DNA of 64,000 nt from Pseudomonadota bacterium (GTDB lineage Bacteria > Pseudomonadota > Gammaproteobacteria > Burkholderiales > SG8-39), in the NCBI GenBank assembly GCA_018241645.1, contig JAFEDL010000029.1, positions 36,389 to 100,388 on the forward strand, given 5' to 3'. The notes below the pieces were generated by a model. The model was not told where the DNA came from. It worked only from the letters and a program-made list of their open reading frames with translations, and ran no database searches. The number at the start of each line of letters is the position of its first letter. Position 1 is the first letter of the stretch. The translations under genes and the position numbers were made by a program. Positions 1 to 64,000 of the stretch are shown piece by piece.

Positions 1-347
1 AGCGAGGCGAAGAACTGGATGCGGTCCGGCCAGGTCTTGTGGGCCTTGGCCATGGCGTCGTTCATGACCTGCGCGGCCTGCAGGCTGACCTTCTCGCCGC
101 CCCAGTAGACGTTGGGGCAGGAGAGCGAGGTCACCGCCACGTCGATGCCCATCCGGTCCATGTTCCTGATGCGCAGGTCCCAGTCGAACATCTCGGGCAC
201 CGGGGTCATGAACGGCGCGCCGTCGAGGTGGATCGCGCGCAGGCCGCCGAACACGGTCTTCATGGTGTACTTGCCGCCGTGCTTTTCCAGCAGCTTCACC
301 CACGCGTTGTCGAGCATGTGGGTGTGGACGTCGATTACGGGACTCAT
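1..347 (-). CDS. Amidohydrolase-family metal-dependent hydrolase/decarboxylase (ACMSD-like). N-terminal part only; the gene runs off the left window edge.
   Basis: My own minus-strand translation from ATG 347..345 gives MSPVIDVHTHMLDNAWVKLLEKHGGKYTMKTVFGG... It carries the DVHTH metal-ligand motif of the amidohydrolase_2 fold. It is missing from the ORF track because no stop lies inside the window. It starts 22 nt after the stop of the Bug gene. Confidence 0.6.
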   Translation of the reverse strand, partial: MSPVIDVHTHMLDNAWVKLLEKHGGKYTMKTVFGGLRAIHLDGAPFMTPVPEMFDWDLRIRNMDRMGIDVAVTSLSCPNVYWGGEKVSLQAAQVMNDAMAKAHKTWPDRIQFFAS

Positions 348-369
348 GGCTATTCCTTCAGGGGGTGGG

Positions 370-1350
370 TCAGTCGACTTTCAATCCTGCGGACTTCACG
401 ACGCCGGCCCAGCGGCCGACGTCGGTCTTCACGATCTCGGCGAACTGCTCGGGCGTGTTGGGCGCCCAGGGCTCCATGCCGAACTTCACCAGCTGCTCCT
501 TGAACTCCGGGGTGTTCTGGAAGCGCTGCATCTCGGCGTTGAGCTTCGCGACGATGGCCTTGGGAGTGCCGGCCGTGGTGACCACGCCCTGCCAGGCCTG
601 CCAGTCGAAGCCGGGAAGGCTGCGCGCAACCGGCTGCACGTTGGGCATCAGCACCGACTGGACCGCGGCCGAGGTGCCAAGCGCGGTGATCTTGCCGGCC
701 TGGATGTTGGGCACCGCCACCGAGAAGTCGAGGAACATCATCTCCGGCTTGCCCGCGATGATGTCGAGCACCGCCAGCGCCGAGCCCTTGTACGGCACGT
801 GCTGCACGTCGATGCCGGTTTCCTTCTTGAACACTTCCATGAACAGGTGGTGCGGGCTGCCGCTGCCGGATGAGGCGTAGTTGAACTTGCCGGGATTCTT
901 CTTCACGAGGTCGACCAGTTCGGCCACCGTCTTCACGCCGAGCCTGGGCGAGGTGACCAGGAAGAAGTTGACCGCGCCCACCATGGACACCGCGGCGAAA
1001 TCCTTCACCGGGTCGACCTGGGGCTTGGAGTAGATCGCCGGGCTGATGCCCAGCGTGGTGCTGGTGGCCATCAGCAGCGTGTAGCCGTCGGCGGGCGCCT
1101 TGGCCACCAGGTCGGCGCCGATCAGCGTGCCGGCGCCGGCGCGGTTCTCCACCACCACCGGCTGCTTCAGCGCCGTTCCCAGGCGATCGCCGATCACACG
1201 CGCCAGCACGTCCGTGAGCGCGCCGGGCGGGTACGGCACGACGAAACGGATCGGGCGGTTCGGGTAGCCGGCGGCCGGGTCCTGCGCCCACGCGCCCGAA
1301 GCGCATGCCGCAAGGGCCAACAGTGCTGCGATGAATGTGGTCTTTTTCAT
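370..1350 (-). CDS. Bug-family tripartite tricarboxylate transporter substrate-binding protein
   Basis: 326 aa with a signal peptide. The N-terminal motif YPNRPIRFVVPYPPGALTDVLARV is typical of Bug/TctC proteins. Confidence 0.85.
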   Translation of the reverse strand: MKKTTFIAALLALAACASGAWAQDPAAGYPNRPIRFVVPYPPGALTDVLARVIGDRLGTALKQPVVVENRAGAGTLIGADLVAKAPADGYTLLMATSTTLGISPAIYSKPQVDPVKDFAAVSMVGAVNFFLVTSPRLGVKTVAELVDLVKKNPGKFNYASSGSGSPHHLFMEVFKKETGIDVQHVPYKGSALAVLDIIAGKPEMMFLDFSVAVPNIQAGKITALGTSAAVQSVLMPNVQPVARSLPGFDWQAWQGVVTTAGTPKAIVAKLNAEMQRFQNTPEFKEQLVKFGMEPWAPNTPEQFAEIVKTDVGRWAGVVKSAGLKVD

Positions 1351-1434
1351 GGGTCCTCCCTCCAGGGAGCGCTAAGGCTAGTCGGTGCGGCTGCTAAAAT
1401 CAATTTCCGCAGCATTCGTTTCACATCGAAACCC

Positions 1435-2394
1435 TTGGCCCCTCACCGCATCGTCTACCTGCAGCGCGCCACGCTCGACGCGGGGGTACGAGTGCGCCGC
1501 CCCGCATTCGAGCACGAATGGATCGAATATCCCGCCACGCCCGTGGAAGAGATCGCCGGGCGGCTGGCCGGCGCGACGATCGCCGTGTCGAACAAGTTCC
1601 GCCTTACGCGCGAGACGATCGCGTCCGCGCCGACGCTCAAGCTCATCGCCATTGCCGCCACCGGCCACGACAGCGTGGACCTCGACGCCTGCCGCGACCT
1701 GGGCATCGCAGTCACCAACGTGCGCCGCTATTCGGAGCACAGCGTGGCCGAGCACACGCTGATGCTGATGCTGGCCGTCAGCCGCCACCTGAAGGGCTAC
1801 GCGACGCGCACGGCCCTGGGCGCCTGGAACCAGTCGCAGCGCTTCTACCTCGAGGGCCCGGCCATTGGCGACCTGTACGGCAAGACGCTCGCAATCGTCG
1901 GGCGCGGGGGGCTGGGCACCAGCGTCGCGCGGCTGGCCGAGGCTTTCGGCATGAAGATCCTGTGGGCCGAAAGGAAGGGGGCCCCCGCCACGCGCCCGGG
2001 CTACACGCCGTTCATGGAGGCGCTCGCCGCTGCGGACTTCGTGTCGCTGCACTGCCCGTTCTCTCCCGAGAACCTGCACATGATCGGCGAGCCGGAACTG
2101 CGCGCAATGAAAAAGACCGCCTACCTCGTCAACACTGCGCGCGGAAAGCTGATCGACGAGCCGACGCTCGTCTGGGCGCTGATGGAAGGCTGGATCGCCG
2201 GCGCCGCGCTCGACGTGCTGTCCGCCGAGCCGCCGGCGCAGGGCAATGTGCTGCTCGACCAGCGCATCGCCAACCTGCTGATCACGCCGCACATCGCCTG
2301 GGGCTCGACCGAGGCCCGCCAGGCGCTGGCCGACGAGCTGGTCGACTGCATGGAGGCGTTCGTGCGCGGCGAGGCGCTGAACCGGCTGGTGTGA
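1435..2394 (+). CDS. D-isomer-specific 2-hydroxyacid dehydrogenase (glycerate dehydrogenase-like)
   Basis: 319 aa. NAD-binding GKTLAIVGRGGLGTSVA, and the catalytic-region motifs LVNTARGKLID and ITPHIAWGS. Confidence 0.85.
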   Translation: MAPHRIVYLQRATLDAGVRVRRPAFEHEWIEYPATPVEEIAGRLAGATIAVSNKFRLTRETIASAPTLKLIAIAATGHDSVDLDACRDLGIAVTNVRRYSEHSVAEHTLMLMLAVSRHLKGYATRTALGAWNQSQRFYLEGPAIGDLYGKTLAIVGRGGLGTSVARLAEAFGMKILWAERKGAPATRPGYTPFMEALAAADFVSLHCPFSPENLHMIGEPELRAMKKTAYLVNTARGKLIDEPTLVWALMEGWIAGAALDVLSAEPPAQGNVLLDQRIANLLITPHIAWGSTEARQALADELVDCMEAFVRGEALNRLV

Positions 2395-2408
2395 CCTGTC
2401 CTGCGAAA

Positions 2409-2426
2409 TGTACCGGTACCGGTACA
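2409..2426. promoter_or_regulatory. Perfect 18-bp palindrome TGTACCGGTACCGGTACA. Candidate operator, or a weak terminator hairpin.
   Basis: Reads identically on both strands. It lies between the dehydrogenase stop (2394) and the AhpD-like gene start (2551). Confidence 0.3.
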
Positions 2427-2550
2427 AGGATTAGCCGGAGATCGGCTCCTAGCGCGGACATTACAGATACAATGTTCGCAATTCAGTCCACCTGGACGAT
2501 GCGGTCGGCATTCCTTGCGCGCATGCGGTTCGGGCCAAAAGGAGTCCCCG

Positions 2551-3093
2551 ATGCCTTTTTTCGACTCACTGCCGGCCGACGCCGGCGTCCGCCACATCCT
2601 CCAGCTGAACAAGCCGGCCGGACGCGCGTTGATCGAGTTTCACGAGGCGCTGCTGCGCGGCGATTCGCCGCTCAGCCCGGCGCAGCTCGAATTGATCGCC
2701 GCCTACGTTTCGGGGCTGAACGCCTGCCACTATTGCTATGGCGTTCATTCCGAGACCGCGCGATCGTACGGCCTGGAGCCCGGGGTGCTGGAGGCAATGC
2801 TCGCGGATCCCGACTCGGCGCCGGTCGATGCAAGGATGCGCCCGCTGCTTCATTACGCGCGCAAACTCACCCTTACCCCGTCGCGAATGATGCAGTCGGA
2901 TGCCGACGCCGTGCTCGCCGCAGGCTGGAGCGAGCGGGCGCTGCACGACGCAGTGCTGACCGTCTGCCTGTTCAATTTCATGAACCGGCTGCTGGAAGGA
3001 CACGGCTGCAAAGGCGCGCCGGAGGCATTCGCCACGCGGGGCAAAGCGCTCATGGACGAGGGCTACGCGCCGTTGCTCAAATTCCTGGAGTAA
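2551..3093 (+). CDS. Carboxymuconolactone decarboxylase / AhpD-like peroxidase-related protein
   Basis: CHYCYGVH CxxC motif. AAGGAG RBS 8 nt upstream of ATG 2551. The ORF-track start at 2515 lacks an RBS. Confidence 0.75.
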   Translation: MPFFDSLPADAGVRHILQLNKPAGRALIEFHEALLRGDSPLSPAQLELIAAYVSGLNACHYCYGVHSETARSYGLEPGVLEAMLADPDSAPVDARMRPLLHYARKLTLTPSRMMQSDADAVLAAGWSERALHDAVLTVCLFNFMNRLLEGHGCKGAPEAFATRGKALMDEGYAPLLKFLE

Positions 3094-3133
3094 GCGGCTC
3101 AGCCATCCGATCGTTGCACGGCGTCGAGCCGCT

Positions 3134-3661
3134 TCAGGCGTCCCCGCGCGCCGGATAGTTCTTCGCGATGACGAAGTCGAGGCTTTGCAGGATTTCGTTG
3201 AAGTGCGGCCGGCCGAACGGCATGGTCGAAGTGGTGCCCCAGTACAGTCGTCCATCCGGCCGAACGATGTAGAGGCCCGGCTCGTTGAACAGGTCAGGCT
3301 CAACCACGCCCGCCGAGGTCATCCCATTTGAGCGGGAAACGTAAAGGCCCCATTCGCGTACGTCCGCGATCGACAGCCCGTGCCCGATGCGCAGGTTCTT
3401 CAGGCCCCAACCGGCTTTCGCCTGCTCGGCACGGTCTTGCGGATCCGAACTGGCGGCGATGACCGATACACCCCGTTTCTCGAATTCCGGGAGCAGGGTT
3501 TCCAGTTCCGAGAGATAACGCCGGCAGATTGGGCAGTGCAGGCCCCGATAGAACACAACCATCGTGAATTGCTGCGGCCTCTCGCCTGCGAGCGAGAAAG
3601 TCCCGCCTCCTGCGAGGTCTAGTTCCAACATCGGCACCGCTTGGTTCGGGATGAGTGACAT
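3134..3661 (-). CDS. Peroxiredoxin-like (AhpC/TSA-redoxin family) protein
   Basis: MSLIPNQ...FYRGLHCPICRRYL... on a thioredoxin-fold peroxiredoxin-like layout. The upstream part of the 221-aa ORF is Arg-rich junk. Confidence 0.75.
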   Translation of the reverse strand: MSLIPNQAVPMLELDLAGGGTFSLAGERPQQFTMVVFYRGLHCPICRRYLSELETLLPEFEKRGVSVIAASSDPQDRAEQAKAGWGLKNLRIGHGLSIADVREWGLYVSRSNGMTSAGVVEPDLFNEPGLYIVRPDGRLYWGTTSTMPFGRPHFNEILQSLDFVIAKNYPARGDA

Positions 3662-3684
3662 GTTATTCGTCTCCGGGCAAGGAT

Positions 3685-4164
3685 TTATCGGTCCGCCGCT
3701 TCGCGCACGATCTTCTCGAAAACCGGATCGAGCTCCCGTGCCATCGCATTCAGTTCGGCGCTGCCATAAGGCGCAAATACCGCGCTGGGGGAGCGCCAAG
3801 TCACGCTGGTCTTCCCGTCGGCCTCCTCGACCAGGTAGATCCGGATCGGCGCTTCGATGCCCGCAGGCACGCTCGCCGCGAGCATCCTTACCGCGTAATC
3901 ATTGCGAAACACCATCAATACGAGATTGCCGCGGATCTTCACTCCGCGTGCGGCTGCGCCGCGACTCGCGCTTGCCTGCGCGACGAGCCCCATCTTGTTC
4001 GACTCGATCGACTTTTCCAGGCGACCGGCCAGCACATCGAAAGCGTACCTCGAGGTTACGCTGTTGGTCCCAGGATATGCCGGGAGCGACTGGGCGAAAG
4101 CAGCGTGCGACACGAGCATGAGCGCCGTGGCGAAAGTGCCCAGGCTGCTGAAAAGTATCTTCAT
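3685..4164 (-). CDS. Secreted DUF302-domain protein
   Basis: Signal peptide MKILFSSLGTFATALMLVSHAAFA, then a DUF302-like core (VLMVFRNDYAVRML...IRIYLVEEADGKT). Confidence 0.7.
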   Translation of the reverse strand: MKILFSSLGTFATALMLVSHAAFAQSLPAYPGTNSVTSRYAFDVLAGRLEKSIESNKMGLVAQASASRGAAARGVKIRGNLVLMVFRNDYAVRMLAASVPAGIEAPIRIYLVEEADGKTSVTWRSPSAVFAPYGSAELNAMARELDPVFEKIVREAADR

Positions 4165-4364
4165 CTGGAGTACCCCTTTGGGTTTGGCGTAAATCGTGAT
4201 CTCTGCGCGATTCAACGGCTGTTGATCGCCTTGCTTTGCCGGCTGATGCTTGGACGCGGGCACAAGCCGATTTCTTACGCCAAGGTCATGCAATGCCGTT
4301 CGGCAGCAAGACGCAGGCGCTAAAATGATCGATCGCAGCACATGAAGCGCCTGGGAGGCTGGGA

Positions 4365-4940
4365 GTGGCGGGGAAAGAGACGGATCTGGCGAGAGAACTC
4401 GAATCGCATCGCGATTACCTCGTGCGATTCGCGCTATTCATGCTGCGCGACCTGGCGCTCGCGGAGGACGCCGTACAGGAGACGTTCATCTCCGCTCTTG
4501 CGAGCCATGAAGAATTCCAAGGTCGCTCGCAATTGCGTACCTGGCTGACGGCGATCCTGAAGAACAAGGTGTTCGACCTCGTGCGCAGCCGAAGCAAGGG
4601 CCCGCCGATGGTTTCTTCGGACGACTTACAGGAAGACGACGGCAGGGACGGCGCATTCGGCGAGAGGGGGCAGTGGATTGACCCCCCGTCGAACTGGGGT
4701 TTGCCCGAGGAAGCCTTCGAGTCGAGCCAGTTCTGGGAAACCTACTTGAAATGCTGCAAGGTCATGCCGGAGCGCCAGGCGCTGGTGTTCTCGATGCGCG
4801 AGGTGTTGGGCCTCTCAGCCGAAGAAATATGTAAGAAACTCGAACTGACCACGTCCAATCTCCATGTGATCCTTTTCAGGGCGCGGCAGAGTTTGCGCAC
4901 GTGCATGACGAAAAACTGGTTTGGTGGCGAACATGGGTAA
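4365..4940 (+). CDS. ECF (group IV sigma-70) RNA polymerase sigma factor
   Basis: Region 2 (YLVRFALFMLRDLALAEDAVQETF) and region 4 (LSAEEICKKLELTTSNLHVILFRARQSL) are both recognisable. Confidence 0.85.
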   Translation: MAGKETDLARELESHRDYLVRFALFMLRDLALAEDAVQETFISALASHEEFQGRSQLRTWLTAILKNKVFDLVRSRSKGPPMVSSDDLQEDDGRDGAFGERGQWIDPPSNWGLPEEAFESSQFWETYLKCCKVMPERQALVFSMREVLGLSAEEICKKLELTTSNLHVILFRARQSLRTCMTKNWFGGEHG

Positions 4941-5136
4941 GCTGATGTATTCGTGCGAGCAGGCCGCAAGACTCAGCTCGCGGGCGATGGAAGAGCCTCT
5001 GGGGCCCGTGGATCGGACGATGCTGAGGCTCCACCTGATGATGTGCGCCAATTGCACGAATTTCTCCCGCCAGATCGAGTTCCTCCGCCGAGCTTCGCGC
5101 AAGGTCCCGGAAGCCATCGATAGGGGAAAAACCTGA
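4921..5136 (+). CDS. zf-HC2 type anti-sigma factor
   Basis: 71 aa. Overlaps the sigma gene by 20 nt. H-x3-C-x2-C motif (HLMMCANC). Confidence 0.7.
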   Translation: MVANMGKLMYSCEQAARLSSRAMEEPLGPVDRTMLRLHLMMCANCTNFSRQIEFLRRASRKVPEAIDRGKT

Positions 5137-5172
5137 ATCCGGCCCGGCGCACGGCGGTTCAGGACCATACAC

Positions 5173-6570
5173 ATGAATGAACTGCAGACTTACCTGTTCT
5201 GGGGATTTCTCCTCGCGTTCGGCGCGGTGATGTACCTGGTGGTGCCGAAATCCGAAGATGAGGCCGGATTTTTCCGCGGCCACGATTCGCAGGGCCGGCC
5301 CGCCTCCGAGTGGGCGCTGATGTTGAGCATCTTCATCAGCTGGATATTCGCCAAGTCGGTGACCAATGCGGCGAACCTCGGGGCGGCCTACGGCATCGTC
5401 GGCGGACTTGCCTACGCCGCGTACTGGCTTTCGATCCCCGTCGCCGGCCTGGTCATCTACCGGCTGCGCACCCGGGAGGGCGCAACCGGCCTGGTGCCGT
5501 TCCTGATCGGGAAATACGGCCGCGGCGCGGCGCTTGCGTTCTCGGCGGCGATCCTGATCCGGCTGTTCAACGAAGTGTGGAGCAACACCGCGGTGGTCGG
5601 CGGCTACTACGGCGACAGCGGTTCACCAGGCTTTATCTTCTCGGCGCTGCTGTTTACCGCGGCGGTGCTGTTCTACAGCTTGAAAGGCGGATTGCGCAGC
5701 TCGATCTTCAGCGACGTGATCCAGGCGATCGTGTTCATCCTGTTCCTGGGCGTGGTGCTGGCGTTCGTGCTGCCGAATCACACTCCCCGGGTACTGCTGA
5801 CAGAAGGCGATTTCGCGCTGAGTTCCGGCGTCGACCTGCTGCTGGTCGCGCTATTGCAGGTCGTGTCCTACCCGTTCCACGACCCGGTGCTGACCGACCG
5901 CGGATTCATCACGCGCGAGAAGACCATGCTCCGGGCGTTTGTCGCGGCCGGAGCGCTCGGATTCCTGGCGATACTCGCATTCAGCCTCGTCGGCGTGCAC
6001 GCGCGCCTCGAGGGCTTCAAGCCGAGCGGCAACGTTCCGGCGGAGGTCGCAAGAGGGCTGGGTTTCGCGGGATTTTTCGCGATGGTCGTAGTGATGGTCA
6101 CATCGGCCGGCTCCACGCTGGACTCGACTTTCACGTCATTGTCGAAGCTGGTGGCGCGGGAGCTCCCGCTGCTTGCCGGCCGGCTGCCTTCGCCGAAGGC
6201 CATGACCATCGGATCGCTGGCGATGGTGGCGTTTGCGCTGCTCGGCAACGTACCGATGATTGCGGGAACCGACATCCTCAAGGCGACCACGATCAGCGGC
6301 ACCATGGTCATTGGGCTGGCGCCGGTCTTCCTCTTGTCCCGCTGGGTACGCTATTCGCCGGCATCGTTCCATCTCGCATTCTGGACGGGCATCGCCCTCG
6401 GTGTGCTCCAGGCCGTCGACATGGTTCCCGCCAGCTGGGCAATCGGGAGTGGCAAGTACGGGATCCTGCTCGGAACCAATCTATACGGCCTGGTGCTTTG
6501 CACCGCCGGCTTCCTGCTGCCCTTGGCGTTGCCCCGACGTCGCATGGCTTCATCCGGGAGTGCGGCGTAG
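5173..6570 (+). CDS. Polytopic membrane transporter, sodium:solute symporter-like
   Basis: 465 aa, about 12 hydrophobic segments, SSS-like N-terminus. The family call is tentative. Confidence 0.55.
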   Translation: MNELQTYLFWGFLLAFGAVMYLVVPKSEDEAGFFRGHDSQGRPASEWALMLSIFISWIFAKSVTNAANLGAAYGIVGGLAYAAYWLSIPVAGLVIYRLRTREGATGLVPFLIGKYGRGAALAFSAAILIRLFNEVWSNTAVVGGYYGDSGSPGFIFSALLFTAAVLFYSLKGGLRSSIFSDVIQAIVFILFLGVVLAFVLPNHTPRVLLTEGDFALSSGVDLLLVALLQVVSYPFHDPVLTDRGFITREKTMLRAFVAAGALGFLAILAFSLVGVHARLEGFKPSGNVPAEVARGLGFAGFFAMVVVMVTSAGSTLDSTFTSLSKLVARELPLLAGRLPSPKAMTIGSLAMVAFALLGNVPMIAGTDILKATTISGTMVIGLAPVFLLSRWVRYSPASFHLAFWTGIALGVLQAVDMVPASWAIGSGKYGILLGTNLYGLVLCTAGFLLPLALPRRRMASSGSAA

Positions 6571-6573
6571 CCT

Positions 6574-7260
6574 TTACAGGCCGAGGATTTCCGGCAAGGC
6601 CGCCAGCGTGCTGATTTCGCCATCCGGAAGTTCGGGGATGCGCTCCGGCGCCTGGCCGAACCGATTGCACCAGACCACGTGAAATCCGAACGCCTTGGCC
6701 GCGTGCGCGTCCCATGCGTTGGAAGACAGGAAGCAGATCTCCTCCCGCTCGATCCCGAACTGCGTGGTCGCAAGCGCATACACCGAGGGATGGGGCTTGA
6801 ATACTTTGACTTCCTCAACTGATATGACTGCGTCCAGCAGGCTGGCGATCCTCGAATTCTCGGTGGCTGCCCCCAGCATTCGCGGCGAACCGTTGGAGAG
6901 GATCGCAAGCCTCATGCCGCCCGCCTTGAGGCGCTCGAGCGTGCCCTTTACCTCCGGGTAACTGCTGAGCCTGAGGTAGGACTCCATCAACCGGGTGCGC
7001 AGGACCGGGTCGGCGATCTTCAGGCTCGTCATAGCGTAGTCCAGCGCGTCTCCCGTGACCTGCCAGAAGTCCGCGTGGCGGCCCATGAGGCCCCGCAGCC
7101 AGGTGTACTGCAGTTGCTTTGTTCGCCACAGGTCTGCGAGCGGCTGCCACTTGTCCCCCAACGCGTCGCTTTCGGCCGCGGCGGCGCTATTGACGTCGAA
7201 CAATGTGCCGTACGCGTCGAACACGCATGCACGGATTCCGGTGAGGCGAAGCGGTGTCAT
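6574..7260 (-). CDS. Haloacid dehalogenase type II (HAD superfamily)
   Basis: ACVFDAYGTLFDV nucleophile motif, SNGSPRML, and SSNAWDAHAAKAFG. Confidence 0.85.
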   Translation of the reverse strand: MTPLRLTGIRACVFDAYGTLFDVNSAAAAESDALGDKWQPLADLWRTKQLQYTWLRGLMGRHADFWQVTGDALDYAMTSLKIADPVLRTRLMESYLRLSSYPEVKGTLERLKAGGMRLAILSNGSPRMLGAATENSRIASLLDAVISVEEVKVFKPHPSVYALATTQFGIEREEICFLSSNAWDAHAAKAFGFHVVWCNRFGQAPERIPELPDGEISTLAALPEILGL

Positions 7261-8603
7261 TCTTTTCCCCTTGGCGAATGCCCTTTGATTTGCGAGTACT
7301 GCCTGTCCGCACCAACCACCGTAACACGCCGTGGTTGAATCCCGGCTTCCTGGCCGGGCAACGGCCGGCGCTCCTCATTGAAGGTGAAGCCGGAGCGCAG
7401 GGAAGCGGCGAGCGCGGTACGGATCATTTTTTCCCCGCGAACGGCCGGTCCGCCGGCCAGCAACGACTCGAAGAGGCCCGCGTAAAAGGCGTCGGGTTCG
7501 ACGCGCATCCGGTAGGTCAGTGACACAGCGTTAGGGTGAATGGTCTCGAGATAGTCGAACGTTGCCGCCTCGTCGGGCGCCAGCCGTGTATCGGATATCT
7601 CAGTCGACAGGTCCGCTGAAACAACGCGAGCGATCACGTATTGGCGGAGCGTACCCCGCAGCATCTTCCCTGCCCGGTCGGACTGGAAGATCTCGGCGAT
7701 CACCTTGGGCGTCACATAAGTCGGGAACCGGTGCCCGGTACCGGTATTGCGGACCTCGAGGCTCGCCTGGATTGCGGGGCCCGCGCGGACCGGATCCGAT
7801 GCACGCATCGTCACGCCGCCCCGCATGGTCGGTTCGTCATGGACCCCGCGCCACAGATGGCGCCGGTCCGGCATGTGACACGACTGGCAAGCGCGCCCTT
7901 CCTTCGCGTAGCGGCTCGCCTTCCATTCCTCGTAGGTGTTTTCGAGATACTTCCCGTTCAAGGCGAAGTCGCCTTCCCCGAACTGGTGGCATGCGGCGCA
8001 GAACTTCGAATCCTCAAACGCGGCGCTTGCGCTCCAACCGCCGTGGGGAAGGCCGGTGTCTGTCGCCAACGGTGCGCTGCCGTCGCGCCTTGGCGGCCCG
8101 AAGCGGATGTGCTGGCGAACATGACAACCCGCGCAGGTCAGCCCCCGCTCGTGAGCCCCTGGGCGTGCGTGTGCAGTTTTGTCTGCGATCGCCTCGGACA
8201 GGCTAGTCGCCTGCTCGGACAAGGGCGCGTGGCAGCGGATACACGCCTGGTGCTCCTCGCGTGCTTCCGGCGCCATGTCGACCAACTGGCCGAGCACGCC
8301 CGGTCCCATGGCCCGTGAATGAAGCGACGCCTTCCAGTCGCTGAACTGGCCCGCATGACAGGCGCCGCAGGCTTCCGGGTCAAGCGCATGCCCCGCTGTG
8401 CCGAAGCCGGCCGGAACGGGACCCTGAGGCCCGATCGGTCGCTGCCAATGACGGCCGAGAAATCCATCGATCGCGCCAGTTCGGACACCCGACCCGTCCG
8501 TGGGCAGCGGCTTCTCGCCGCACCCAGCCAACAGGAAGAAAAGGACGAGGACGGCAAGCCTCCTGCCGTTCGCAATCAGGAATTGCCCATGCCGGCGTGA
8601 CAT
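7257..8603 (-). CDS. Pentaheme c-type cytochrome lipoprotein
   Basis: Lipobox LLAGC. Five CxxCH motifs (CGACH, CIRCH, CAGCH, CAACH, CQSCH). 4-nt ATGA overlap with the downstream HAD gene. Confidence 0.8.
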   Translation of the reverse strand: MSRRHGQFLIANGRRLAVLVLFFLLAGCGEKPLPTDGSGVRTGAIDGFLGRHWQRPIGPQGPVPAGFGTAGHALDPEACGACHAGQFSDWKASLHSRAMGPGVLGQLVDMAPEAREEHQACIRCHAPLSEQATSLSEAIADKTAHARPGAHERGLTCAGCHVRQHIRFGPPRRDGSAPLATDTGLPHGGWSASAAFEDSKFCAACHQFGEGDFALNGKYLENTYEEWKASRYAKEGRACQSCHMPDRRHLWRGVHDEPTMRGGVTMRASDPVRAGPAIQASLEVRNTGTGHRFPTYVTPKVIAEIFQSDRAGKMLRGTLRQYVIARVVSADLSTEISDTRLAPDEAATFDYLETIHPNAVSLTYRMRVEPDAFYAGLFESLLAGGPAVRGEKMIRTALAASLRSGFTFNEERRPLPGQEAGIQPRRVTVVGADRQYSQIKGHSPRGKE

Positions 8604-8703
8604 TCTTCGGTTCGCAGCTTACCCGCGGCCGGGGAAATCCGAACGGATTCCCCCGGGTCCTGTTGCCAGCCCAGCAATCGGCACAGGGCTTGTGGGCCCC
8701 GCG

Positions 8704-8934
8704 TTACTTCTTTTTCGCCGCGCAGGGGTTCTTGGCAGCGCACGGATTTTTCGCAGCGCACGGATTCGCTTTCGCCCCGCACGGGTTCTTCTTTGCGGCG
8801 CACGGATTGGATTTCGCCGCACACGGATTCTTCTTCGCGGCGCAGGGATTCGCCTGGGCATGGGCCATCGGGACTGCCAGTGCGAGCGCGGCGGTGCCGA
8901 GGGCCAGGCGGACGTGCTTCATGTCGATCTTCAT
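8704..8934 (-). CDS. Secreted cysteine-repeat peptide: signal peptide plus seven NPC(A/G)AK repeats
   Basis: MKIDMKHVRLALGTAALALAVPMAHA / QANPCAAKKNPCAAKSNPCAAKKNPCGAKANPCAAKNPCAAKNPCAAKKK. The repeats differ at synonymous codon positions. Confidence 0.7.
   Translation of the reverse strand: MKIDMKHVRLALGTAALALAVPMAHAQANPCAAKKNPCAAKSNPCAAKKNPCGAKANPCAAKNPCAAKNPCAAKKK
8707..8850 (-). repeat. Coding tandem repeat of 18-21 nt units encoding NPCAAK(K)
   Basis: Seven units seen in translation. They also generate the mirror repeat FAAHGF in the antisense ORF 8597..9064. Confidence 0.8.
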
Positions 8935-9119
8935 GGTGGGTTCCTGTCAGGTTGGGGACGTAATTGTCTTGCTGCGAAATTTCCGCGGCAGGCATCTGAC
9001 GAGGGCACTGCCAGGAACCTTACACATCCGCCACGGGTTGCAGTTGGCCGTGACTGCACTGTAAGGATCCGGGTTGCCAGGCGGTCTAACCGGCACCAAT
9101 CATCGAAGGGGTTCGGGAA

Positions 9120-9515
9120 ATGCGCGCATTCAACTCACTTTGCCGGTCGGCGTTGCTGCTTGCGGTCGGGATGTTCATGTCGGGCGCGATCGCGGCGGCC
9201 GAACGGCCCTACTCGGATGCAGAGTTTGCAGCGACACAGCGCGCAGGCAAGCCGGTACTGCTCGCCGTGCATGCCGACTGGTGTCCGACCTGCCGGGCGC
9301 AAGAGCAGGTCCTGAAAGAGTTGCTCACGGACAAGCGGTACGCGGGCATCTCGGTTTTTCGCGTCGACTTCGACTCGCAAAAGGCGGTACTCAAGCGGTT
9401 CGGGGTCCGAACCCAGAGCACGTTGATCCTGTTCAAGGGGACCACCGAGGTTTCCCGCTCAATCGCACAGACTGACCGAAACGCGATCGCCGCGGATCTC
9501 GCGAAAGCGCTGTAG
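9120..9515 (+). CDS. Periplasmic thioredoxin-family protein
   Basis: Signal peptide plus the WCPTC active site. Confidence 0.8.
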   Translation: MRAFNSLCRSALLLAVGMFMSGAIAAAERPYSDAEFAATQRAGKPVLLAVHADWCPTCRAQEQVLKELLTDKRYAGISVFRVDFDSQKAVLKRFGVRTQSTLILFKGTTEVSRSIAQTDRNAIAADLAKAL

Positions 9516-9528
9516 CCGGGAGCAGGGA

Positions 9529-10257
9529 ATGGAGTTCGGCCTGGGTACCTACGGAATCGCGTTCGCCGCGGGAGGACTCTCCACGCTCTCCCCGTGCGTT
9601 CTGCCACTGGTGCCGATTCTTATCGGATCGGCCCTGACCGCGCATCGGTTCGGCGCATGGGCGCTCGCCGGAGGCTTGGCCCTGTCGTTCACGCTGGTAG
9701 GCGCCCTGCTCGCCAGCCTCGGTGCCACCTCCGGCCTGGACCCGGATGCTCTGCGCACCGTCGCAGCGGTGATGTTGCTTGTATTCGGGGGCCTACTGGT
9801 GTCACAACGACTGCAGGATCGCTTTGCGCTTGCCACCGCCGGGGTCTCCGGAGCCGGACAAAATATGCTTTCCGGGTTGTCGGCTGACGGGCTGTCCGGA
9901 CAGTTCACTCTCGGATTGCTCCTGGGCATTGTGTGGAGCCCCTGCGTCGGACCTACGCTGGGGGCGGCAATCACTCTTGCGAGTCAAGGCGAACACCTGA
10001 GCCAGGTCGCGCTGGTCATGGCGCTGTTCGGGCTCGGCGCAGGGATTCCGCTCATCGTACTTGGAACGCTATCGCGCCAGGCGATGAGCCGCATTCGGGG
10101 GCGGCTCCTGTTCGCGGGACGTAACGGAAAAAAAATTCTGGGCGTGGCGATGCTGATTCTCGCCGCCTTCATTTTGACGGGTGCGGACAAGAGTGCTGAA
10201 AGCTGGATCCTGGACGTGACACCCGACTGGGTTACCCGCGTCGGCACGCAGCTATAG
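9529..10257 (+). CDS. ccdA: Cytochrome c biogenesis / thiol-disulfide electron transporter CcdA (DsbD family)
   Basis: 242 aa, six TM segments, with the conserved Cys pair in LSPCVLPLVP and VWSPCVGP. Confidence 0.85.
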   Translation: MEFGLGTYGIAFAAGGLSTLSPCVLPLVPILIGSALTAHRFGAWALAGGLALSFTLVGALLASLGATSGLDPDALRTVAAVMLLVFGGLLVSQRLQDRFALATAGVSGAGQNMLSGLSADGLSGQFTLGLLLGIVWSPCVGPTLGAAITLASQGEHLSQVALVMALFGLGAGIPLIVLGTLSRQAMSRIRGRLLFAGRNGKKILGVAMLILAAFILTGADKSAESWILDVTPDWVTRVGTQL

Positions 10258-10399
10258 AGCGCTGGTGTAAGTTTTCCGCGCACCACGGTGTCTCATCAAC
10301 ACGGCGAGCGCAAAGATGTTGGATCCGCGGGTCGGCTGCCGGTACGAATCCGACAGCCCCCTGCAGGCGCGCTTCGCATACCCACCAAAGGGAGTACAA

Positions 10400-11047
10400 A
10401 TGAACCTGAACCTTCGCCCCATGACTGCCGCGATGCTGTCGTCCGGATTGTTGCTTGGCGTGCCACCAGCCTCGGCCAATCCGTGCGCCCCGCGCGCAAA
10501 CGCACCGATGCAGTTGGCGCAGAACCCGTGTGCCGCCAAAAAGAACCCCTGTGCAGCGAAAAATCCCTGCGCGGCTAAGAACCCCTGCGGGGCGGGCGGC
10601 GTCAACCCGAACCTGGTCACCCGTCCGGCCGGAAGCAAGCCGTTTGCAGGCAACAAAGCGGAGCTTGTCGCGCTGGGCGAGAAGCTCTGGTCCGACACCA
10701 AGCTGAGCTCCAACGGCCTTTCCTGCGTGACGTGCCACCAGGGCAACAACGCTTTCAATGCCAGTTTCGCAAAGCCCTACCCGCACCTCGTTGCCATGGC
10801 GGACGATCAGTCGAAGTTGAAGCGGATTACGATGGAACAGATGGTCCAGTTCTGCATGGTCGTTCCGATGGCGGCGAAGCCGCTGGCCTGGGATTCCAGG
10901 GAACTCGCGGCATTGACCGCGTACACCGGTGTGGTGCAAATGGGGTTCACCAAGACTGGTGCGAAAAATCCTTGCAGCGCGAAAAATCCATGTGCGGCCA
11001 AAAACCCCTGCGCAGCGAGGAACCCCTGCGCAGCGAGGAAGAAGTAG
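10400..11047 (+). CDS. Monoheme c-type cytochrome flanked by N- and C-terminal NPCAAK repeat tracts
   Basis: AAAGGGAG RBS upstream of ATG 10400. Signal peptide, five N-terminal NPC units, heme site LSCVTCHQG in a CCP-like context (LWSDTKLSSNG), and five C-terminal NPC units. Confidence 0.8.
   Translation: MNLNLRPMTAAMLSSGLLLGVPPASANPCAPRANAPMQLAQNPCAAKKNPCAAKNPCAAKNPCGAGGVNPNLVTRPAGSKPFAGNKAELVALGEKLWSDTKLSSNGLSCVTCHQGNNAFNASFAKPYPHLVAMADDQSKLKRITMEQMVQFCMVVPMAAKPLAWDSRELAALTAYTGVVQMGFTKTGAKNPCSAKNPCAAKNPCAARNPCAARKK
10475..10591 (+). repeat. Coding NPC(A)AK tandem repeat (N-terminal tract of the cytochrome)
   Basis: ANPCAPR...QNPCAAKKNPCAAKNPCAAKNPCGAG. Confidence 0.75.
10940..11044 (+). 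repeat. Coding NPC(A/S)A(K/R) tandem repeat (C-terminal tract of the cytochrome)
   Basis: GAKNPCSAKNPCAAKNPCAAKNPCAARNPCAARKK. Confidence 0.75.
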
Positions 11048-11054
11048 GCAGCGC

Positions 11055-11822
11055 ATGAACGGGCGCGCGGCATTGGCTGAAGGGGATGGGCTTCACGATT
11101 CCGCGTGCGCCGTGCCGCGCCTTGCGTCCCTTACCCGGGGGGAACTGCTGTCAATGCGCGCCGCCGGGCTGGACGTGCTCGAATTCCAGCGGGTCCTGGC
11201 CAAGGGCGGCTTGAACATCGTCGGCGAACTGCTGCGCGGAGCAGATGGTTTCGTCGAGTACGACCACTACCCGGAAGACGACGTATTCGATGCGGATTCG
11301 GGTGCGCAGTACTACTACCACGCGCATCGCGGATTGCACGGCGAGCACGGGCATTTTCACACCTTCCTGCGCGCGCGCGGGATGCCGGCCGGCGTCTCCC
11401 TGTCGGATATGCCGCACGCCGAACCCTGGCCCGAGGGCAACGACGCGCTTTGCCACCTGATCTCCATATCGATGGATGCCTACGGCGCGCCGATCGGCCT
11501 GTTCGCACCGAACCGCTGGGTGACCGGCGACACCTGGTACCCGGCCGACGAGGTCGTCAGAATGCTCGACTGCTTCCGCATCGATCATGCAAATCCGTCC
11601 TGGCCAGTCAATCGCTGGCTGGGTGCCATGTTCCTGCTGTACCGGCCTCACATCATCGAGCTGCTCCACGCACGTGATCGCAAGATCGCACTGTGGCGAG
11701 AGAAGCACCCCCGGGAAGACGTACTCGAGGATCGCGAACTGGAAATCCTCGCGCATCTTCCGATTTCCATAGCGGCCACGATGTCCGAGCTGGACATGGC
11801 CCTCGCAGTAGCAACCCGTTGA
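11055..11822 (+). CDS. Conserved hypothetical protein (His-rich motif YYYHAHRGLHGEHGHFHTF)
   Basis: 255 aa, starting 7 nt after the cytochrome stop. I could not assign a family. Confidence 0.5.
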   Translation: MNGRAALAEGDGLHDSACAVPRLASLTRGELLSMRAAGLDVLEFQRVLAKGGLNIVGELLRGADGFVEYDHYPEDDVFDADSGAQYYYHAHRGLHGEHGHFHTFLRARGMPAGVSLSDMPHAEPWPEGNDALCHLISISMDAYGAPIGLFAPNRWVTGDTWYPADEVVRMLDCFRIDHANPSWPVNRWLGAMFLLYRPHIIELLHARDRKIALWREKHPREDVLEDRELEILAHLPISIAATMSELDMALAVATR

Positions 11823-11832
11823 ACTTCCCGCC

Positions 11833-12300
11833 ATGGACCTTCGAAAAATATTGATTGCTGGCTTGGTGCTTGCCGCACCGGTGGCGTCGCTTTTGGCACA
11901 GTCCGGGCCCAAATCCCCGCTGATCGAACTGACCCAGATCCCCTGCCAGTTCCTGGAGAGTGAGGACGGGCGGGACCGCGGCTTCAAGGCTGCCGCGGCG
12001 AAGGATTGCGAGGCGATCAACGCGCGCGGCGGCAGGCAACGGGTGGCGGAATCTAAGACGATCGAACTCAGGCCGGGCAAGTACATCTTTCGCGTAACCA
12101 ACAAGAACGTGCCCTATGAACTTGGCTTCTGGGTGCGCGGCGAATCTCTGGTCGATCGTGCCCGGCTGCCGAGCGTATCCGGTGGGGGATTGACCTCCGG
12201 GAAGACGCAGGACTACGCCATCGAACTCAAGGCCGGCAATTACGTCTATTCCTGCCCCTTGAATCCCACGCCCGACTACAAGCTCGTCGTGAGGAACTGA
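11833..12300 (+). CDS. Secreted cupredoxin-like beta-sandwich protein lacking a full type-1 copper ligand set
   Basis: Signal peptide. GKYIFRVTNKN...YELGFWV...AGNYVYSCPLNPTPDYKLVV resembles a cupredoxin C-terminal loop but has no His or Met after the Cys. Confidence 0.45.
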   Translation: MDLRKILIAGLVLAAPVASLLAQSGPKSPLIELTQIPCQFLESEDGRDRGFKAAAAKDCEAINARGGRQRVAESKTIELRPGKYIFRVTNKNVPYELGFWVRGESLVDRARLPSVSGGGLTSGKTQDYAIELKAGNYVYSCPLNPTPDYKLVVRN

Positions 12301-13446
12301 TTGCCAAAGGTGCAGGCGGGACCGCTCTGCAGCGCGGCCGCGATCTGCGCGTTACTGATCGCAGCCGTCTGGGGCCAGGGCCCGCGAATGGTCCTGCTTG
12401 CCACAATCGGCATCCTCCTGGGAATCACGCTCTTCCATTCGTCCTTCGGCTTCGCGTCGGCCTACCGGCGGCTGCTCGAAGGCCGCGGGGTACGCGCCGT
12501 GCAGGCGCAGATCCTGATGCTCGCCGCAGCAACGCTGCTCTTTACGCCGGTCCTCGCCCAAGGTGAATTTTTCGGTCGCGAAGTAGTCGGCGCAATCGCC
12601 CCGGCCGGCATACCGGTGGCACTGGGCGCGTTCCTGTTCGGAATCGGCATGCAGCTGGCAGGCGGGTGCGGGTCGGGCACCCTCTATGCAGCAGGCGCCG
12701 GGCAAGGGCGCATGGTCCTGGTCCTCGGCGCCTTCTGCGCCGGTGCGTTCTGGGCGAGCCTTCACATGGGTCTTTGGGAGCGGCTCCCCGCTTTTGAACC
12801 CATGGCCCTTGGGGACGCGCTCGGGTGGCCGATTGCGGTCGTGTTGCAACTGGCCTTGTTCGGCGTGCTGCATGGCCTGCTCGGCAGGCTCCCCGGGGCC
12901 GGCGCCGATGCATCGCCCCGGATTGCCGCATCGCTGCAGCGAGTCTGGCGCGGCCCCTGGACTCCCGAGGTCGGGGCGCTTGTCCTCGCCGGGCTGGCTT
13001 TTCTGACGCTGATTGTGGCGGGCCACCCGTGGTCGATCACCTGGGCGTTCACGCTGTGGGGAGCGAAGGCGGCAGTGGCGCTGGGCTGGGAACCGGGCGC
13101 AAGCGAATTCTGGGCCGCGGCATTCCAGCGCGAATCGCTCGAGTCAGGGGTGCTTTCTGACGTAACCTCGGTCATGGATATCGGGATTCTTGCAGGCGCC
13201 TTCCTGGCGGCAGGCTGGGCGGGCGGATTCAGGCCGCGCCTCGGCCCCACTCCGCGCGCCGTGCTGGTCGCGATGCTGGGCGGCGTCGCGATGGGGTATG
13301 GCGCACGTATAGCGTTCGGTTGCAACGTCGGCGCGTTCTTTTCTGGCATTGCCAGTACCAGCCTGCACGGCTGGCTGTGGATCGCCAGCGCGCTGCCCGG
13401 AAGCTGGGTCGGCCTGAAACTTCACGCGCGCCTGGCGATCCGGTAG
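12301..13446 (+). CDS. YeeE/YedE-family sulfur-compound (thiosulfate-type) transporter
   Basis: Two sulfur-transport half-domains with GGCGSGTLY and FGCNVGAFFSG. The start is uncertain: TTG at 12301 abuts the previous stop, and the alternative is ATG 12388. Confidence 0.8.
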   Translation: MPKVQAGPLCSAAAICALLIAAVWGQGPRMVLLATIGILLGITLFHSSFGFASAYRRLLEGRGVRAVQAQILMLAAATLLFTPVLAQGEFFGREVVGAIAPAGIPVALGAFLFGIGMQLAGGCGSGTLYAAGAGQGRMVLVLGAFCAGAFWASLHMGLWERLPAFEPMALGDALGWPIAVVLQLALFGVLHGLLGRLPGAGADASPRIAASLQRVWRGPWTPEVGALVLAGLAFLTLIVAGHPWSITWAFTLWGAKAAVALGWEPGASEFWAAAFQRESLESGVLSDVTSVMDIGILAGAFLAAGWAGGFRPRLGPTPRAVLVAMLGGVAMGYGARIAFGCNVGAFFSGIASTSLHGWLWIASALPGSWVGLKLHARLAIR

Positions 13447-13462
13447 GCGCGGGACTTCATTC

Positions 13463-14155
13463 ATGGATGTGCCCACCCGCAAACCCAGCAGCCGCTGGTT
13501 CGCCGCAATTGCCGCCGTGATCCTGGTGACGATCCTTGTTGCGATCTACCTCGTACTGCACCAGACGGGAACACTCGGCACACTCCTCGACAGTGCGGCA
13601 CTGCACGCGCTGGTTGAACGGCTGGGCCCTTGGGGGCCCATCGCAATCATCGCGCTGATGGTGCTTTCCGTCGCGATCAGTCCGATCCCCAGCGCGCCGA
13701 TCGCGATGGCTGCCGGTGCGGCGTATGGGCATCTTTGGGGCACGCTTTACGTGGTCGTCGGCGCGGAGATAGGCGCACTGACGGCGTTCGGCGTCGCCCG
13801 CCTGGTCGGCCAGGCCGCGCTGTACCGATGGTTCGGCGAGCGCCTCTCGACCGGCCTGATCGGGTCCCAGAACGCATTGACTGGCATCGTCTTCGTCAGC
13901 CGCCTGCTGCCCTTTGTGTCGTTCGACCTGGTGAGCTACGCCGCAGGCCTGACGCTGCTTTCGCCCTGGCGCTTCGCCCTCGCCACGCTCGCGGGCATCA
14001 TCCCCATGAGCTTTCTGCTGGCCCATTTCGGCACGGAACTGTCCAGCGGCGAGTCGGATCGATTCATGTACACCGCCCTGGGTCTGGGTCTGGTGACCGC
14101 GCTGCCGATTGGCGCGAAGCTCCTGCGTGACCGATACCGTCGGCGGAGCGCATGA
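13463..14155 (+). CDS. TVP38/TMEM64 (DedA-related) membrane protein
   Basis: VSRLLPFVSFDLVSYAAGLT signature. 230 aa, polytopic. Confidence 0.75.
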   Translation: MDVPTRKPSSRWFAAIAAVILVTILVAIYLVLHQTGTLGTLLDSAALHALVERLGPWGPIAIIALMVLSVAISPIPSAPIAMAAGAAYGHLWGTLYVVVGAEIGALTAFGVARLVGQAALYRWFGERLSTGLIGSQNALTGIVFVSRLLPFVSFDLVSYAAGLTLLSPWRFALATLAGIIPMSFLLAHFGTELSSGESDRFMYTALGLGLVTALPIGAKLLRDRYRRRSA

Positions 14156-14189
14156 AAGGTTTCGGCATTCGTGCGCGACTAACTGTCAC

Positions 14190-15560
14190 ATGGAACCGAA
14201 CCCGCCCCACGACAAATCGGTACTGAGCTGGCTCGGATTGTGGCGGATCAGGCCGGACATGCACCTCCCGGCGCGCGTGGAGCGCGCCCTCGAGGAACTA
14301 CAAAAGCGAAGTGAGATCCTTATTGGCTGGGTGCAGGCGTCGCTGATTGCGGTGCTCGGTACTTTGTACCTCGTCGCGCCCAGCACTTCCCCCGCAGACG
14401 CGACATTCCGTCCGGTGCCGTGGGCGCTCGGCATCTACGCCGCGTTCACGTTGCTGCGGCTAGTGCTCGCATACCGCAACCGCCTCACCCCCGTGTTGAA
14501 GATCGCTTCGGTGCTGGTGGATATTTCGATGCTGATGATCACGATCTGGAGCTTCCACATCCAGTATTCCCAACCGGCGGCGTTCTACCTCAAGGCGCCG
14601 ACGCTCCTTTACGTATACATTTTCATCGTACTGCGCGCGCTGACCATCACGCCCGGCTACGTGATGTTTACGGGCCTGGTAGCCGCGGGCGGATGGCTGG
14701 CCCTGCTTGGGTATGCGCTGGCGGAACCGGGCGGCGCGGCACTCGTGACGCACGACTACGTCGAGTACATGACTTCGGCCAAGATCCTGGTTGGCGGGGA
14801 AGTGGATCGTGTCGTCTCTATCCTGATAGTGACCCTCGTGCTCTCGGTTTCGGTGGCACGCGCGCGGCAGCTCTTGTTCCAGGCAGTTGGCGACCAGGCA
14901 GCGCTTTCACAGTTGTCGCGCTTTTTCTCACCTGAAATCGCCGAGCGGCTGGCGCGCGCCGACGAACTGCTCCACTCTGGGGACGGCGAGCAGCGCGAAG
15001 CGGCGGCGATGTTCATCGACCTGCGCGGCTTTACCAAACTTGCTGCCGAACTCGCCCCTGCCAGCCTGATCGAGCTGCTGCGCGAATACCAGCGCGTGGC
15101 CGTGCCGATCATCCACAGGAACAACGGCAGCGTGTCGACCTACGTCGGCGACGGCATCATGGTGACCTTCGGCGCCACCCGGGCGTCCGGCACTCATTGT
15201 GCGGACGCAATGCGCTGTGCGGACGAACTGCTCACGGCGCTGGTCGGTTGGTGCATGGCGCGCGAAGCGAAAGGCCTTCCGGCGCCGGGCGTGGGCATCG
15301 GAGTGGAGGCGGGCACGGTCACCTGCGGCGTCATCGGCGACGAGGGCCGCCTCGAATACTCGATCATCGGCGACCCGGTGAACCGCGCCGCCAAGCTGCA
15401 GAACCACACCAAAGTCGAGGGCGTGCTCGGACTCGCGAGCATCGCCTGCCTCGAGCGCGCGCTTGCGCAGGGGTACTTGCCGAAGGGGCAGCAACGGGTA
15501 CTCGCCGATCGTGAGGTTGCGGGCGTCTCAGGCGCCATGACTGTCGTGGCTCTTGGGTGA
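14190..15560 (+). CDS. Membrane-anchored class III adenylate/guanylate cyclase
   Basis: N-terminal multi-TM domain, then a cyclase homology domain (AAMFIDLRGFTKL, YVGDGIMVTFG, GDPVNRAAKLQ). Confidence 0.85.
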   Translation: MEPNPPHDKSVLSWLGLWRIRPDMHLPARVERALEELQKRSEILIGWVQASLIAVLGTLYLVAPSTSPADATFRPVPWALGIYAAFTLLRLVLAYRNRLTPVLKIASVLVDISMLMITIWSFHIQYSQPAAFYLKAPTLLYVYIFIVLRALTITPGYVMFTGLVAAGGWLALLGYALAEPGGAALVTHDYVEYMTSAKILVGGEVDRVVSILIVTLVLSVSVARARQLLFQAVGDQAALSQLSRFFSPEIAERLARADELLHSGDGEQREAAAMFIDLRGFTKLAAELAPASLIELLREYQRVAVPIIHRNNGSVSTYVGDGIMVTFGATRASGTHCADAMRCADELLTALVGWCMAREAKGLPAPGVGIGVEAGTVTCGVIGDEGRLEYSIIGDPVNRAAKLQNHTKVEGVLGLASIACLERALAQGYLPKGQQRVLADREVAGVSGAMTVVALG

Positions 15561-15596
15561 ATCAACAAGATGCGGGATGATGCTGGTGCACTCTGA

Positions 15597-15704
15597 ACCG
15601 CGCAAGGGCGGTTTCCGTATTGGCGACTGTATGCGCTGCATACCGCCGAGAGCCCCGAGGACATGGATATCCTCGGCTAGGGTCTGCACAAACTCAAGGA
15701 CTGA
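15597..15704 (+). pseudogene. higB: higB-like (plasmid-maintenance killer, RelE/ParE superfamily) toxin remnant
   Basis: Frame starting at 15600 reads AQGRFPYWRLYALHTAESPEDMDILG*GLHKLKD*, which matches only the central L..L..A.sP.DM..pG.rLH.LKG part of HigB. It has an internal TAG and both ends are missing. Confidence 0.45.
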
Positions 15705-15713
15705 GAGGCCGCC

Positions 15714-15989
15714 ATGCAAATGTACAACCCACCTCACCCCGGGCAGATCCTTAAGGAATTCTTCCCGGACGGACTAAGCGTGACCGAGGCTGCAAGGCGA
15801 TTGCGGGTCTCACGGCAGACCCTTTCCGCGGTCATCAACGGACGAGCCGGAGTAACCGCCGACATGGCGCTACGCCTTGCATCCGCACTCGGCAACAAGG
15901 CCGACTTCTAGCTCCGCCTGCAGATGCAATACGACCTCTAGCATGCGAAGAAGCACGTACCCAATGGGCTCCAGAAGCTCGTGGCGTGA
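15714..15989 (+). pseudogene. higA: higA-family HTH antitoxin interrupted by two in-frame TAG codons
   Basis: [17 protein letters not shown]...[58 protein letters not shown]... Both TAG codons fall where HigA proteins normally have Trp (FW..LQ..YDLW). Confidence 0.6.
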
Positions 15990-16072
15990 ATTTCTGTTTC
16001 CGGCATATAAACTGACATAAACGCGGCTCCTGGAGTCACTTTCTTGAAGAAAATGTTTGTAATTTTAGATGC

Positions 16073-16684
16073 ATGATGCCTGCTGACCTCCCCAACCGCT
16101 CCGTCGAATTCTTCGACACCCAGTTCCGCCGCCAGGCCGCGGCGGGCGAATACGCGCTCAATCCCTTTGAGCAGGCGGTTCTGCCTTTCCTCTCGGGCGA
16201 GACGCTCGACCTGGGCTGCGGACTCGGAAACCTTTCGCTGGCGGCAGCAGCGCGCGGCTGCATGGTGCTGGCGCTTGATGCGAGCGCCGCCGCAGTGGAA
16301 AGCCTTGCAGGGCGGGCCGCGGCAGGCGTGCTCCCGGTCCAAGCGCGGCAAGCCGACCTGCGGAACTACGCACCTTCACAAGAGTATGACTCGGTCGTGG
16401 CGATCGGCCTCGCCATGTTCTTCGCCTGCCCGGACGCCCATGCAATGATTGCGCGCATCCGCGCCGCCGTCCGCCCCGGCGGCGTGGCCGCCGTGAACGT
16501 GCTGATCGAAGGGACGACTTTCATGGGGATGTTCACGCCCGGGGACTATTGCCTGTTCGGCGAGCATTCCCTTGAAGAGGCCTTCGCAGGCTGGGCGGTC
16601 GAGTACCTGAAGTTTGACGCATTCCCCGCGCCCGGCGACACGGTGAAGCGCTTCTGCACGATGGTTGCGCGGCGGTCCCGGTGA
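16073..16684 (+). CDS. Class I SAM-dependent methyltransferase (TehB-like)
   Basis: SAM motif I LDLGCGLGNLSLAAAARG followed by VLALDAS. Confidence 0.8.
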   Translation: MMPADLPNRSVEFFDTQFRRQAAAGEYALNPFEQAVLPFLSGETLDLGCGLGNLSLAAAARGCMVLALDASAAAVESLAGRAAAGVLPVQARQADLRNYAPSQEYDSVVAIGLAMFFACPDAHAMIARIRAAVRPGGVAAVNVLIEGTTFMGMFTPGDYCLFGEHSLEEAFAGWAVEYLKFDAFPAPGDTVKRFCTMVARRSR

Positions 16685-16884
16685 CGACCGCCGTGTTTGC
16701 ACGATTGACGCAGTGGGCACGGGAGATCAAAGCCCAGGGTCCTGTGATCCGGTTCACCCGCGCCCGTCTGCCGGCAAGCCAGATCAAATCCCGCAACTAC
16801 GCCGCTGGCGCATTCGTGATCCACGCATGGGCTGTGGCTGCGTATTGGACATGGCTGCGATTGGCCGAAAGGTGGACCCGATGA
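16681..16884 (+). CDS. Possible small bridging ORF (67 aa), hypothetical
   Basis: Its GTG overlaps the methyltransferase stop (GTGA) and its stop overlaps the next ATG (ATGA). I recognise no family. Confidence 0.3.
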   Translation: MTTAVFARLTQWAREIKAQGPVIRFTRARLPASQIKSRNYAAGAFVIHAWAVAAYWTWLRLAERWTR

Positions 16885-17192
16885 CGATGCTTCCCGCCGA
16901 CGCGTCTTGCGTCAAAGCTTCCAAAGATGCGCAGCCGGTCAGCCTGCTTGAGAAGGTGCTGCGCGGCATGTCCGTATTCACGATGCTGATGACTGTGCCG
17001 CAGGTCTTCATAGTCTGGGTCAGGCACGATGTCGGCGGCGTGTCGCTGCTGTCCTGGCTGGCCTACTTGTTGTCCGCCTGCCTGTGGTTCGTGTACGGGT
17101 TCCAGAAGGGCGACAAGACGATCTACCTTGCCTGCATCGGATGGATCCTGCTCGACGCCGCAATCGTGGCCGGCGTCATCATCTTTGGCTGA
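16881..17192 (+). CDS. SemiSWEET / PQ-loop small membrane protein
   Basis: About 103 aa, three TM segments, PQ motif (TVPQVFIVW). Confidence 0.55.
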   Translation: MTMLPADASCVKASKDAQPVSLLEKVLRGMSVFTMLMTVPQVFIVWVRHDVGGVSLLSWLAYLLSACLWFVYGFQKGDKTIYLACIGWILLDAAIVAGVIIFG

Positions 17193-17201
17193 CCTGCGAC
17201 C

Positions 17202-17417
17202 ATGAGCGAAGTCTTACTCGAATCGACCCTGACCTGCCCGCACTGCGGCTACGTGAGCACGGAAACGATGCCGACGGACGCCTGCCTGTTCTTCCACGGC
17301 TGTGCCGGCTGCGGCGCGCGCCTCAAGCCCAAACCCGGCGATTGCTGCGTATTCTGCAGCTACGGTTCGGTGCCCTGCCCGCCCGTGCAGCAGGAACGGG
17401 GCTGCTGCAAAACCTGA
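17202..17417 (+). CDS. GDCCVxC-domain metal-binding protein
   Basis: 71 aa with CPHCG, GCAGCG and the GDCCVFCSYG motif. 11 Cys in total. Confidence 0.75.
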   Translation: MSEVLLESTLTCPHCGYVSTETMPTDACLFFHGCAGCGARLKPKPGDCCVFCSYGSVPCPPVQQERGCCKT

Positions 17418-17472
17418 AGGACCGCGTACAGCTTAAAATTGTGGCGTCCATCCACGGCGAACACGCCCGGCC

Positions 17473-18138
17473 ATGATCTCAAGTGCGGCAGCAGAGCAAA
17501 TCGAAACCCTGTTCCCTGCGCTGCGCGGGCTGCCCGAGGCGCTGCGCACGGCGCTGTACGCGAAGGGAGCATTGCATACCGTGCCGGCCGGCACCGCCTT
17601 GTTTTCACCGGGCGCCCCGTGCACCGGCTTTCCGCTCGTCATCGACGGCGTCGTGCGGGTGGGCAAGACCACGCCGAACGGCCGCGAGATCCTGCTCTAC
17701 CGCGTCCAGACGGGCGAAAGCTGCATCCTGTCGAGCGGGTGCCTCCTCGGCCACAGCGAGTACTCCGCAAACGGCGTGGCCGAGACCGAAGTCACGCTGT
17801 TCCACATCCCGGCCGGGCTGTTCCAGGAACTGCTGCTCGCCGTGCCGGCCTTCCGCGAGTTCGTGTTCGGCATGCTCGGCGCGCGGCTCGCGGAGGTCAT
17901 GGAACTGGTGGAGGAAGTGGCCTTCCACCGCGTCGACGAGCGCCTGGCGCGGCTGCTCGTGCATCGCGGCCCGGTGCTGAACGCCTCGCACCAGGCGATC
18001 GCCGACGAGCTGGGCAGCGCGCGCGAGGTCATCAGCCGGCTGCTGGGCAGCTTCGAGCACCGCGGCTGGGTGCAGCTCGCGCGCGAGCGGGTGACGGTGA
18101 CCGACCCGAAGGCGCTGGCGGCCCTCGCCGCAGGCTAG
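17473..18138 (+). CDS. Crp/Fnr-family transcriptional regulator (no FNR-type N-terminal Cys cluster)
   Basis: Beta-roll effector domain plus a C-terminal HTH SHQAIADELGSAREVISRLLGSF carrying the E--SR recognition motif. Confidence 0.85.
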   Translation: MISSAAAEQIETLFPALRGLPEALRTALYAKGALHTVPAGTALFSPGAPCTGFPLVIDGVVRVGKTTPNGREILLYRVQTGESCILSSGCLLGHSEYSANGVAETEVTLFHIPAGLFQELLLAVPAFREFVFGMLGARLAEVMELVEEVAFHRVDERLARLLVHRGPVLNASHQAIADELGSAREVISRLLGSFEHRGWVQLARERVTVTDPKALAALAAG

Positions 18139-18156
18139 TCCGGCGCCGCAAGTGCC

Positions 18157-18174
18157 TGTGTAACCCGGGTCACA
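18157..18174. promoter_or_regulatory. Imperfect palindrome TGTGTAACCCGGGTCACA between the crp/fnr-family gene and the DUF2892 gene
   Basis: The core ACCCGGGT is a perfect palindrome and the outer TGTG..CACA arms are CRP-like, but the spacing is not canonical. Confidence 0.25.
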
Positions 18175-18236
18175 GACATACCCGGACCCCGCTCCGACAA
18201 TGTGTGCATCAACAACCAATGCACAAGGAGTCGGAC

Positions 18237-18443
18237 ATGAAAGCGAACGTCGGTGGCGTGGACAAGGTCGGCCGGATCGCCGTGGGCGCGGGATTGCTGC
18301 TGCTGGTGGTGTTCCTCGAAGGCAATGCGCGCTGGTGGGGGCTCGTGGGCCTCGTGCCGCTGCTCACCGGGATCTTCGGCTTCTGCCCGCTGTATACGGT
18401 GCTGGGCATCAACAGCTGCCCGCTCGAGAAGAAGGCGGGGTAG
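18237..18443 (+). CDS. DUF2892 (YgaP-like) small membrane protein
   Basis: MKANVGGVDKVGRIAVGAGLLLL...FGFCPLYTVLGINSCP. AAGGAG RBS upstream. Confidence 0.7.
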   Translation: MKANVGGVDKVGRIAVGAGLLLLVVFLEGNARWWGLVGLVPLLTGIFGFCPLYTVLGINSCPLEKKAG

Positions 18444-18483
18444 TTCCCCGCCGCAGGGAGCAGACCAAACCGGGAGGCAGATC

Positions 18484-18873
18484 ATGAGCAAGTACGTATT
18501 CGGCAAGACAGTGAACTTGACCTATGAAAAGGCAATCGAGGCCGTCACGGCTGCCCTCGCCAAGGAAGGCTTCGGCGTACTGACCGAGATCGACGTGGCG
18601 GCGACGCTGAAGAAGAAGCTCGGCCTCGAGCGGCCCGCCTACAAGATCCTCGGCGCCTGCAATCCGCAGTTCGCCGCGCGCGCCCTTGAGTTCGAGCCCC
18701 AGATCGGCGCGCTGCTCCCGTGCAACGTCGTCGTGCGCGTGGACGAAACCGGAAAGACGGTGGTCGAGTTCATGGACCCCAACGCCGTGCTGCAGCTGGT
18801 GGACCGGCCCGGGGTGGATGAAATCGCCGCTGAGGTGCGCGCCCGGCTGGTACGCGTGATGGACGCGCTGTGA
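18484..18873 (+). CDS. DUF302-domain protein (cytoplasmic form)
   Basis: FGVLTEIDVAATLKKKLG...YKILGACNP...LPCNVVV is typical of DUF302. Confidence 0.75.
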   Translation: MSKYVFGKTVNLTYEKAIEAVTAALAKEGFGVLTEIDVAATLKKKLGLERPAYKILGACNPQFAARALEFEPQIGALLPCNVVVRVDETGKTVVEFMDPNAVLQLVDRPGVDEIAAEVRARLVRVMDAL

Positions 18874-19097
18874 AAACCGGCAATCCCCAGGAGGCGGCCC
18901 GCGGGCCGCTCGTTCTCCAGATCCTGCAGGCGATCTTCTGGTCGTTTTTCGGCGTGCGCAAGCGCGTCGACCTGCAGGCCGACTTCGCCCGGCTGCCCGT
19001 CGTCCCGGTCATCGTGGCCGGCGTGATCGCAGCCGCGCTGCTAGTCGGGGGCGTGCTGCTCGCCGTCCGGCTGGTACTGGCGCAGGCCACGGCTTAG
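18870..19097 (+). CDS. DUF2970-like small membrane protein
   Basis: 75 aa, SFFGVRKRVDLQADF followed by one TM segment. 4-nt overlap with the previous gene. Confidence 0.5.
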   Translation: MKTGNPQEAARGPLVLQILQAIFWSFFGVRKRVDLQADFARLPVVPVIVAGVIAAALLVGGVLLAVRLVLAQATA

Positions 19098-19182
19098 TTC
19101 CCGCGCAGCCGGGTTGATCCATGTCAACGGGCGGATCGCCCCGCGGCGCATCATTTGCCCGATTCGCGCCGGGAGCCCGAGC

Positions 19183-19638
19183 ATGAGCGAAAACGCCAGC
19201 GTCACCATCACCCAGAAGAGCAACTACCAGTTCCTCGTCGATTTCGGCGCCGGCATTCCGCACGTGCTGGCCGACGAGCCCGTGCCGCTGGGCGCGGGCG
19301 AAGGGCCTTCGCCGAACCAGCTCCTGCTCGCCGCAGTCACCAACTGCCTGTCGGCCAGCCTGTTCTTCGCGCTGAACAAGTTCAAGCAGGATGCCGGCGG
19401 CATCACCACCACGGGCACCGCGATCGTCGGCCGCGACGCCGACAAGCGCCTGAGGGTGAACGAAATCGACGTCACCATCCGGCTCGGCAAGCCGGGCGGA
19501 GACATCGAGCACCTCGATCGCATCCTCGCCCAGTTCGAAGCCTTCTGCACCGTCACCCAGAGCGTGCGCCACGGAATCCCGGTGGTCATCGCGGTGGAGG
19601 ACGGCCAGGGCGTGCGGGTGGACAAGCCCGCGCCCTAG
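19183..19638 (+). CDS. OsmC-family peroxiredoxin-like protein
   Basis: PSPNQLLLAAVTNCLSASL ... FEAFCTVTQSV, the two conserved Cys regions of OsmC/Ohr. Confidence 0.8.
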   Translation: MSENASVTITQKSNYQFLVDFGAGIPHVLADEPVPLGAGEGPSPNQLLLAAVTNCLSASLFFALNKFKQDAGGITTTGTAIVGRDADKRLRVNEIDVTIRLGKPGGDIEHLDRILAQFEAFCTVTQSVRHGIPVVIAVEDGQGVRVDKPAP

Positions 19639-19669
19639 CAACCCATCCAAGCCAAACCCGGAGAAGACC

Positions 19670-20854
19670 ATGACCACACGCGAAATCGTTCTGTGCAATC
19701 CCGTGCGCACCGCCATCGGCACCTACGGCGGCTCGCTCAAGGACACGGCGGCCCCGGCGCTCGGCGCCGCCGTGATCCGCGAAACCCTCAAGCGTTCCGG
19801 CCTCGCCGCTGACAAGGTGCAGGCGCTGGTGATGGGCAACGTCATCCAGGCGGGCGTGAAGATGAACCCGGCGCGCCAGGCGGGCATCGGCGCCGGGCTC
19901 CCCGTTACGGTTCCGGCGCTGACCGTGAACCGCGTGTGCGGTTCGGGCGCGCAGGGCATCGTCAGCGCGGCGCTGGAGATCTCGGCGGGCATGCTCGACT
20001 GCGCGATCGCGGGCGGCATGGAGAACATGGACCGCGCCCCCTACCTGATGCCGCAGGCGCGCTGGGGCGCCCGCATGGGCGACGTCACGTCCTACGACTC
20101 CATGCTGTACGACGGGCTCAACGACGCGTTCTCCGGCCAGCATTCGGGCTGGCACACCGAGGACCTCGTGGCGAAGAACAACGTCAGCCGCGCCGACCAG
20201 GACCGCTGGGCGCTGCGTTCGCAGCAGCGGTTTTCCGCGGCGCAGGCAGCGGGAAAATTCGGCGCCGAGATCGTGCCGTTCGAAGTGCCCGGCAGGAAGG
20301 GCCCGACCGTCTTCGACAAGGACGAGCACAACCGGCCGGAGACCACGGCGGAAAGCCTTGCCAAACTGAAGCCCGCATTCCGCAAGGAAGGCACCATCAC
20401 CGCCGGCAACGCGCCCGGGCTGAACACCGGCGCCGCGGCGATGATCGTCGCCGAGCGCGGCTGGGCCGAAAAGAACGGCCTCAAGCCGATGGCGAAACTG
20501 GTGTCCTACGGCGTGGGCGCGGTGGAACCCGGCTTCTTCGGCCTCGGTCCAGTGCCCGCGGTGCGCCAGGCGCTCGAGCGCGCCGGCTGGAAGGTGGGCG
20601 ACGTGCAGCGCGTCGAGATCAACGAGGCCTTTGCGGCCATCGCGCTCGCATGCCTGCGCGAGCTGGGCTTTGCCGAGGACATCGTCAACGTCGAGGGTGG
20701 CGCGATCGCCCATGGCCACCCGATCGGCGCTTCGGGCGCGGTGCTGGCCACGCGCCTCATGCACTCGATGCAGCGCGACGGCCTGAAGCGGGGCATCGTC
20801 ACGCTGTGCATCGGCGGCGGCCAGGGCATCGCGCTGGCGCTCGAGATGCTTTGA
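19670..20854 (+). CDS. Acetyl-CoA C-acetyltransferase (thiolase II)
   Basis: 394 aa. VNRVCGSG active-site Cys, NEAFAA, GGAIAHGHPIGASG, CIGGGQGIA. Confidence 0.95.
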   Translation: MTTREIVLCNPVRTAIGTYGGSLKDTAAPALGAAVIRETLKRSGLAADKVQALVMGNVIQAGVKMNPARQAGIGAGLPVTVPALTVNRVCGSGAQGIVSAALEISAGMLDCAIAGGMENMDRAPYLMPQARWGARMGDVTSYDSMLYDGLNDAFSGQHSGWHTEDLVAKNNVSRADQDRWALRSQQRFSAAQAAGKFGAEIVPFEVPGRKGPTVFDKDEHNRPETTAESLAKLKPAFRKEGTITAGNAPGLNTGAAAMIVAERGWAEKNGLKPMAKLVSYGVGAVEPGFFGLGPVPAVRQALERAGWKVGDVQRVEINEAFAAIALACLRELGFAEDIVNVEGGAIAHGHPIGASGAVLATRLMHSMQRDGLKRGIVTLCIGGGQGIALALEML

Positions 20855-20895
20855 GAACCGGCGGGCAGCCTTAGCAGGCCGCGGCGGATTGCGGC

Positions 20896-21399
20896 CTACT
20901 TGAGCCGGTAGGCGGCGTGGCAGGCCACGCAGGCCTGCGTAGTCACGGCAAGCGCGGCGAGGGCCGGCTTGAGGTCGCCGGTCGCCGAGGCGTTCTGCGC
21001 CTCCAGCGCAAACTTGCTCGCGCTTCGATGCATGGCGGTGCCGATGTCCTGCATCCCTTTCGGCATGAACTTCTCCACCTCGTGGGCGCCATGCAGCTTC
21101 AGCGAGCTCATCCCGAGGCGCTCTTCCGCGGTCCTGCCCGCGGCGTCGAACGCACCCTTTGAAAGGGCCTCCTGGATTTCCGCGACCGCAAGCAGGTGGT
21201 CCCGCATGTTGGCCAGCGTGTGCTCGCGCAGCATCGCCGGGAACCGGACCGGGACGCGCCCGTCCGCAGCGGGCTTTTGCGCCGCCGCCATGTGCATGGC
21301 GGGGTCGTGCTGGTGCTGCGCCGGGGCGGGAATGGCCGCGACGCACAGGCTGGTCCCGAGGATGCAGGCCACGATCGATCTGCGTACTTGCATGAACAC
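20896..21399 (-). CDS. Class II (cytochrome c-prime-like) c-type cytochrome with a His/Met-rich N-terminal segment
   Basis: Signal peptide, and a single C-terminal heme site CVACHAAYRLK as in four-helix-bundle class II cytochromes. The mature N-terminus reads QHQHDPAMHM. Confidence 0.6.
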   Translation of the reverse strand: MFMQVRRSIVACILGTSLCVAAIPAPAQHQHDPAMHMAAAQKPAADGRVPVRFPAMLREHTLANMRDHLLAVAEIQEALSKGAFDAAGRTAEERLGMSSLKLHGAHEVEKFMPKGMQDIGTAMHRSASKFALEAQNASATGDLKPALAALAVTTQACVACHAAYRLK

Positions 21400-21415
21400 T
21401 CTCCGGTAAACGACG

Positions 21416-22075
21416 TCAGGTGTAGAGCCCGGGCGAAGCCGCGAACACCTGACCGCAGTGCTTGGAACAAAACCAGTAAGTCTTGCCGCCGTGCTCGACC
21501 CTGGCGGCCGCGCTGTCGACGTCCACCTGCATGCGGCAGACCGGGTCGATTGCTATGGTTGCGCGGGCCTCGTCCGCCTGCACGAGCTCGAAGAGGTCCA
21601 CCGGATGGGCCACGTTCTTGAAATGCTGCTCGCCGAGCGGGCGGCAGTCCACGCCTGCAACCGCGGCAATTGCGCCGGCGATCGGCGCGGTGCACAGGAT
21701 CTGCTCGCCGGCGGCGTGCGACGTCAGCCGCGCGGTCAGGTTGATCGGCCCGCCGAACAGCCGTGCCTCGCGCTCCACGATCGGCCCGCGGTGGATGCCG
21801 GTGCTGACCCGCGGGAACCCCGGCTCGCGGCCCACCGCCTCGCGCAGGCGCAACGCGGTGCGCACCACCGCAAGCGTGTCCTCGCCGGCGCAGAACACCG
21901 AGTCGCCGATGCTGTCGACGATGCGCACGCCGGGCTCCAGGCTCGCCTCCACCAGCCGCACGAAGCGCAGGACCGTCTCGGAAGCCTGCAGCGCGCCGTG
22001 CGTCTCGGTCAGCGCCGTGTAGCCGCACAGGTCGGCCATCATCAGGGCAAGGTCGAGCTCGCGCGCTTCGCTCAT
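21416..22075 (-). CDS. Soluble class III adenylate/guanylate cyclase fused to a C-terminal YHS/TRASH metal-binding domain
   Basis: Cyclase motifs MMADLCGYTALTE, IGDSVFC and GGPINLTARL. The C-terminus reads IDPVCRMQVDVDSAAARVEHGGKTYWFCSKHCGQVF. Confidence 0.8.
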   Translation of the reverse strand: MSEARELDLALMMADLCGYTALTETHGALQASETVLRFVRLVEASLEPGVRIVDSIGDSVFCAGEDTLAVVRTALRLREAVGREPGFPRVSTGIHRGPIVEREARLFGGPINLTARLTSHAAGEQILCTAPIAGAIAAVAGVDCRPLGEQHFKNVAHPVDLFELVQADEARATIAIDPVCRMQVDVDSAAARVEHGGKTYWFCSKHCGQVFAASPGLYT

Positions 22076-22186
22076 CCCGGCCTGTCCGATAAATGTTTGA
22101 CTTTAATTTCTAGAGATTGGCTGCTGGAGCCGCTTCCAGGCCGGATGGATTGCCTTTTACGGAAATTATCATGGCGCAGTTGCGGA

Positions 22187-22588
22187 TCAACGCCGCGATC
22201 CTGGCCTGCCATCCGGGCGCCGCTCCAACCGCTCGACGACGAAGTCGCCGTCCTTGTTCGGCAGCCCGCCCATCTCGAATTCTATCTCGTCGCCCTTCTT
22301 TAGTCCTTCGAGCAGCCTCTTGTCGGCGACCGCAAAGCCCATTTGCATTGCGTCCATGCGCATCGAGGGGATCGGTTCATGCTTGAGCTCGAGATAGCCG
22401 TCAGGCGCACTTACCCCCGTCACTATGCCGCGACCTTTGTGCAGCACTGCGGCCGGTTTGGCTGTTTCCTGCCGTGGCACGATCGGGGCCTGGACGGGCT
22501 GCATTTCGTGCGTGGAAAAGCGGTAACCACCCACCGCGATGCCGGCGACCACTACGACAACAATGACAATGACCAACAGCGCTTTCAC
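22187..22588 (-). CDS. Membrane-anchored CusF-like copper-binding protein
   Basis: N-terminal TM segment, then LELKHEPIPSMRMDAMQMGFAV, which resembles the CusF H-x..-M-x-M site. Confidence 0.6.
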   Translation of the reverse strand: MKALLVIVIVVVVVAGIAVGGYRFSTHEMQPVQAPIVPRQETAKPAAVLHKGRGIVTGVSAPDGYLELKHEPIPSMRMDAMQMGFAVADKRLLEGLKKGDEIEFEMGGLPNKDGDFVVERLERRPDGRPGSRR

Positions 22589-22649
22589 GGGCTAGCCTCC
22601 ACCGGATAAAGAAAGGCCCGGGCCCCGCACAAGGCTCGTGGGCTCAAAA

Positions 22650-23429
22650 TCAGGTTTCTCCACGCTTCCAGAGCAATTCGTGCACTCGATGAAACCCGCT
22701 GAAACCCTTTAGACGGCAGACGCCCACCTGCCGCAGCGTGAATCCAGCCGATCCCAGTTCCTTGACCGCGTCCTCATCCAGGAAAACCCGATTGCGGTCC
22801 GGGATTTCAGTCAGGCGCTCTTCCCCGTCGACTTTCACGAATGCTTCATCAGGCACGCCCATCAACCGGAAGGCCTCGTTGATCACGGCTCCGTGGCGAG
22901 ACCCGCGCGAATCGAGCAGAATCTGCCCATAAGTAATTGCGGCCCTGACCTCAAGCATCGGGCCCGGGGCCATTTCCGGCGGGCGGTCTTGCAGGCCCCG
23001 CAACAGTTCGGTGGCCGCCCGCGCGGCGGCAGGGACCGAGGGAAACGCCATCATGCTCCCGTCTCCCGTATTTTCCACGAACGAAACGCCGTTTGACTTG
23101 CCCGCGGCGAGCGCGCGCCGTTCGAGTACGTTGCGCGCGCGCATTGCCAGTTCTTCCCCATGATGCGTCGCCAGCCAGGTCGAATTCACCAAATCGACCG
23201 CCAGGATCGACTCTACGGTCACTGCGGCCGGCGCGCGCTGCCAGCGCCGCCGGGACCAGGCGCGATGCGCGAGCACTCCGGCAACTGCAGCGCTCGCGCC
23301 TACCAGCACGTGCGACAGCCACTCGAGGAGCCAGTCCACCGGCAAGTGCACCGGCGGAATCATATCCGCCATGGCGCTTTGTGCCCCGAGCAAGCCGCCG
23401 ATCGCTACCACGGCAACTACTACGGGCAT
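22650..23429 (-). CDS. Membrane-anchored class III cyclase-homology-domain protein
   Basis: Start MPVVVAVVAIGG. Two TM segments, then AVDLVNSTWLAT...ENTGDGSMMAF. The upstream part of the 400-aa ORF overlaps the Prs-family gene and was discarded. Confidence 0.65.
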   Translation of the reverse strand: MPVVVAVVAIGGLLGAQSAMADMIPPVHLPVDWLLEWLSHVLVGASAAVAGVLAHRAWSRRRWQRAPAAVTVESILAVDLVNSTWLATHHGEELAMRARNVLERRALAAGKSNGVSFVENTGDGSMMAFPSVPAAARAATELLRGLQDRPPEMAPGPMLEVRAAITYGQILLDSRGSRHGAVINEAFRLMGVPDEAFVKVDGEERLTEIPDRNRVFLDEDAVKELGSAGFTLRQVGVCRLKGFSGFHRVHELLWKRGET

Positions 23430-23443
23430 CGGCTTGCGCGTAC

Positions 23444-24370
23444 TCACACGGCTGCCTTTCCGTCGATGGCCGGGGACGCGCCGTTGCCAAGCAGGCCCGC
23501 AACGGACGCGCAAAGCACCCCCTCGAGGGCAATGGCGTTCGTGGGGTGCGGAATGGTGTCGCAACTTACGACGCGACCGGCGCCGGCGGCGTGCAGCGCA
23601 TGGAGCGCGTCGCCGGCAAAGACCGCATGCACGGCAATGCACACCGGTGGCGCGAGGCCCGCCTCGCGCAGGTGGCGCACCGCCGCGATCATAGTGCGCG
23701 CCGTGGATACAATGTCGTCCACCAGTACCGGCGTGCGGCCGGCGAGCTTTGCCGGTTCCGGGACCGACACCTCCACGTCGCGGTCGCCGCGGCGCCGCTT
23801 GGCGAGCACGATGCTCGGTACGCCCGCGAGGGACGCTACTTCTTCCACCCACTGCGCGCTCTCCTGGTCCGGCCCGACCAGCACCGGTGCCGGGACGTTT
23901 TCACGCAGCCATGCGGCGATCACCGGTGCGGAATGCGCGGCGCGCGCGGGGATTGAGTAGAGCTCCGCCAGGTGCGCGAAGCGGTGCAGGTGCGGGTCGA
24001 CCGTGACCAGCCAGTCGAAGTGCAGCTCGATCCACTGCGCAAATACCTTCGCGCTCACGCATTCTCCCGGAGTAAATCGGGCGTCTTGGCGCATGTACGC
24101 GAGATACGGCGCAACCAACCCTACCCGCAAGGCGCCCGACTCCCTCGCGGCCGATGCCAGGAGCAAGAGCTGCGCGATTCGTCCATCCGGCCTGTCGAGC
24201 GTGCAGACCAGGATCGCGTCGCGACCGGAAACCGCAGTTTCGACGCGCACATACGACTCATCGTCCGGAAAGCGCCGCACGGTGCAAGCGCCACGCTCGG
24301 CCGACAACCGCGCCGAAAGCGCATCGGCCATCGCCTCGTTACCCGGGAATGCGAACACGACCGGCGTCAC
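23444..24370 (-). CDS. prs: Ribose-phosphate pyrophosphokinase-family protein
   Basis: 308 aa. VAPYLAYMRQD, VTVDPHLH, and the PRPP-binding loop VLVDDIVSTARTM. Confidence 0.85.
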   Translation of the reverse strand: MTPVVFAFPGNEAMADALSARLSAERGACTVRRFPDDESYVRVETAVSGRDAILVCTLDRPDGRIAQLLLLASAARESGALRVGLVAPYLAYMRQDARFTPGECVSAKVFAQWIELHFDWLVTVDPHLHRFAHLAELYSIPARAAHSAPVIAAWLRENVPAPVLVGPDQESAQWVEEVASLAGVPSIVLAKRRRGDRDVEVSVPEPAKLAGRTPVLVDDIVSTARTMIAAVRHLREAGLAPPVCIAVHAVFAGDALHALHAAGAGRVVSCDTIPHPTNAIALEGVLCASVAGLLGNGASPAIDGKAAV

Positions 24371-25884
24371 GAGTCCCGCTCCACATGAATCAGCATCGGA
24401 TGCGCCTTGACGTAAGCAAGCGCGTAGTCGAGTTCACCCGGTGAATCGGCGTGTAGCGTGAACAGGGGTTCGCCTCGGGCAATCCGCGCGCCGAGACGAA
24501 CGTGCAGGTCGATTCCAGCCCCCGGATCCCGCGGCGCTCCGGCGAGTTTTCCTGCCCGAGCGAGGCTGCGATTGTCTATGGAAATTACCGTACCGCCGTA
24601 CGCGGCGGGCCAGGGCCGCGTATGCGCTGCGTGGGGCAACTCGCGCAGCCCGCCTTGCGCCTCGCAGATGGCCTCGAACTTGCGCCATGCCGCACCACTG
24701 TCCAGAATTTGCCTCGCGCGCAAGATTCCCTTGTCGAATGGAGCCGCCGCGAGATGCTCGAGCAACGCACCGGCCAGGGCCAGCGCCCGCTCTCGAAGAT
24801 CCGCCGGCGCGGCGCGCTCGCCGCGCAGGACCTGCAGCACATCACGCGCTTCCAGTGCCGGCCCGATTCCACGACCGACCGGCTGCGTTCCGTCAGTGAC
24901 GATGATCTTTGCCAGGAGCCCGACCCGGGCAGCTACGTGCTCGAGCGTCTCACCCAGTGCGCGCGCCGCCGCCGGCGAGCGAACCTTGGCTGTCGGGCCG
25001 ACCGGAATGTCGATGATTGCGTGCGTCGATCCGGCCGCGACCTTCTTCGAAATGACCGAGGCAACGAGTTGCGCGCCGCTGTCCAGGTCCAGCGGCCGCT
25101 CCACGCGAATAAGGGCATCGTCCGCGGGGCTCAGCCCCACTGCACCACCCCATACAATGCAACCGCCCTCCCGCTCCACCACGCGGCGGATTGACGCGAG
25201 GTCAAGGTCGACGGGGGCAAGCGTTTCCATCGTGTCCGCCGTCCCAGCGGGCGACGTGATCGCCCGGGACGAAGTCTTGGGCATCGTCAGGCCGGCAGCG
25301 GCGAGGATCGGGACCACGATCAACGTCGTCCGATTGCCCGGAAGTCCACCGACGCAGTGCTTATCCGCAATCTTCTCGCCGCGCGGCCACGCCAGCCTGT
25401 CTCCCGAATCGATCATCGCCCGCGTGAGCCCGACGATCTCCTCACGATCAAGCCGCCCGCCGGCGCAGGCGGATACGAAAGCCGCGAGCTGGATATCGGC
25501 GTAGCGTCCCGCGGCGATATCCTCGACGATGGCCCGCAGGTCTGCGTCGCTGAGCCGCTCCCCGTACAGCTTGCCGCGCACCCGAGCCAATGATTCGATC
25601 AGCGGCATCGGCTCGACTTCCAAAAGCTCCCCGTCGCGCGCGCCGAACTTGCGCCACGCGCTTTCCGAAAGCCCCGCCTCGCCCGGCGAGACAATGGACG
25701 ATTCGACCACGTTAAGGGTCGCAATCAACTCCACGCCATTGCAGCGCAGAAGGACGCGCGACTGGGCGGCAAAGCCCTCGGACCGGCATACGTGGCAATC
25801 GCGATGCATGTAGACGACCGCTTCCTGGTAGGTGTCGATGCCAACCCGCTTTAGGCGAAGCGAATGGGAGCCATGACCGTTCAT
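24367..25884 (-). CDS. Thymidine phosphorylase-family protein, long form (AMP-phosphorylase-like N-terminal extension)
   Basis: Start MNGHGSHSLRLKRVGIDT. DKHCVGGLPGNRTT and SSRAITSPAGTADTME motifs. 4-nt overlaps with both neighbouring genes. Confidence 0.85.
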   Translation of the reverse strand: MNGHGSHSLRLKRVGIDTYQEAVVYMHRDCHVCRSEGFAAQSRVLLRCNGVELIATLNVVESSIVSPGEAGLSESAWRKFGARDGELLEVEPMPLIESLARVRGKLYGERLSDADLRAIVEDIAAGRYADIQLAAFVSACAGGRLDREEIVGLTRAMIDSGDRLAWPRGEKIADKHCVGGLPGNRTTLIVVPILAAAGLTMPKTSSRAITSPAGTADTMETLAPVDLDLASIRRVVEREGGCIVWGGAVGLSPADDALIRVERPLDLDSGAQLVASVISKKVAAGSTHAIIDIPVGPTAKVRSPAAARALGETLEHVAARVGLLAKIIVTDGTQPVGRGIGPALEARDVLQVLRGERAAPADLRERALALAGALLEHLAAAPFDKGILRARQILDSGAAWRKFEAICEAQGGLRELPHAAHTRPWPAAYGGTVISIDNRSLARAGKLAGAPRDPGAGIDLHVRLGARIARGEPLFTLHADSPGELDYALAYVKAHPMLIHVERDS

Positions 25885-27386
25885 GTCGCGTCCTTCGCGC
25901 CGGTCTCCCCGCCGTCCAACTCGACGCATTGCAGGTGCTCTGGAATATCGGCCTCCCATCCGAATTCGCGCTCGATACGCCGGCGCAGCGCGTCTGAGGC
26001 GGTCGGCTCGCCGTGCGTGACGAACGTTCGCCGAGGGGGCCGTCCGAACGTGCGCAGCCACGAGATGATTTCGCCAGCATCCGCGTGCGCCGAGAGGCTG
26101 TCGATATTGAGCACTTCCGCCCGAACCCGCACATCCTCGCCATGAATGCGGATCTCGCGCTCGCCAGCCACGAGGCGGGCACCGCGGGTGCCGCCGGCCT
26201 GATAGCCGGCAAAGAGAATGGTGTTCTTCGGATCGGGCGCAAAGGCTTTAAGGTGATGGAGCACCCTGCCGCCGGTGGCCATCCCGCTTGCCGAAATGAT
26301 CACCGCCGGATGCCTGATCCTGTTCAGGGCGCGGGACTCCTCGACCGAGCGCACAATCTTCGCCACGGTGCACATTCCTTTGCACTGTTCCGGAGAGAGC
26401 CGGTGCTCCGCGCGGTGACGATGGTAGACCGCGGTCGCGTCCGTCGCCATCGGGCTGTTCAGGAATACGGGGAGATCGGGAATCCTCCCGCTGGATTTGA
26501 GCCGCCACATGAAGTACATGAGCGCCTGGGCACGGCCCACCGCGAACGAGGGGACGACGACGATCCCGCCACGCGCCGCGGTGCGATTGATGACTTCCGC
26601 GAGCGCCGCCTCGGCATCTTCCGATGAATGCACCCTGTCGCCATATGTCGACTCGACCACCAAGTAATCTGCCTCGAGCCCGGTCGTGGGTGCTGACAGT
26701 ATCGCGTCGTTCGGTCGGCCGATGTCGCCGGAAAATAGGACTGTCCCGTCCTTGCAGGAGAGCCTAATGCATGACGCCCCAACCATATGCCCGGCTGGGT
26801 ACAACTGGACCTGCACGCCCGGCGCCAGATCGAAGGACTTGCCGAATTCAATGGCTCGAAAGCGCTTGAGCGCATTCTTCGCGTCGTCCTCGGAATACAG
26901 CGGCAATGCCGGGTGATGCTTCGAAAATCTCTTCCGGTTGGCGTACTGCGCTTCCTCCTCCTGCAGGCGTCCGCTATCCGGGAGCAGGATTTCCGCCAGT
27001 TCACGCGTCCCCTCGCTGCAAAAGACCGGCCCGCGAAATCCGTCGCGCACCAGCGCAGGCAAGTAACCACTATGGTCGAGATGCGCGTGCGTGAGAACCA
27101 CCGCGTCAATTCCTGACGGTGATACCGGAAATGGCGCCCAATTGCGCAAACGCAGCGGCTTGTAGCCTTGAAAGAGGCCGCAATCCACCAGTATCTTGTG
27201 CCCACCGGCTTCGACCAGGTACCGCGATCCGGTCACCGTTCCGCTCGCGCCGAGGAAAGAGATCCGCGTGCGGCCAGACTCGTCCCGCCCCAGGGTCACG
27301 TCATGGCCCTGCAATTCTTGTTGCCCCGTCTGTGGTGATAGATGCATTCGCTTACAGGGCCCTATCCATGACTTTTCATACGGCAT
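25881..27386 (-). CDS. MBL-fold metallo-hydrolase of the beta-CASP (RNA-specificity domain) family
   Basis: VLTHAHLDHSGYLP (HxHxDH) and C-terminal beta-CASP motifs (LSAHAD, VTHGE). The start may instead be ATG 27347. Confidence 0.8.
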   Translation of the reverse strand: MPYEKSWIGPCKRMHLSPQTGQQELQGHDVTLGRDESGRTRISFLGASGTVTGSRYLVEAGGHKILVDCGLFQGYKPLRLRNWAPFPVSPSGIDAVVLTHAHLDHSGYLPALVRDGFRGPVFCSEGTRELAEILLPDSGRLQEEEAQYANRKRFSKHHPALPLYSEDDAKNALKRFRAIEFGKSFDLAPGVQVQLYPAGHMVGASCIRLSCKDGTVLFSGDIGRPNDAILSAPTTGLEADYLVVESTYGDRVHSSEDAEAALAEVINRTAARGGIVVVPSFAVGRAQALMYFMWRLKSSGRIPDLPVFLNSPMATDATAVYHRHRAEHRLSPEQCKGMCTVAKIVRSVEESRALNRIRHPAVIISASGMATGGRVLHHLKAFAPDPKNTILFAGYQAGGTRGARLVAGEREIRIHGEDVRVRAEVLNIDSLSAHADAGEIISWLRTFGRPPRRTFVTHGEPTASDALRRRIEREFGWEADIPEHLQCVELDGGETGAKDAT

Positions 27387-27413
27387 GCCAAAAATTCGTG
27401 CTGCAAATATCCA

Positions 27414-29240
27414 TTAAGTAGGCCTTTCATCGTCCGCTCCTGGATCGTCCCTAAAATAGGGTGGCTGCCCATACAACAACCTGAACATGTTTTCGTTCCA
27501 CTGATCTGCGGCGCTCCTCCACAGGTCGAGCGTCCTCGCAATCTGGCTGCCGGCGGACTTTTCGAATTGCAGGAACGGATTCGCGGCATCCACCGGCTGA
27601 CGTTCGGCGCGCGCCTGAGCCACGAGCGGCGCAAGCGCAGCCATCCAGGGCGCCACGCGCTCGGAGAACGTATAGCGGGAGATTCGCATCGGGTGCAGCC
27701 ACTTCAGCCATGCCGCAGCCAGGGGGTTCACGGAAGCCCGCACCCAGGGGCTGACGAAACTCGCGTACGCCCATTCATTCCACTCGGAGACCGCCTTCAC
27801 CCGCTCGAATGAGTCGCGTGGATACTCGTAGCGGATGTCCTCGACGCGGCGCGCTTCGAACTGCACCTCATAGTGCGGCTTGCGGCAGTCCGGATTCCCG
27901 GTCGGATTGGAGATCTTCATCTGGTACAGACCCGGCGCGAGCGCCTCGATGTCCTCCAGGCTCTCCAGGATCGCGCGGTGCTCGAACCGCGCCACCTCCG
28001 CGGAGACGAAGATGCCGAGATGCCCGACATGGGGATTGAGGAGATACACGATGCGCTGTCCCGCGAGTTTGAGCTCCTCCGTGGACGGGTAGATTGCGGG
28101 CACCCAGTTCAGCGCCTGGTGGGGCGGCGTGATGTTGTCGCCCGAGGACGCGAATACCACGATTGGGTTGCGGATGCGCTTCAGGTCGGCGACGCAATGC
28201 TCGCAGATGCGCATCACGCCCTGCTCGAGCCTGTTCCCGACAAACAGGTTCTCGACAATGGCCACGATCTCCTCGCGGCCGAGGAAATAGTAGCCACTCC
28301 ACCAGCGCTCGAACTTGAGAAACCGCTCACGCTCGCCCTCTGGATCCGCCAGCACGGCATAGTTCTTTTCCCACAGGGCATGCGCCGGATTCAGGCCCTC
28401 GAAGTTCTGCGCCAGCCAGGCGCCATCGAACACGCCGCCGGACAGGTCGGCAGTCAGGTGCGAGAGCCAGGCACCGCCGAGCAGCCCGCCTGCGAGGCGC
28501 ATCGGGTTCACGTCCGACTCTCCGGCCCAGTACGACAGTGGCGATCCGTTCATCACAACCGGTCCGGCCAGACCCACGCAGTCGGCGGCCAGCAACGCGA
28601 CCACCCACCCTCCCTGGCAATTCCCGTACAGCACCGGCGCCTGGCCTGAATGGCGCTTGGCAACCTCGGCGACGAACCGGCGCAGAGCGTGATGCACGTC
28701 GGCCAGCGTCTGTCCCGGGCAAGGCTGCGGAAAGAAGGTCACGAAATACACCGGGTGGCCTTCGCGCAGCGCAATGCCGACTTCCGAGTCGTGCTTGAAG
28801 CCGCCGATGCCGGGGCCATGCCCGGCGCGCGGATCGACGATCATCACCGGCGGTTTCGATTCGTCTGGACACGTGTCGACGCACGGATCCCCGGCACCGG
28901 TGATCCTTAGCAGCGCGTAGTTCGCCGGAGCGTCAAACGTGCGCGCATCGAGGACCATCTCGTAGCGGAAGTCGAGCAACGGCGGCAGACCGGCCTGTTC
29001 GTGGTCGAGCATGTTGTTGGCGCGTTCGCGCAGGATGTCGAGGAAAAGCACGCTGCGCTGCCACAAGTCCTGCTGATAGCTCAGGGCATCGCCGGCCAAC
29101 CGTGCCGGTACAGCGGGCTCAACGCTTTCCTGTTGGCGGAGTGACGGCGATTCCGGTTGCAGGGCCGCTACGCCGGGCCGGGCTCTCGCCACTTTTTTCT
29201 TCAGGGCACGTTGCATGGTTCTCTCCGCATACGCTCGCAT
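27414..29240 (-). CDS. DUF3141-domain protein (alpha/beta-hydrolase-like, often annotated as a PHA-synthase-related protein)
   Basis: 608 aa. The family call is by recollection of the DUF3141 N-terminal pattern (YQQDLWQRSVLFLDILRERANNM...) and a GNCQGGW nucleophile-elbow-like motif. Confidence 0.65.
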   Translation of the reverse strand: MRAYAERTMQRALKKKVARARPGVAALQPESPSLRQQESVEPAVPARLAGDALSYQQDLWQRSVLFLDILRERANNMLDHEQAGLPPLLDFRYEMVLDARTFDAPANYALLRITGAGDPCVDTCPDESKPPVMIVDPRAGHGPGIGGFKHDSEVGIALREGHPVYFVTFFPQPCPGQTLADVHHALRRFVAEVAKRHSGQAPVLYGNCQGGWVVALLAADCVGLAGPVVMNGSPLSYWAGESDVNPMRLAGGLLGGAWLSHLTADLSGGVFDGAWLAQNFEGLNPAHALWEKNYAVLADPEGERERFLKFERWWSGYYFLGREEIVAIVENLFVGNRLEQGVMRICEHCVADLKRIRNPIVVFASSGDNITPPHQALNWVPAIYPSTEELKLAGQRIVYLLNPHVGHLGIFVSAEVARFEHRAILESLEDIEALAPGLYQMKISNPTGNPDCRKPHYEVQFEARRVEDIRYEYPRDSFERVKAVSEWNEWAYASFVSPWVRASVNPLAAAWLKWLHPMRISRYTFSERVAPWMAALAPLVAQARAERQPVDAANPFLQFEKSAGSQIARTLDLWRSAADQWNENMFRLLYGQPPYFRDDPGADDERPT

Positions 29241-29324
29241 TGCTCACCGCAACCGCTGTCTCGCCGCCAGTCGGACGGCACTAGAACCGCTTGCATGATT
29301 TTCCTCTTCGATTCTCAATCATGA

Positions 29325-30287
29325 TCACTGGTCGTCCTTTTCGCGTCGCGGATTCACCCGCCGCGATTCCTCTGACGCGATGCGCCGCCATGAGATGCCG
29401 CCGTCGTTGGTCACGTAGACATCGCGACGGCGCGTCGCGAACGCGAGCACGCGCTCGTCCTTCGGGTTCTGCGCGAGGCACGTCACGTAATCTAGCCTGA
29501 GCCGCGGCAAACGCAGCGCCTTGCGGCCCCGGCCGTCCAGCGTCGACTCGACCACCTGATTCGACACGGTCCGCGCATAGCGCACGCGCTGGCCGCCAAA
29601 GTCGAACGCGACGGCGGTGGCCGGCTCTTTGCCATCGACCAGTACGAAGCTTCCGCCGGAATCCCGCGAAAGGTAGAGCCCCCGCCCGGTCGCAACCGCC
29701 ACCGTACCCGTCTCCCGAGGGTGCGCGGCAAGGCCGTGGATCTCACCCTCCAGGTTGCGAGCCGTGGCGCGCAGCCAGGACAAACCCTCGTCGCGCGTCA
29801 GGTAGATCCCCGGCGTCGGCATCGCCGGATTCGGCCGCGCGTTCACCACGTAAATCGCCTTGGAGCGATAGCCCGCCGCCAGCAGCGGAAAATCAGCCCC
29901 GCCGGCGAGTCCCGGCGCAATCGGTTGCCAGGACCTGCCGCCATCGGTGCTGCGAACGAGGCCTATCGGTTCGTGCGCCGATGGAACGCCCGCCCGCGAA
30001 TGGCCGCTTGCGTAGATAGCGTGCTCGGCAACCGAAAAGCCCGAGAAGCCCTGTATCGGGCCGGCTGCCTCCCGCCATGCGCCGCCCTCGTACACCGCGA
30101 GCCCTCCGTGGCTGGGCGCGAGCAGCGCCTTGCCGTCGGACGAAAACGAAAGTCCATGCCCATGGTCGTGGAACAGCGCTGGCTGCGCGCGCACCGCGAG
30201 TGCGGCCGTGACGAGCAGCACCGCGACCACCAGGCGGGCGATACCGGTTGCGGGTTGAAGCCAGCGCGCATGGCATTCTGGTTTCAT
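29325..30287 (-). CDS. Secreted BNR/Asp-box repeat (beta-propeller, Ycf48-like) protein
   Basis: Asp-box repeats STDGGRSW, TRDEGLSW, SRDSGGSF and TNDGGISW. The ATG overlaps the upstream stop (ATGA). Confidence 0.65.
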   Translation of the reverse strand: MKPECHARWLQPATGIARLVVAVLLVTAALAVRAQPALFHDHGHGLSFSSDGKALLAPSHGGLAVYEGGAWREAAGPIQGFSGFSVAEHAIYASGHSRAGVPSAHEPIGLVRSTDGGRSWQPIAPGLAGGADFPLLAAGYRSKAIYVVNARPNPAMPTPGIYLTRDEGLSWLRATARNLEGEIHGLAAHPRETGTVAVATGRGLYLSRDSGGSFVLVDGKEPATAVAFDFGGQRVRYARTVSNQVVESTLDGRGRKALRLPRLRLDYVTCLAQNPKDERVLAFATRRRDVYVTNDGGISWRRIASEESRRVNPRREKDDQ

Positions 30288-30676
30288 TCTTTCGCTCCGG
30301 CAGCCATCTTGCGATGCTCCCTCGCCAGGGAAAGATCCTCCGCCGCCGCTTGCTGGAAGATGCGCGCAAGATTTTCGCAATGGGCGATTTGATTCTGATT
30401 GCCCTTTCTCGCACTGATCACGCCACCGGCCTTTGGGCCTGCCCAGACCCAGCCTCGCTCGTAGGCCCGCGCAAGATTGCGGTGCCGTTCCCCGGCTTCC
30501 ATGTCGGCTTGCGCCTGCTGCTCAAGGATCGCGGCGATTTCGCCGTGATCCGCACGGGTGCGCGCCGCTTCGATCTTCTGCTCGAGCTCGGCCGGCTTGA
30601 CCGGGCCTTCAGCCGCGCAACCGCCCAAAATCAACAGCGCGGGCCCCAGAACCAACCACCTTCGATCGATATTCAT
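30284..30676 (-). CDS. Lipoprotein, paralog 1 of a three-member family flanking the N-ATPase operon
   Basis: Lipobox LILGGC. GGAG RBS before ATG 30676. Shares the LEQKI..ADH..IA....A.RHR and C..L.R....QAA.E...LA..HR..AAG.K pattern with 37007..37252 and 37312..37800. Confidence 0.6.
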   Translation of the reverse strand: MNIDRRWLVLGPALLILGGCAAEGPVKPAELEQKIEAARTRADHGEIAAILEQQAQADMEAGERHRNLARAYERGWVWAGPKAGGVISARKGNQNQIAHCENLARIFQQAAAEDLSLAREHRKMAAGAKE

Positions 30677-30704
30677 AATCTTCTCCGCCTGACCCATGAA
30701 TCGC

Positions 30705-31574
30705 TTAATGAACCGCCCCGCGAACGGTCTGCAATGCCTCGTTACTCAGCAGGATCACCTCGATTTCCTCGGTAATCTCCTCCTGCCGCAGCAGGTTGTA
30801 TTTCTGTTGCAGTCGGGCCGTCTTGTCCTGGATACGCTGCGTCGCTCCTTCGAGGTGCTGCAGACGACGGCGGTTTTCCGCCATCAGCGAACCGTAGAAC
30901 ACGTCGTGCATCTGCGCCCAGAGGTAGTGGTTGGCCAGTTGCGGAAAGAACGTCCCCGCCTCCAGGTTCAGCAACGGCGGACTAGAGAAACGCGGGGTCG
31001 CAGACCCGGTGCGAGGCACCGGCAATATGGGGCGGGAGGCAACCCCGGCTTCGCCGTCGCGATGAGCAAAGACGGTTACCGCAATCGGCCCGTCCCGCCC
31101 CGCCTCCGCCTGAAGTTCGGCGAGGGAATTCATCAGGCGGTGCAGAACCGGCTGCACTTCCTCGGCCACGCTGGGCCCATCCAGCGTGGCGACGATGCCG
31201 GGCTCCCGGGAAAGGTTCGAGGCCAGCCTGCGGCCTACTGCCACTACGCGGGGCGGCGGCGCGGCCGAGTGGCGTCTGTGCTCAAACACGGCATCCGCGA
31301 GCGATTTATTGAAATCACCGCAGAACCCCCTTTGCGAACCGATGGCGACAATGAGGTCGGAGTCCCCGGGGCGCGAGCGGTATCCGTATTCCGGATGATG
31401 GCCGAGGAAATCCTCCGCGGCCGCCTCGACGCCCGCCAGTACGCGGTGCTGGTGGACAAGGAAGCGGGCGATCTTGTGCGTCTCCATGAGCGAAATGTTC
31501 TTCATGGCGCCCATGATGCCGCCTATATCGTCGAGCACCCCGAGGTGCCGCCGAATCTGCGCGCGCGTGCTCAC
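30705..31574 (-). CDS. atpG: N-type F1Fo ATPase gamma subunit
   Basis: GTG start overlapping the atpA stop (GTGA). Begins [31 protein letters not shown] and ends [11 protein letters not shown], as gamma subunits do. Confidence 0.8.
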
Positions 31575-33037
31575 CCCGCACCCCCTTCCTTGAGCCACCC
31601 CGCGAGCGCCTCCAGCCACCGCTCGCGATCGGTGTCCAGGGTCAGAGCGCCCCGGGCGACGTGAGTCCCGATGCGCCGCACGCGCTCGGACAGCGCGCCT
31701 GGCGCGACGCCGTCGAACATGCCTTCGTTGTGGGCCATCATCCATGCGAGCTGGAATTCGATCGGCTCCGGCGCCAGGCGATCCTGCCTGAATATTTCGC
31801 GCAAAACGCGGCCGCGCCGGATCTTGGCCTCCATCGAGGCTTCCAGCTGCGAGCCGAAGCGGGTGAACACCTCGAGTTCCAGGAACTGGAGGTAATCGAG
31901 CTTCATGCTGCCGGCTTCCCGCTTGATGCGCGCGTGCTGCGCCTTTCCGCCGATCCTCGATACCGACTTGGTCACATCGATGGCCGGCAGGAAGCCGCCG
32001 GCGAACAGGCCCTGGTCCAGGTAGACCTGCCCGTCGGTAATCGAGATCAGGTTGGTCGGGATGTAGGCCGACATCTCGCCTTGCTCGGTCTCGACGATGG
32101 GCAGCGCAGTCATGCTGCCGCCGCCATGCATCGGACCCAGGTGGGTGGAGCGCTCGAGCAGGCGCGAATGAAGGTAGAAGATGTCCCCGGGATAGGCTTC
32201 GCGCCCCGGCGGGCGGCGCAGCAGAAGCGAGAGTTCGCGGTAGGCGCGGGCGTGGGTCGTCAGGTCGTCGTATACAATCAGCGCGTCCTTCCCCTGCCAC
32301 ATCCAGTGCTCGGCCGCCGCGCATCCGGCAAACGGCGCCAGATACTTGAGGCCCGGCATCGCCGTGGCTTCCGCGACAACCACCGTCGTATGGGCAAGCG
32401 CGCCGGATTCGCGCAGCACTTCAATGGCGTTGATCACGCTCGAGCGCTTCTGCCCGATCATCACGTAGATGCAATAGGCGTCCTTGCCGCGCTGGTTGAC
32501 CACCGCGTCGAGCGCAAGGGCGCTCTTGCCGACGCCGTTGTCGCCGATGATGAGTTGGCGCTGCCCCTTTCCGATCGGGACCAGGGTGTCGATGATCCGG
32601 TTCCCGGTATAGAGCGGGGTGTTGACGAAATCCCGCGCCACAATCGGCGGAGACAGCACGTCGAGATCGCGCCGCGCGCTGCACTCGGGCATCGCACCCC
32701 CGTCCAGCGGCACGCCGAGCGGATCGATGACGCGGCCGAGCAGGCCCTCCCCCACGCCGATCCCGAGACGCTCTCCCGAGCGGTAGGCCGGGGTTCCGGC
32801 ACTCAGCGCCGGGGTCTGGCGCAGGAGTATCGCCCCCAGGGATTTCTGTTCGAGATGAAATACCAGCGCCCTGCTGCCGTCTTCCAGTTCGAGGACCTCA
32901 TCCATGGCTGCCGAGGGAAGTCCGCCGATCCAGGCGATTCCGTCGCCGATCGACAGCACGCGACCCTGCTCGGTCATGCGCAACCCGAAGCGATATGCGC
33001 CGCCTGACCCTGTGAGACCGTCTTTAGAATCCGGCAT
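31571..33037 (-). CDS. atpA: N-type F1Fo ATPase alpha subunit
   Basis: Walker A GDNGVGKS, plus the [20 protein letters not shown] motif. Confidence 0.95.
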
Positions 33038-33773
33038 GGCGGTTCTCGGCGAAGAATTTCAATTCGTCCTGCAGGTTGCAGCGCAGTACCCAGGACCCGA
33101 TGCTGATGCGCAATCCGGCGACAAGGTCGGGGTCCGGGCCGAACTCGCACGCGACGGGTGTGCCTGCCACCCGACCCAGCGCCTCCGAGAGCGACGCCCG
33201 CTGCGGTTCCGCAATCGGGTAGCGGCTGGTAACCCTGATCCTCGCGTGCTCGTCCTTGAAGGCCGCCCGCAAGGATTGCAGGTCGGCGTCGCCGAGTTGC
33301 GGCAGGTCTTCGATCAGCAGGACCCGAATCTTCTCCTCCAGGTCCGGGGAGGCCAGCCGCGACAACAGGTTCGCAGCAAATCGCGCGCCCTCGGCCAAGG
33401 CGCCTTCCTCCATCTTGTGCCGCAGTTCCAGTATCCGGCGCTCCTCCAGCGCGCGCGCCCGCTCGCGCTCCTGCTCGAGCGAGGCGCGCAACGCATCCAT
33501 CAATCGAGCGCGTTCCGCCTCGACCTCCGACCCGAGCTTCACTTGCGCACGAGCCTTTTCCTCCTCCCACTCGGCCATGCGGCTTTCGTAATGCTGCTTG
33601 AGGGACAGCGCCGCCGCTTCCAGCGAGCGCGCATCCGCGAGCGTCTTCTCGATCGCCGCCTTGCGTTCCGCGATCGCGTTCGTCACCGGCTTGTAGAGAA
33701 GCCTTTGCAGCAGCCATACCAGCACCAGGAAGTTGACGACCTCCAGAGCGAAAGTGGTCCAGTCGAATTCCAT
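33024..33773 (-). CDS. atpF: N-type F1Fo ATPase b subunit (long form; no separate delta gene)
   Basis: One N-terminal TM segment, a long charged coiled coil, then a C-terminal extension. 249 aa. Confidence 0.8.
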
Positions 33774-33823
33774 GGCCTTTCCTTATCGCAGGGCCGGCAG
33801 GACGCCCGTTTCGGCTTGCGACC

Positions 33824-34093
33824 TCACGGCTTGATCAGGTATTCGAGCAACGGATTCCTGAACAGGATGATCAACACCACGACCAACACATAGATCGCAA
33901 GCGATTCGATCATCGCCAGGCCGATGAACAGCGTGCGCGAGATCGCCTTCTCCGCCTCGGGTTGTCGCGCCAGCGCATCGAGCGCCTGGCTGATCGCGCG
34001 CCCCATGGCTTGCGCCGGAAAGAACACGCCCAGAGCCACCGCAAGCGCGGCCGCGACGGTGGAAGCGGTTACAAAAAACGTCATATCGTTCAC
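33824..34093 (-). CDS. atpE: N-type F1Fo ATPase c subunit
   Basis: Hairpin with an ARQPE loop. Helix 2 reads GLAMIESLAIYVLVV (E-S-x3-Y). Confidence 0.9.
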   Translation of the reverse strand: MNDMTFFVTASTVAAALAVALGVFFPAQAMGRAISQALDALARQPEAEKAISRTLFIGLAMIESLAIYVLVVVLIILFRNPLLEYLIKP

Positions 34094-34096
34094 TTT

Positions 34097-34786
34097 TCAC
34101 TCCTTTTCCCGATGTTGCTTGAGGTGTTGCGACTGGATCGCTCCGGCGATGTAGATCAGTGCGAGCATGCCGAAGATGTAGGCCTGCACGACGGCCTCGA
34201 TGATGTGCAGCATCAAAACCGGCACGGGGGCCAGGAATCCCGCCACCAGCAGCACCAGCAGCGCCGCCATCTGCAGGCTGAAGATGTTCCCGAACAGGCG
34301 CACCGCCAGGGCCACGGTGCGCGAGATTTCGCTGATCAGGTGGAATGGCAGCAGGATCGGATTGGGTGCGAGGTAATGGCGCAGGTAGCTCTTCAGCCCG
34401 TTGGCGCGAATTCCGTACCAGTGGACCGAGAGGAACACCAGTATCGCAAGCGCCACAGTGAGCGAAAGATCGCCGGTGGGCGAGCGCACGCCGGGCAGCA
34501 CGCTGGCCAGGTTGGCGGCCAGGATGAATATCCACAGGGTGGCGACGAGCGGCATGACCCGCCGGTGCTCGGCGGGCAGCACCGCGCGAATGGCATCCTC
34601 GATCGCAGTCACAATGCCTTCGACTATCACCTGCCATGGGCCGGGGACGGCCCGCAGGCCCCGAGTCACCCCCCAAGCGGTCAGCGCCAGCCCGAGCATG
34701 ATCGCCCAGGTCACGACCACCGTATTGGTGACCGCGACGGGACCGATATGGAACACCTGCGTGATGAATGACAGGGAGGCAGCCAT
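34097..34786 (-). CDS. atpB: N-type F1Fo ATPase a subunit
   Basis: 229 aa, polytopic, with the conserved stator Arg region LAVRLFGNIFS. Confidence 0.9.
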   Translation of the reverse strand: MAASLSFITQVFHIGPVAVTNTVVVTWAIMLGLALTAWGVTRGLRAVPGPWQVIVEGIVTAIEDAIRAVLPAEHRRVMPLVATLWIFILAANLASVLPGVRSPTGDLSLTVALAILVFLSVHWYGIRANGLKSYLRHYLAPNPILLPFHLISEISRTVALAVRLFGNIFSLQMAALLVLLVAGFLAPVPVLMLHIIEAVVQAYIFGMLALIYIAGAIQSQHLKQHREKE

Positions 34787-34789
34787 GGG

Positions 34790-35073
34790 TCACTCCCGCA
34801 CAAAGAAATAGACGTTGATCGCGCCAACGACGACGCCGAGAAACAGCATGCTCAGCGTCCAGCGCATCGAGTAGCCTTCGAGCAGGCCGTCGATCCAGCG
34901 GCCCAGATAGGCCCCGCCGACCACGGGCAGCACGAACAACAGGCCGAGAACGCCTATGTGCGCGGACTGCGCGAGCAGCGTGGGCCGCTCCCGATCCGCC
35001 CGCCGCATCCGCTCGCTCTGCCTGTCGACCTGGCGCTCGAGTTCTTCCGGTCCGGAAATCGGCGGCGCCCGCT

Positions 35074-35077
<4 letters not shown>
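34790..35077 (-). CDS. atpQ: AtpQ (AtpZ/AtpI-like small membrane subunit of N-ATPase operons)
   Basis: GTG overlapping the atpC stop (GTGA). Two TM segments with the VGGAYLGRWIDGLL motif. Confidence 0.65.
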
Positions 35078-37252
<2,175 letters not shown>

Positions 37253-37311
37253 TTCGTCTTCCTGTCGGCTCGAATCATGTTTCTGCGCAAACTCTTCCGG
37301 CGAGGCCGTGG

Positions 37312-37800
37312 CTATTGCTTCATCCCCGCAGCGATCCGGCGATGCAGTTTTGCAAGTCCCCGGTTTTCCTCCGCGGCCTGCGCGTAGAGACGCACCAGAC
37401 TCTCGCATCGCTCCCAGAATCCTGTGCTGCCCAAGGTGTCCCGCGCGTTCGCCATACGATCGGATTGGGGTCTTGAAGCCCATTGATCATAGTGCTCGCC
37501 CATTCCGCGATGCCGTTCGGCGCTCTCTTCGGCTTCCTTCGCCTCCTTGTCGTACCAGACGGCCAGCGCCTCATGGTCCGCCGGTGAATTCGCCGTCGCG
37601 ATTCGTTGCTCGATCTGCTGCCGTCGCTGCATCGCCTCGGTGGCACACCCGCTCATTGCACCCGCCAGCAGCAGACAGAGAGCAATCCCTACGGATCGCC
37701 TCGCGTTCAACCGCCAGCGGACGGAAGCGACCTTTGCATCGGTCTCGGTTCGATTCGCGTTTCCAATTTCGTCCATTCCCGGCTCCTTTGCGTCGACCAA
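37312..37800 (-). CDS. Lipoprotein, paralog 3
   Basis: Lipobox AMSGC. IEQRIATANSPADHEALAVWYDKEA...AERHRGM ... CESLVRLYAQAAEENRGLAKLHRRIAAGMKQ. Confidence 0.55.
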   Translation of the reverse strand: MVDAKEPGMDEIGNANRTETDAKVASVRWRLNARRSVGIALCLLLAGAMSGCATEAMQRRQQIEQRIATANSPADHEALAVWYDKEAKEAEESAERHRGMGEHYDQWASRPQSDRMANARDTLGSTGFWERCESLVRLYAQAAEENRGLAKLHRRIAAGMKQ

Positions 37801-37812
37801 CTCCTGCGTAGA

Positions 37813-38262
37813 TCAGTGCCGTTCAAAAACAGCGCTGCCGCCATCGCCGAACACGAGCGTCGCATACGGCTGGGGCCGACCCTGCTCCATTCCGGGCGAG
37901 CCAACCACCATGCCCGGCACCGCCAGCCCCTTCGCCTTGGTCCTTTCGCGCAGCAGCCGCTTGATGTCCGTCGCCGGCACGTGGCCTTCGATCGTGTAAC
38001 CGGCCACGATGGCGGTGTGGCAGGAAGACAGTTCGTCTGGAACACCGAACCTGCGCTTGAGCGGCGCCATATCGGCTACGTCGTGCGTCTCGACGCGAAA
38101 GCCGCTTGCCTGAATGTGCTTTACCCATTCGCCGCAACAGCCGCAGGCCGGACTCTTGTATACCGTCACAATCGGCGGCGCCTGCTGCGCGCGCGCCGCG
38201 GGCAGTACGCCGAGCCCCAGCATCGCACTCGCCGCAAGCATGAAAGTCCGTCTCGTAGTCAT
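37813..38262 (-). CDS. copG: DUF411 / CopG-family periplasmic copper-binding protein
   Basis: Tat-like signal MTTRRTFML, a CGCCGEW cysteine motif and VPGMVVGSPGME. GGAGG RBS before ATG 38262. Confidence 0.8.
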   Translation of the reverse strand: MTTRRTFMLAASAMLGLGVLPAARAQQAPPIVTVYKSPACGCCGEWVKHIQASGFRVETHDVADMAPLKRRFGVPDELSSCHTAIVAGYTIEGHVPATDIKRLLRERTKAKGLAVPGMVVGSPGMEQGRPQPYATLVFGDGGSAVFERH

Positions 38263-38293
38263 GAATTCCTCCGGATGACGCTTCATCAAATAC

Positions 38294-39031
38294 TCACCCC
38301 AGCCGGCCCAGTGCCGGAACCGCGTCGAGCAGCCAGATCGCCAGGACCGACAGCTGCCCGGTAATCATCGCGGTACCCAATGCCACCAGGACCAGCCCGC
38401 CCCCCATTTGCAGCACTGCGCCCAGGCCCCGGAGTTTGCCTAGCCACTTGGCAGCCCGGTCCACGAACAGCGCGGCCAGCAGGAACGGCACGCCGAGGCC
38501 AAGGGCATACGCCGCGAGCAGGCCGATCCCGGTCGCGCTGGTACCCGCGGCGCCGACGGCAAGAATGGCACCGAGCACCGGTCCGATGCAGGGCGTCCAC
38601 CCGAAAGCGAACGCCACGCCGAGCACGAAGGCGGCGGTCGGGCTGCCGCCGCTGAGGTGCGGATGCAACCGCAGATCGCGCTGCAGCCACGGCACCCACC
38701 GCCATAACCCCAGCGTAAACAGCCCGAACGCAATCACGATCGCACCGGCTACCAGATTCGCCTCGTAGCGGTAGTGAAGGAACAATTGCCCGAGTGCGGT
38801 CGCGCTGGCGCCGAACGCCAGGAACACGATCGAAAAGCCCGCCACAAAAAACGTGCTCATGCCGAGCGCTGCAAGCCTTTCCGGCGCATGCAGATGCCTC
38901 TTCCCGTGGATGCCCCCTCCGGCGACATACGACACATAGGCGGGCACCAGCGGCAGCACGCACGGCGAAAGGAACGAGACGATCCCTGCCGCGAATGCGG
39001 CCAGCATTCCAATGGACGCGGCGTCGGTCAT
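38294..39031 (-). CDS. ccdA: CcdA/DsbD-family thiol-disulfide electron transporter (second copy)
   Basis: LSPCVLPLVPAY and GWTPCIGPVLG. ATGA overlap with the cusA stop. Confidence 0.85.
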   Translation of the reverse strand: MTDAASIGMLAAFAAGIVSFLSPCVLPLVPAYVSYVAGGGIHGKRHLHAPERLAALGMSTFFVAGFSIVFLAFGASATALGQLFLHYRYEANLVAGAIVIAFGLFTLGLWRWVPWLQRDLRLHPHLSGGSPTAAFVLGVAFAFGWTPCIGPVLGAILAVGAAGTSATGIGLLAAYALGLGVPFLLAALFVDRAAKWLGKLRGLGAVLQMGGGLVLVALGTAMITGQLSVLAIWLLDAVPALGRLG

Positions 39032-42000
39032 GGCCGATTCCTCCGCCGCGCGCGCTCAAGGCCGAACTCCTTGACCAGTCCGTAGATCGCGGGGATCACG
39101 ATCAGGGTCAGGAGGGTCGAGGAAATCATTCCGCCCACCATCGGCGCCGCAATGCGGCGCATCGTTTCGGATCCGGTGCCGCTGCCCCACATGATCGGGA
39201 GCAGGCCGGCCATGATGGCCACTACCGTCATCATTTTCGGCCGCACGCGATCCACCGCACCCTCCATCACCGCTTCGTACAGATCGGCGACGGTCGGCGT
39301 CTTGCCTTCGGTGGCGCGCTTTGCCCTGATGGCCTCCCAGGCGTGGTCGAGATAGATCAGCATCACCACCCCGGTCTCCGCAGCGACGCCGGCGAGCGCG
39401 ATGAAACCCACGGCCACCGCGACGCTTACGTTGTAGTCGAGCAGCCACATCAGCCAGACGCCGCCGACGAGCGAAAACGGCACCGAAAGCATGACGATCA
39501 GCGTTTCCGTCAGGCGTCGGAAGTTCAGGTACAGCAGCAGGAAGATGATCGTCAGGGTCAGCGGGACCACGATGACGAGCTTTTCCTTCGCCCGCTCCAT
39601 GTACTCGAACTGGCCGCTCCAGGTGGCATAGTAGCCAGGGGGAAACTGCACCTGTTCGCGCACCGCCTTTTGCGCGTCGGCCACGTAACCGCCGATGTCC
39701 CGATCGCGGATGTCCACGAAGATGTACGCGGCCAGCAGCGCGTTTTCGGTGCGTATGGCCGGGGGCGCCTGCGTCAGGCTGACGCGGGCGAGCTGTCCCA
39801 GAGGGATCATCGCGCCGTTCATGATCGGCACCAGGACCTGCGTGGAGATGCCCTGTGGATCCTGACGCAACTCGCGCGGATAGCGCACGATCACGCCGTA
39901 GCGCTCGAGACCTTCCACCGTGGTGGTCACCATTTCACCCCCTAGCGCCGTGCCGATGACCTCCTGCAGTTCGCCCACGCCCAGGCCATAACGCGCCAAG
40001 GCCAGCCGGTCGGGTTCGATGTCGAGGTAATACCCGCCCGTGACTCGCTCGGCATACGCGCTGGTGGTCCCGGGAACAGCCTTCACGACCGATTCGATTG
40101 TTTTGGCGAGTTTTTCGATCTCGGCCAGGCTTTTGCCGTAGACCTTGATTCCGATCGGGGTTCGGATGCCGGTCGCGAGCATGTCGATGCGGCCCTTGAT
40201 GGGCATCGTCCATGCGTTGGAGACCCCGGGAATCTGGACCGCCTTGTCCATCTCCGCGATCAGCTTGTCCACGGTCATGCCCGGGCGCCATTCGCTTTGC
40301 GGCTTGAGGTTGATGACGGTTTCGGACATCTCGAGCGGCGCGGGGTCGGTCGCAGTCCCGGCGCGGCCGGCTTTGCCGAAAACCGAGGCGACCTCGGGAA
40401 ACGTCTTGAGGATCTTGTCCTGGGTCTGCAACAGCTCACCGGCCTTGGTGACCGACATCGAGGGCAGCGAGGCCGGCATGTACAGCAGGGTTCCTTCGTT
40501 CAGCACCGGCATGAACTCGCTGCCCAGCCGCATTGCGGGGTAGGCCGACAGGCCCAACGCAAGGATGGCGGCGGCGATGGTGAGTTTCTTCCGGCGCATC
40601 ACCCCCTCGATCACTGGGCGGTAGATCCAGATCAGGAAGCGATTAACCGGGTTCTTCTTCTCCGGCATGATCCTGCCGCGTATGAACAGCAGCATCAGCA
40701 CCGGTACCAGCGTGATCGACAAGAGCGCCGCCCCCGCCATGGAAAACGTCTTGGTGTAGGCGAGCGGCTTGAACATCCTGCCTTCCTGCGCTTCGAGCGT
40801 GAACACCGGCAGGAACGAGACGGTGATGATCAGGAGGCTGAAGAACAGCGCGGGCCCCACTTCCCGGCAGGCGTCGATCACGATCGGCAGGCGCGGCGCG
40901 TCCGGCGGCGCCCGCTCCAGGTGCTTGTGCGCGTTCTCGATCATGACGATGGCCGCATCCACCATGGCGCCGATGGCGATGGCGATGCCCCCCAGGCTCA
41001 TGATGTTCGAGTTGAGCCCCATCCAGTGCATTGCGATCAGCGCCATGAGCACGCCGACCGGCAGCATGACGATCGCCACTAGGGCGCTGCGCGCATGCAT
41101 CAGGAACACGACGCACACCAGCGCAACGATCACGCTTTCCTCGATCAGGGTGCGCGTCAGGTTGCCGATCGCGCGGTGGATCAGGTCGGACCGGTCGTAC
41201 ACGGTCTGCAGCGACACGCCCTTGGGAAGTCCGGCGGAGATTTCCGCGAGCCTGGCTTTGACGTTGTGGATGACATCGAGCGCGTTCTGGCCGTAGCGTG
41301 CGACGACGATGCCGGCAACCACCTCCCCTTCGCCGTTCAGTTCCGTGATCCCGCGGCGCTCGTCCGGCCCGAGTTCGACTTTTGCCACGTCGCGGATCAG
41401 CACCGGCACGCCCTTGTCCGCCTTGACGACCAGATTCTCGATGTCGGTTACACCGCGCAGATAGCCCCGGCCGCGCACGACGAACTCGGTCTCCGCCAGT
41501 TCGATGACGCGGCCGCCCACGTCCCGGTTGCTCGCGCGAATCACTTCGGCGACCTTGTTCAGGGGGATTCCGTAGGCCTGCAGCTTGCGCGGCTCGACGA
41601 TCACCTGGTATTGCTTCACGAAGCCGCCCACGCTCGCCACTTCCGCCACGCCCTGCGCCTTGGTGAGTTGGTAGCGCACAAACCAGTCCTGAATGGTGCG
41701 CAACTCGGCGAGGGTGTGCTGAGCAGCGACCACGGCGTACTGGTACACCCAGCCGACCCCGGTGGCGTCCGGACCGAGGCTGGGGCGGACCCCTTGCGGC
41801 ATCTGTCCCGATGCGAAATTGAGATATTCCAGTACCCGCGTGCGCGCCCAGTAGATGTCGGTGCCGTCCTCGAAGATGACGTAGATGAAGGAGGCGCCGA
41901 ACACCGAGAGCCCCCGCACCACCTTCGATTTGGGCACCGCCAGCATGGCCGTGCTCAGCGGATAGGTGATCTGGTCCTCCACCACCTGCGGCGCCTGGCC

Positions 42001-42162
42001 CGGGTACTCGGTGTAGATGATCACCTGCACGTCCGACAGGTCCGGAATCGCATCCAGCGGCGTACGCATCACCGCATAGATCCCGGTTGCGACGATGAAA
42101 AGCGTGCCCAGAAGCACCAGAAACACGTTGCGGACCGACCAGGCGATGATGCGTTCGAGCAT
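39028..42162 (-). CDS. cusA: Heavy-metal efflux RND pump, CusA family
   Basis: 1044 aa. The N-terminus MLERIIAWSVRNVFLVLLGTLF and overall HME-RND architecture. Confidence 0.95.
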   Translation of the reverse strand: MLERIIAWSVRNVFLVLLGTLFIVATGIYAVMRTPLDAIPDLSDVQVIIYTEYPGQAPQVVEDQITYPLSTAMLAVPKSKVVRGLSVFGASFIYVIFEDGTDIYWARTRVLEYLNFASGQMPQGVRPSLGPDATGVGWVYQYAVVAAQHTLAELRTIQDWFVRYQLTKAQGVAEVASVGGFVKQYQVIVEPRKLQAYGIPLNKVAEVIRASNRDVGGRVIELAETEFVVRGRGYLRGVTDIENLVVKADKGVPVLIRDVAKVELGPDERRGITELNGEGEVVAGIVVARYGQNALDVIHNVKARLAEISAGLPKGVSLQTVYDRSDLIHRAIGNLTRTLIEESVIVALVCVVFLMHARSALVAIVMLPVGVLMALIAMHWMGLNSNIMSLGGIAIAIGAMVDAAIVMIENAHKHLERAPPDAPRLPIVIDACREVGPALFFSLLIITVSFLPVFTLEAQEGRMFKPLAYTKTFSMAGAALLSITLVPVLMLLFIRGRIMPEKKNPVNRFLIWIYRPVIEGVMRRKKLTIAAAILALGLSAYPAMRLGSEFMPVLNEGTLLYMPASLPSMSVTKAGELLQTQDKILKTFPEVASVFGKAGRAGTATDPAPLEMSETVINLKPQSEWRPGMTVDKLIAEMDKAVQIPGVSNAWTMPIKGRIDMLATGIRTPIGIKVYGKSLAEIEKLAKTIESVVKAVPGTTSAYAERVTGGYYLDIEPDRLALARYGLGVGELQEVIGTALGGEMVTTTVEGLERYGVIVRYPRELRQDPQGISTQVLVPIMNGAMIPLGQLARVSLTQAPPAIRTENALLAAYIFVDIRDRDIGGYVADAQKAVREQVQFPPGYYATWSGQFEYMERAKEKLVIVVPLTLTIIFLLLYLNFRRLTETLIVMLSVPFSLVGGVWLMWLLDYNVSVAVAVGFIALAGVAAETGVVMLIYLDHAWEAIRAKRATEGKTPTVADLYEAVMEGAVDRVRPKMMTVVAIMAGLLPIMWGSGTGSETMRRIAAPMVGGMISSTLLTLIVIPAIYGLVKEFGLERARRRNRP

Positions 42163-42163
42163 G

Positions 42164-43738
42164 TCAGTGCGCTCCGTGGCCGCCGGCTGAGGGTTGGATG
42201 CTCACGATCAGGAACTCCCCCTTGCCCGCATCGATGAATTCGAACGCAATCTTCTGGCCCGGTTTCAGCGCCCGAAGCAGTGCCGGATCCTTGACGCGGA
42301 ATTCCATGGACATGGCCGGCCATTTGAGGCTGGCGACCGGCCCGTGCGCAAGCGTGACGCTGCCGTTGGCGAGATCCAGTGCTTCGACACCGCCCTCGGC
42401 CCGGTGCACCGCCGACCCGCCTGCCGCTGCGCCGGCGTCGGCTTTGGCGCCGTGCGTGCCATGGCCAAATCCACCGAGCGCCGCCTTGAGATTGCTCTCT
42501 GCATCGATCAGGAAATTGGCGCTCACGACAACCGCTTCGCCCGCCTTTACGCCTTCCAGAACTTCGACGTAGCCATCGGCGCGCGACCCGAGTTTCACGG
42601 CGCGTGGGTCGAAGCGGCCGCCGCCGAGGTCGACGAGCACGACCTGACGCGTACCAGTGTCGAGCACCGCCGAATCCGGCACGGCCAGCACCTTCGCTTT
42701 GCCGCGGCTCGACGCGATCTCCACCCTCGCGTACATCGCGGGCTTGAGCAGGCCCTGCCCGTTGGCCAGTTCGATGCGGACCCTGGCGGTGCGGGTTTCC
42801 GGGGCCACCGTCGGGTAGATGAACGTGATCCTGCCGTTGAACTGCTTCTCCGGATATGCATCGACCTTGATGGCGGCCGCATCGCCGGGCCGCACCGTCG
42901 CGAGGTCCTGCTCGAACACGTCCGCCAGAACCCATACACTGGAGAGGTCGGCGATCTGGTACAGCACCTCCCCGGCCATGAAGCGTTTACCCTGGATGGA
43001 AGGCTTCTCGAGCACCACGCCGGTCGCGGACGAGCGCAGGGTGACGAATTGCCTCGCCTTGCCTTCCTGCTGCAACAGCTTCAGTTCGGCCTCCGAGATG
43101 TCCCAGTTGCGCAACCGCTGCAGCGCGCCCTCGACCAGTCGCTGCATGCCGGCCCGGACTTCCGGCCCGCCCTCGGCGACCGACTGCAGGCCTTTCCAGG
43201 CGATCAGGTATTCCTGCTGCGCCGTGATCAGGTCGGGGCTGTAGACATCCATCAGGGCGTCGCCCTTCCTGACCGCCTGGCCGGTCGTGTTGACGTATAG
43301 GCGCTCGATCCAGCCATCGAACCGGGGCGCCACCGTATGCAGGCGCCGCTCGTCGGCCTGCACGGTCGACACCGCCCTGACCGTGCGGGTCAGCTCACGC
43401 AGCGCGGCGGCTTCCGTCCTTACGCCCAGTTTTTGCACCTTTTCGACGCTGATCTTCACCGCCGCGCCATCCGACGCTGGCTCTTCGCCCTCGTACACCG
43501 GGGTGTAGTCCATGCCCATCGGGTCCTTTTTCGGCGCCGGCGAAGTGTCGGGCAGGCCCATCGGGTTGCGGTAGTAAAGAATCTTGCGCTCGGCCTTGAC
43601 CTCCGCCGCCGGCGGCGCTCCAACCTGTTCCCGAGCGGTGCCGGAGTGCGCCGGCTGGTTCGAACCCCACCAATAGCCCACACCGGAAGCCGCGGCTGCC
43701 ACGACGACCAGGGTAGCTGCGGTCGCTGTCCACTTCAT
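42164..43738 (-). CDS. cusB: Cu(I)/Ag(I) efflux periplasmic adaptor CusB with a C-terminal CusF-like domain (SilB-like)
   Basis: N-terminal Met motif YYRNPMGLPDTSPAPKKDPMGMDYTPV. The C-terminal 80 aa contain LAHGPVASLKWPAMSMEFRV. Confidence 0.9.
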   Translation of the reverse strand: MKWTATAATLVVVAAAASGVGYWWGSNQPAHSGTAREQVGAPPAAEVKAERKILYYRNPMGLPDTSPAPKKDPMGMDYTPVYEGEEPASDGAAVKISVEKVQKLGVRTEAAALRELTRTVRAVSTVQADERRLHTVAPRFDGWIERLYVNTTGQAVRKGDALMDVYSPDLITAQQEYLIAWKGLQSVAEGGPEVRAGMQRLVEGALQRLRNWDISEAELKLLQQEGKARQFVTLRSSATGVVLEKPSIQGKRFMAGEVLYQIADLSSVWVLADVFEQDLATVRPGDAAAIKVDAYPEKQFNGRITFIYPTVAPETRTARVRIELANGQGLLKPAMYARVEIASSRGKAKVLAVPDSAVLDTGTRQVVLVDLGGGRFDPRAVKLGSRADGYVEVLEGVKAGEAVVVSANFLIDAESNLKAALGGFGHGTHGAKADAGAAAGGSAVHRAEGGVEALDLANGSVTLAHGPVASLKWPAMSMEFRVKDPALLRALKPGQKIAFEFIDAGKGEFLIVSIQPSAGGHGAH

Positions 43739-43787
43739 AGTCTTCTCCAGATGCTTGGATGCCGTGCGTTTGGAAACAACGAGCCGA

Positions 43788-45122
43788 TCAAAGGCCGGAC
43801 TTGCCGGTCAGAAATTCCATCTCCGCGAGCGCCTTGTTGTAGCTCGAAAGCGCCGATGCGTGGCTGATCTCGTAATTGAGAACCGTCATCTGGCTGTCGA
43901 GCAGCGTGAGGAAATCGACCCGATTGACGCGGTAGGCGGCAAGCGACGATTCCACCGCGAGCCGCGCCTGAGGCAGGACGCCCGTCTCGTAAAGTCGCGC
44001 CGACTTCAGGCTCTGCTCGGCGTTGGCCGCCTGCTGACGCAGCCTCGAGACCAGCTCATTGCGCTGCGCCTCGTACATGTCCGATGCCTGATCGCGCATT
44101 GCGATCGCCTCCGCAACCCGGGGATCGCGCTTGGTCTCGCGCCAGACCGGCAGGTTGATCGCGACGGTAAAGCTCACCATATCGTCGCGGCGCATTCCTT
44201 CCAGCGTCCTGTCCCTCTGGCCGTAGGAAAGCTTGACGTCGAAATCCGGGTAGTAGTCCTTGCGCGCCAGGTCGAGGGTCCTTGCGCTGCGCTCGACCAG
44301 GCTCTTCAGCCCAAGGAGCTGCGGACGCTCCCTGAGGGCGGTTTCGAGCAGCGTATCCAGTTGCAGCGGCGCCTCCCTCAGGCGCAACGCGGCCGGCGCG
44401 GGCACGCCGGCCGAGGGTGCACGGCCGAGCACGCGCGTCAGTTCCGCCTCTATCGTCCGGCGTTCGCGCGCCAGCTTGATCAGTTCGTCCGTCATTCTCG
44501 ACAGCTGGGTCTGCGCCTTGAGCACGTCCGCCTGCGTTCCCTGGCCGACCCCGTATCGCGATTCGGAGATTTGCAGGAATTGCTCGAGCACCTGCCTGTT
44601 CCGTTCCACCACACGCGCCGACTCCACGCTCAGCGCGAGCTCGAAATACGCGACCTTCACGTCGCGCAGCACGCGGTTGACGGTTTCCTGGTAGGCATAG
44701 CCGATCGATTCGGCGTCCTTGGCGGCCACGTCCTGCCTCAGGTCGCGCTTGCCGGGGTAGGGAATCCTCTGCGACAGACCGAGCATTTTCATGGTCATGT
44801 CCTCGCGCCTGAAGGGTTGCGAGGCCAGCGGCGCGTTGATCACCCCGGCCTCGAGCATCGGGTCGTCGAGCGCCCCGGCCGGCAATACGCGCTGCTGCGC
44901 CGCCAAGCGCTCGTTCCCCGCAGCGCGGATTTCAGGGCTGTTGCGCGCAGCCTCGGAAAGGAGTTCCTGTAATTGCGCTTCGCGCGGGAACTCCGGTGCT
45001 GCGCTCACGCCGGCCGGCGTTGCCGCGAACAGTAGCACTCCGATCAGGGCGAACTTGAACCGATCTTCGTAACGGGTATGGCAATGGCTCATCTGGATCT
45101 CCCAAAAGAACTCGCGCCGCAA
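43788..45122 (-). CDS. cusC: Outer-membrane efflux factor (TolC family), CusC-like
   Basis: 444 aa with the two-repeat OEP architecture. The start may be a downstream Met. Confidence 0.85.
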   Translation of the reverse strand: MRREFFWEIQMSHCHTRYEDRFKFALIGVLLFAATPAGVSAAPEFPREAQLQELLSEAARNSPEIRAAGNERLAAQQRVLPAGALDDPMLEAGVINAPLASQPFRREDMTMKMLGLSQRIPYPGKRDLRQDVAAKDAESIGYAYQETVNRVLRDVKVAYFELALSVESARVVERNRQVLEQFLQISESRYGVGQGTQADVLKAQTQLSRMTDELIKLARERRTIEAELTRVLGRAPSAGVPAPAALRLREAPLQLDTLLETALRERPQLLGLKSLVERSARTLDLARKDYYPDFDVKLSYGQRDRTLEGMRRDDMVSFTVAINLPVWRETKRDPRVAEAIAMRDQASDMYEAQRNELVSRLRQQAANAEQSLKSARLYETGVLPQARLAVESSLAAYRVNRVDFLTLLDSQMTVLNYEISHASALSSYNKALAEMEFLTGKSGL

Positions 45123-45176
45123 TGTGCGCGCGAGCGGACAACGCGCGGCCGCAAGCCGGCCGCGCAGCCCGGGAGA

Positions 45177-45548
45177 TCAGACTTGGAAGGACTGGAGCAG
45201 GATGCGTCTTGGGGGACCGATCCCGAGCGCACGGTCCGAAATGTATGCGACGACGGCATACGGCACCGGATCGGGCTGCACCACGAGCGTCAGTATCGGC
45301 GCCGAAGGCATTGCGGGAACATCCATCGTCACCTTCTGCACTGCCTGCCGATCCGACAGGCAGTGCGCGAGGCAAGCCGCGCCGAACCCGGAATCGTGGC
45401 AGGGAGCGACTTCGGCCGCCGCCAGCACTGCGCGGTCCGGCGAGTTCTCGAGCCAGTCGCAAGCAGACAGGGCCATCACGCCTTGCGCGAACAGCATCAG
45501 CGCAAGCATGATCCGCGCGATCAGGAGGCGGTGTAGGCGGAAACCCAT
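45177..45548 (-). CDS. Small Cys/His-containing exported protein heading the cus array (DUF2946/CzcI-like?)
   Basis: N-terminal TM/signal segment, then SACDW, PCHDSGFGAACLAHC. The family is uncertain. The start may be Met14, given the promoter geometry. Confidence 0.4.
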   Translation of the reverse strand: MGFRLHRLLIARIMLALMLFAQGVMALSACDWLENSPDRAVLAAAEVAPCHDSGFGAACLAHCLSDRQAVQKVTMDVPAMPSAPILTLVVQPDPVPYAVVAYISDRALGIGPPRRILLQSFQV

Positions 45549-45554
45549 TTGGTA

Positions 45555-45595
45555 ATTCTAAGCATTCCGCCCGATGCGAGGTTGATTTAGATCAA
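45555..45595 (-). promoter_or_regulatory. Class II FNR/CRP-family-type promoter: perfect box TTGATTTAGATCAA plus -10 TAGAAT
   Basis: The box lies at 45582..45595 inside the 18-bp palindrome GGTTGATTTAGATCAACC. TAGAAT lies on the minus strand at 45560..45555, 21 nt from the box. Confidence 0.5.
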
Positions 45596-45768
45596 CCGGT
45601 GTGGGCATCAATGTCCATGAAAGACCTGTGGTTTTCCCGGAAAAGCACTGGGAGGCCGGGGCGTCCCGGACCGATCCGGGGCGATTGGATGGCCAAGCCG
45701 ACCGCTATGGGGCGCCTGGCCCAGAAGAAGGAAGAACCGTGCCTGCCAGGCGCGCTCCGGCCGTTGAA

Positions 45769-46035
45769 TCAATGACCCGGCTTGAGCGTGCCGTGCTCGG
45801 TGATGGTCTTCCAGATCGCATTGTTCTTCATCATCACCTTGCTGCCGTCCTTGGCTTCCATGACCTTGCCGTCCTTCATCTTCTCGCGCTTCCCGGCCGC
45901 GTCGATGTGCGCCATGGTTCCATCCTTGTCGACAAAGACCTTGCCGCCGTCCTTCAGTTCGATGGTTATCGGCTCGGCCGCAGATACCGCACCCGCAAAT
46001 GCGAGCGCAATGATCGAAAGTGTGAATTTACGCAT
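45769..46035 (-). CDS. copK: CopK-like periplasmic copper-binding protein, copy 1
   Basis: Signal peptide plus KDGGKVFVDKDGTMAHIDAAGKREKMKDGKVMEAKDGSKVMMKNNAIW, which resembles C. metallidurans CopK. Confidence 0.7.
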   Translation of the reverse strand: MRKFTLSIIALAFAGAVSAAEPITIELKDGGKVFVDKDGTMAHIDAAGKREKMKDGKVMEAKDGSKVMMKNNAIWKTITEHGTLKPGH

Positions 46036-46319
46036 GATTCGATTCCTTTAAGAGTGTGGTCACGAACTGGCGCGCCGCTGAGCTAAGACGACTCATCAGT
46101 TGCGCTCCGCGGCAACACCGGTGCAGAAAGCATGCCAACCGAACCACGCGAGGGCAATCCGTTCGTTGGGCGAGGCCTTACCCTCAAGTCGCTCCGGTCC
46201 CGTCTAATTATGGGCGCGACAAAATAGTGCGAAAAATATTCCACCGCACTCACATAGTGCATTCTGGCACGCAGTGAATTTGAGCATCTCGGCACAATCT
46301 CCGCAATGTCCGTTACCAT

Positions 46320-46359
46320 TTGATCCCAGTCAAAATACTTACGCCGAACAGCCGATAAT
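46320..46359 (+). promoter_or_regulatory. FNR-type box TTGATCCCAGTCAA (9/10) with -10 GATAAT, facing gene 46451
   Basis: Box at 46320..46333. GATAAT at 46354..46359, 20 nt downstream. Confidence 0.4.
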
Positions 46360-46450
46360 GTGGTGGCCGCGATAGCAGGACTGGTCTGCCGACAGAGGCT
46401 CGCGCCGTTCCGAATCCGGCATATATTTACAACCACGCAAGGACTCAACC

Positions 46451-46690
46451 ATGAAACTCAAAATTTTTGCAGCAGCAGCCGTCGCCGCCTCCCTCGCAAT
46501 GCCGGTACTCGCCCAGGACAAATCCGCCACGGAAGCGCCGAAAGCCGACGCACCGAAAGCGCAAGCGAAGTCCAAGGCAAAGCCGCATAGCCACATGAAA
46601 GAGAAGACCGGAATCGAGCCCTCCGATCAGGCGACCGGCGCGTCCAAGCCCGTGGACAAGACAAAGCACTCTCACCCGAAAGAGAAGTAA
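46451..46690 (+). CDS. Small secreted Lys/His-rich protein with a duplicated HSH motif
   Basis: Signal peptide ...PVLAQD, with KPHSHMKEK and TKHSHPKEK. AAGGA RBS. Confidence 0.5.
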   Translation: MKLKIFAAAAVAASLAMPVLAQDKSATEAPKADAPKAQAKSKAKPHSHMKEKTGIEPSDQATGASKPVDKTKHSHPKEK

Positions 46691-46730
46691 CGCAGGGCCT
46701 GGCGGGCGCCTCCAGGCGCCGCCTTGCCGC

Positions 46731-47105
46731 CTATTTGGCAGGCATGGGATGCAGCATCTGGTCGTGCTGCATCATCTGTTCCATCATCATCTGCATCATG
46801 TCCATGCGCTTTTCCATCATGGCGTGGTGCTTCATCATTTCGCCTTTCTTGCCGTCCATCGGCATGCCCCCCATCATCGGGCCACCCATGCCGCGCATGC
46901 CCTTCATGCCTTCCTGCATCAGCCTCTGGCGCACCTCGGGATCCGTCACGATGTGGATCGTGTCCATCTGCGCCTGCATGGCTTTCATCTTTTCCATGTC
47001 CATCGCCATCGCGGGCTTGTCGTGGACATGCTTGTCCTGCGCCCACGCGATGGGCGCGGACGCCGCGCAAACAATGACGGCCGCAATCAATAGCGAGTTC
47101 TTCAT
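46731..47105 (-). CDS. Periplasmic methionine-rich protein (putative Cu(I) binding)
   Basis: Signal peptide. 29 Met in 124 aa, with MxM, MMxxM and HH clusters. Confidence 0.7.
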   Translation of the reverse strand: MKNSLLIAAVIVCAASAPIAWAQDKHVHDKPAMAMDMEKMKAMQAQMDTIHIVTDPEVRQRLMQEGMKGMRGMGGPMMGGMPMDGKKGEMMKHHAMMEKRMDMMQMMMEQMMQHDQMLHPMPAK

Positions 47106-47335
47106 TCTTGTTCCTCGTGTTGCTTCCTACCGAAGATAAGGAAGAAGAGCACGGCGCCCATGACCGCTACCAGCAAGGCGGAGGCCCACATCCAGCTGAT
47201 CACGCCACCGCTTGCGCTGTCCATCATCCCGTTTCTCATCATGTTCCCGGTCATCGTGCCGCCGCCGAAGAACAACAGCAGCACGGCGACAGCAACTGCG
47301 GTAATTATCCAAGCGGACCTGCTTGTCGTATCCAT
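47102..47335 (-). CDS. Small two-TM membrane protein with a Met-rich loop
   Basis: 77 aa. The loop reads GTMTGNMMRNGMMDS. Its stop overlaps the ATG of the Met-rich protein gene (ATGA). Confidence 0.45.
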   Translation of the reverse strand: MDTTSRSAWIITAVAVAVLLLFFGGGTMTGNMMRNGMMDSASGGVISWMWASALLVAVMGAVLFFLIFGRKQHEEQE

Positions 47336-47418
47336 GGCGTATCTCCGGTGACGGGAAGCCTCAAGAAATACTTGTAAGCGTCCCCCTTCCCCTCGTCCGT
47401 GCGCTGGCGCACCCAGCC

Positions 47419-47997
47419 TCATGTGGTCTCGTTTCGCGCCGGCGGCACTGTATATATGTCCGTAACCCCATGCACTGCCCGTGCAGTCAGCCCCGCCATC
47501 AACCCGTATTTCAAGGCTTTGCCTGCAAACAGCGACGAGAAGACCGTAATCGCGGGCATGCCGAGCATGGCAGCGAGGAAAAGGACCGGCGTTTGCGCGA
47601 TCGGGGAGACCGCAATGACCGAAAGCACCCACCACCCGTGGTGAGAACCCGACTCCACCAAGTGCTGCCAGTGCGCCGAGGCGACCAGTTCCGGCAGCTT
47701 TGCCTGCAAGTACAGGGCGCCTAAATGCCCAAGCACGTGAACAAACAAGGCCCCGGCGGACGCGCTTCCCACCACTGCCCAGAATGCGATCGCGCGCCAG
47801 CGGCGCCGATTTAATGCGACCAGCGCACAGAGCATGGGCACCGTCGGCACGGTCATCGACAGGGTCGCGGCAAAAGCCATGATCCCCGCGAGTGGCGGGA
47901 ACCAGGCGTGCTGCGCGAACGGCGCGAGGCGGCCTACCAGGCGATGCAGCGCCGGCCGATTCCCGATTTGGACAAGCCAGAGCAGCGACTTGTTCAA
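47419..47997 (-). CDS. Polytopic membrane protein (YqaA/DedA-related?)
   Basis: 192 aa, four to five TM segments. The family is tentative. Confidence 0.45.
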   Translation of the reverse strand: MNKSLLWLVQIGNRPALHRLVGRLAPFAQHAWFPPLAGIMAFAATLSMTVPTVPMLCALVALNRRRWRAIAFWAVVGSASAGALFVHVLGHLGALYLQAKLPELVASAHWQHLVESGSHHGWWVLSVIAVSPIAQTPVLFLAAMLGMPAITVFSSLFAGKALKYGLMAGLTARAVHGVTDIYTVPPARNETT

Positions 47998-48003
47998 TTT
48001 CGC

Positions 48004-48663
48004 CTACGCCGGGCGGTTGCCTTCCGCAAACAGCGCCGGCAGGAACCGCGGCGTCCTGGCGGCGTACTGCGCGTACTCGTCGCCGAACTGGGCGAGCATG
48101 TCGGCCTCCTCCGTCCTGGCGAGATACGCGTACATGAATACCAGGACGGGGAACATGGCGAGCGTGAGCAGGGTCGGCCATTGCAGCAGGAAGCCGAACA
48201 TGATCAGCACGAAGCCAATGTACTGCGGATGCCGGATGCGCGCGTAGGCCCCGGTGGTCGCCAGCCGGTGGGCGCGCTGCGCGTGGTAGAGGATCTTCCA
48301 CGCCGACGCCAGAAGCCAGAAGCCGGCGACTATGAAGATGTTGCTGAGGACGTGAAACGGCCCGAAGTGCGGATTGGCCCGCCAGCCGAACATGATCTCC
48401 AGCAGGTGCCCGGCATCATGCGAAAGGAAATCCACCCCGGGAAAGTGGCTCGCGAGCCAGCCAGAGAGCAGGTAGATCGTGAGCGGGAACCCGTACATCT
48501 CCGTGAACAGCGCGACGAGGAATGCAGAAAACGCTCCGAAAGAACGCCAGTCGCGGGCGTTCTGCGGTTTCGCGAAGCTGAACGCGAAAATAATGAACAC
48601 GAGCGAGTTGATGATCGCCAGCGACCACAGGCCGTAGGCGGGCGCCGAATTCGCGTGATCCAT
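48004..48663 (-). CDS. Isoprenylcysteine carboxyl methyltransferase (ICMT/PEMT) family membrane methyltransferase
   Basis: C-terminal motif GAYARIRHPQYIGFVLIMFGFLLQWPT. Confidence 0.75.
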   Translation of the reverse strand: MDHANSAPAYGLWSLAIINSLVFIIFAFSFAKPQNARDWRSFGAFSAFLVALFTEMYGFPLTIYLLSGWLASHFPGVDFLSHDAGHLLEIMFGWRANPHFGPFHVLSNIFIVAGFWLLASAWKILYHAQRAHRLATTGAYARIRHPQYIGFVLIMFGFLLQWPTLLTLAMFPVLVFMYAYLARTEEADMLAQFGDEYAQYAARTPRFLPALFAEGNRPA

Positions 48664-48684
48664 GATCGCTCTCCTTCGGCGGGG

Positions 48685-48921
48685 TCAGTGTTGGTGATCC
48701 TCGGGCGACCCCGTGCCCTTGCCTTTCCCGTGCCCGCCATGCCCATGCCCGAAGAAGTGCATCAAGGGGCACGCGAGCAGCAGAAGGTAAGGCAGTGCGC
48801 CGAACACATGCGCCTGGTGCTCGGTGAGAAGAAAGAAGCCTACAACGAGCAGGAAGCCGGCAAACACCCAGTTGCGAACCGTGTGCCGCGAGTCCTGCCC
48901 GTGGGAATGCTCATCCGGCAT
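48685..48921 (-). CDS. DUF2933-like small membrane protein with a His-rich tail
   Basis: LLLLACPLMHFFGHGHGGHGKGKG. Confidence 0.65.
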   Translation of the reverse strand: MPDEHSHGQDSRHTVRNWVFAGFLLVVGFFLLTEHQAHVFGALPYLLLLACPLMHFFGHGHGGHGKGKGTGSPEDHQH

Positions 48922-48951
48922 TTTGCGGCTTCCCGCTTTCAGCCAAAACGC

Positions 48952-49218
48952 TCAGTGCCCCGGCTTCAGCGTGCCGTGCTCGGTGATCGTCTTCCAGACC
49001 GCATTGTTCTTCATCATCACCTTGCTGCCGTCCTTGGCTTCCATGACCTTGCCGTCCTTCATTCTCTCCCGCTTGCCGGCTGCGTCGATGTGCGCCATGG
49101 TTCCATCCTTGTCGATGAAGACCTTGCCGCCGTCTTTCAGTTCGATGGTTATCGGCTCGGCCGCAATTGCCGCGCCGGCAAAGGCAAGTAACAGAATCGG
49201 GAATGTAAATTTGCGCAT
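48952..49218 (-). CDS. copK: CopK-like periplasmic copper-binding protein, copy 2
   Basis: The mature region is nearly identical to copy 1 (EPITIELKDGGKVFIDKDGTMAHIDAAGKRERMKDGKVMEAKDGSKVMMKNNAVWKTITEHGTLKPGH). Confidence 0.7.
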   Translation of the reverse strand: MRKFTFPILLLAFAGAAIAAEPITIELKDGGKVFIDKDGTMAHIDAAGKRERMKDGKVMEAKDGSKVMMKNNAVWKTITEHGTLKPGH

Positions 49219-49257
49219 GATTGTTCTCCTTTCAAATGGCGAAGTACCCCCCTAATC

Positions 49258-49298
49258 AGAATACAAATATGCGCGCCTGGAGAATTGATCCAGGTCAA
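49258..49298 (-). promoter_or_regulatory. FNR-type box TTGATCCAGGTCAA (9/10) with -10 TATTCT, facing copK copy 2
   Basis: Box at 49285..49298. Minus-strand TATTCT at 49263..49258, 21 nt from the box. Confidence 0.4.
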
Positions 49299-49438
49299 TC
49301 ATGTATAGTTTTCTAATTTAGGCAATACGATTGGCACGGAGACCGCTTCCAGCAATGTGTCTTCGAATTGAAAGTTGAACTATTTTGCACCGCACCTGCG
49401 CTAGCGCACCGTAGCGGTGCGCGATTTCAGCCCTCTCA

Positions 49439-51646
49439 TCACAGCTTTACCCGGTTCAGCCGCAGCGCATTGGTGACCACCGACACCGAGCTCAGCGCCA
49501 TCGCCGCCCCCGCAAGCACCGGCGACATCAGCAGGCCGAAGGCCGGGTACAGAACGCCGGCCGCCACCGGGATGCCGAGCGCGTTGTAGCCGAAAGCGAA
49601 TACCAGGTTCTGGCGGATGTTGCGCATCGTGGCGCGCGACAGCACGGCGGCCCGCGCGATGCCGCGCAGGTCGCCCTTGACCAGCGTCACGCCCGCGCTT
49701 TCCATGGCCACGTCGGTACCGGTGCCCATCGCGATGCCGACATCGGCCTGCGCCAGCGCCGGCGCGTCGTTGATGCCGTCGCCTGCCATCGCGACCTTGC
49801 GCCCTTCGCCCTGCAGGCGTTTCACGTGGCCGGCCTTGTCTTCGGGCAGGACCTCGGCCAGCGCCTCGTCAATGCCGAGTTGCTTTGCGACCGCATCGGC
49901 CGTGCGCTTCGAATCGCCGGTCAGCATTACGACACGCACTCCAGACGCTTTGAGTGCGGCAATCGCTTCCCGCGTGCCATCCTTAATCGGGTCGGCCACC
50001 GCCGTGATCCCGGCCGCCGCGCCGTCCACCGCGAGGAACACAACGGTCTTTGCTTCTGCGCGCCAGGCTTCGGCCCGCCCTTCCCACCTCTTCGTATCGA
50101 CGCCGTGCTGCTCGAGGAACGGCCGGCTGCCCACGAGCACGCGCTTGCCATCGATGTCCGCCTGCACGCCTAGGCCGTTGACGGCTTCGAAGGCGCCGGC
50201 GGCACGCGGGGTGAGGCCGCGCGCCTTCGCGCCCTCGACGATCGCGAGTCCGATCGGGTGCTCGGACAACTGCTCGACACCCGCGGTCAGTTCGAGCGCC
50301 TCGTCCTCGGCGATCCCCTCGAAGACAAAATCCGTCAGCGCCGGATGCCCGAGCGTCAGCGTGCCGGTCTTGTCCACCACTACGGTGTCGATGTCGCGCA
50401 TGCGCTCGATGGCCTCGGCATTGCGAAACAGTATTCCCGACCGCGCCCCCTGCCCCATGGCCACGGTCATCGAGATCGGCGTCGCAAGCCCGACCGCGCA
50501 AGGGCAGGCCACGATCAGCACGGCGACCGCATTCAGGAACGCGTAGGCAAACCTCGGCTCCGGGCCCGCAAACCACCAGACGGCGGCGGTAACGACGGCA
50601 ATGGCCACCACGATCTGGACGAAGTAGGCCGCAATGACGTCAGCGAGCCGCTGGATCGGCGCGCGCGTGCGCTGCGCCTCGCCCACCATGTGGACGATGC
50701 GCGCCAGCAGCGTATCCGCGCCGACGCGTTCGGCGCGGATGACCAGCGATCCGTTGCCGTTGACGGTTGCGCCGGTGACCTTGGCGCCGGCAGCCTTGGC
50801 CACCGGCACCGGCTCGCCGGTGATCATCGACTCGTCGATCCGGCTCGTGCCCTCAAGTACAGTCCCGTCGACGGGCACCTTTTCGCCGGGCTTCACGCGC
50901 AGCCTGTCGCCGACGACGACGCTGTCGAGCGGCACCTGCTCCTCGCTGCCGTCCTCGCGCAGCCGCCAGGCGAGGTTCGGCGCGAGTTCGAGCAGCTGCT
51001 GGATCGCCTGGCTGGTCCGGCCCATCGCACGCAACTGCAGCACGTCGCCCAGCATCACCAGCGTGACGATCACCGCCGCCGCCTCGAAGTAGGTACCTAC
51101 CGCCCCGTCGTGCTCGCGGAACTCCTGCGGGAACCAGCCCGGGAAGAGCACCGCCGCGAGGCTGAACAGGTAGGCGAGCCCCACGCCGAGCCCGATCAGC
51201 GTGTACATGTTGAGTTCACGGTGCGCCAGCGACAGCCAGAACTTCCTCAGGATCGGCCAACCCACCCAGAGCACCACCGGCGTCCCGAGGGCGAATTCCA
51301 CCCAGCCCCGCGGCCGCGGCTGCAGGCCGAATAGGTCATGCAAACCGACCATCGGCGACATCGCAAGGATCACGAGCGGGATCGACAGCGCGACTCCGAC
51401 CCACAGCCTGCGCGTGAGGTCGCGCAGTTCGGAGTCGTCGGACTCCCCGGATCCGGTGCCGGCCACCAGCACCAGCGTCATCCCGCACTTCGGGCAGCTG
51501 CCCGGGGCATCGCGGACGATTTCCGGGTGCATCGGGCACGTATAGACAGCCGCGCCGTGCGTGACCGTTGCTGGAGCAGCCTTCTGTGCGGAGGCAGGCT
51601 GGGCGTGCCCGTGGTGATGCTGGTGCCCGGCGTGATCGCTATTCAT
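49439..51646 (-). CDS. Copper-translocating P1B-type ATPase with a His-rich N-terminus and a YTCPMHPE...CPKCGM Cys4 metal-binding domain
   Basis: [11 protein letters not shown] in [20 protein letters not shown] and [10 protein letters not shown]. There is no classical GMTCxxC HMA domain. Confidence 0.95.
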
Positions 51647-51649
51647 TAT

Positions 51650-52102
51650 CTACCTCGGCTTCTTCAGCAGCGCTCGATGAGTGATCACGAGTGCGGGAGG
51701 AATGACCAACCATTGCAATAACGGGGTCAGGCCGATCCCATAAACGGTCGGCATGTCCGGCGTGTAACCCCATGCAGCAACGCGATACACGTTGTACCAC
51801 TCGCTCCAAGCAGTATAGGCCACTGCGCAAGCCGTCGCGATGGCCCCGCCCGACCACGGTTGCGACGACGGCCAGTCGGCGCGCCGCAGGGCGACACCCG
51901 CCAGCGCGTACGCCGCTAAGGCAATCACAACATCCCCCAGGGAGCAATGCAGCACCGACCACGCGATGCGCGGGCCATCGGCCTCCATCCACAGCGTGTA
52001 GAGCCTGACATGGCCGATCTCCCACGCCAGGTTGGAGGCGAACGCGAGCGTCGCCCACAGGCCTGTGCGTGTCAGGGCGCCGGACATCGGCGCGGAATTC
52101 AT
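51650..52102 (-). CDS. Hypothetical polytopic membrane protein
   Basis: 150 aa, four hydrophobic segments, Trp-rich. I recognise no family. Confidence 0.45.
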   Translation of the reverse strand: MNSAPMSGALTRTGLWATLAFASNLAWEIGHVRLYTLWMEADGPRIAWSVLHCSLGDVVIALAAYALAGVALRRADWPSSQPWSGGAIATACAVAYTAWSEWYNVYRVAAWGYTPDMPTVYGIGLTPLLQWLVIPPALVITHRALLKKPR

Positions 52103-52117
52103 GCCGTGCCCATCGGG

Positions 52118-52453
52118 TTATTTTGCGGGCTCGATCTTCGTCACGGTGATGTTTTCCCCCACCTTGTCCGCCGAGAAGCGCACTTTGTCCCCGGCCTTGA
52201 CCGTGTCGAGCATGGCTGGGTCTTTGACGTGGAACACCATCGTCATTCCCGGCATGTCGAGGTTGGGGATCGGGCCGTGCTTGAGCGTGATCTTCTTCGC
52301 CGCCTTGTCGACTTTGCGGACCTCGCCTTCGGTCATCGCAGCCGCCGATGCCGCGACTGCGGCCTCGGGTTTCTTGTGATGCGCGTCGTCGGCAAGCGCG
52401 GGTTGGACGAACAGCGCGACGGCGTACAACGGGACGAGCAGGTAGTTCTTCAT
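52118..52453 (-). CDS. cusF: CusF-family periplasmic Cu(I)/Ag(I) binding protein
   Basis: Signal peptide plus ITLKHGPIPNLDMPGMTMVFHV. Confidence 0.8.
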   Translation of the reverse strand: MKNYLLVPLYAVALFVQPALADDAHHKKPEAAVAASAAAMTEGEVRKVDKAAKKITLKHGPIPNLDMPGMTMVFHVKDPAMLDTVKAGDKVRFSADKVGENITVTKIEPAK

Positions 52454-52481
52454 GAATTTCCTTTCAGGTCTATAGAAGCGG

Positions 52482-52976
52482 TTATTCGACTATCACTTTG
52501 CCAATCATCCCGGCCTCGAAATGCCCGGGAATCAGGCAGCCGTAGTAGAAAGTGCCGGCCTTGCTGAAGCGCCACCCCATTTCGGCAGTCTTTGCCGGTG
52601 CGACGTGCGCCATATACAACTCATCATGCTCCATGCCCGGATTCTTTCTCATGATCTCGGAGTGTTTTTTAAGATCGTCCATCGTGCCGAGAACCATTTC
52701 GTGCATGACCTTGCCGTTGTTGGTGACGATGAAGCGCACTGTGTCGCCCTGCTTGACTTTTACTTCACCCGGCGTGAAGCGCATGGTGTCGGCCATTTCG
52801 ACACGGATGGTGCGTACGGCCTTCTTCGGATCCACCGCCACGCCGAACGGCATCTGCTCTGCCTTGGAGTAGTCGGCTTTCGCAGGCTCGGCATGCTTGT
52901 CGCCGTGCGCCAGCGCGGCGCCAGAGACAAGCATCGAACAACCAACAGACAACACAACTATGCGGTTCACTTTCAT
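52482..52976 (-). CDS. Secreted cupredoxin (type-1 blue copper protein)
   Basis: MHEMVL (His ligand) and YYGCLIPGHFEAGMIGKV (C-x3-H-x4-M). Confidence 0.8.
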   Translation of the reverse strand: MKVNRIVVLSVGCSMLVSGAALAHGDKHAEPAKADYSKAEQMPFGVAVDPKKAVRTIRVEMADTMRFTPGEVKVKQGDTVRFIVTNNGKVMHEMVLGTMDDLKKHSEIMRKNPGMEHDELYMAHVAPAKTAEMGWRFSKAGTFYYGCLIPGHFEAGMIGKVIVE

Positions 52977-53007
52977 CCACAACCTCCGTGATTGAATTGC
53001 GAAAATT

Positions 53008-54432
53008 TCAATGAGCATGGCCGCCTCCCGCCACCGGCTTGCGCACGCGCACCTCACGCGCCGCCGGATTGCCTTGCGCAGGCATGGACTGCCCGCCGTC
53101 GGACTTGAAGCGCGCGTGATCCGCAATCGGCCCGGTCCATTCGTGCGCGATTGTTCCGGGCGGGTGCTTGTACCAGCCGGGGTCCGTGTAGTCGCCGGGC
53201 TTCTGGTCCTTGCGCACCTTGAGCATGCTGAACATGCCACCCATCTCCACGGATCCGAACGGCCCGGTGCCGGTCATCATCGGCAGAGTGTTGTCGGGCA
53301 GCGGCATTTCCATTTCTGCCATGTCGGCCATGCCGCGCTCGCCCATCACCATGTAGTCCGGAATGAGCCGCGTAATCTGTCGCGCGACGCCGCGGTGCTC
53401 GACTCCGATCAGCGTCTGAACATCATGGCCCATCGCGTTCATCGTGTGGTGCGACTTGTGGCAATGAAAGGCCCAATCGCCCTCCTCGTCGGCCAGGAAG
53501 TCGACCTGGCGCATCTGCCCGACTGCGACGTCGGTGGTGACCTCGTACTGCCTGGCGCTCTTCGGCGTCGGTCCGCCGTCGGTGCCGGTGACCAGGAACT
53601 CATGGCCGTGCAGGTGGATCGGGTGGTTGGTCATCGTCAGGTTGCCGATCCTGATGCGCACCTTGTCGTTCTTGCGCACCACCAGCGGATCGATGCCCGG
53701 GAACGCGCGGCTGTTCCAGGTCCACAGGTTGAAGTTGAGCATGGTCATGATCTTCGGCGTGTAGCTGCCCGGATCTATGTCGTAGGCGTTGAGCAGGAAG
53801 CAGAAGTCCCGGTCCACCGGGTCGATTAGCGGGTGCTTTCCCTTGGGATGGGTCACCCAGAAGCCCATCATGCCCATGGCCATCTGGGTCATCTCGTCGG
53901 CATGCGGGTGGTACATAAACGTGCCCGGCCGGCGGGCGACGAACTCGTAGACGAAAGTCTTGCCGACACCAATCGCGGGCTGGTTGAGCCCCGCGACGCC
54001 GTCCATCCCGTTCGGCAGCCGCTGGCCGTGCCAGTGGATGCTGGTGTGCTCAGGCAGACGGTTGGTGACGAACAGGCGCACGCGATCGCCTTCGACCACT
54101 TCGATCGTCGGCCCGGGCGACTGCCCGTTGTAGCCCCACAGGTGCGCCTTCATGCCCGGCGCAATCTCGCGCACCACGGGCTCGGCGACGAGGTGGAACT
54201 CCTTGACCCCGGCGTTCATGCGCCACGGCAGCGTCCAGCCGTTGAGGGTCACGACTGGGTTGTACGGCTGCCCGCTGTTGGGCACCAGCGGCGGCTGGGT
54301 CGTGGCCTTGTCCATACTCACGACTTCCGGTAATGCGGCAAGCGCTGCGCGGCCAACTGCGGCCGCGGCCAGCGTCGAGCCGGCCAAGGCCGCGCCACGC
54401 AGGAAGTTTCTTCTCGAGGTCATCTTTGTCAT
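53008..54432 (-). CDS. Tat-exported multicopper oxidase
   Basis: Tat signal SRRNFLRGAALAG. Copper motifs HWHG, HPHADE, HPIHLHGHEF and HCHKSHHTMNAM. Confidence 0.9.
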   Translation of the reverse strand: MTKMTSRRNFLRGAALAGSTLAAAAVGRAALAALPEVVSMDKATTQPPLVPNSGQPYNPVVTLNGWTLPWRMNAGVKEFHLVAEPVVREIAPGMKAHLWGYNGQSPGPTIEVVEGDRVRLFVTNRLPEHTSIHWHGQRLPNGMDGVAGLNQPAIGVGKTFVYEFVARRPGTFMYHPHADEMTQMAMGMMGFWVTHPKGKHPLIDPVDRDFCFLLNAYDIDPGSYTPKIMTMLNFNLWTWNSRAFPGIDPLVVRKNDKVRIRIGNLTMTNHPIHLHGHEFLVTGTDGGPTPKSARQYEVTTDVAVGQMRQVDFLADEEGDWAFHCHKSHHTMNAMGHDVQTLIGVEHRGVARQITRLIPDYMVMGERGMADMAEMEMPLPDNTLPMMTGTGPFGSVEMGGMFSMLKVRKDQKPGDYTDPGWYKHPPGTIAHEWTGPIADHARFKSDGGQSMPAQGNPAAREVRVRKPVAGGGHAH

Positions 54433-54434
54433 CC

Positions 54435-55850
54435 TCAGTGCCCGGCGCCGGGTGCGGCGGCGGATTTGGATTCGGTGGAGGCGGCGCTCATGTTCGGCTT
54501 TCCGATGAGCGACATCTGCAGGTCGGCCTCGGCCATCCAGAAGTCGCGCAAGGCTTCGATCGCGCTGCGCACGCTCTCGATCTGGGCGCGTGCATCTGTC
54601 AGCAACTCGAACACGCCGATCAGCATGCCGTTGTAGCGCAGCAGGTTCTCGTCCGCGATGCGTTTCCTGATGGGCACGACCTCCTCTCGATAGTGGCGCG
54701 CGATGTCCCAGCTAACCCGGTAGTTGTCGTAGCTTTCACGCACCTCCGAGCGCGCATTGACTGCGGCTTCGGTTGCTCGATCCACCGCCTGCATGTACAG
54801 GGATTCCGCCTTGGCGACGCGCGATGATCCCCAATCGAAGAGCGGTATCTCGAAGCCGATCTCGTAGCCTTTCTTCCACTGGTTGCGATGCACGCCTTCG
54901 AGAACGCGCGCAGGACCGAACTCGAGCGCATTGATGAAGCGCGTGGTCCTGGTCAGCCCCAGGTTCTTCGCCAGCGCCTCGGTGTCGAGCCGCACCGCCT
55001 GCAGGTCGAGCCGCTCCTGCATGGCGCGGCGCTCGATGTCCGGCAGGTCCTCGGCGACCTTCGGCAGGTCGGGCAGCCGCTCGGGCAGCTTCAACTGTGT
55101 CTGGTCACCCCACACGCCCAGCATCCGTATGAGCCGTTCGCGCGCCGCGGTGCGCACTTGCTCGGCCCGAGCGAGACTGAGCGCGGCGTCGGCATAAAAG
55201 CCTTGCTCGCGCGCCTGCTCGACTTTGCCCCAGTTGCCGACGCGTGCCATGCGGCGTGCGAGTTCGGCGCTGGCATCGGCTACCGCTTTCACCTGCCGCG
55301 TGTAGCGCACGGACTCTTCGGCGGCGAGCGCAGCGAAATAGGCCTTGCGCGTCTCGGAAGCCAGGCGCAGCACTTCGAGCGTAACGCCTCGCTTGACGCG
55401 TTCGAAGTTGCGCGCTTCGATCTCGGAGGCGAGCGGCGTCGTGATCAGCGAGAACACATTCATCGTCAGAATCTGCTCGATCTTGTACTCCCGTCCGCCA
55501 ATATCGTCGCGCGACGTACGCAGCATGGAGATCCGCGGATTCGGCAACCGTCCGGCCTGCACCAGATCCGCCTCGCCAATGCCGAGCTCCGCAAACTCCG
55601 CTTGCAGACCGCGGTTGTTAAGCAGCGCGACCTGCACCGCGTCGTCGGCCGAGAGTGATCGCGCGAGGAGTTCCGCAACGCGCTTCTCGGCGTCGTCGCG
55701 TTGCGCCTCGGTCTTGACCCAGGCGATGTCCTTGCCGGTGCGGTCCTTGACAGCCTTCTCGACCGTGCCGAACCCGCCGTCCGGGCTGAAGGTCGCACAG
55801 CCGACGAGAGCAATCGAGACCGCCGCCAGTACCGCTATGCGCGCGCTCAT
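54435..55850 (-). CDS. TolC-family outer-membrane efflux lipoprotein
   Basis: Lipobox ALVGC. 471 aa with OEP repeats. Confidence 0.85.
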   Translation of the reverse strand: MSARIAVLAAVSIALVGCATFSPDGGFGTVEKAVKDRTGKDIAWVKTEAQRDDAEKRVAELLARSLSADDAVQVALLNNRGLQAEFAELGIGEADLVQAGRLPNPRISMLRTSRDDIGGREYKIEQILTMNVFSLITTPLASEIEARNFERVKRGVTLEVLRLASETRKAYFAALAAEESVRYTRQVKAVADASAELARRMARVGNWGKVEQAREQGFYADAALSLARAEQVRTAARERLIRMLGVWGDQTQLKLPERLPDLPKVAEDLPDIERRAMQERLDLQAVRLDTEALAKNLGLTRTTRFINALEFGPARVLEGVHRNQWKKGYEIGFEIPLFDWGSSRVAKAESLYMQAVDRATEAAVNARSEVRESYDNYRVSWDIARHYREEVVPIRKRIADENLLRYNGMLIGVFELLTDARAQIESVRSAIEALRDFWMAEADLQMSLIGKPNMSAASTESKSAAAPGAGH

Positions 55851-56209
55851 TGCTTGCCTCCCGGCACGCCGTGGTGGCCATGCCCCGGGAGCGCCCCCTC
55901 GGCAGGTGCAGCAGGTCCAGCGGGTGCCGCCTTGGCCGGCGGGGCGGCGCCGGGTTTCTCCTCAGGCGACTGGGCTTCGCGCGCGTACTCGCGCCAGCCG
56001 CCGATGCGGCGGACCTCGTCGTTGGCCGCCCGCCAGTCGCCCACGGGCTCGTCGCCCAGGCCGCGATAGCCAGCAAACGCGGAGCGATACGCCGCGGCGG
56101 GGACCGGTGCGCCGGGGGCGGTCGGGTCCGGGCGGGACTGGGCGTTCGTCGGCAAAACGGGCGCGGCCAGGAGGGCGCATAGCAAGATCGATATCCGGGT
56201 TGGACGCAT
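55847..56209 (-). CDS. Secreted Pro/Ala-rich hypothetical protein with a C-terminal GHGHHG
   Basis: Signal peptide. 4-nt overlap with the TolC-like gene. Confidence 0.45.
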   Translation of the reverse strand: MRPTRISILLCALLAAPVLPTNAQSRPDPTAPGAPVPAAAYRSAFAGYRGLGDEPVGDWRAANDEVRRIGGWREYAREAQSPEEKPGAAPPAKAAPAGPAAPAEGALPGHGHHGVPGGKQ

Positions 56210-56286
56210 GTCCAGACTCCCTGCAAGGTTCGATGAACGCCGCGCGTATGCGCGCGGGACTGCGGCTCAATGAGCCGCGATTCGAA

Positions 56287-56730
56287 TCAGAGGGGCAGGA
56301 GGAGGGGCGGTCGTTCGAGCTGCGCGGGCACGAAGCCCGTGAAATTCTGCTCGAAGAAAGCAATGCGGCTCGCGCCGCCTGGCAGGAACGAGAGCGAAGA
56401 CCAGCCGGTGGGCGCGATCGATCCGCCCATGCAGCAAGCGGTGCAGGCACTGCAGGCCGAGGCCGCGGGAGAAGCGGTCTCTCCGGCCGAACCATCCTGC
56501 ACCGACGTATCGTGGCTGTGGTGATCGGAATGACCGGCGGCGGCTTCGCCATGCGTGCCGTGCGCGTCCGGAGGCGGCCCCGCCGATACCGTCATGGCGT
56601 CGCGCTGGTCCTGCGCGCAATGCCACGTCGCAACCGCTGCCAGGCCACGAAGCGGCAGGGCGACAAGCGCCACGAGCAGGATCAGGAATTTAAACTTACC
56701 AGTCATATATTTGAATACTAGCATGCCCAA
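56287..56730 (-). CDS. Small exported His/Cys-rich protein heading the MCO array
   Basis: TM/signal segment, then HGTHGEAAAGHSDHHSHD and CSACTACCMGG. The family is uncertain. Confidence 0.45.
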   Translation of the reverse strand: MGMLVFKYMTGKFKFLILLVALVALPLRGLAAVATWHCAQDQRDAMTVSAGPPPDAHGTHGEAAAGHSDHHSHDTSVQDGSAGETASPAASACSACTACCMGGSIAPTGWSSLSFLPGGASRIAFFEQNFTGFVPAQLERPPLLLPL

Positions 56731-56784
56731 TTCTGGCTTCTACGCAGAGTAGGACACACAACGGTCCGTTTTGTTCATGCGCGC

Positions 56785-56817
56785 ATTCTGAACCTCTCCC
56801 CCTACGAGAAGGTCAAG
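56785..56817 (-). promoter_or_regulatory. MerR/CueR-type promoter upstream of the MCO array
   Basis: The minus strand reads CTTGACCTTCTCGTAGGGGGAGAGGTTCAGAAT. This gives -35 TTGACC, a 19-20 bp spacer holding the imperfect dyad CCTTCTC/GAGAGG, and -10 CAGAAT. Confidence 0.45.
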
Positions 56818-56882
56818 CGCCGTGGACAGGCGGCCGGGTATCGTCCGACAATGCAATCCTCACCCGGTTCACAGGATCGTAC

Positions 56883-57347
56883 ATGAGCGAAGTCGGCGTC
56901 GTCCCCATGGAGGAGCTGAGGAAGCTCTCGGGCCTCGAACTCATGCACGGCCTGATCGCGGGCAAATACCCGCCGCCACCGATCATGCGCGCCCTCGATT
57001 TCACGCTGGACCGGGTGGAGCATGGGGTGGCCGTGTTCTCGGGCGACGCCAAATACGACCATTACAACCCGATCGGCAGCGTGCATGGCGGGTGGATCGC
57101 CACGCTGCTCGACTCGTGCATGGGCTGCGCGATGCACACGACGCTGAAACCCGGCCAGGGATACACCAGCCTCGAGATCAAGGTGAATTTCGTGCGCGCC
57201 GTGCTGGACACCACCGGGCGGGTGACTGCGGAAGGGCGCGTGCTCTATGCCGGCAGCCGCACCGGCACGGCCGAGGGCAAACTGCTGGACGCCAACGGCA
57301 AGCTGCTCGCGCATGGCACTACGACCTGCCTGATTTTCCCGATCTGA
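56883..57347 (+). CDS. PaaI-family hotdog-fold thioesterase
   Basis: NPIGSVHGGWIATLLDSCMGCA motif. Confidence 0.8.
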   Translation: MSEVGVVPMEELRKLSGLELMHGLIAGKYPPPPIMRALDFTLDRVEHGVAVFSGDAKYDHYNPIGSVHGGWIATLLDSCMGCAMHTTLKPGQGYTSLEIKVNFVRAVLDTTGRVTAEGRVLYAGSRTGTAEGKLLDANGKLLAHGTTTCLIFPI

Positions 57348-57736
57348 CCTGACCGGCCGGCGCCGGGCCGGACAGTTCGTCCAGGATCGGGCACTCCGGC
57401 CGGTGGTCGCCATGGCAATGCGCGGCCAGCCGCTCCAGCGTCGCCTTCATCGCGAGCATCTCGCGGATCTTCTCCTCGAGCTCCCCGATGTGCTCCAGCG
57501 CCAGCTTCTTCACCGTGGCGCTCGACCTGCGGCTGTTCTGCCACAGGCCCAGCAGTTCGCCGATCTGCCGGATCGAAAAGCCCAGCCCGCGCGCCTGGCG
57601 GATGAACCTGAGCAGGTGGACCTCGTTCTCCGAGTACGTGCGGTAGCCGGAATAGGAGCGCTTCGCCTTGGGGATCAGCCCGATCTCCTCGTAGTGCCGG
57701 ATCATCTTGGCCGATACCCCCGCGGCCGCGGCCGCG

Positions 57737-57759
<23 letters not shown>
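57319..57759 (-). CDS. cueR: Cu(I)-responsive MerR-family regulator CueR
   Basis: N-terminal [26 protein letters not shown], and a C-terminal metal loop [10 protein letters not shown]. Confidence 0.9.
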
Positions 57760-59962
<2,203 letters not shown>

Positions 59963-59989
59963 GGCAATCCTTTCGTTACCGGTTACGGT

Positions 59990-60027
59990 CCGGGGATGCT
60001 CGACCTTCCCACCGCAGGAAGGTCAAG
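59990..60027 (-). promoter_or_regulatory. CueR-type promoter/operator of copA
   Basis: The minus strand reads CTTGACCTTCCTGCGGTGGGAAGGTCGAGCAT. This gives -35 TTGACC and a 19-bp spacer holding the perfect dyad ACCTTCC-N7-GGAAGGT (60003..60023). Confidence 0.6.
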
Positions 60028-60039
60028 CGGCCGAACCCG

Positions 60040-60071
60040 CTTGACCTTCCCATGGGGGCAAGCTTCATCGT
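60040..60071 (+). promoter_or_regulatory. Second MerR-type promoter facing copZ
   Basis: CTTGACCTTCCCATGGGGGCAAGCTTCATCGT. This gives TTGACC, a 19-bp spacer with the CCCATGGG core palindrome and CTTG/CAAG arms, and -10 CATCGT. Confidence 0.45.
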
Positions 60072-60104
60072 GGCACCTCCGTTAACCGTCCCATGGAGGA
60101 CACC

Positions 60105-60317
60105 ATGATTGAGTTCCAGGTGGCAGACATGACCTGCGGGCACTGCGCGAGCGTGATCACCAGGGCCGTGAAGTCGGTCGAGGTCGCGGCGAGGGTCGAG
60201 ATCGACCTGAAGGCCAGGCGCGTTCGCATCGAAGGCCCGGTCGACGCGCAGGAAATCCGCGACGCGATCCGGGACGCGGGCTATTCGCCGGCGCCGGCGC
60301 CGGCGCCGGCGGGCTAG
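60105..60317 (+). CDS. copZ: Heavy-metal-associated (HMA) copper chaperone CopZ-like
   Basis: MIEFQVADMTCGHCASVITRAV. GGAGGA RBS 4 nt before ATG 60105. The ORF-track start is 60093. Confidence 0.8.
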   Translation: MIEFQVADMTCGHCASVITRAVKSVEVAARVEIDLKARRVRIEGPVDAQEIRDAIRDAGYSPAPAPAPAG

Positions 60318-61904
60318 TTACATCTTCCTGCCGAAATCGCGCAGCACTTCCCGGGCGCAGTTGTGCCCGGGCGCGCCGGTGACGCCGCCGCCCGGGTGCG
60401 TGCCCGACCCGCACGTGTAGAGCCCCTTCAGCGGCCCGCGGTAGTCGGCGTATCCGAGCATCGGGCGCGCCGAGTACAGCTGGTCCAGGGACAGCGCGCC
60501 GTGGAAGATGTCCCCGCCGACGAGCCCGAACTGCTGCTCGAGATCGGCCGGGGACAGGGCGGTATGCGCGATCACGCTCGCCTTGAATCCGGGGGCGTGG
60601 CGCTCCACCACGTCGAAGATCCGCCCGATCGCCTCGTCCTTGCGCATGGTCCAATCCGCTTCCGGGGCGAAGTGCTGGCAGAACAGGCTCGCCACGTGCG
60701 CGCCCTTGGGCGCCAGCGAATCGTCCAGCGTGCTGGGGATCAGCATCTCGACGATGGGCGCCCGGGCGATCCCGTCGGCTTTCGCATCGAGATACGCGCG
60801 ATCCATGTACTCGAGCGACGGCGCCATGATGATGCCGGTGGAATGGTGCGGGCCGGGCTCCGGCAGGCAGGAGAATTCCGGCAGCGCCGACAGCGCCACG
60901 TTCATGCGGAAGGTGGCCGACCCGCATCTCCAGCGGCGCATGCGTGCGAGGAACTCCTCCGGCAGCGCGCCCGCCTCGATCAGGTCGAGGTAGAGCAGCT
61001 TCGGGTTGAGGTTGCTGATCACGGTCCTGCCCGCAACTTCCCGGCCGTCGCGCAGGGTGACCCCGACGGCCTTCCCGTCGCGGACGTTCACGCTGGCGAC
61101 CGCGGCATCGCAATCGATCTTCACACCCAGCCGCTTCGCCTCGGCGGCCATGGCCTGCGTGATCGCGCCCATGCCGCCGATCGCGTGGCCCCAGGCGCCC
61201 TTCCTGCCGTTCACCTCGCCAAAGCAATGGTGCAGCAATACATACGCGGTGCCCGGGTGGTACGGGCTCGCGAAATTGCCCACGACTGCGTCGAACCCGA
61301 AGGCCGCCTTGACGCCTTCGCCGTCGAACCACCCGTCGAGGAATTCAGCCGCGCCCTGGGTGAACAGCGCAAGCAGGTCGCGCCGCGCCTCCATGTCGAG
61401 CCGCTTCGCCAGGCGCCCGGCCTTGAATGCGCGCGCGAGATCGAGGATCCCGCCGCCGACGTTCGGCGGGCATTCGAGCACCACCTCGCGCAGGACATCG
61501 GCCACCCGCTCGAGCATGGCCCAGTAGGCGGGCAGGCGTTCCGCATCACGCTTCGAAAATCGCGCGAGTTCGGCCTGGGTCGCCGCGAGGCCCCCGCCGA
61601 TCTTCAGGTGCCCCCCGTCGCCGAGCGGCAGGAAATTCGAGTACGGCCGCTCGACGATCCTGAGGCCGTGCTCCGCCAGGTTGAGGTCGCGGATGACCTT
61701 CGGGTTCAGCAGGCTCACCGTGTAGGCGGCGACCGAATTGCGGAACCCGGGGTGGAATTCCTCGGTCACCGCCGCGCCGCCCACCACGCCGCGGCGCTCC
61801 AGCACGCGCACCTTGAGGCCGCCGCGCGCGAGGTAGCAGGCGCAGGCGAGGCCGTTGTGGCCCGCGCCGATGATCACGGCGTCGTAGCGGTCGGGGGTGG
61901 ACAT
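60318..61904 (-). CDS. Phytoene-desaturase-family NAD(P)/FAD-dependent oxidoreductase
   Basis: Start MSTPDRYDAVIIGAGHNGLACACYLARGGLKVRVLERR (GxGxxG). The upstream 173 codons of the ORF are GC-frame read-through. Confidence 0.8.
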   Translation of the reverse strand: MSTPDRYDAVIIGAGHNGLACACYLARGGLKVRVLERRGVVGGAAVTEEFHPGFRNSVAAYTVSLLNPKVIRDLNLAEHGLRIVERPYSNFLPLGDGGHLKIGGGLAATQAELARFSKRDAERLPAYWAMLERVADVLREVVLECPPNVGGGILDLARAFKAGRLAKRLDMEARRDLLALFTQGAAEFLDGWFDGEGVKAAFGFDAVVGNFASPYHPGTAYVLLHHCFGEVNGRKGAWGHAIGGMGAITQAMAAEAKRLGVKIDCDAAVASVNVRDGKAVGVTLRDGREVAGRTVISNLNPKLLYLDLIEAGALPEEFLARMRRWRCGSATFRMNVALSALPEFSCLPEPGPHHSTGIIMAPSLEYMDRAYLDAKADGIARAPIVEMLIPSTLDDSLAPKGAHVASLFCQHFAPEADWTMRKDEAIGRIFDVVERHAPGFKASVIAHTALSPADLEQQFGLVGGDIFHGALSLDQLYSARPMLGYADYRGPLKGLYTCGSGTHPGGGVTGAPGHNCAREVLRDFGRKM

Positions 61905-61943
61905 TCGGGATGCCGGCTTCCGGGGGGAATATACTGCGAGTAT

Positions 61944-62777
61944 ATGACTACCCCCCAAGACACCCGCAACCTGGCACTGTTCTGCGATTTCGAGAACGTG
62001 GCGCTGGGCGTGCGCGAAGCCAAGTACGACAAGTTCGACATCGGCCTGGTCCTCGAACGCCTGCTGCTCAAGGGCAGCATCGTCGTGAAGAAGGCCTATT
62101 GCGACTGGGAGCGCTACAAGGACTTCAAGGCCGGCATGCACGAGGCCTCGTTCGAGCTCATCGAGATCCCCCACGTGCGCATGTCCGGCAAGAATTCGGC
62201 CGACATCCGCATGGTCGTCGACGCGCTGGACCTGTGCTACACCAAGTCCCACGTCGACACCTTCGTGATCATCAGCGGCGACTCGGATTTCTCGCCGCTG
62301 GTCTCCAAGCTGCGCGAGAACAACAAGACGGTGATCGCGGTGGGCGTGAAGAATTCCACCTCGAACCTGCTGATCGCCAACTGCGACGAGTTCATCTTCT
62401 ACGACGACCTCGTGCGCGAGCAAAAACCCAAGCCGAAGCGGGCCGAGAAGAAGCCCGCGAGGAGCAGGTCCGCCCCCGCCGCCGCCGCCGCGGTCGCCGC
62501 GCCGGCCCAGGCGGAGGACAAGGACAAGAAGCAGGAAGCCTTCGACCTGGTGCTGGCCACCACCGAGGCGCTGTCGGCCGAGCGCGACACGGACGACAAG
62601 ATCTGGGGCTCGATGGTCAAGCAGGCGCTCAAGCGCCGCAATCCCGGGTTCTCGGAGAGCTACTACGGGTTCAAGTCGTTCAACCAGCTGCTCGAGGAGG
62701 CGGCCAAGCGGCAGCTCCTCGTGCTGGAGCGCGACGACAAGTCCGGCGGCTACATCGTCAGGACGGTGTCCCAGTAA
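61944..62777 (+). CDS. NYN-domain (LabA-like) protein with a C-terminal OST-HTH/LOTUS domain
   Basis: NLALFCDFENV...KNSADIRMVVDA...VIISGDSDFSPLV, a Lys/Ala linker, then a C-terminal WGSMVKQALKRRNPGFSESYYGFKSFNQLLEEA. Confidence 0.8.
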   Translation: MTTPQDTRNLALFCDFENVALGVREAKYDKFDIGLVLERLLLKGSIVVKKAYCDWERYKDFKAGMHEASFELIEIPHVRMSGKNSADIRMVVDALDLCYTKSHVDTFVIISGDSDFSPLVSKLRENNKTVIAVGVKNSTSNLLIANCDEFIFYDDLVREQKPKPKRAEKKPARSRSAPAAAAAVAAPAQAEDKDKKQEAFDLVLATTEALSAERDTDDKIWGSMVKQALKRRNPGFSESYYGFKSFNQLLEEAAKRQLLVLERDDKSGGYIVRTVSQ

Positions 62778-63946
62778 TGCGGATCAAGTCGGTCCGGGCC
62801 ACCTGGCTGCACGTCCCCATCCCTGAGAAACAGCAGCACGTTTCCGACTTCGGAAAGATCGGCTCGTTCGACTGCACGCTGGTGCGGATCGAGACCGAGT
62901 GCGGCATCGTCGGCTGGGGCGAGGCCAAGGAGGAGGTCGGCAGCGCGGGCAACAACCGCACGGTCACCAAGGCCATCAACGAGAAGTACGGCCCGGACCT
63001 CATCGGCGAGGACCCGCGCGACATCGTGCGCCTCAACGAGCTCATGTACAGCGGCGTGCGCGGGCACTATGCCCTTGCCCATGGCCGCGTGTTTCCCGCG
63101 CTGGGCCGCAGGGGCGCGTCGATCTGCGCGATGAGCGGGATCGACCTCGCGCTGTGGGACATCCTCGGCAAGTCGCTGAATGCGCCGGTGTGGCGCCTGC
63201 TCGGCGGGCGCAAGGCCGAAAGGATGCCGATCTACGCGTCCGGCGGCTGGGCGGATGCGAAGGGGATCGGGGAGCAGCTGCTCGGCTACGTGAAGAAGGG
63301 CAACGTCGGCGCGGTAAAGATGCGCGTCGGCATCATCGACGGCACGGTGGCCAAGTCGGTGGAGCGAGTGAAGGCGGCACGGGCGGCCCTGGGACCCGAC
63401 ATCGGTCTTGCGTGTGATGCGCACGGCACGTGGTCCGTCGCCGAGGCGAAGCAGTTCTGCCGCAAGGTCGAGGACCTGGACCTGATGTGGTTCGAGGAGC
63501 CGGTCACGGCGGACGACAAGCGCGGCTACGCGGAAGTGCGCCGCTCGTCGTCGGTGCCGATTTCGGCCGGCGAATCCGAATTCAACCGCTTCGACTTCCG
63601 CGAACTGGCCGAACTCGGGGCGGCCGACATCTTCCAGCCGGACCTGGCGATCTGCGGCGGCATCAGCGAGGCGGTCAAGATCGCCGCCATCGCTTCCAGC
63701 TACAACCTGCGGCTCGCGCCGCACCTGTGGACCGGCGCGCTCGCGTTTGCGGCAGGCATGCACGTCACGGCGGCCACGTCCTGCGGCTTCATCCTCGAGT
63801 ATTCCTTCGGCGCGAACCCGCTGCTGCAGGAACTGCCCGTGGAAGGCTTCCCCGTGAAGGACGGCAGCATCGAGATCCCGGACCGGCCGGGACTGGGCGT
63901 AACGATCAACGAGAAGTTCGTCGAGCGTTACGCCGTGGCCGCCTAG
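62777..63946 (+). CDS. Mandelate racemase / muconate lactonizing enzyme family (enolase superfamily) protein
   Basis: TAATG overlap with the previous gene. Contains GWGEAK, KMRVG, DAHG, FEEP and AGESE metal-ligand blocks. Confidence 0.85.
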   Translation: MRIKSVRATWLHVPIPEKQQHVSDFGKIGSFDCTLVRIETECGIVGWGEAKEEVGSAGNNRTVTKAINEKYGPDLIGEDPRDIVRLNELMYSGVRGHYALAHGRVFPALGRRGASICAMSGIDLALWDILGKSLNAPVWRLLGGRKAERMPIYASGGWADAKGIGEQLLGYVKKGNVGAVKMRVGIIDGTVAKSVERVKAARAALGPDIGLACDAHGTWSVAEAKQFCRKVEDLDLMWFEEPVTADDKRGYAEVRRSSSVPISAGESEFNRFDFRELAELGAADIFQPDLAICGGISEAVKIAAIASSYNLRLAPHLWTGALAFAAGMHVTAATSCGFILEYSFGANPLLQELPVEGFPVKDGSIEIPDRPGLGVTINEKFVERYAVAA

Positions 63947-64000
63947 CCCAGCGGCACCGCCACGTAGCGGCGGTTGCCTTCGCGCTGCACCAGCAGCGCC

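Follow-up and report, generated by a model that had tools for sequence, protein, structure and literature searches.

In Azospira, SigF/NrsF controls a Met-rich sacrificial periplasmic peptide, which a periplasmic reductase recycles, and MrpX is without sequence conservation (PMC4436054). In Caulobacter, the sigma-F regulon consists of periplasmic metal/oxidant defences (PMC3511200; PMC11626156). Here we describe a set of genes centred on exported NPC-repeat proteins in a 64,000-nt stretch of DNA (the window) from an uncultured betaproteobacterium (GTDB Burkholderiales; SG8-39; GCA_018241645.1, contig JAFEDL010000029.1, positions 36,389-100,388, forward strand). This gene set is a widespread, conserved and co-regulated module and not a chance neighbourhood. 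A search of the literature yielded no published description of such a system, in agreement with an earlier sequence-only reading of this DNA. The genes were identified from the ORF list with Pfam and NCBIfam profiles, and all those listed by that reading were present, in the order and orientation given. The module is however larger than it had drawn, spanning 3.1-15.6 kb and including, on the left side, an ECF sigma factor, a ZAS anti-sigma factor, a DUF302 gene and an AhpC-like gene.

Two NPC-repeat proteins are encoded. The first (8704..8934, minus strand) is a Sec-exported peptide of 76 aa that has 7 NPC(A/G)AK units and is basic at its C-terminus; such stand-alone peptide genes adjoin an NPC-cytochrome gene in about half of 80 related loci. 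The second, the NPC-cytochrome (10397..11047, plus strand; PF21342, E 1.4e-9), has a SoxA/TsdA-type monoheme domain flanked by 5 NPC units on the N-terminal side, behind a signal peptide, and by 4 on the C-terminal side; its family comprises 1162 proteins and 500 genome loci. The heme domain, which is SoxA/TsdA-like, contains a single CVTCH and invariant YPH, QxC and PM; in an alignment, SoxA Cys114, a heme ligand in SoxA, is matched by the invariant Cys of this domain. The window thus contains 16 NPC cysteines, one fewer than the 17 counted before; the peptide contributes 7 and the cytochrome 9, five of them N-terminal and four C-terminal. Chance does not account for the repeats: a K-N-P-C-A-A-K/R context is common to 1325 Pro-Cys cysteines of 124 related proteins, and these cysteines are predominantly spaced 6 residues apart. 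All repeat proteins have a Sec signal peptide, and the repeat is present in 4 to 25 copies, a variation that a capacity function would lead one to expect.

The genes share an ECF-type promoter motif, TGTAAGG-N15/16-CG(T/A)CTAA, which resembles the Caulobacter sigma-F site GTAACC-N16-CGAA (PMC3511200; PMC11626156). With a 16-bit threshold, a PWM trained on NPC upstream regions matched 6 sites in the 64-kb window versus 0.35 expected, four of which (P1, P2, P4 and P6) lie outside the training set; lowering the threshold to 12 bits produced no additional match in the window. All six copies are confined to 4.2-14.2 kb, correctly oriented and within ~100 nt of gene starts. P1 (GCGTAAGAAAT...CGCGTCCAA; 4250..4281, minus strand; 18.0 bits) is located 86 nt upstream of DUF302 and heads the DUF302/AhpC-like unit, while P2 (4828..4858, plus strand; 26.5 bits) lies in the 3' end of the sigma gene, before the anti-sigma and permease genes. 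P3 (TGTGTAAGGTTCC...CGTCAGA; 8995..9026, minus strand; 21.7 bits), ~60 nt upstream of the NPC peptide gene, heads the NPC peptide/pentaheme cytochrome/dehalogenase genes, and P4 (ACTGTAAGGATCC...GGTCTAA; 9058..9089, plus strand; 27.9 bits), 30 nt upstream of the thioredoxin gene, heads thioredoxin/CcdA. P5 (GGTGTAAGTTTT...TGTCTCA; 10264..10295, plus strand; 16.9 bits) is found ~100 nt upstream of the NPC-cytochrome gene, the first of its operon, and P6 (14151..14182, plus strand; 21.7 bits) before the cyclase gene. P3 and P4 are therefore back to back in the divergent 185-nt spacer (8935-9119), facing the NPC peptide and thioredoxin genes, respectively, and P5 is the third copy of this area. 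The spacer had been correctly recognised, whereas the two transcription units proposed to diverge from it give way to at least six promoters. Intergenic gaps of 0-34 nt were confirmed; the one exception, between the CcdA and NPC-cytochrome genes, where P5 lies, is of about 139 nt.

The motif recurs well outside the window, with 162 matches in the 80 loci versus 5 in shuffles. It is found upstream of 34/71 NPC-cytochrome genes and 23/42 NPC peptide genes, counts which are partly circular because NPC upstream regions had served to train the PWM. It also precedes 24 of 46 ECF sigma genes, indicating autoregulation, and sometimes bufferin and ArsM-like genes. Together with conserved synteny, the shared motif supports co-regulation and the coherent module that had been suggested.

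The likely regulators lie in the left flank. The sigma gene (4365..4940, plus strand; Sigma70_r2 and r4_2) encodes a TIGR02943-family ECF factor (208.5 bits versus a cut-off of 162), a type present in 42/80 loci. It is followed by a gene for a small soluble anti-sigma factor (4921..5136, plus strand; Pfam zf-HC2; NF052368, 61.8 bits versus a cut-off of 50), in which a ZAS motif (Cys...H-x3-C-x2-C) can be read and which has no transmembrane segment, and by a permease gene of the sodium:solute symporter superfamily (5173..6570, plus strand; weak Pfam SSF match), a family found in 7 loci. No motif copy is present upstream of the window's sigma gene itself, which speaks against the reading given below. 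On the other strand are a DUF302 protein with a signal peptide (3685..4164, minus strand; Pfam DUF302), whose family occurs in 25/80 loci, mostly between the cupredoxin-like gene and YeeE, and, as second gene of the same unit, an AhpC/TSA-type redoxin that contains CPIC and lacks a signal peptide (3134..3661, minus strand; Pfam AhpC-TSA, E 8e-13; family in 10/80 loci). Further left, a CMD/AhpD-like 'peroxidase-related' protein (2551..3093, plus strand; Pfam CMD; TIGR01926, 88 bits versus a cut-off of 81.8) is of a family recurring in 23/80 loci; no motif precedes its start in the window.

Synteny was compared in 37 NPC-cytochrome-seeded loci that were fully flanked, having 8 kb or more on each side, with genes called by a crude ORF method, and DUF6969 served as an independent second seed. 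DUF6969 (11055..11822, plus strand; alternative start 11112; PF22308, E 1e-80), previously listed as a His-rich hypothetical member, is indeed one and, beyond what had been proposed, is the most conserved partner of an NPC gene (30/37). In 49/59 DUF6969-seeded loci an NPC gene ends directly upstream, within 500 nt; the remaining 10 have there a pentaheme gene or a shorter NPC-like peptide. In practically all of these loci, some NPC gene is to be found upstream. The protein is cytoplasmic, with eight invariant His, and a fold search of its confident AF2 model (pLDDT 93) against the PDB returned no match. YeeE, DUF302 and the cupredoxin-fold protein come after it, each at a frequency of between about one third and two thirds of loci. 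The YeeE/YedE-family (Sulf_transp) membrane protein (12301..13446, plus strand; Pfam 202 bits) has conserved Cys123 and Cys341 and scores below the cut-offs of both the TsuA and YedE models; its expected conservation is borne out in 18/37 fully flanked and 23/37 DUF6969-seeded loci. The exported cupredoxin-fold protein (11833..12300, plus strand; 12/37) has no Pfam match and was assigned by Foldseek on a moderate model (pLDDT 69; EfeO N-domain 5.6e-5, nitrosocyanin 9e-4). In its alignment 3 Cys are invariant and neither His nor Met is conserved; among 120 listed of its 3890 homologues none has a recorded Pfam family. DUF302 occurs in 13/37 and the ECF sigma factor in 15/37 fully flanked loci.

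Other genes are less constant. The pentaheme c-type cytochrome lipoprotein (7257..8603, minus strand; lipobox LLAGC, five CxxCH motifs) has a conserved C-terminal domain, NxGxGHxFPTYVTP, and retains all five CxxCH in 21/22 homologues; its closest PDB relative is 5ze8_A, a 435-aa chain deposited as 'cytochrome c552' (E 0.024). Its gene is found in 24-25/80 loci and 8/37 fully flanked ones. The type II haloacid dehalogenase (HAD) gene (6574..7260, minus strand; TIGR01428, 209.8 bits versus a cut-off of 125) overlaps it by 4 nt and is translationally coupled. The dehalogenase (4/37), the VTT/TVP38 (DedA-like) membrane protein (13463..14155, plus strand; Pfam VTT_dom; 3/37) and the membrane-anchored class III nucleotidyl cyclase (14190..15560, plus strand; start possibly 14259; Pfam Guanylate_cyc; 2/37) are lineage-specific, which corrects the earlier reading.

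CcdA together with an exported CxxC thioredoxin is an established route of periplasmic reducing power. Here, an exported thioredoxin-fold protein with active site WCPTC (9120..9515, plus strand; Pfam Thioredoxin, E 1.4e-11) precedes a CcdA-type membrane thiol-disulfide electron transporter (9529..10257, plus strand; Pfam DsbD_TM, E 1.4e-14) in which both conserved Cys are present (SPCVLP and SPCVGP). The association proposed by the sequence-only reading holds elsewhere, in that the motif precedes 10/11 thioredoxin genes and that, of 13 loci with a thioredoxin match, 8 have this match immediately next to the NPC-cytochrome gene and 12 have CcdA adjoining the match; the association is however limited to 7/37 fully flanked loci (~19%).

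Which substrate does the module handle? Sulfane sulfur or a soft metal or metalloid had been put forward. MerR/MerT, ArsS/ArsM-like, SelD-fusion, bufferin (DUF2282/MNIO), GDCCVxC or EgtB genes lie within 10 kb in 34/80 loci; annotation of recurrent families around related loci revealed no Sox, Dsr or SQR gene. Because mercury, arsenic, selenium and bufferin genes recur as neighbours and sulfur-oxidation genes do not, soft metal(loid)/thiol stress fits the context better than sulfur handling.

From this context and by analogy, our best reading, tentative and somewhat short of an even chance, is a thiol buffer of the periplasm, placed under ECF control and directed against thiophilic toxicants. 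The 3.1-15.6 kb region would be the regulon of one TIGR02943-type ECF sigma factor held by the cytoplasmic ZAS anti-sigma factor. Thiol-reactive stress, the inducer we infer, would release the sigma factor, and the six promoters would fire. Flexible, lysine-rich NPCAAK hexapeptide repeats would then be exported, as free peptide and as both tails of the monoheme cytochrome, while in parallel the CcdA-thioredoxin pathway would bring cytoplasmic reducing power to the periplasm and keep the repeat cysteines in, or return them to, the thiol state. The repeats would form a high-capacity thiol pool trapping toxicants before they reach the cytoplasm, candidates being soft metal(loid)s (Cu, Hg, As, Cd, Se/Te oxyanions) or thiol-oxidising/alkylating agents. 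The low-potential, probably His/Cys-ligated heme, the pentaheme lipoprotein and the cupredoxin-fold protein may tie thiol chemistry to electron transfer, and the YeeE-family channel and DUF6969 may either handle a product or act in support of the repeat proteins.

Several observations argue against such a buffer. It does not need the heme domain, the pentaheme cytochrome, the cupredoxin-fold protein, YeeE or DUF6969, and yet DUF6969 is the tightest partner; thioredoxin/CcdA, in turn, are nearby in about a fifth of loci only. Furthermore, unlike MrpX, the NPC hexapeptide is highly conserved across phyla, far in excess of what a simple sacrificial sink needs, which suggests that an enzyme recognises it or that it adopts a defined structure. 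For the thiol buffer, the precedent is the Azospira SigF/NrsF system, whose peptide is Met-rich (PMC4436054).

All genes that the sequence-only reading had assigned to a periplasmic cysteine-repeat redox module are present, in the order and orientation it gave, as judged from the ORF list and from Pfam and NCBIfam profile searches. Leftward of the divergent spacer at 8935-9119 are encoded a stand-alone peptide of NPCAAK-type cysteine hexapeptide repeats (the NPC peptide, 8704-8934; 76 residues, a Sec signal peptide and seven NPC(A/G)AK units), a lipoprotein cytochrome with five CxxCH motifs (the pentaheme cytochrome, 7257-8603) and a type II haloacid dehalogenase (6574-7260; TIGR01428, 209.8 bits against a cut-off of 125) whose gene overlaps that of the lipoprotein by 4 nt. 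Rightward of the spacer follow genes for an exported thioredoxin with a WCPTC motif (9120-9515), CcdA (9529-10257; a DsbD_TM protein with cysteines in SPCVLP and SPCVGP), the NPC-cytochrome (10397-11047; five NPC units, a single CVTCH, then four NPC units), the DUF6969 protein (11055-11822), a cupredoxin-like protein without a Pfam match (11833-12300), a Sulf_transp/YeeE protein (12301-13446; Pfam Sulf_transp, 202 bits), a VTT/TVP38 protein (13463-14155) and a class III cyclase (14190-15560). Recounting gave 16 NPC cysteines in place of the 17 reported earlier. The module also extends beyond 7257-13446, the interval first proposed, because genes upstream in the window fall in the same recurrent clusters when ORFs called in 80 related loci, seeded on the NPC-cytochrome core, are clustered without bias. 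This recurrent set includes genes for a CMD/AhpD-like protein (2551-3093), an AhpC-like protein (3134-3661), a DUF302 protein (3685-4164), an ECF sigma factor (4365-4940; Sigma70_r2 and r4_2, TIGR02943 above cut-off), a zf-HC2 anti-sigma factor (4921-5136; NF052368), which overlaps the sigma stop codon, and an SSF-type permease (5173-6570).

Immediately to its right, the module is flanked by genes for a TehB-like SAM methyltransferase (16073-16684; score below the family cut-off), a GDCCVxC-domain protein (17202-17417; NF041374, 103.7 bits) and a Crp/Fnr regulator (17473-18138). The NPC repeat DNA is GC-rich and fills other reading frames, antisense ones included, with long ORFs that are spurious, among them a 155-residue antisense ORF at 8597-9064 on the forward strand of the window. 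It is also the source of false N-terminal extensions ("EEPLRGEE..." or "AAQGF...") in public gene calls (proteins P0281, P0304 and P0371). NPC repeat genes are therefore probably under-annotated or mis-annotated.

Counting k-mers upstream of NPC genes yielded the motif TGTAAG, followed 15-16 nt on by CG(T/A)C(T)AA, and a two-block position weight matrix was built from 54 such sites. Six matches of at least 16 bits were found in the 64-kb window against 0.35 expected from shuffles, and lowering the threshold to 12 bits added none. All six fall in the 4.2-14.2 kb interval and are aimed at gene starts, and four of them are outside the training set. On the reverse strand, the motif stands at 4250-4281, ahead of the DUF302 and AhpC-like genes, and at 8995-9026, ahead of those for the NPC peptide, pentaheme cytochrome and dehalogenase. 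On the forward strand, it stands at 4828-4858, ahead of the anti-sigma and permease genes; at 9058-9089, ahead of those for thioredoxin and CcdA; at 10264-10295, ahead of those for the NPC-cytochrome, DUF6969, cupredoxin-like protein, YeeE and TVP38; and at 14151-14182, ahead of the cyclase gene. The 80 loci contain 162 matches, against 5 in shuffled sequence. The motif precedes 34 of 71 NPC-cytochrome genes and 23 of 42 NPC peptide genes, as well as 24 of 46 ECF sigma genes and 10 of 11 thioredoxin genes, where the sites are outside the training set. Autoregulation is a hallmark of ECF sigma factors, and the position of the motif ahead of 24 of the 46 sigma genes indicates it for this family. 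The motif resembles the experimentally defined sigma-F site of Caulobacter, GTAACC-N16-CGAA (PMC3511200).

In the window itself, the motif scan shows no copy upstream of the sigma gene, unlike in those 24 loci. The copy at 4828-4858 falls within the 3' end of the sigma gene and, at 26.5 bits, is second only to the 27.9-bit site before the thioredoxin gene; it would raise the level of the anti-sigma factor (negative feedback) and not that of sigma. The anti-sigma factor, of 71 residues, carries a Cys...H-x3-C-x2-C motif and has no membrane segment, and is therefore a soluble protein of the ZAS type. From what is known of this family, this suggests that thiol-reactive stress is sensed in the cytoplasm. 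In other loci the ZAS type is replaced by a membrane anti-sigma factor of the DUF3379 type. A second promoter candidate, GGAACC-N18-GTT in the divergent spacer, considered as a SigR-type promoter facing the thioredoxin gene, was rejected: none of the families in the 80 loci shows enrichment of this pattern in its upstream regions. Read on the other strand, its GGAACC is the TGTAAGGTTCC -35 element facing the NPC peptide gene. Between 2.4 and 16.2 kb, a scan for sigma-70 promoters and terminators returned no more sites than shuffled sequence.

Gene neighbourhoods in the 80 loci were analysed both by tblastn with the window proteins and by the clustering of called ORFs. Among the 37 loci flanked by 8 kb or more on each side, DUF6969 is encoded within 8 kb of the NPC-cytochrome core in 30, YeeE in 18, the ECF sigma factor in 15, DUF302 in 13, the cupredoxin-like protein in 12, the pentaheme cytochrome in 8, and thioredoxin and CcdA in 7 each. 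Clustering detects the ECF sigma family in 42 of all 80 loci, and about half of the 80 have a free-standing NPC peptide gene next to that of the cytochrome. An independent test was seeded on DUF6969 in metagenome contigs. There, a same-strand NPC gene ends at most 500 nt upstream in 49 of the 59 loci with enough upstream sequence (37 cytochromes and 12 peptides). In the remaining ten, the gene directly upstream is that of the pentaheme cytochrome or of a shorter NPC-like peptide, and in four of those with the pentaheme gene an NPC-cytochrome gene lies farther upstream. Downstream of DUF6969 are found the cupredoxin-like gene (29/54 loci), YeeE (23/37) and DUF302 (18/40). Taken together, the cytochrome-seeded and DUF6969-seeded counts define a core unit composed of the NPC gene, DUF6969, optionally the cupredoxin-like and DUF302 genes, and YeeE. 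The association of NPC genes with yeeE proposed earlier thus recurs in other genomes (18/37 and 23/37 loci), and that with thioredoxin and CcdA in only 7 of 37; the dehalogenase, TVP38 protein and cyclase, which had been counted as parts of the module, are rarely kept (4, 3 and 2 of 37 loci, respectively).

The region could be a mosaic stress island without integrated chemistry, in which thioredoxin and CcdA only help c-type cytochromes to mature, by keeping CxxCH reduced for heme attachment (a harder task with many extra cysteines), and each of the remaining genes works on its own. Pairs of CcdA and a thioredoxin-like protein commonly serve as standard aids to cytochrome c maturation, about 80% of NPC loci lack thioredoxin and CcdA, and accessory gene content varies widely between loci. 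However, one motif is common to six units of the window and, across genomes, to the sigma, NPC and thioredoxin genes, and the order NPC gene, DUF6969, cupredoxin-like gene/DUF302, YeeE is kept in lineages as distant as Methylomirabilota and Rokubacteria. We regard a mosaic as very unlikely.

The thioredoxin and CcdA genes are paired, with a gap of 13 nt and one motif upstream, and their products have the hallmarks of a CcdA-thioredoxin pathway, namely a DsbD_TM protein with two conserved cysteines and an exported CxxC thioredoxin. In 8 of the 13 loci with a thioredoxin match, its gene adjoins that of the NPC-cytochrome. Co-regulation and adjacency make the NPC proteins candidate clients of this pair. 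A plasmid tblastn search gave a single find, on the chromid of Cupriavidus sp. KK10 (NZ_CP073678.1; locus L081, 8800-10341): directly upstream of an intact thioredoxin-ccdA pair lies an unannotated remnant of an NPC-cytochrome gene, comprising the C-terminal half of the core, without CxxCH and without repeats. CzcC/CzcB-like genes and an ECF sigma gene are nearby, and the locus has no strong match to the motif.

The NPC proteins themselves form a large family without a published description. We found 1162 relatives of the NPC-cytochrome in the protein collection, which bear the labels "cytochrome c peroxidase" or "hypothetical"; relatives occur in over 1000 protein clusters, and when one genome per species was scanned, 500 stretches encoding one came to light. 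Hosts include Burkholderiales, Gallionellaceae, Methylotenera, Rhodoferax, Dechloromonas, Methylomirabilota, Rokubacteria and Tectomicrobia, as well as marine Gammaproteobacteria of the Oceanospirillales type, groundwater Betaproteobacteria, iron oxidisers and methylotrophs. Pelomicrobium, Stutzerimonas chloritidismutans AW-1, Zobellella and Motiliproteus are examples of carriers in culture. Every NPC-cytochrome inspected has the same architecture: a signal peptide, N-terminal repeats, a core of about 112 residues and C-terminal repeats. A common sequence context surrounds 1325 Pro-Cys cysteines of 124 repeat proteins encoded in the loci, with K at -3 (50%), A at +1 (83%) and +2 (79%) and K/R at +3 (77%); the N at -2 (89%) is in part a result of how segments were selected. 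These proteins carry 4 to 25 such cysteines each, most commonly spaced by six residues. No NCBIfam model represents DUF6969, the cupredoxin-like protein, the NPC peptide or the NPC-cytochrome, and the Pfam entry for DUF6969 is a domain of unknown function only. Literature searches turned up no description of the NPCAAK repeat or its variants or of DUF6969, in keeping with the earlier reading, which knew of no described system with this composition, and nothing relevant on DUF3379, on ECF18/TIGR02943 or on DUF302 with YeeE.

In alignments of the cytochrome core, CxxCH, YPH, M, QxC and PM are invariant. The core matches PF21342, the SoxA/TsdA cytochrome c domain (E 1.4e-9; 38.3 bits against a cut-off of 27), and in a PDB profile search the cysteine of QxC aligned with Cys114 of Rhodovulum SoxA (1h31_A), which is the axial ligand of heme 1. 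The heme of the NPC-cytochrome may thus have His/Cys ligation, but the SoxA alignment is weak (E 0.059), and the invariant His of YPH and Met of PM are alternative ligands.

These features raise the possibility of a system akin to Sox or TsdA, in which a His/Cys-ligated heme would couple thiosulfate or sulfane sulfur oxidatively to the NPC cysteines. The latter would act as swinging-arm carriers like the SoxY cysteine, electrons would pass out by way of the pentaheme cytochrome and the cupredoxin-fold protein, thioredoxin and CcdA would free the bound sulfur, and YeeE would import thiosulfate or a related anion for a cytoplasmic DUF6969 enzyme. Besides the PF21342 match and the SoxA-aligned cysteine, it can be argued that YeeE, whose family comprises established thiosulfate importers, is linked in about 50-62% of loci and that anions would be drawn to the lysine-rich repeats. 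Against this, the NPC-cytochrome has one CxxCH and hence a single heme, scores only 28 bits with the SoxA equivalog TIGR04484 (cut-off 110), and no SoxX, SoxYZ, SoxB, Dsr, SQR or TusA-like protein was recognised among the annotated recurrent neighbour families, some clusters remaining unannotated. YeeE falls far below the TsuA cut-offs (NF052577, 74.6 against 400; NF041049, 42.9 against 645) and below that of NF033796 (121.5 against 350). Control by a stress ECF sigma/ZAS pair and the Hg, As, Se and Cu neighbours described below also suit detoxification better than a sulfur metabolism that serves energy or assimilation. We consider such a sulfur-handling system unlikely. The earlier proposal had left the choice between sulfur and a soft metal or metalloid open; of these, the metal and metalloid context was recovered and the sulfur reading is rated lower.

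The cupredoxin-like call made earlier was borne out by fold: in Foldseek searches, the AlphaFold model (moderate pLDDT, 69) matched the N-terminal cupredoxin domain of EfeO (E 5.6e-5), nitrosocyanin, amicyanin and rusticyanin. The family comprises about 3900 proteins, with no Pfam family among the matches listed. In an alignment of 36 homologues, three cysteines are invariant and no His or Met is conserved; of the type 1 copper ligand set His/Cys/His/Met, only Cys141 is kept (in YSCPLNPTPDY). The protein therefore does not have a standard blue-copper site.

DUF6969, the "His-rich hypothetical" of the sequence-only reading, is a near-obligate cytoplasmic partner of the NPC genes. It has about 4000 relatives (1222 clusters at 50% identity), nearly all of them single-domain proteins of 220-290 residues without a signal peptide. 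A relaxed Pfam scan found no second family, and domain fusions among representatives of the 1222 clusters gave no functional clue: apart from mis-called N-terminal extensions, the search yielded only one type, in which DUF6969 is followed by a coiled coil of about 250 residues, one transmembrane segment and a C-terminal bacterial SH3_3 domain (a minority, proteins P0399 and P0430). Such an arrangement recalls membrane-spanning proteins that signal or anchor. The rare fusions agree with a cytoplasmic location and do not indicate a function.

DUF6969 could represent a new class of cytoplasmic multi-His metalloenzyme that would modify the NPCAAK cysteines before Sec export, turning each into a metal-binding group; the products would be periplasmic metallophores or redox polymers, together with a cytochrome with metallophore tails. 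The pairing of an NPC gene with a following DUF6969 gene (49/59) is tighter than that of DUF6969 with YeeE (23/37), and DUF6969 is the sole cytoplasmic protein of the operon. Eight His are invariant in the alignment, including HxH and HxHxH on neighbouring strands, as are acidic residues, and the AlphaFold model is confident (pLDDT 93, pTM 0.91) and has no match in the PDB (best Foldseek E 0.96, TM at most 0.21). The strong conservation of the hexapeptide is what would be expected of an enzyme recognition site. Bufferins, which are Sec-signal, Cys-modified copper binders under a related ECF sigma factor, offer a model: NPC proteins share with bufferin precursors the Sec signal peptide and conserved cysteines, and bufferin clusters with the same motif adjoin NPC modules. 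However, DUF6969 has no similarity to known modifying enzymes, no RiPP recognition element or partner protein was detected, and the window has neither MNIO (DUF692) nor DUF2063 genes; in related loci, the MNIO gene adjoins DUF2282 and not the NPC genes. Converted cysteines would also make a dedicated thioredoxin/CcdA pair less obviously needed. Modification by DUF6969 seems to us quite unlikely. Should it occur, the NPC proteins would be a new ribosomally made family beside bufferins under sigma-F-like ECF control, and the first cytochrome c with such modified tails.

Genes related to thiophilic elements recur around NPC modules: 34 of the 80 loci have at least one Hg, As, Se, bufferin, GDCCVxC or EgtB gene. 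The 80 loci include MerR (10) and MerT (5), the radical-SAM protein ArsS (10, above cut-off), an ArsM-like methyltransferase (5), SelD fused to a flavoprotein (6), EgtB (4), the bufferin precursor DUF2282 (4), the MNIO enzyme (6) and GDCCVxC proteins (7, besides that in the window), as well as glutathione-reductase-like flavoproteins, glutaredoxin, TlpA-like proteins, AraC regulators and c-di-GMP enzymes. The motif precedes 3 of the 5 ArsM-like genes. It also precedes 3 of the 4 bufferin DUF2282 genes, which suggests that one ECF sigma factor co-controls bufferins and NPC proteins. Bufferin genes (DUF2282 and/or MNIO) lie beside NPC modules in loci L013, L023, L027, L033, L034, L046 and L075, and the cluster in L034 also has DUF2063 and DoxX. 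In several loci of the Gallionellaceae type, a GDCCVxC gene directly follows the NPC peptide-DUF6969 pair, and ArsS, ArsM-like and TIGR04282/04283-like genes are found near NPC modules in Gallionellaceae and Sideroxydans (L049, L061, L066, L072, L075 and others).

The reading that we favour, tentatively, is that the module, when induced, supplies the periplasm with a thiol buffer that protects against thiophilic toxicants and that CcdA and thioredoxin keep in reduced form. We favour it because of the regulon, the exported repeats, the thioredoxin/CcdA pair, the thiophilic-element context and two sigma-F precedents. It is weakest in accounting for how extremely the hexapeptide is conserved, and it offers no explanation for the heme, for DUF6969 or for YeeE. 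If this thiol-buffer model is true, the system would be a third exported, sigma-controlled periplasmic protectant beside Met-rich sinks and bufferin metallophores: a poly-cysteine "sponge" encoded in the genome, supplied with reductant of its own and wired to heme. It would then also offer testable roles for DUF6969, the cupredoxin-fold family and the YeeE subfamily, large families without a role so far. The defined motif makes the regulon directly testable.

Of the known systems, SoxAX-SoxYZ and TsdA share with the NPC-cytochrome their fold family and, by the weak SoxA alignment, a conserved cysteine at a heme-ligand position, and flexible cysteines nearby could accept substrate; the NPC-cytochrome differs in having one heme, in having no SoxX, SoxYZ or SoxB recognised among its annotated recurrent neighbours, in its sub-threshold SoxA score and in being stress-regulated. 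Like TsuA/YeeE-TsuB and the selenium-associated YedE transporters, the YeeE protein here is a full-length Sulf_transp protein with conserved cysteines in both half-channels; unlike them, it is below both subfamily cut-offs, is seen without a TusA-like partner and is coupled to DUF6969, DUF302 and the cupredoxin-like protein. As in CcdA-ResA/CcsX, DsbD-DsbC/G and ScsB-ScsC, a two-cysteine membrane transporter is paired with an exported CxxC thioredoxin, but here the pair is under a stress ECF promoter and directly beside cysteine-repeat candidate clients.

Bufferins (BufA/DUF2282, with MNIO, DUF2063 and DoxX) are SigF-controlled, Sec-exported, Cys-derived periplasmic RiPPs that bind copper (PMC11626156, PMC12452194). 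Common to both systems are a Cys-containing product with a Sec signal peptide, a sigma-F-like promoter (GTAACC-N16-CGAA there, TGTAAGG-N15/16-CGxC here), a precursor gene followed by that of a cytoplasmic metalloenzyme (here putative, DUF6969) and a metal-stress context, and in some genomes the two are physically adjacent. Here, however, the partner is DUF6969, of unrelated fold, in a window without MNIO or DUF2063, and the candidate substrate, whose modification is only proposed, is a tandem hexapeptide repeat that is also found on a heme protein.

In Azospira suillum, SigF/NrsF controls the Met-rich sacrificial peptide MrpX, which scavenges hypochlorite and is recycled by YedY (MsrP) (PMC4436054). 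There as here, an ECF sigma/anti-sigma pair governs a small regulon through a shared promoter (PMC4436054), one product of the regulon is a charged and probably unfolded peptide, exported by Sec, in which a single oxidisable sulfur amino acid is abundant, and the regulon also encodes a system, here a candidate one, for re-reducing that peptide. Unlike the scattered Met of MrpX, the cysteines here lie in a strictly conserved hexapeptide; recycling would go through CcdA and thioredoxin and not through a molybdoenzyme, the window having no Oxidored_molyb (MsrP/YedY) gene by Pfam; the anti-sigma factor is of the ZAS/zf-HC2 or DUF3379 type and not NrsF (DUF1109); and the repeats are also fused to a cytochrome, while DUF6969, YeeE and the cupredoxin-like protein have no counterpart there. 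The resemblance to SigF/NrsF-MrpX-MsrP is thus one of logic only. The regulatory and functional logic of the NPC module has precedents, and there is a real possibility that its chemistry is new.

Follow-up and report, generated by a model that had tools for sequence, protein, structure and literature searches.

Exported peptides and protein tails built from NPCAAK repeats are a widespread, previously undescribed family, one member of which is encoded as a small secreted peptide in the window (the whole 64-kb stretch of DNA that was analyzed). The peptide is best read as a free-standing, Sec-exported copy of a portable, intrinsically disordered (Asn-Pro-Cys-Ala-Ala-Lys)n arm. Its genomic context favours sulfur-type thiol chemistry. 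We tentatively interpret it as a redox-serviced polythiol carrier arm in a Sox-like relay for sulfane sulfur (or selenium), an explanation that we prefer to the others without holding it to be established.

A conserved gene for a secreted cysteine-repeat peptide

The sequence-only reading had described an ORF with a 26-aa signal peptide and a 50-aa mature part carrying seven NPC[A/G]AK units, and the ORF listing and translation agreed with it exactly (Table 1). The mature peptide consists exclusively of Asn, Pro, Cys, Ala, Lys, Gly, Ser, and Gln, with seven Cys residues. Its N-terminus is Sec-like (basic n-region, hydrophobic core, and an AHA-Q site) and the signal peptide is kept in homologues, in agreement with the earlier proposal of an exported product. 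The signal-peptide call uses sequence rules and this conservation. An AGGA lies about 9 nt 5' of the ATG.

The back-translated repeat unit AAYCCNTGYGSNGCNAAR, allowing at most one mismatch, occurs 14 times in the window versus 0.13 expected. Seven copies are in the peptide ORF and seven (at 10523–11038) are in a second repeat-bearing gene, 1.4 kb from the first, which had been overlooked. Pairwise comparison of the seven units of the peptide gene gave 0, 6, and 65 differences at codon positions 1, 2, and 3. Because variation among the units is nearly confined to third codon positions, the peptide sequence is conserved and is not a product of recent replication slippage, which bears out the claim that selection acts on the peptide.

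Overlapping ORFs are numerous in GC-rich DNA (an antisense 155-aa ORF spans 8597–9064, for example) and the window's peptide itself is missing from the protein collection, as would fit a chance ORF or antisense-frame shadow with no functional gene. However, the third-position variation among units, the excess of pattern matches, the hundreds of signal-peptide-bearing homologues in several phyla, and the conserved synteny argue against this reading, which is vanishingly improbable and already refuted by the conservation data. The peptide gene is real.

Conservation of the ORF in related genomes, on which the sequence-only reading had made its claim depend, was extensive. We found 244 homologues at E ≤ 0.01 in a set of 5.8 billion proteins, 257 matching cluster representatives at E ≤ 1e-3, and at least 273 confirmed NPC-repeat places in GTDB species genomes. 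The hosts include Proteobacteria, Rokubacteria, Nitrospinae, and cyanobacteria, and in every homologue the NPC repeats come after a signal peptide or lipobox at the N-terminus. Among the cultured carriers are Aromatoleum tolulyticum ATCC 51758, Azoarcus sp. Aa7, Stutzerimonas chloritidismutans AW-1, Denitromonas ohlonensis, and Hahella. The family logo is N 88%, P 95%, C 100%, A 81%, A 68%, and K 72%, the spacing between Cys residues is 6 or 7 in most cases, and each repeat carrier has from 7 to more than 25 Cys. His and Met are absent from the mature sequence of most members, including the window peptide; His- or Met-rich inserts occur in about 12% of the family peptides (at least three His in 14 of 121 and at least three Met in 17 of 121). 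Some long matches in the representative library (P0365, P0368, P0396, and others) were unrelated low-complexity proteins and were set aside.

As first suggested, the repeat is unlike any described family: no Pfam or NCBIfam family matched the peptide at E ≤ 0.01, and full-text literature searches on the repeat motif and on DUF6969, a conserved neighbour, returned nothing relevant. The sole precomputed Pfam tag, present on a few homologues, was a spurious Cornifin (PF02389). Whatever the mechanism, this is an exported small-peptide family of hundreds that is unannotated or missed by gene callers.

Table 1 Features of the NPCAAK-repeat locus (positions in the window).
Feature	Position	Strand	Remarks
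DUF302 protein, secreted	3685–4164	−	Probable start MKILFSS...; ORF open up to 4341
ECF sigma factor	4365–4940	+	TIGR02943 family
Short zf-HC2 anti-sigma factor	4921–5136	+	HxxxCxxC motif
Pentahaem c-type cytochrome, lipoprotein	7257–8603	−	3' of the peptide gene
NPCAAK-repeat peptide gene	8704–8934	−	76 aa: MKIDMKHVRLALGTAALALAVPMAHA/QANPCAAKKNPCAAKSNPCAAKKNPCGAKANPCAAKNPCAAKNPCAAKKK
Stop codon of the peptide gene	8704–8706	−	
Mature repeat region	8707–8856	−	50 aa
Seven NPC[A/G]AK units	8713–8850	−	
Signal peptide	8857–8934	−	26 aa
Divergent intergenic region	8935–9119	.	Between peptide operon and thioredoxin operon
Thioredoxin, secreted	9120–9515	+	WCPTC motif
CcdA/DsbD-type membrane reductant transporter	9529–10257	+	
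Monohaem cytochrome with NPC tails	10400–11047	+	SoxA/TsdA-fold core (CVTCH; conserved Cys in MVQFCM)
NPC repeat tails of the cytochrome	10523–10579 (N-terminal); 10967–11038 (C-terminal)	+	
DUF6969 protein	11112–11822	+	No signal peptide; most constant partner of NPC genes
p155, secreted 155-aa protein	11833–12300	+	Beside YeeE
YeeE/YedE-family (Sulf_transp) inner-membrane transporter	12301–13446	+	
DedA/VTT-family membrane protein	13463–14155	+	Looser module member (11 loci)

Repeats flank a SoxA/TsdA-fold cytochrome and other redox domains

The ORF of the second repeat-bearing gene is open from 10316, with a probable start at 10400. The cytochrome core matched Pfam PF21342 (38.3 bits, cutoff 27), and in a Foldseek search with the predicted structure the top 11 PDB matches were all TsdA or SoxA (probability 1.00 each). 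It has the SoxA/TsdA catalytic-domain fold with one CxxCH. The core was modelled with pLDDT above 90, whereas the repeat tails scored below 50 and are predicted to be disordered. A single CxxCH was present in all of the top 120 homologues, and 111 of the 120 best had repeats on both sides of the haem motif. This repeat-tailed family comprises more than 1,000 proteins that are annotated as "cytochrome c peroxidase" but in fact form a SoxA-fold family of their own, with tails of Cys repeats.

SoxA-family enzymes couple thiosulfate oxidatively to a thiolate, which in the Sox pathway is the carrier Cys of SoxY, and in TsdA the invariant active-site Arg119 binds thiosulfate (PMC4423706). The invariant Cys of the repeat-tailed cytochromes aligns with TsdA Cys96/123, the active-site haem ligand. 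An invariant Met follows five residues later and could be the true sixth haem ligand. The thiosulfate-binding Arg that TsdA and SoxA share without variation, four residues ahead of the Cys, is replaced by a nearly invariant Met ('EMVQxC'), and the position of TsdA Ser127 is occupied by Pro; therefore, thiosulfate binding as in the known enzymes is unlikely. The haem partner for electron transfer (SoxX or the second TsdA domain) is also lacking, and a separate pentahaem cytochrome adjoins instead.

The repeat was additionally found fused to cytochrome P460, YHS, and, in cyanobacterial lipoproteins, thioredoxin domains. Its fusion to these three domains suggests that the repeat Cys are serviced by redox domains. 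The repeat is a portable module joined to several redox domains, a point that the sequence-only reading did not include. The free peptide and the haem fusion lie side by side in 22 loci.

The peptide gene belongs to a conserved neighbourhood

A conserved gene module, likewise unnoticed before, surrounds the peptide gene. Among 87 NPC loci (counts given as ranges), the neighbours included DUF6969 in 50–54, YeeE in 27–33, DUF302 in 24–29, p155 in 21–26, the pentahaem cytochrome in 22–24, and an ECF sigma factor in 20–23. DUF302 and YeeE are also found inside sox clusters. None of the 87 loci contained genes for SoxY, SoxZ, or SoxB, or an ORF with a GGCGG-like end. Classical cop, cus, czc, mer, and ars genes were not recurrent neighbours. 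We rejected a 'MerA-like' neighbour cluster as evidence for metals, as it is a mixed set of two real MerA proteins (L015 and L040), DedA-fused flavoprotein reductases, and a glutathione-reductase-like protein; this cluster counts as metal evidence at L015 and L040 only.

In 37 of 54 loci, the DUF6969 gene lies directly 3' of the NPC gene and shares its strand, irrespective of the domain to which the repeat is fused. DUF6969 has an invariant Y-Y-H-x-H-R...E-H-G-H-F-H cluster. The HxH...E...H pattern suggested a cupin, but the confident model (pLDDT 92) matched no PDB fold (best E 0.44), and DUF6969 is predicted to have a novel fold without a known counterpart. DUF6969 contexts on Azospirillum and Ciceribacter plasmids contained no NPC gene.

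The p155 protein has three invariant Cys, the motifs SVSGGG and YSCPLNxTPDY, and no invariant His or Met. It matched no known family in Pfam or NCBIfam and had no relative among PDB sequences when searched alone or as a profile. The YeeE protein belongs to Sulf_transp at the family level (202 bits in Pfam), with equivalog scores below the cutoffs for YedE/FdhT (121 versus 350) and TsuA (75 versus 400). The thioredoxin shares 51% identity with the one that accompanies the NPC peptide in L090. Over all five haem motifs, the pentahaem cytochrome shows homology to MccSep/ExtKL (E 2e-12). Its five CxxCH motifs are conserved but the Sec/Cys site is not: an invariant Tyr replaces Sec325 of MccSep, and there is no Cys at the position of the haem ligand Cys239, so that it is not a true MccSep polysulfide reductase.

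The divergent intergenic region carries TGTAAGG(T/A)TCC on both strands, at 9014–9024 (−) and 9060–9070 (+), each 12–13 nt before CGTC or GTC, and the identical 11-mer is found 5' of the peptide gene in L012. These elements (motif TGTAAGGNTCC) are candidate ECF-type promoters. A sigma-70-like site was identified at 9074–9103. A canonical ECF promoter pattern ([GT]GAAC-N14-19-CGT/GTC) retrieved essentially nothing 5' of 50 peptide genes, and an Rfam scan of 7000–14500 gave no matches.

A possible chalcogen relay and its alternatives

The sequence-only reading had put forward two candidate functions, metal or metalloid chelation by thiolates and carriage of persulfide or polysulfide sulfur. According to the reading that we prefer, the seven accessible, Lys-flanked Cys thiolates would act in the periplasm as mobile acceptor or carrier sites. 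The SoxA/TsdA-fold Cys-haem cytochrome, with the same arms at both ends, would load or oxidize the thiols to a persulfide, a thiosulfonate-type adduct, or a disulfide, and the pentahaem cytochrome next to it would receive the electrons. The chalcogen so bound, sulfane sulfur or possibly selenium, would go by way of p155 and the YeeE/YedE channel into the cytoplasm, the proposed site of DUF6969 action. Thioredoxin and CcdA would re-reduce the arms, and the ECF sigma factor would switch the module on. In that way, the peptide would play a role like that of the swinging arm of SoxY, but as a multivalent carrier unrelated to SoxY. We infer the chemical steps, the identity of the cargo, and the direction of electron flow.

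This relay is supported because the repeat flanks a SoxA/TsdA-type haem domain, because YeeE, DUF302, and thioredoxin/CcdA have counterparts in sox clusters, and because the pentahaem neighbour is homologous to the polysulfide reductase MccSep, whose chemistry uses a Cys-ligated haem and a nearby chalcogen nucleophile. The predicted disorder of the tails, the redox-domain fusions, and the adjacency of free peptide and haem fusion in 22 loci also speak for it. Among the Sox proteins, SoxT, a YedE-like transporter, is the proposed importer of SoxY-bound sulfur, SoxS is a thiol-disulfide oxidoreductase of the periplasm, and SoxV is a CcdA orthologue. However, the active-site substitutions in both cytochromes and the absence of SoxY, SoxZ, and SoxB from all of the loci speak against it, and many hosts (Nitrosomonas, Aromatoleum, and cyanobacteria) are not sulfur oxidizers. 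The cytoplasmic DUF6969, encoded directly 3' of the repeat gene, could just as well be a maturation enzyme. Bufferin copper-RiPP clusters adjoin five loci and, like the His/Met-rich inserts, point to metals.

These last observations suit a periplasmic chelator of soft metals or metalloids, which we consider rather unlikely. Its thiolates would bind ions such as Cu(I), Hg(II), Cd(II), or As(III) within an envelope response to metal stress that an ECF sigma factor controls, with thioredoxin and CcdA keeping the ligand Cys reduced and the haem domains altering the ion's redox state. Bufferins, controlled by SigF/NrsF, are exported by Sec and chelate copper (PMC11626156). The Met/His-rich P0081 and P0047 lie directly 5' of bufferin-1 clusters (BufA1, MNIO, DUF2063, and DoxX), the gene order in L082 is NPC peptide, DUF6969, BufA1, BufB, BufC, and DoxX, and Buf genes were present within 10 kb in 3 of 80 unbiased genome loci. 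NrsF/SigF and CzcCBA near the L001 peptide, NicO adjoining the peptide in L091, the two true MerA genes, the YHS fusion, and the recurrent ECF sigma factors agree with this reading. Against it, the classical metal-resistance genes are not recurrent, and the constant partners (the SoxA/TsdA-fold haem protein, YeeE, and DUF302) are sulfur-associated rather than metal-associated. The CxC or CxxC pairs typical of metal sites do not occur in the repeat unit, none of the invariant residues of p155 is His or Met, and the mature parts of most family peptides contain neither of these residues. A sacrificial periplasmic scavenger or thiol buffer would be a Cys counterpart of the Met-rich MrpX; its thiols would be oxidized by hypochlorite, peroxide, NO-derived species, or electrophiles and restored through thioredoxin/CcdA or the attached haem domain. 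The small periplasmic peptide MrpX, under SigF/NrsF, undergoes sacrificial oxidation and is then re-reduced (PMC4436054). The ECF sigma factors at NPC loci, NrsF in L001, and the zf-HC2 anti-sigma factor with its HxxxCxxC motif are consistent with such a function, as are the thiol-regenerating genes (thioredoxin/CcdA, TlpA-like thioredoxins in 8 loci, AhpD-like proteins in 13, and a peroxiredoxin in L003). The hosts include the chlorate reducer Stutzerimonas chloritidismutans, Denitromonas, and many genera of denitrifiers or nitrifiers. We nevertheless judge this very unlikely, as it leaves unexplained both the tight link to YeeE, p155, DUF302, and DUF6969 and the fact that more than 1,000 proteins have the repeats built into a cytochrome of SoxA/TsdA fold, and no repair gene of the periplasmic sulfoxide-reductase type is recurrent.

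The position and predicted fold of DUF6969 also allow a RiPP-like product, a distinctly unlikely reading in which the enzyme would chemically alter Cys (or Asn, Pro, or Lys) of the repeats before Sec export and the mature peptide would be a modified periplasmic chelator or cofactor carrier, not a free polythiol. MNIO enzymes modify bufferins and EGKCG 'oxazolins', and modification ahead of export is already known for precursors with Sec signals, long repeat proteins among them. The NPC gene immediately 5' of DUF6969, the invariant His/Glu cluster in a confident model of no known fold, and the tandem 'precursor plus enzyme' pairs in L082 are in keeping with this, and cyanobacterial loci without DUF6969 have another conserved 208-aa protein beside the repeat gene. 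Nonetheless, DUF6969 is missing within 10 kb at about 40% of loci, it occurs without a nearby NPC gene in Azospirillum, Sinorhizobium, and Burkholderia replicons, and no RRE-like domain, protease, or exporter was recognized. The thioredoxin fusions and thioredoxin/CcdA neighbours argue instead for free, redox-cycling periplasmic thiols. It is doubtful that the repeat and DUF6969 are a new precursor–enzyme pair independent of MNIO, in which DUF6969 would be a cytoplasmic metalloenzyme of a fold unseen in the PDB that iteratively modifies peptides and whole haem proteins before export. If they were, the periplasm would contain post-translationally modified polydentate carriers or chelators of a class not known before, a counterpart of the bufferins that arose without MNIO enzymes; more generally, a metal or RiPP function would mean a new periplasmic metal-defence or peptide-modification system beside the bufferins.

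If the relay of polythiol arms is correct, bacteria of at least five phyla would have a Sox-independent periplasmic capture of reduced sulfur (or selenium), in which sulfur would be held on multivalent, disordered thiol arms and then passed via the YeeE/YedE channel. The route of carrier-bound sulfane sulfur into the cytoplasm has been described as still a mystery (PMC10451225), and the module would be a tractable system for this question.

Comparison with known systems

The module resembles the Sox and TsdA systems in pairing, in the periplasm, a SoxA-family Cys-haem cytochrome with the Cys of a flexible peptide as the proposed acceptor. The partner cytochrome has the SoxA/TsdA fold with a Cys that aligns with the ligand position, thioredoxin and CcdA correspond to SoxS/W and SoxV, YeeE corresponds to SoxT, and DUF302 is shared with sox clusters. 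However, the NPC peptide is unrelated to SoxY in sequence and fold: it has no GGCGG arm at its C-terminus, no Ig-like domain, and no SoxZ, and searches with Pfam and NCBIfam gave no SoxY or SoxZ match. The NPC carrier is multivalent, disordered, and usually fused to the enzyme itself. The module also differs from Sox in having no second haem or SoxX, in having no SoxB or SoxCD with it, and in having Met for the SoxA-family Arg. For MccSep/ExtKL, the likeness concerns the pentahaem neighbour and not the peptide; it extends over the five haem motifs but not to Sec325 and Cys239.

Bufferins and oxazolins are, like the NPC peptides, small periplasmic Cys peptides with Sec signals, ECF-sigma regulation, and DoxX-type neighbours; oxazolins have short Lys/Cys repeats (EGKCG), and bufferin clusters directly adjoin some NPC loci, as described above. 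The NPC motif is nevertheless distinct, and the peptide does not qualify as a bufferin or oxazolin precursor. It matched no NCBIfam or Pfam model, including PF10048 (BufA1/DUF2282), which was part of the Pfam copy used, and it is therefore outside the bufferin-precursor models in those libraries. The constant partner of NPC genes is DUF6969, not MNIO, and in most cases the repeats form the tails of haem proteins. Neither the window nor about 95% of loci contain MNIO and DUF2063 genes, and in the 5 of 89 loci where they lie near NPC genes, each has its own BufA1 precursor.

In MrpX, likewise a small Sec-exported peptide of low complexity, one sulfur amino acid predominates, and an ECF sigma system and a regenerating reductase are encoded with it. 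The dominant residue is Met in MrpX but Cys in the NPC peptide, whose mature part contains no Met, and NrsF was found in L001 only. Regeneration of the NPC peptide is proposed to involve thioredoxin/CcdA or a haem domain rather than MsrP, and no MsrP/YedY-like cluster was found among the recurrent neighbours. The NPC peptide is also set in a transporter and cytochrome module that is absent for MrpX. Metallothioneins and phytochelatins share with the NPC peptide a Cys-rich, low-complexity, thiolate-based composition. However, they are cytoplasmic, rich in CxC and CC, and fold around metal clusters, whereas the NPC peptide is exported and presents a single Cys every 6–7 residues between Pro, Ala, and Lys.

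The NPC-repeat peptide and its family

The peptide gene encodes a product with a typical predicted Sec signal peptide (MKIDMKHVRLALGTAALALAVPMAHA), and the 50 residues that follow comprise seven NPC[A/G]AK units plus a tail, KKK. A degenerate codon pattern written for one unit has 14 matches in the window where 0.13 would be expected: seven fall in this ORF and seven in a second gene (10523-11038). Pairwise comparison of the seven units of the peptide gives 0 nucleotide differences at codon position 1, 6 at position 2 and 65 at position 3; the peptide sequence is therefore under purifying selection, and the repeat is no fresh product of slippage. The sequence-only reading had proposed such selection, and its 76-residue translation with a signal peptide and seven units is identical to ours. 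No RNA families were found around the peptide in an Rfam search of the region.

Among 5.8 billion proteins we found 244 homologues (E<=0.01; 54-133 aa), all named 'hypothetical' and each with NPC repeats behind a signal peptide or lipobox. Index-free HMMER gave 257 matches among 1.84 billion cluster representatives; a few long HMMER matches were rejected as unrelated low-complexity proteins. Scanning GTDB with one genome for each species, we confirmed at least 273 sites with an NPC peptide and retrieved 80 of them. Their hosts are beta-, gamma- and alphaproteobacteria, Rokubacteria, Nitrospinae, Myxococcota and cyanobacteria, including tubeworm endosymbionts and the isolates Aromatoleum tolulyticum, Azoarcus sp. 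Aa7, Denitromonas spp., Stutzerimonas chloritidismutans AW-1 and Hahella. Profile searches of Pfam and NCBIfam with the peptide matched no model, and a full-text search of the accessible literature found no paper on NPC-repeat peptides. The earlier suspicion that the repeat belongs to no described family thus holds, and the conservation in other genomes that was to be checked is extensive. The window's own peptide and repeat-tailed cytochrome (8704-8934; 10316-11047) are missing from the 5.8-billion-protein collection; the adjoining DUF6969 protein is present (P0241). Gene callers or filters may drop such repeat-rich genes.

In the family logo the unit reads N(88%)-P(95%)-C-A(81%)-A(68%)-K(72%); Cys are spaced by 6 or 7 residues, and about 12% of members have His- or Met-rich inserts. 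Net charge has a median of +9 but is neutral or acidic in 7 of 121 members, and the Lys beside the Cys is therefore better conserved than overall charge. The peptide gene is real and no orphan: its product represents, in free form, a Cys-repeat module that is widespread, undescribed and set in a conserved, largely uncharacterised gene neighbourhood.

Features of the window and of cyanobacterial loci, with the frequency of each type of neighbour among 87 NPC loci (window positions unless a locus is named)
Feature	Position	Strand	Loci (of 87)	Remarks
Long ORF	1518-3158	plus		546 aa
Lipoprotein pentahaem cytochrome	7257-8603	minus	22-24	MccSep/ExtKL homologue
NPC-repeat peptide gene	8704-8934	minus		76 residues
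TGTAAGG(T/A)TCC copy	9014-9024	minus
TGTAAGG(T/A)TCC copy	9060-9070	plus
Repeat-tailed monohaem cytochrome	10400-11047	plus	49 (SoxA/TsdA-like core)	N- and C-terminal tails are NPC repeats
DUF6969 protein	11112-11822	plus	50-54
p155 (secreted, 155 aa)	11833-12300	plus	21-26	three invariant Cys; motifs PCQFxExE, SVSGGG, YSCPLNxTPDY
TehB-like methyltransferase	16073-16684
Long ORF	19586-21346	minus		586 aa
Apparent ATPase operon	30705-37001
ATP synthase alpha/beta-family subunit	35481-37001	minus		N-terminal YHS domain
YeeE/YedE transporter			27-33
DUF302			24-29
ECF sigma factor			20-23
DUF3179			15
AhpD-like proteins			13
TlpA-like thioredoxins			8
Cyanobacterial NPC fusions (set includes the YHS-type one)	L014 8230-8841; L021 9338-9937, 10001-10696; L010 1867-2688

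Repeats fused to cytochromes and redox domains

The second repeat gene, missing from the sequence-only reading, encodes the repeat-tailed cytochrome. Its core matches Pfam SoxA-TsdA_cyt-c above threshold, and alignment to TsdA places the invariant Cys of MVQFCM at the position of the active-site haem-ligand Cys. AlphaFold models the core with pLDDT above 90 and both tails with pLDDT below 50; the first eleven PDB matches of this model in Foldseek are all TsdA or SoxA. The family exceeds 1,165 proteins; their only annotations are 'cytochrome c peroxidase' or 'c-type cytochrome', apparently a systematic misannotation. Repeats flank the single CxxCH on both sides in 111 of the 120 top homologues, and 22 loci have both a free peptide and a haem fusion, in most cases with less than 200 nt between them.

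The NPC repeat is a portable module. Four alphaproteobacterial loci (L036, L062, L074 and L080) encode a cytochrome P460 domain fused to 13-24 repeats, with DUF6969 adjoining in all four and a secreted FGE-sulfatase-like protein nearby in three. Elsewhere the repeat is fused to a small beta domain and, in one Pseudanabaenales protein with 14 repeats, to a YHS (seleno)protein-type domain. Cyanobacterial lipoproteins join NPC repeats to a C-terminal WCxxC thioredoxin domain, and in L021 a DsbD_TM gene adjoins the fusion genes. Independently of the neighbour evidence, these thioredoxin fusions indicate that the Cys of the repeats are intended for redox servicing.

Gene neighbourhood

We profiled neighbours in 87 loci by tblastn with the window proteins and by de novo clustering. 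DedA-fused flavoprotein reductases are also recurrent near NPC genes. In the window, the peptide and pentahaem cytochrome genes lie on the minus strand, divergent from plus-strand genes for thioredoxin, CcdA, the repeat-tailed cytochrome, DUF6969, p155, YeeE and DedA; 4 kb upstream are DUF302 and a pair of ECF sigma and zf-HC2 anti-sigma genes. The divergent intergenic region holds an inverted TGTAAGG(T/A)TCC pair, each copy 12-13 nt ahead of CGTC or GTC, and another locus, L012, has an identical 11-mer upstream of its peptide gene. The pair is a possible ECF-dependent promoter element.

In 37 of 54 loci the gene directly upstream of DUF6969, and on its strand, is an NPC gene. DUF6969 is without a signal peptide, has an invariant His/Glu cluster (YYHxHR...EHGHFH) and is probably a metalloprotein. 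Its AlphaFold model is very confident (pLDDT 92, pTM 0.90) and matched no known fold in the PDB (best E 0.44); as modelled, it looks like a new fold. p155 adjoins YeeE in most loci that have it, and no relatives were found in Pfam, NCBIfam or the PDB. The pentahaem neighbour has an invariant Tyr at the catalytic Sec position of MccSep and lacks the haem-ligand Cys; judged by its sequence, it is a distinct, uncharacterised branch of the MccSep/ExtKL scaffold.

In six NPC/DUF6969 loci (L019, L038, L046, L060, L064 and L086) the genes adjoin a set that NCBI names 'arsenosugar biosynthesis' (TIGR04282/TIGR04283 glycosyltransferases, ArsS radical SAM, DUF547). The window itself encodes a TehB-like methyltransferase. 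Elsewhere in the window, the operon housing the YHS-bearing ATP synthase subunit looks like an additional (N-type) ATPase. The two long ORFs had no Pfam match, nor did the plus-strand one match NCBIfam; both may be shadow ORFs in GC-rich DNA.

Possible roles of the repeats

Cytochromes of the SoxA family couple thiosulfate oxidatively to a thiolate, which in Sox is the carrier-arm Cys of SoxY (PMC4423706). DUF302 and YeeE are found within sox clusters (PMC11034169; PMC5037610). SoxT, a YedE-like transporter, is the proposed importer of SoxY-bound sulfur, SoxS works in the periplasm as a thiol-disulfide oxidoreductase and SoxV is a CcdA orthologue (PMC10451225). MccSep/ExtKL is a recently described selenoenzyme, a polysulfide reductase. 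Because of the SoxA-type core, DUF302 and YeeE, the parallels to SoxT, SoxS and SoxV, and the MccSep homology, we favour sulfane-sulfur or selenium chemistry. The NPC arms would be its multivalent carriers and thioredoxin/CcdA the system that resets them. We hold this reading, in which redox-serviced polythiol arms act as carriers in a Sox-like chalcogen relay, tentatively and at somewhat less than even confidence.

It is rather unlikely that the peptide is a metal or metalloid chelator, and improbable that it is a product modified by DUF6969 before export. Both readings draw on two Met/His-rich family members directly upstream of bufferin-1 clusters (BufA1, MNIO, DUF2063, DoxX), one of which has ECF/zf-HC2 and thioredoxin/CcdA pairs 51-57% identical to the window's. 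In addition, buf genes lie within 10 kb in 3 of 80 unbiased loci, and the gene order in L082 is NPC peptide, DUF6969, BufA1, BufB, BufC, DoxX. Bufferins are Sec-exported copper-chelating RiPPs controlled by SigF/NrsF (PMC11626156). The related 'oxazolins' consist of repeated EGKCG, and these two groups are the closest known peptides to the NPC peptide in style. This adjacency and likeness keep soft-metal binding and DUF6969-catalysed modification live as rivals. However, about 95% of loci have no MNIO gene, DUF6969 is found without NPC genes as well, which speaks against modification, and classical metal-resistance genes are not among the recurrent neighbours in the 87 loci, which speaks against chelation. 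More doubtful still is a sacrificial scavenger like MrpX, a periplasmic peptide that is sacrificially oxidised (PMC4436054); this would fit the ECF and reductase genes of the module but not its transporter and cytochrome core.

The favoured carrier-arm reading borrows from known systems that differ from this one. Where TsdA and SoxA have an invariant Arg, the repeat-tailed cytochrome has Met, the Sec of MccSep is Tyr in the pentahaem neighbour, and no SoxY, SoxZ or SoxB genes were found among the 87 loci. It follows that the system is none of Sox, TsdA and MccSep; at most, by analogy, it may work like them.

Follow-up and report, generated by a model that had tools for sequence, protein, structure and literature searches.

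We propose, with moderate confidence, that the array described here joins copper efflux to a proton pump that is driven by ATP, expressed together with CusCBA and equipped with a YHS domain as its copper sensor. The conserved core would be an operon-level fusion of the CusCBA copper/silver efflux system with a second, atypical F-type ATPase whose beta subunit bears a YHS module. By hydrolysing ATP, this ATPase would pump protons and so uphold the proton-motive force used by the CusA antiporter when respiration falls short, which in this organism would mean low oxygen, since a class II promoter of the FNR type stands at the head of the array. In principle, the housekeeping F1Fo could also supply that proton-motive force. 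The enzyme may be tuned by its three YHS modules on the F1 crown acting as copper sensors, a role we propose by analogy with the YHS adenylyl cyclase that copper activates in Mycobacterium phlei. If the proposal is true, a rotary ion pump belongs to the copper-defence machinery, a pairing for which we found no description in the literature searched.

The window, meaning the whole 64,000-nt stretch of DNA that was analysed, contains 26 co-directional minus-strand genes running from 45548 to 20896. Pfam or NCBIfam matches support 21 of the 26 genes in this 24.6-kb array, the weakest being a cytochrome c'-like gene whose Pfam match lies below the curated cut-off. The initial annotation had described the array as unidirectional, and all of its minus-strand open reading frames are present, with junctions that agree with those listed there. 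The copper-efflux genes lie at its head:

45555..45595, minus strand: FNR/Dnr/FixK-type class II promoter, box TTGATCTAAATCAA at 45595-45582, -10 hexamer TAGAAT at 45560-45555
45177..45548, minus strand: g01, small Cys-rich protein (123 aa) preceding cusC; lacks a Pfam match, homologues in loci L001 and L005
43788..45092, minus strand: cusC, outer-membrane factor (PF02321 OEP, E 1e-43)
42164..43738, minus strand: cusB, adaptor (HlyD_D23, E 1e-78) with C-terminal CusF domain (CusF_Ec, E 9e-27, residues 445-516)
39028..42162, minus strand: cusA, Cu(I)/Ag(I) RND permease (match to the E. coli CusA structures at 1246 bits)
38294..39031, minus strand: ccdA/DsbD-type thiol-disulfide transporter (PF02683)
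37813..38262, minus strand: copG (DUF411), with a CGCCGEW motif (PF04214, E 4e-26)
37312..37776, minus strand: lipoprotein 3, a lipobox-bearing paralogue of lipoprotein 1 (35% identity, E 2e-20)
37007..37252, minus strand: lipoprotein 2, truncated 81-aa paralogue (48% identical to lipoprotein 1's N-terminal half)

Aligned to its E. coli counterpart, CusA has the Met triad M573, M623 and M672 intact, the three lipoproteins of the array are mutual paralogues, and in L001 (67% identity) and L005 the homologues of g01 again precede cusC. Junction distances, which rest on the start codons chosen in this analysis, are a 4-nt overlap between cusA and ccdA (identical in L161), 31 nt from ccdA to copG, 5 nt from lipoprotein 2 to atpD, 28 nt from atpG to lipoprotein 1, and a 4-nt overlap between lipoprotein 1 and the BNR gene. 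From copG to lipoprotein 3 the spacing is 12 nt with a TTG start at 37800, or 36 nt with the ATG at 37776, whose Shine-Dalgarno sequence is the better of the two. The widest gap in the array is 111 nt (22076-22186). We infer that the genes are co-transcribed, and a single 24.6-kb transcript may span them.

The rotary ATPase follows directly, in the order atpD-C-Q-B-E-F-A-G:

35481..37001, minus strand: atpD, F1 beta subunit of 506 aa, YHS module included (family profile matches)
36882..37001, minus strand: YHS/TRASH module at the AtpD N-terminus, residues 1-40, ligands D4, C7, C30 and C34 (PF04945)
35074..35484, minus strand: atpC, epsilon subunit (family profile matches)
34790..35077, minus strand: atpQ, gene-1 family (PF09527, TIGR02230)
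34097..34786, minus strand: atpB, a subunit, essential Arg in LAVRLFGN (NF009954, 348.7 bits, above the 272-bit cut-off)
33824..34093, minus strand: atpE, c subunit, single Glu (IESLAIY) and Met at the Gln-ligand position (sequence comparison)
33024..33773, minus strand: atpF, b subunit with delta/OSCP-like C-terminus (PF00430 and PF00213; best match TIGR03321, below its cut-off)
31571..33037, minus strand: atpA, alpha subunit (NF009884, 681 bits, above the 554-bit cut-off)
30705..31574, minus strand: atpG, gamma subunit (PF00231)

The initial annotation had treated a synteny unique to this strain as grounds for doubting any link between the ATPase and copper, yet the association recurs in several families. 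YHS-bearing relatives of the ATPase lie beside cusCBA, copper P-type ATPases or both in Burkholderiaceae, Rhodocyclaceae, Gallionellaceae, Oxalobacteraceae and gammaproteobacterial MAGs. In three loci the YHS-atpD start follows the cusA stop by 2 nt (L006), 23 nt (L009) and 25 nt (L084), with a Shine-Dalgarno sequence in the spacer. The linkage also withstands rearrangement: in Noviherbaspirillum agri a permuted operon with atpG in first place stands between cusCBA and a YHS-P-type ATPase, L088 has its cus cluster divergently oriented relative to the ATPase locus, and L003 and L006-L010 have P-type ATPase, DUF2933 and ICMT genes downstream. Of the related loci, 109 have 5 kb of flank or more, and in these copper markers were found within 10 kb of 16 of the 22 YHS-bearing ATPase loci versus 10 of the 87 without YHS (Fisher test, 3e-8, a value that overstates independence, the association being concentrated phylogenetically in one super-clade), and a cus-type cusA within 10 kb of 12/22 versus 5/87. 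One ancestral capture followed by inheritance could explain much of this pattern. Nearby copper genes were not found for the YHS-bearing ATPases outside the super-clade (L096, L097, L099, L108 and L168), and in the vicinity of L163 and L166 there is only a CusS-like kinase or DUF2933. A sister clade without YHS (Gallionellaceae/Nitrosomonadales) is likewise linked to cus, which suggests that the function of the ATPase itself makes it a partner of Cus. Together with the conserved YHS ligands, these neighbourhoods indicate that the tie to copper goes beyond a chance juxtaposition.

The genes behind the ATPase tell a different story. They comprise:

30284..30676, minus strand: lipoprotein 1 (homologues in L001 and L002)
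29325..30287, minus strand: BNR/sortilin-like protein of the F510_1955 family (NF045728, 181.8 bits, above the 175-bit cut-off; Pfam matches)
27414..29240, minus strand: DUF3141 alpha/beta-hydrolase-like protein (PF11339, E 7e-206)
25881..27386, minus strand: MBL/beta-CASP ribonuclease-like protein (family profile matches)
24367..25884, minus strand: archaeal-type thymidine/AMP-phosphorylase family protein (NF003338, 680 bits, above the 434-bit cut-off; TIGR03327 AMP_phos, 479 bits, below the 535-bit cut-off)
23444..24370, minus strand: ribose-phosphate diphosphokinase subfamily protein (NF005537, 416 bits, above the 322-bit cut-off)
22650..23429, minus strand: g23, hydrophobic N-terminus and degenerate cyclase-homology domain (weak BLASTP match to the g25 cyclase domain, E 5e-6; no Pfam match)
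22187..22588, minus strand: CusF-like protein (PF11604, E 3e-17)
21416..22075, minus strand: g25, class III cyclase-like domain (weak Guanylate_cyc match, 16.6 bits, below the 21.9-bit cut-off) and C-terminal YHS (E 5e-10), an AC-YHS protein
20896..21393, minus strand: cytochrome c'-like protein with C-terminal CxxCH, the last array gene (PF01322, weak, E 1e-3)

The array does extend to a CusF-like gene and a YHS-cyclase, as first annotated. A homologue of the M. phlei YHS cyclase, g25, sits at its far end. The continuation into a nucleotide-metabolism/cyclase block is not conserved: DUF3141, ribonuclease, phosphorylase and PRPP-synthetase genes follow atpG as a block in 0 of 160 related loci. 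In the closest relative, L001, the array breaks off behind atpG, the lipoprotein-BNR pair has a second FNR box in front of it, DUF3141 and the ribonuclease lie 8.6 kb apart, and genes for PTA and acetate kinase adjoin DUF3141. A DUF3141 gene also lies inside a copper island of Pelomicrobium (L170). The BNR, DUF3141, ribonuclease, phosphorylase and PRPP-synthetase genes are best seen as separate low-oxygen/stress modules packed behind the ATPase in this strain.

Regulation by oxygen is suggested at the head of the array, where a perfect FNR-type box, at the upper limit of the interval first annotated, is centred 40.5 nt upstream of the first ATG, with identical box-to-ATG geometry in L001. The window contains five FNR boxes where 0.63 would be expected, including those before OsmC, CopK and the cus head. 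Promoter and terminator scans inside the array gave nothing above shuffle expectation, such scans being uninformative in this 65% GC sequence. The head promoter fits the earlier idea that the ATPase serves under copper stress without oxygen, where it would help to energise the RND pump. The boxes would also suit a rival reading, in which the ATPase is a module for low oxygen or energy stress and, like its relatives without YHS in Nitrospira, Gallionella, Legionella plasmids and others, a general ion pump driven by ATP in anoxic or dormant states. It would then have its island and FNR regulon in common with the copper genes since copper toxicity is higher when oxygen is absent, and its YHS domain would bind Zn, be structural or sense something else. 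The lack of nearby copper genes in most relatives of the ATPase accords with this. So do the company kept by some of them (USP and PFOR genes flanking L168, phbB and an alpha/beta hydrolase in the Legionella plasmid locus, the arginine deiminase pathway and a Crp/Fnr regulator beside the canonical N-ATPase of L172), the PTA and acetate kinase genes of the closest relative, and the similar hypoxia genes (RNase, PHA genes, acetate kinase, PTA) of the Burkholderia cenocepacia lxa locus. We nevertheless consider it unlikely, for it leaves unexplained both the 2-25 nt spacing of cusA and atpD in lineages where FNR boxes are missing and the conservation of the D/C/C/C ligands in the copper-linked clade, and the YHS domains of neighbouring genes are on copper P-type ATPases.

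Gene packing might instead reflect island mosaicism, the atp operon being a mobile cassette inserted into a metal-resistance island without functional coupling, and co-direction and tight spacing the product of genome streamlining and hitch-hiking. Operons of the N-ATPase type have been reported as laterally transferred (PMC2881411), members of this family are found on plasmids, neighbours vary between loci, and the 26-gene packing of the window is unique among the loci seen. We find this quite unlikely, given that the linkage holds across families, operon permutation and inversion, that the catalytic subunit itself bears a fused metal-binding module, and that a 2-nt CusA-atpD spacing implies co-transcription and translational coupling.

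The YHS domain that the initial annotation placed on AtpD is real: its D4/C7/C30/C34 set is intact, and its PF04945 score of 29.6 bits lies just under the Pfam cut-off of 30.3. An N-terminal D-P-x-C...C-x3-C motif occurs in 69 of the 120 closest AtpD protein clusters, and among AtpD relatives the four ligands are essentially invariant while the remainder of the module varies. AF2 models residues 1-160 with pLDDT 83-91, placing the YHS and a helix (residues 32-51) so that they lead into the crown barrel; none of the solved beta-subunit structures covers residues 1-50. Since a YHS domain turns on the M. phlei adenylyl cyclase with 1-10 uM Cu (Linder 2015, PMC4626032), the AtpD module may bind copper and regulate the ATPase. 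The ligand set could also bind Zn or play a structural role. A copper buffer or docking site, in which abundant F1 heads sequester cytoplasmic Cu(I) or pass it to CopA/Cus via chaperones, would accord with three modules per enzyme and with the stand-alone YHS proteins and YHS-P-type ATPases that are frequent neighbours, but appears very improbable, as it offers no reason to mount a buffer on a full rotary ATPase whose other subunits are strongly conserved.

As for the ion, the c subunit is near-identical across all 160 related loci and nearest to the H+-binding Spirulina c15 ring, with Met for the Gln ligand and ES-L-xx-Y instead of ESTxxY. This H+-type, rather than Na+, site points to protons, and the ATPase of our preferred reading is probably an N-ATPase-like proton pump; the direction of pumping, like the ion, is deduced from such features. 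Export of Cu(I) or Ag(I) through the c ring itself, to which Met at or next to the ion site (AMGRA, LAMIESLAIY) might point, is extremely improbable, as this c subunit is common to all relatives, including those without copper context, its ion site keeps a carboxylate of the kind that binds H+ or Na+, and clade-specific changes were not found in the a subunit. Nor were any found in Q, epsilon or b among the relatives.

Compared with E. coli CusCFBA, the array has the same order of outer-membrane factor, adaptor and RND permease and also a CusF domain. It differs in that CusF is fused to the CusB C-terminus, an FNR-type promoter stands in place of an adjacent CusRS, and cusA is followed by ccdA, copG, lipoproteins and the ATPase operon. 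The cop islands of Cupriavidus metallidurans pMOL30 (CopK, CopG, CopF-type P-ATPase) are the standard against which the window is compared, and its copper gene set (two CopK genes, CopG/DUF411, P-type Cu ATPases, multicopper oxidase, CusF and a MerR regulator) is of this Cupriavidus type; to our knowledge, such clusters lack a rotary ATPase.

The ATPase shares with N-ATPases (as in Dibrova, Galperin & Mulkidjanian, 2010; atpDCQRBEFAG) a beta-first D-C-Q-...-B-E-F-A-G order, AtpQ (PF09527), a long b subunit (249 aa) with an OSCP-like C-terminus in place of a separate delta gene, best or near-best matches to 'alternate F1F0' NCBIfam models (alt_F1F0 scores all below curated cut-offs), and occurrence on plasmids and islands. 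The label 'N-ATPase', as first applied, nonetheless fails on two defining features: atpR is absent from the operon, with no space for it between atpQ and atpB, and the c subunit, with its single Glu, has neither the Gln/Glu and Thr ligands of the Na+ motif nor the helix-1 Glu. The YHS module on beta and the fusion to cusCBA set it further apart.

The low-oxygen-activated lxa locus of B. cenocepacia (Sass 2013, PMC3721108) has neither an F-type ATPase nor cus genes in its published gene table, but carries an Anr/FNR-like motif upstream of its genes, a metal-dependent RNase, PHA-related enzymes and a cation ATPase, and its acetate kinase and PTA resemble the pair beside DUF3141 in the closest relative of the window. 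Copper activation is demonstrated for the M. phlei YHS-adenylyl cyclase (PMC4626032) only, not for AtpD-type YHS. Like that cyclase, AtpD has an Asp and three Cys set fused to an ATP-using enzyme, although here it is N-terminal and on a multisubunit rotary motor; g25, at 219 aa, has an architecture identical to that of the cyclase and lies within the reported range of 216-473 aa.

Copper-efflux genes in the window are joined to an F-type ATPase operon within a single run of 26 consecutive minus-strand genes, from 45548 to 20896, as the initial annotation had described. GC3-guided open reading frame calling with inspection of start codons, and naming by Pfam and NCBIfam, recovered all 26 genes in this stretch of approximately 65% GC. 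The largest gap of 111 nt and all of the reported junction lengths were reproduced, with that between copG and lipoprotein 3 coming to either 12 or 36 nt according to which start codon is taken. In the order of transcription, the array comprises:

45177-45548, minus strand: array head, g01, a small Cys-rich protein
Minus strand: copper-efflux block, in transcription order cusC; cusB with a fused CusF domain; cusA; a CcdA/DsbD-type transporter; CopG/DUF411
Minus strand: spacer block between copG and atpD, two lipoproteins
Minus strand: ATPase block, atpD, atpC, atpQ, atpB, atpE, atpF, atpA, atpG
Minus strand: directly after the ATPase block, a third lipoprotein; a BNR/F510_1955-family protein
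Minus strand: stress/nucleotide block, DUF3141; an MBL/beta-CASP RNase; an archaeal-type thymidine/AMP-phosphorylase-family protein; a ribose-phosphate diphosphokinase
Minus strand: array tail, g23, a degenerate cyclase-like domain (22650-23429); a CusF-like protein; g25, cyclase-YHS (21416-22075); a cytochrome c'-like protein

CusA keeps the three-Met Cu(I) site (M573, M623 and M672, by alignment to 3T51/3K07), and its cognate MFP (HlyD_D23/CusB) and OMF (OEP) are encoded beside it, as judged with Pfam. The three lipoproteins are paralogues, of which lipoprotein 2 is a truncated copy. This family (30284-30676, 37007-37252 and 37312-37776; motif ADHxEIA...ERHR) occurs on both sides of the ATPase, and six tandem copies lie between cusA and copG in one related locus (L002, 4876-7700). 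Permissive Pfam searches with the lipoproteins, g01 and g23 returned no usable match.

The array is part of a larger metal island. It is flanked on one side by two CopK genes, a DUF2933-ICMT pair, two P-type ATPases, CusF, a multicopper oxidase, a second outer-membrane factor and a MerR regulator, and on the opposite side by a thiolase, OsmC and a Crp/Fnr-family regulator. The two CopK paralogues, of 88 aa each, are located upstream of the array (45769-46035 and 48952-49218), and two unannotated genes (46731-47105, 124 aa; 51650-52102, 150 aa) have homologues that adjoin copper P-type ATPases in loci L011 and L083. Outside the copper island, a minus-strand gene at 7257-8603 (448 aa) has weak multihaem cytochrome matches (c554, MtrC-like). 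Megablast against plasmids gave cusA as the sole match (70-76% identity), and an exact-protein lookup of the window AtpD gave no match.

The most distinctive feature of the ATPase lies at the N-terminus of its beta subunit, AtpD. The first ~40 residues, MVIDPVCGM...FFFCSVDC, display the Asp plus three Cys ligand pattern of YHS/TRASH, a small metal-binding-type module characterized by one Asp (or Cys) and three Cys with C-x(19-24)-C-x3-C spacing. All four ligands (D4, C7, C30 and C34) are present, with a PF04945 score of 29.6 bits against a gathering threshold of 30.3 bits, and most AtpD relatives have a precomputed PF04945 match. The fusion is widespread, the motif being found in 69 of the 120 nearest 90%-identity AtpD clusters, where it opens with D-P-x-C in 68 and E-P-x-C in one. 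Among 51 aligned motif-bearing relatives, P5, C7, F29, C30 and C34 show no variation, D4 reaches at least 90% conservation, and the residues between them vary. AlphaFold2 models residues 1-160 (pLDDT 83-91; the low-confidence remainder was left out) as two hairpins and a helix (32-51) leading straight into the crown beta-barrel; none of the solved F1 beta subunits spans residues 1-50. An apparent YHS on a canonical N-ATPase from a Roseicitreum plasmid (hit H30, seemingly aligned from residue 7) was rejected, as its translation contains stop codons in that stretch and thus no YHS. At another locus, L167 (10001-11940), a YHS-atpD and atpC are followed directly by a pyridine-nucleotide oxidoreductase and PFOR in place of the Fo genes, representing a split or remnant operon.

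The link between copper genes and this ATPase extends beyond a single strain. Homologues of all window proteins were mapped onto 160 loci around AtpD relatives, drawn from species-representative genomes and metagenomes. Removal of duplicates and a requirement for at least 5 kb of non-atp flank left 22 loci with the YHS module (YHS+) and 87 without it (YHS-). Within 10 kb of the ATPase, any copper marker was found at 16/22 YHS+ and 10/87 YHS- loci (Fisher p 3e-8), and a cus-type cusA at 12/22 and 5/87, respectively (Fisher p 8e-7), although both values overstate independence because the copper-linked loci make up one super-clade.

Pfam-labelled gene contexts of individual relatives illustrate the linkage. 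On the contig stretch of the closest relative (L001), locus L161 carries CopK, g01, cusC, cusB-CusF, cusA, ccdA, DUF411 and one lipoprotein, followed by the atp operon. In Noviherbaspirillum agri (L162), cusCBA, cytochrome c, HMA and DUF305 genes lie upstream, with DUF411, DsbD_N, a YHS-HMBD P-type ATPase and DUF2933 on the other side of the operon. In a gammaproteobacterial metagenome-assembled genome (MAG), the ATPase lies downstream of a nuo operon and upstream of genes for a stand-alone YHS protein and a P-type ATPase with two YHS domains. Only 2 nt separate cusA from the YHS-atpD behind it in a Rhodocyclales MAG; the corresponding spacers of a Gallionellaceae MAG (23 nt) and a metagenome contig (25 nt) each contain a Shine-Dalgarno sequence. 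These tight junctions thus identify the cusCBA-atpDCQBEFAG fusion as the conserved core, of which the ccdA-copG-lipoprotein insert in the window is one variant.

Other arrangements were also encountered. The ATPase operon is permuted to begin with atpG (G-D-C-Q-B-E-F-A) in N. agri (9135-15437) and on a 655-kb metagenome contig (L163, 9138-15408), both of which have a YHS-bearing beta subunit. The pair formed by DUF2933 and an ICMT-family methyltransferase (48004-48921 in the window) recurs beside this ATPase family and beside copper P-type ATPases (L003, L006, L010, L023, L027, L030, L053, L117, L170 and L171), including on a Legionella pneumophila conjugative plasmid. Non-Cus RND systems occur co-directionally, and mostly upstream, near YHS-less ATPases (L173 1-18016, on Sulfuricella pSCD; L060, L073, L079, L071, L074, L023 and L050). 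RND permeases near YHS-less ATPases number 10 in 914 kb of flank as a raw count, seven of them on the same strand. These cases, which include the Sulfuricella plasmid and several MAGs with an RND system upstream, hint weakly at a more general RND-ATPase partnership beyond Cus.

In a neighbour-joining tree of AtpD, the copper-linked super-clade has two parts: the main YHS+ clade, including L014, which has kept cus but lost its YHS, and an adjacent YHS-less clade of Gallionellaceae/Nitrosomonadales that is also cus-linked. This distribution likely reflects one or a few ancestral captures. The linkage has nevertheless outlasted rearrangement, namely an inversion in L088, the permuted operon of L162 and changes in the genes that lie between, which argues for selection over inertia. 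Cus-linked relatives that lack YHS suggest that an energetic partnership arose before YHS, which would be a later regulatory addition. YHS does not always signify a copper island: outside the super-clade, YHS+ ATPases at L096, L097, L099, L108 and L168 lack nearby copper genes, with USP and PFOR neighbouring the Nitrospiria ATPase of L168.

The conserved unit does not extend downstream of the ATPase. The array had been proposed to continue from the ATPase into a block for nucleotide metabolism, and none of the 160 loci has DUF3141, RNase, phosphorylase and PRPP synthetase behind atpG. We consequently rejected this block as a conserved ATPase partner: it is intact in no locus, and pieces occur only in L112, L140, L092 and L143, the last two having an RNase nearby. 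In the closest relative, HD-domain and MFS/acyltransferase genes break the array after atpG, PTA and acetate kinase precede DUF3141, and 8.6 kb separate DUF3141 from the RNase behind it. Pelomicrobium carries DUF2933, ICMT, thiolase, an HMA-P-type ATPase, DUF3141, an MFS transporter and cusCBA in a single run, and the ATPase of the Legionella plasmid is surrounded by a 597-aa alpha/beta hydrolase, phbB and ICMT-DUF2933. We read DUF3141, RNase, phosphorylase and PRPP synthetase as separate stress modules packed co-directionally in this strain, outside the conserved unit. A rare second association of phosphorylase/PRPP-synthetase genes with the ATPase was seen in L112, where a phosphorylase and a PRPP-synthetase-like gene (6479-9625) lie directly upstream of a YHS-less atpD, and in L140, where a phosphorylase (~16270) lies downstream of atpG. 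A match of the ATPase and nucleotide block to the Burkholderia cenocepacia lxa locus was also discarded, the published lxa gene table containing no F-type ATPase.

A candidate promoter of the FNR type heads the array. A perfect TTGAT-N4-ATCAA box (45582-45595) is followed by a TAGAAT hexamer (45560-45555), and the box centre lies 40.5 nt from the first ATG. Class II promoters of the FNR type have such a box centred near -41.5 together with a -10 hexamer, and box and hexamer here would have this geometry, provided that transcription starts at or near the ATG. Five boxes with at most one mismatch occur in the window, against 0.63 expected. The closest relative has a perfect box at equal distance from its g01 homologue, and a second one preceding its lipoprotein-BNR genes. 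The other four boxes in the window (9423-9436, 19114-19127, 46320-46333 and 49285-49298) have one mismatch each; one immediately precedes OsmC, and another lies ~70 nt ahead of the second CopK gene. Within the array, consensus scans for sigma-70 promoters and terminators returned matches at or below shuffle expectation, neither supporting nor excluding internal promoters, and Rfam and tRNA scans gave no match.

The Crp/Fnr-family regulator (17473-18138, plus strand) has the E--SR recognition helix but not the cysteine cluster found at the N-terminus of FNR. Perhaps the whole island forms one low-oxygen (or NO/cNMP) regulon. Three proteins with cyclase homology are encoded in the window: g25, with a C-terminal YHS; g23, degenerate and with a hydrophobic N-terminus; and a 483-aa protein at 14109-15560 on the plus strand. 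AC-YHS cyclases consist of a single class III cyclase domain and a C-terminal YHS, totalling 216-473 aa. In g25 (219 aa), YHS occupies residues 176-218 (E 5e-10), with a weak Guanylate_cyc match of 16.6 bits against a 21.9-bit cut-off. With these three proteins and a cNMP-binding Crp/Fnr regulator, signalling from copper through cNMP to the Crp family and onto TTGAT-N4-ATCAA promoters is conceivable.

The initial annotation had named the enzyme an N-ATPase, the alternative F-type class of Dibrova and colleagues, and this holds in part. The operon is beta-first (D, C, Q, B, E, F, A, G) and includes AtpQ (PF09527 E 6e-10; TIGR02230 40.2 bits, slightly under the 46.7-bit cut-off), and it has no separate delta gene, the b subunit ending in an OSCP-like C-terminus. 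However, atpR (urf2) is absent, with neither an AtpR nor a TIGR03165 match; atpC and atpQ overlap by 4 nt and a 3-nt gap separates the latter from atpB, leaving no room for it. N-ATPase c subunits carry a complete set of Na+ ligands and a Glu in each of their two transmembrane helices, whereas the c subunit here has a single Glu, with Met taking the Gln/Glu position and ESLxxY replacing ESTxxY, a mismatch also noted for Ferrigenium. Both atpR and the Na+-type c subunit are defining features according to Dibrova and colleagues. N-ATPases are, in addition, second copies that accompany a typical F-ATPase. The alt_F1F0 models TIGR03305, TIGR03324, TIGR03321, TIGR03323 and TIGR03322 are top or second matches, all under their cut-offs, and the a and alpha subunits pass other PRK models (NCBIfam). 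Among solved c rings, the nearest is the proton-binding c15 ring of Spirulina; subunit a has the essential stator Arg, and the beta subunit has its P-loop. On these grounds, this is an AtpR-less, N-ATPase-like F-type ATPase that probably translocates protons, and it has every component of a functional rotary pump. Many Nitrospira, Gallionellaceae and Nitrosomonas genomes encode members of the family, as do Acidithiobacillus and plasmids of Legionella and Sulfuricella. A canonical N-ATPase with AtpQ and an extra subunit I gene is located on the Roseicitreum plasmid (L172, 8186-18632). It immediately follows genes for an arginine deiminase pathway and for HdeD acid resistance, and a Crp/Fnr regulator is encoded close by.

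The coupling ion of the copper-linked clade has not changed: the c subunit and its ion site are the same in copper-linked and unlinked relatives, and the a, Q, epsilon and b subunits contain no positions specific to that clade. The same uniformity disfavours a rotary copper pump.

RND efflux is assumed to be fed by the general proton-motive force. The array ATPase would spend ATP to pump protons and would thereby back CusA when respiration is limited. YHS on the beta subunit would place the ATPase under copper control, by analogy with its sole precedent, the YHS-cyclase of M. phlei, which is turned on by 1-10 uM copper via its YHS domain (PMC4626032). We speculate, while considering it rather unlikely, that this is a copper-gated rotary motor, in which binding of Cu(I) by the crown YHS modules would start or stop ATP hydrolysis, such that ATP powers proton-driven Cus efflux when copper rises and respiration fails.

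To our knowledge, there is no consensus on the physiological role of N-type and other alternative F-ATPases, and a clade wired to copper efflux and bearing a metal-sensor domain would offer a concrete, testable function. The copper-gated motor, if true, would be the first F-type ATPase directly controlled by a transition metal, and a dedicated "power supply" encoded within an RND efflux operon. An ATP-driven supply of protons reserved for one pump would add a new element to metal, and possibly drug, resistance under anoxia. The fusion is found in at least one named species, N. agri, making experiments possible if the strain is in culture. Full-text searches of the open-access literature returned neither a YHS-bearing beta subunit nor this association of N-type or other F-type ATPases with copper, an absence that is not proof. 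Reviewed enzyme contexts of YHS comprise P-type ATPases, cyclases, toluene hydroxylase, a permease and L24e, with no rotary ATPase among them (PMC4626032). If our reading holds, the range of YHS/TRASH would extend from P-type ATPases and cyclases to rotary ATPases, in an array that itself encodes, near its far end, a protein of the same cyclase-YHS architecture as that of M. phlei (g25, its cyclase match being below cut-off).
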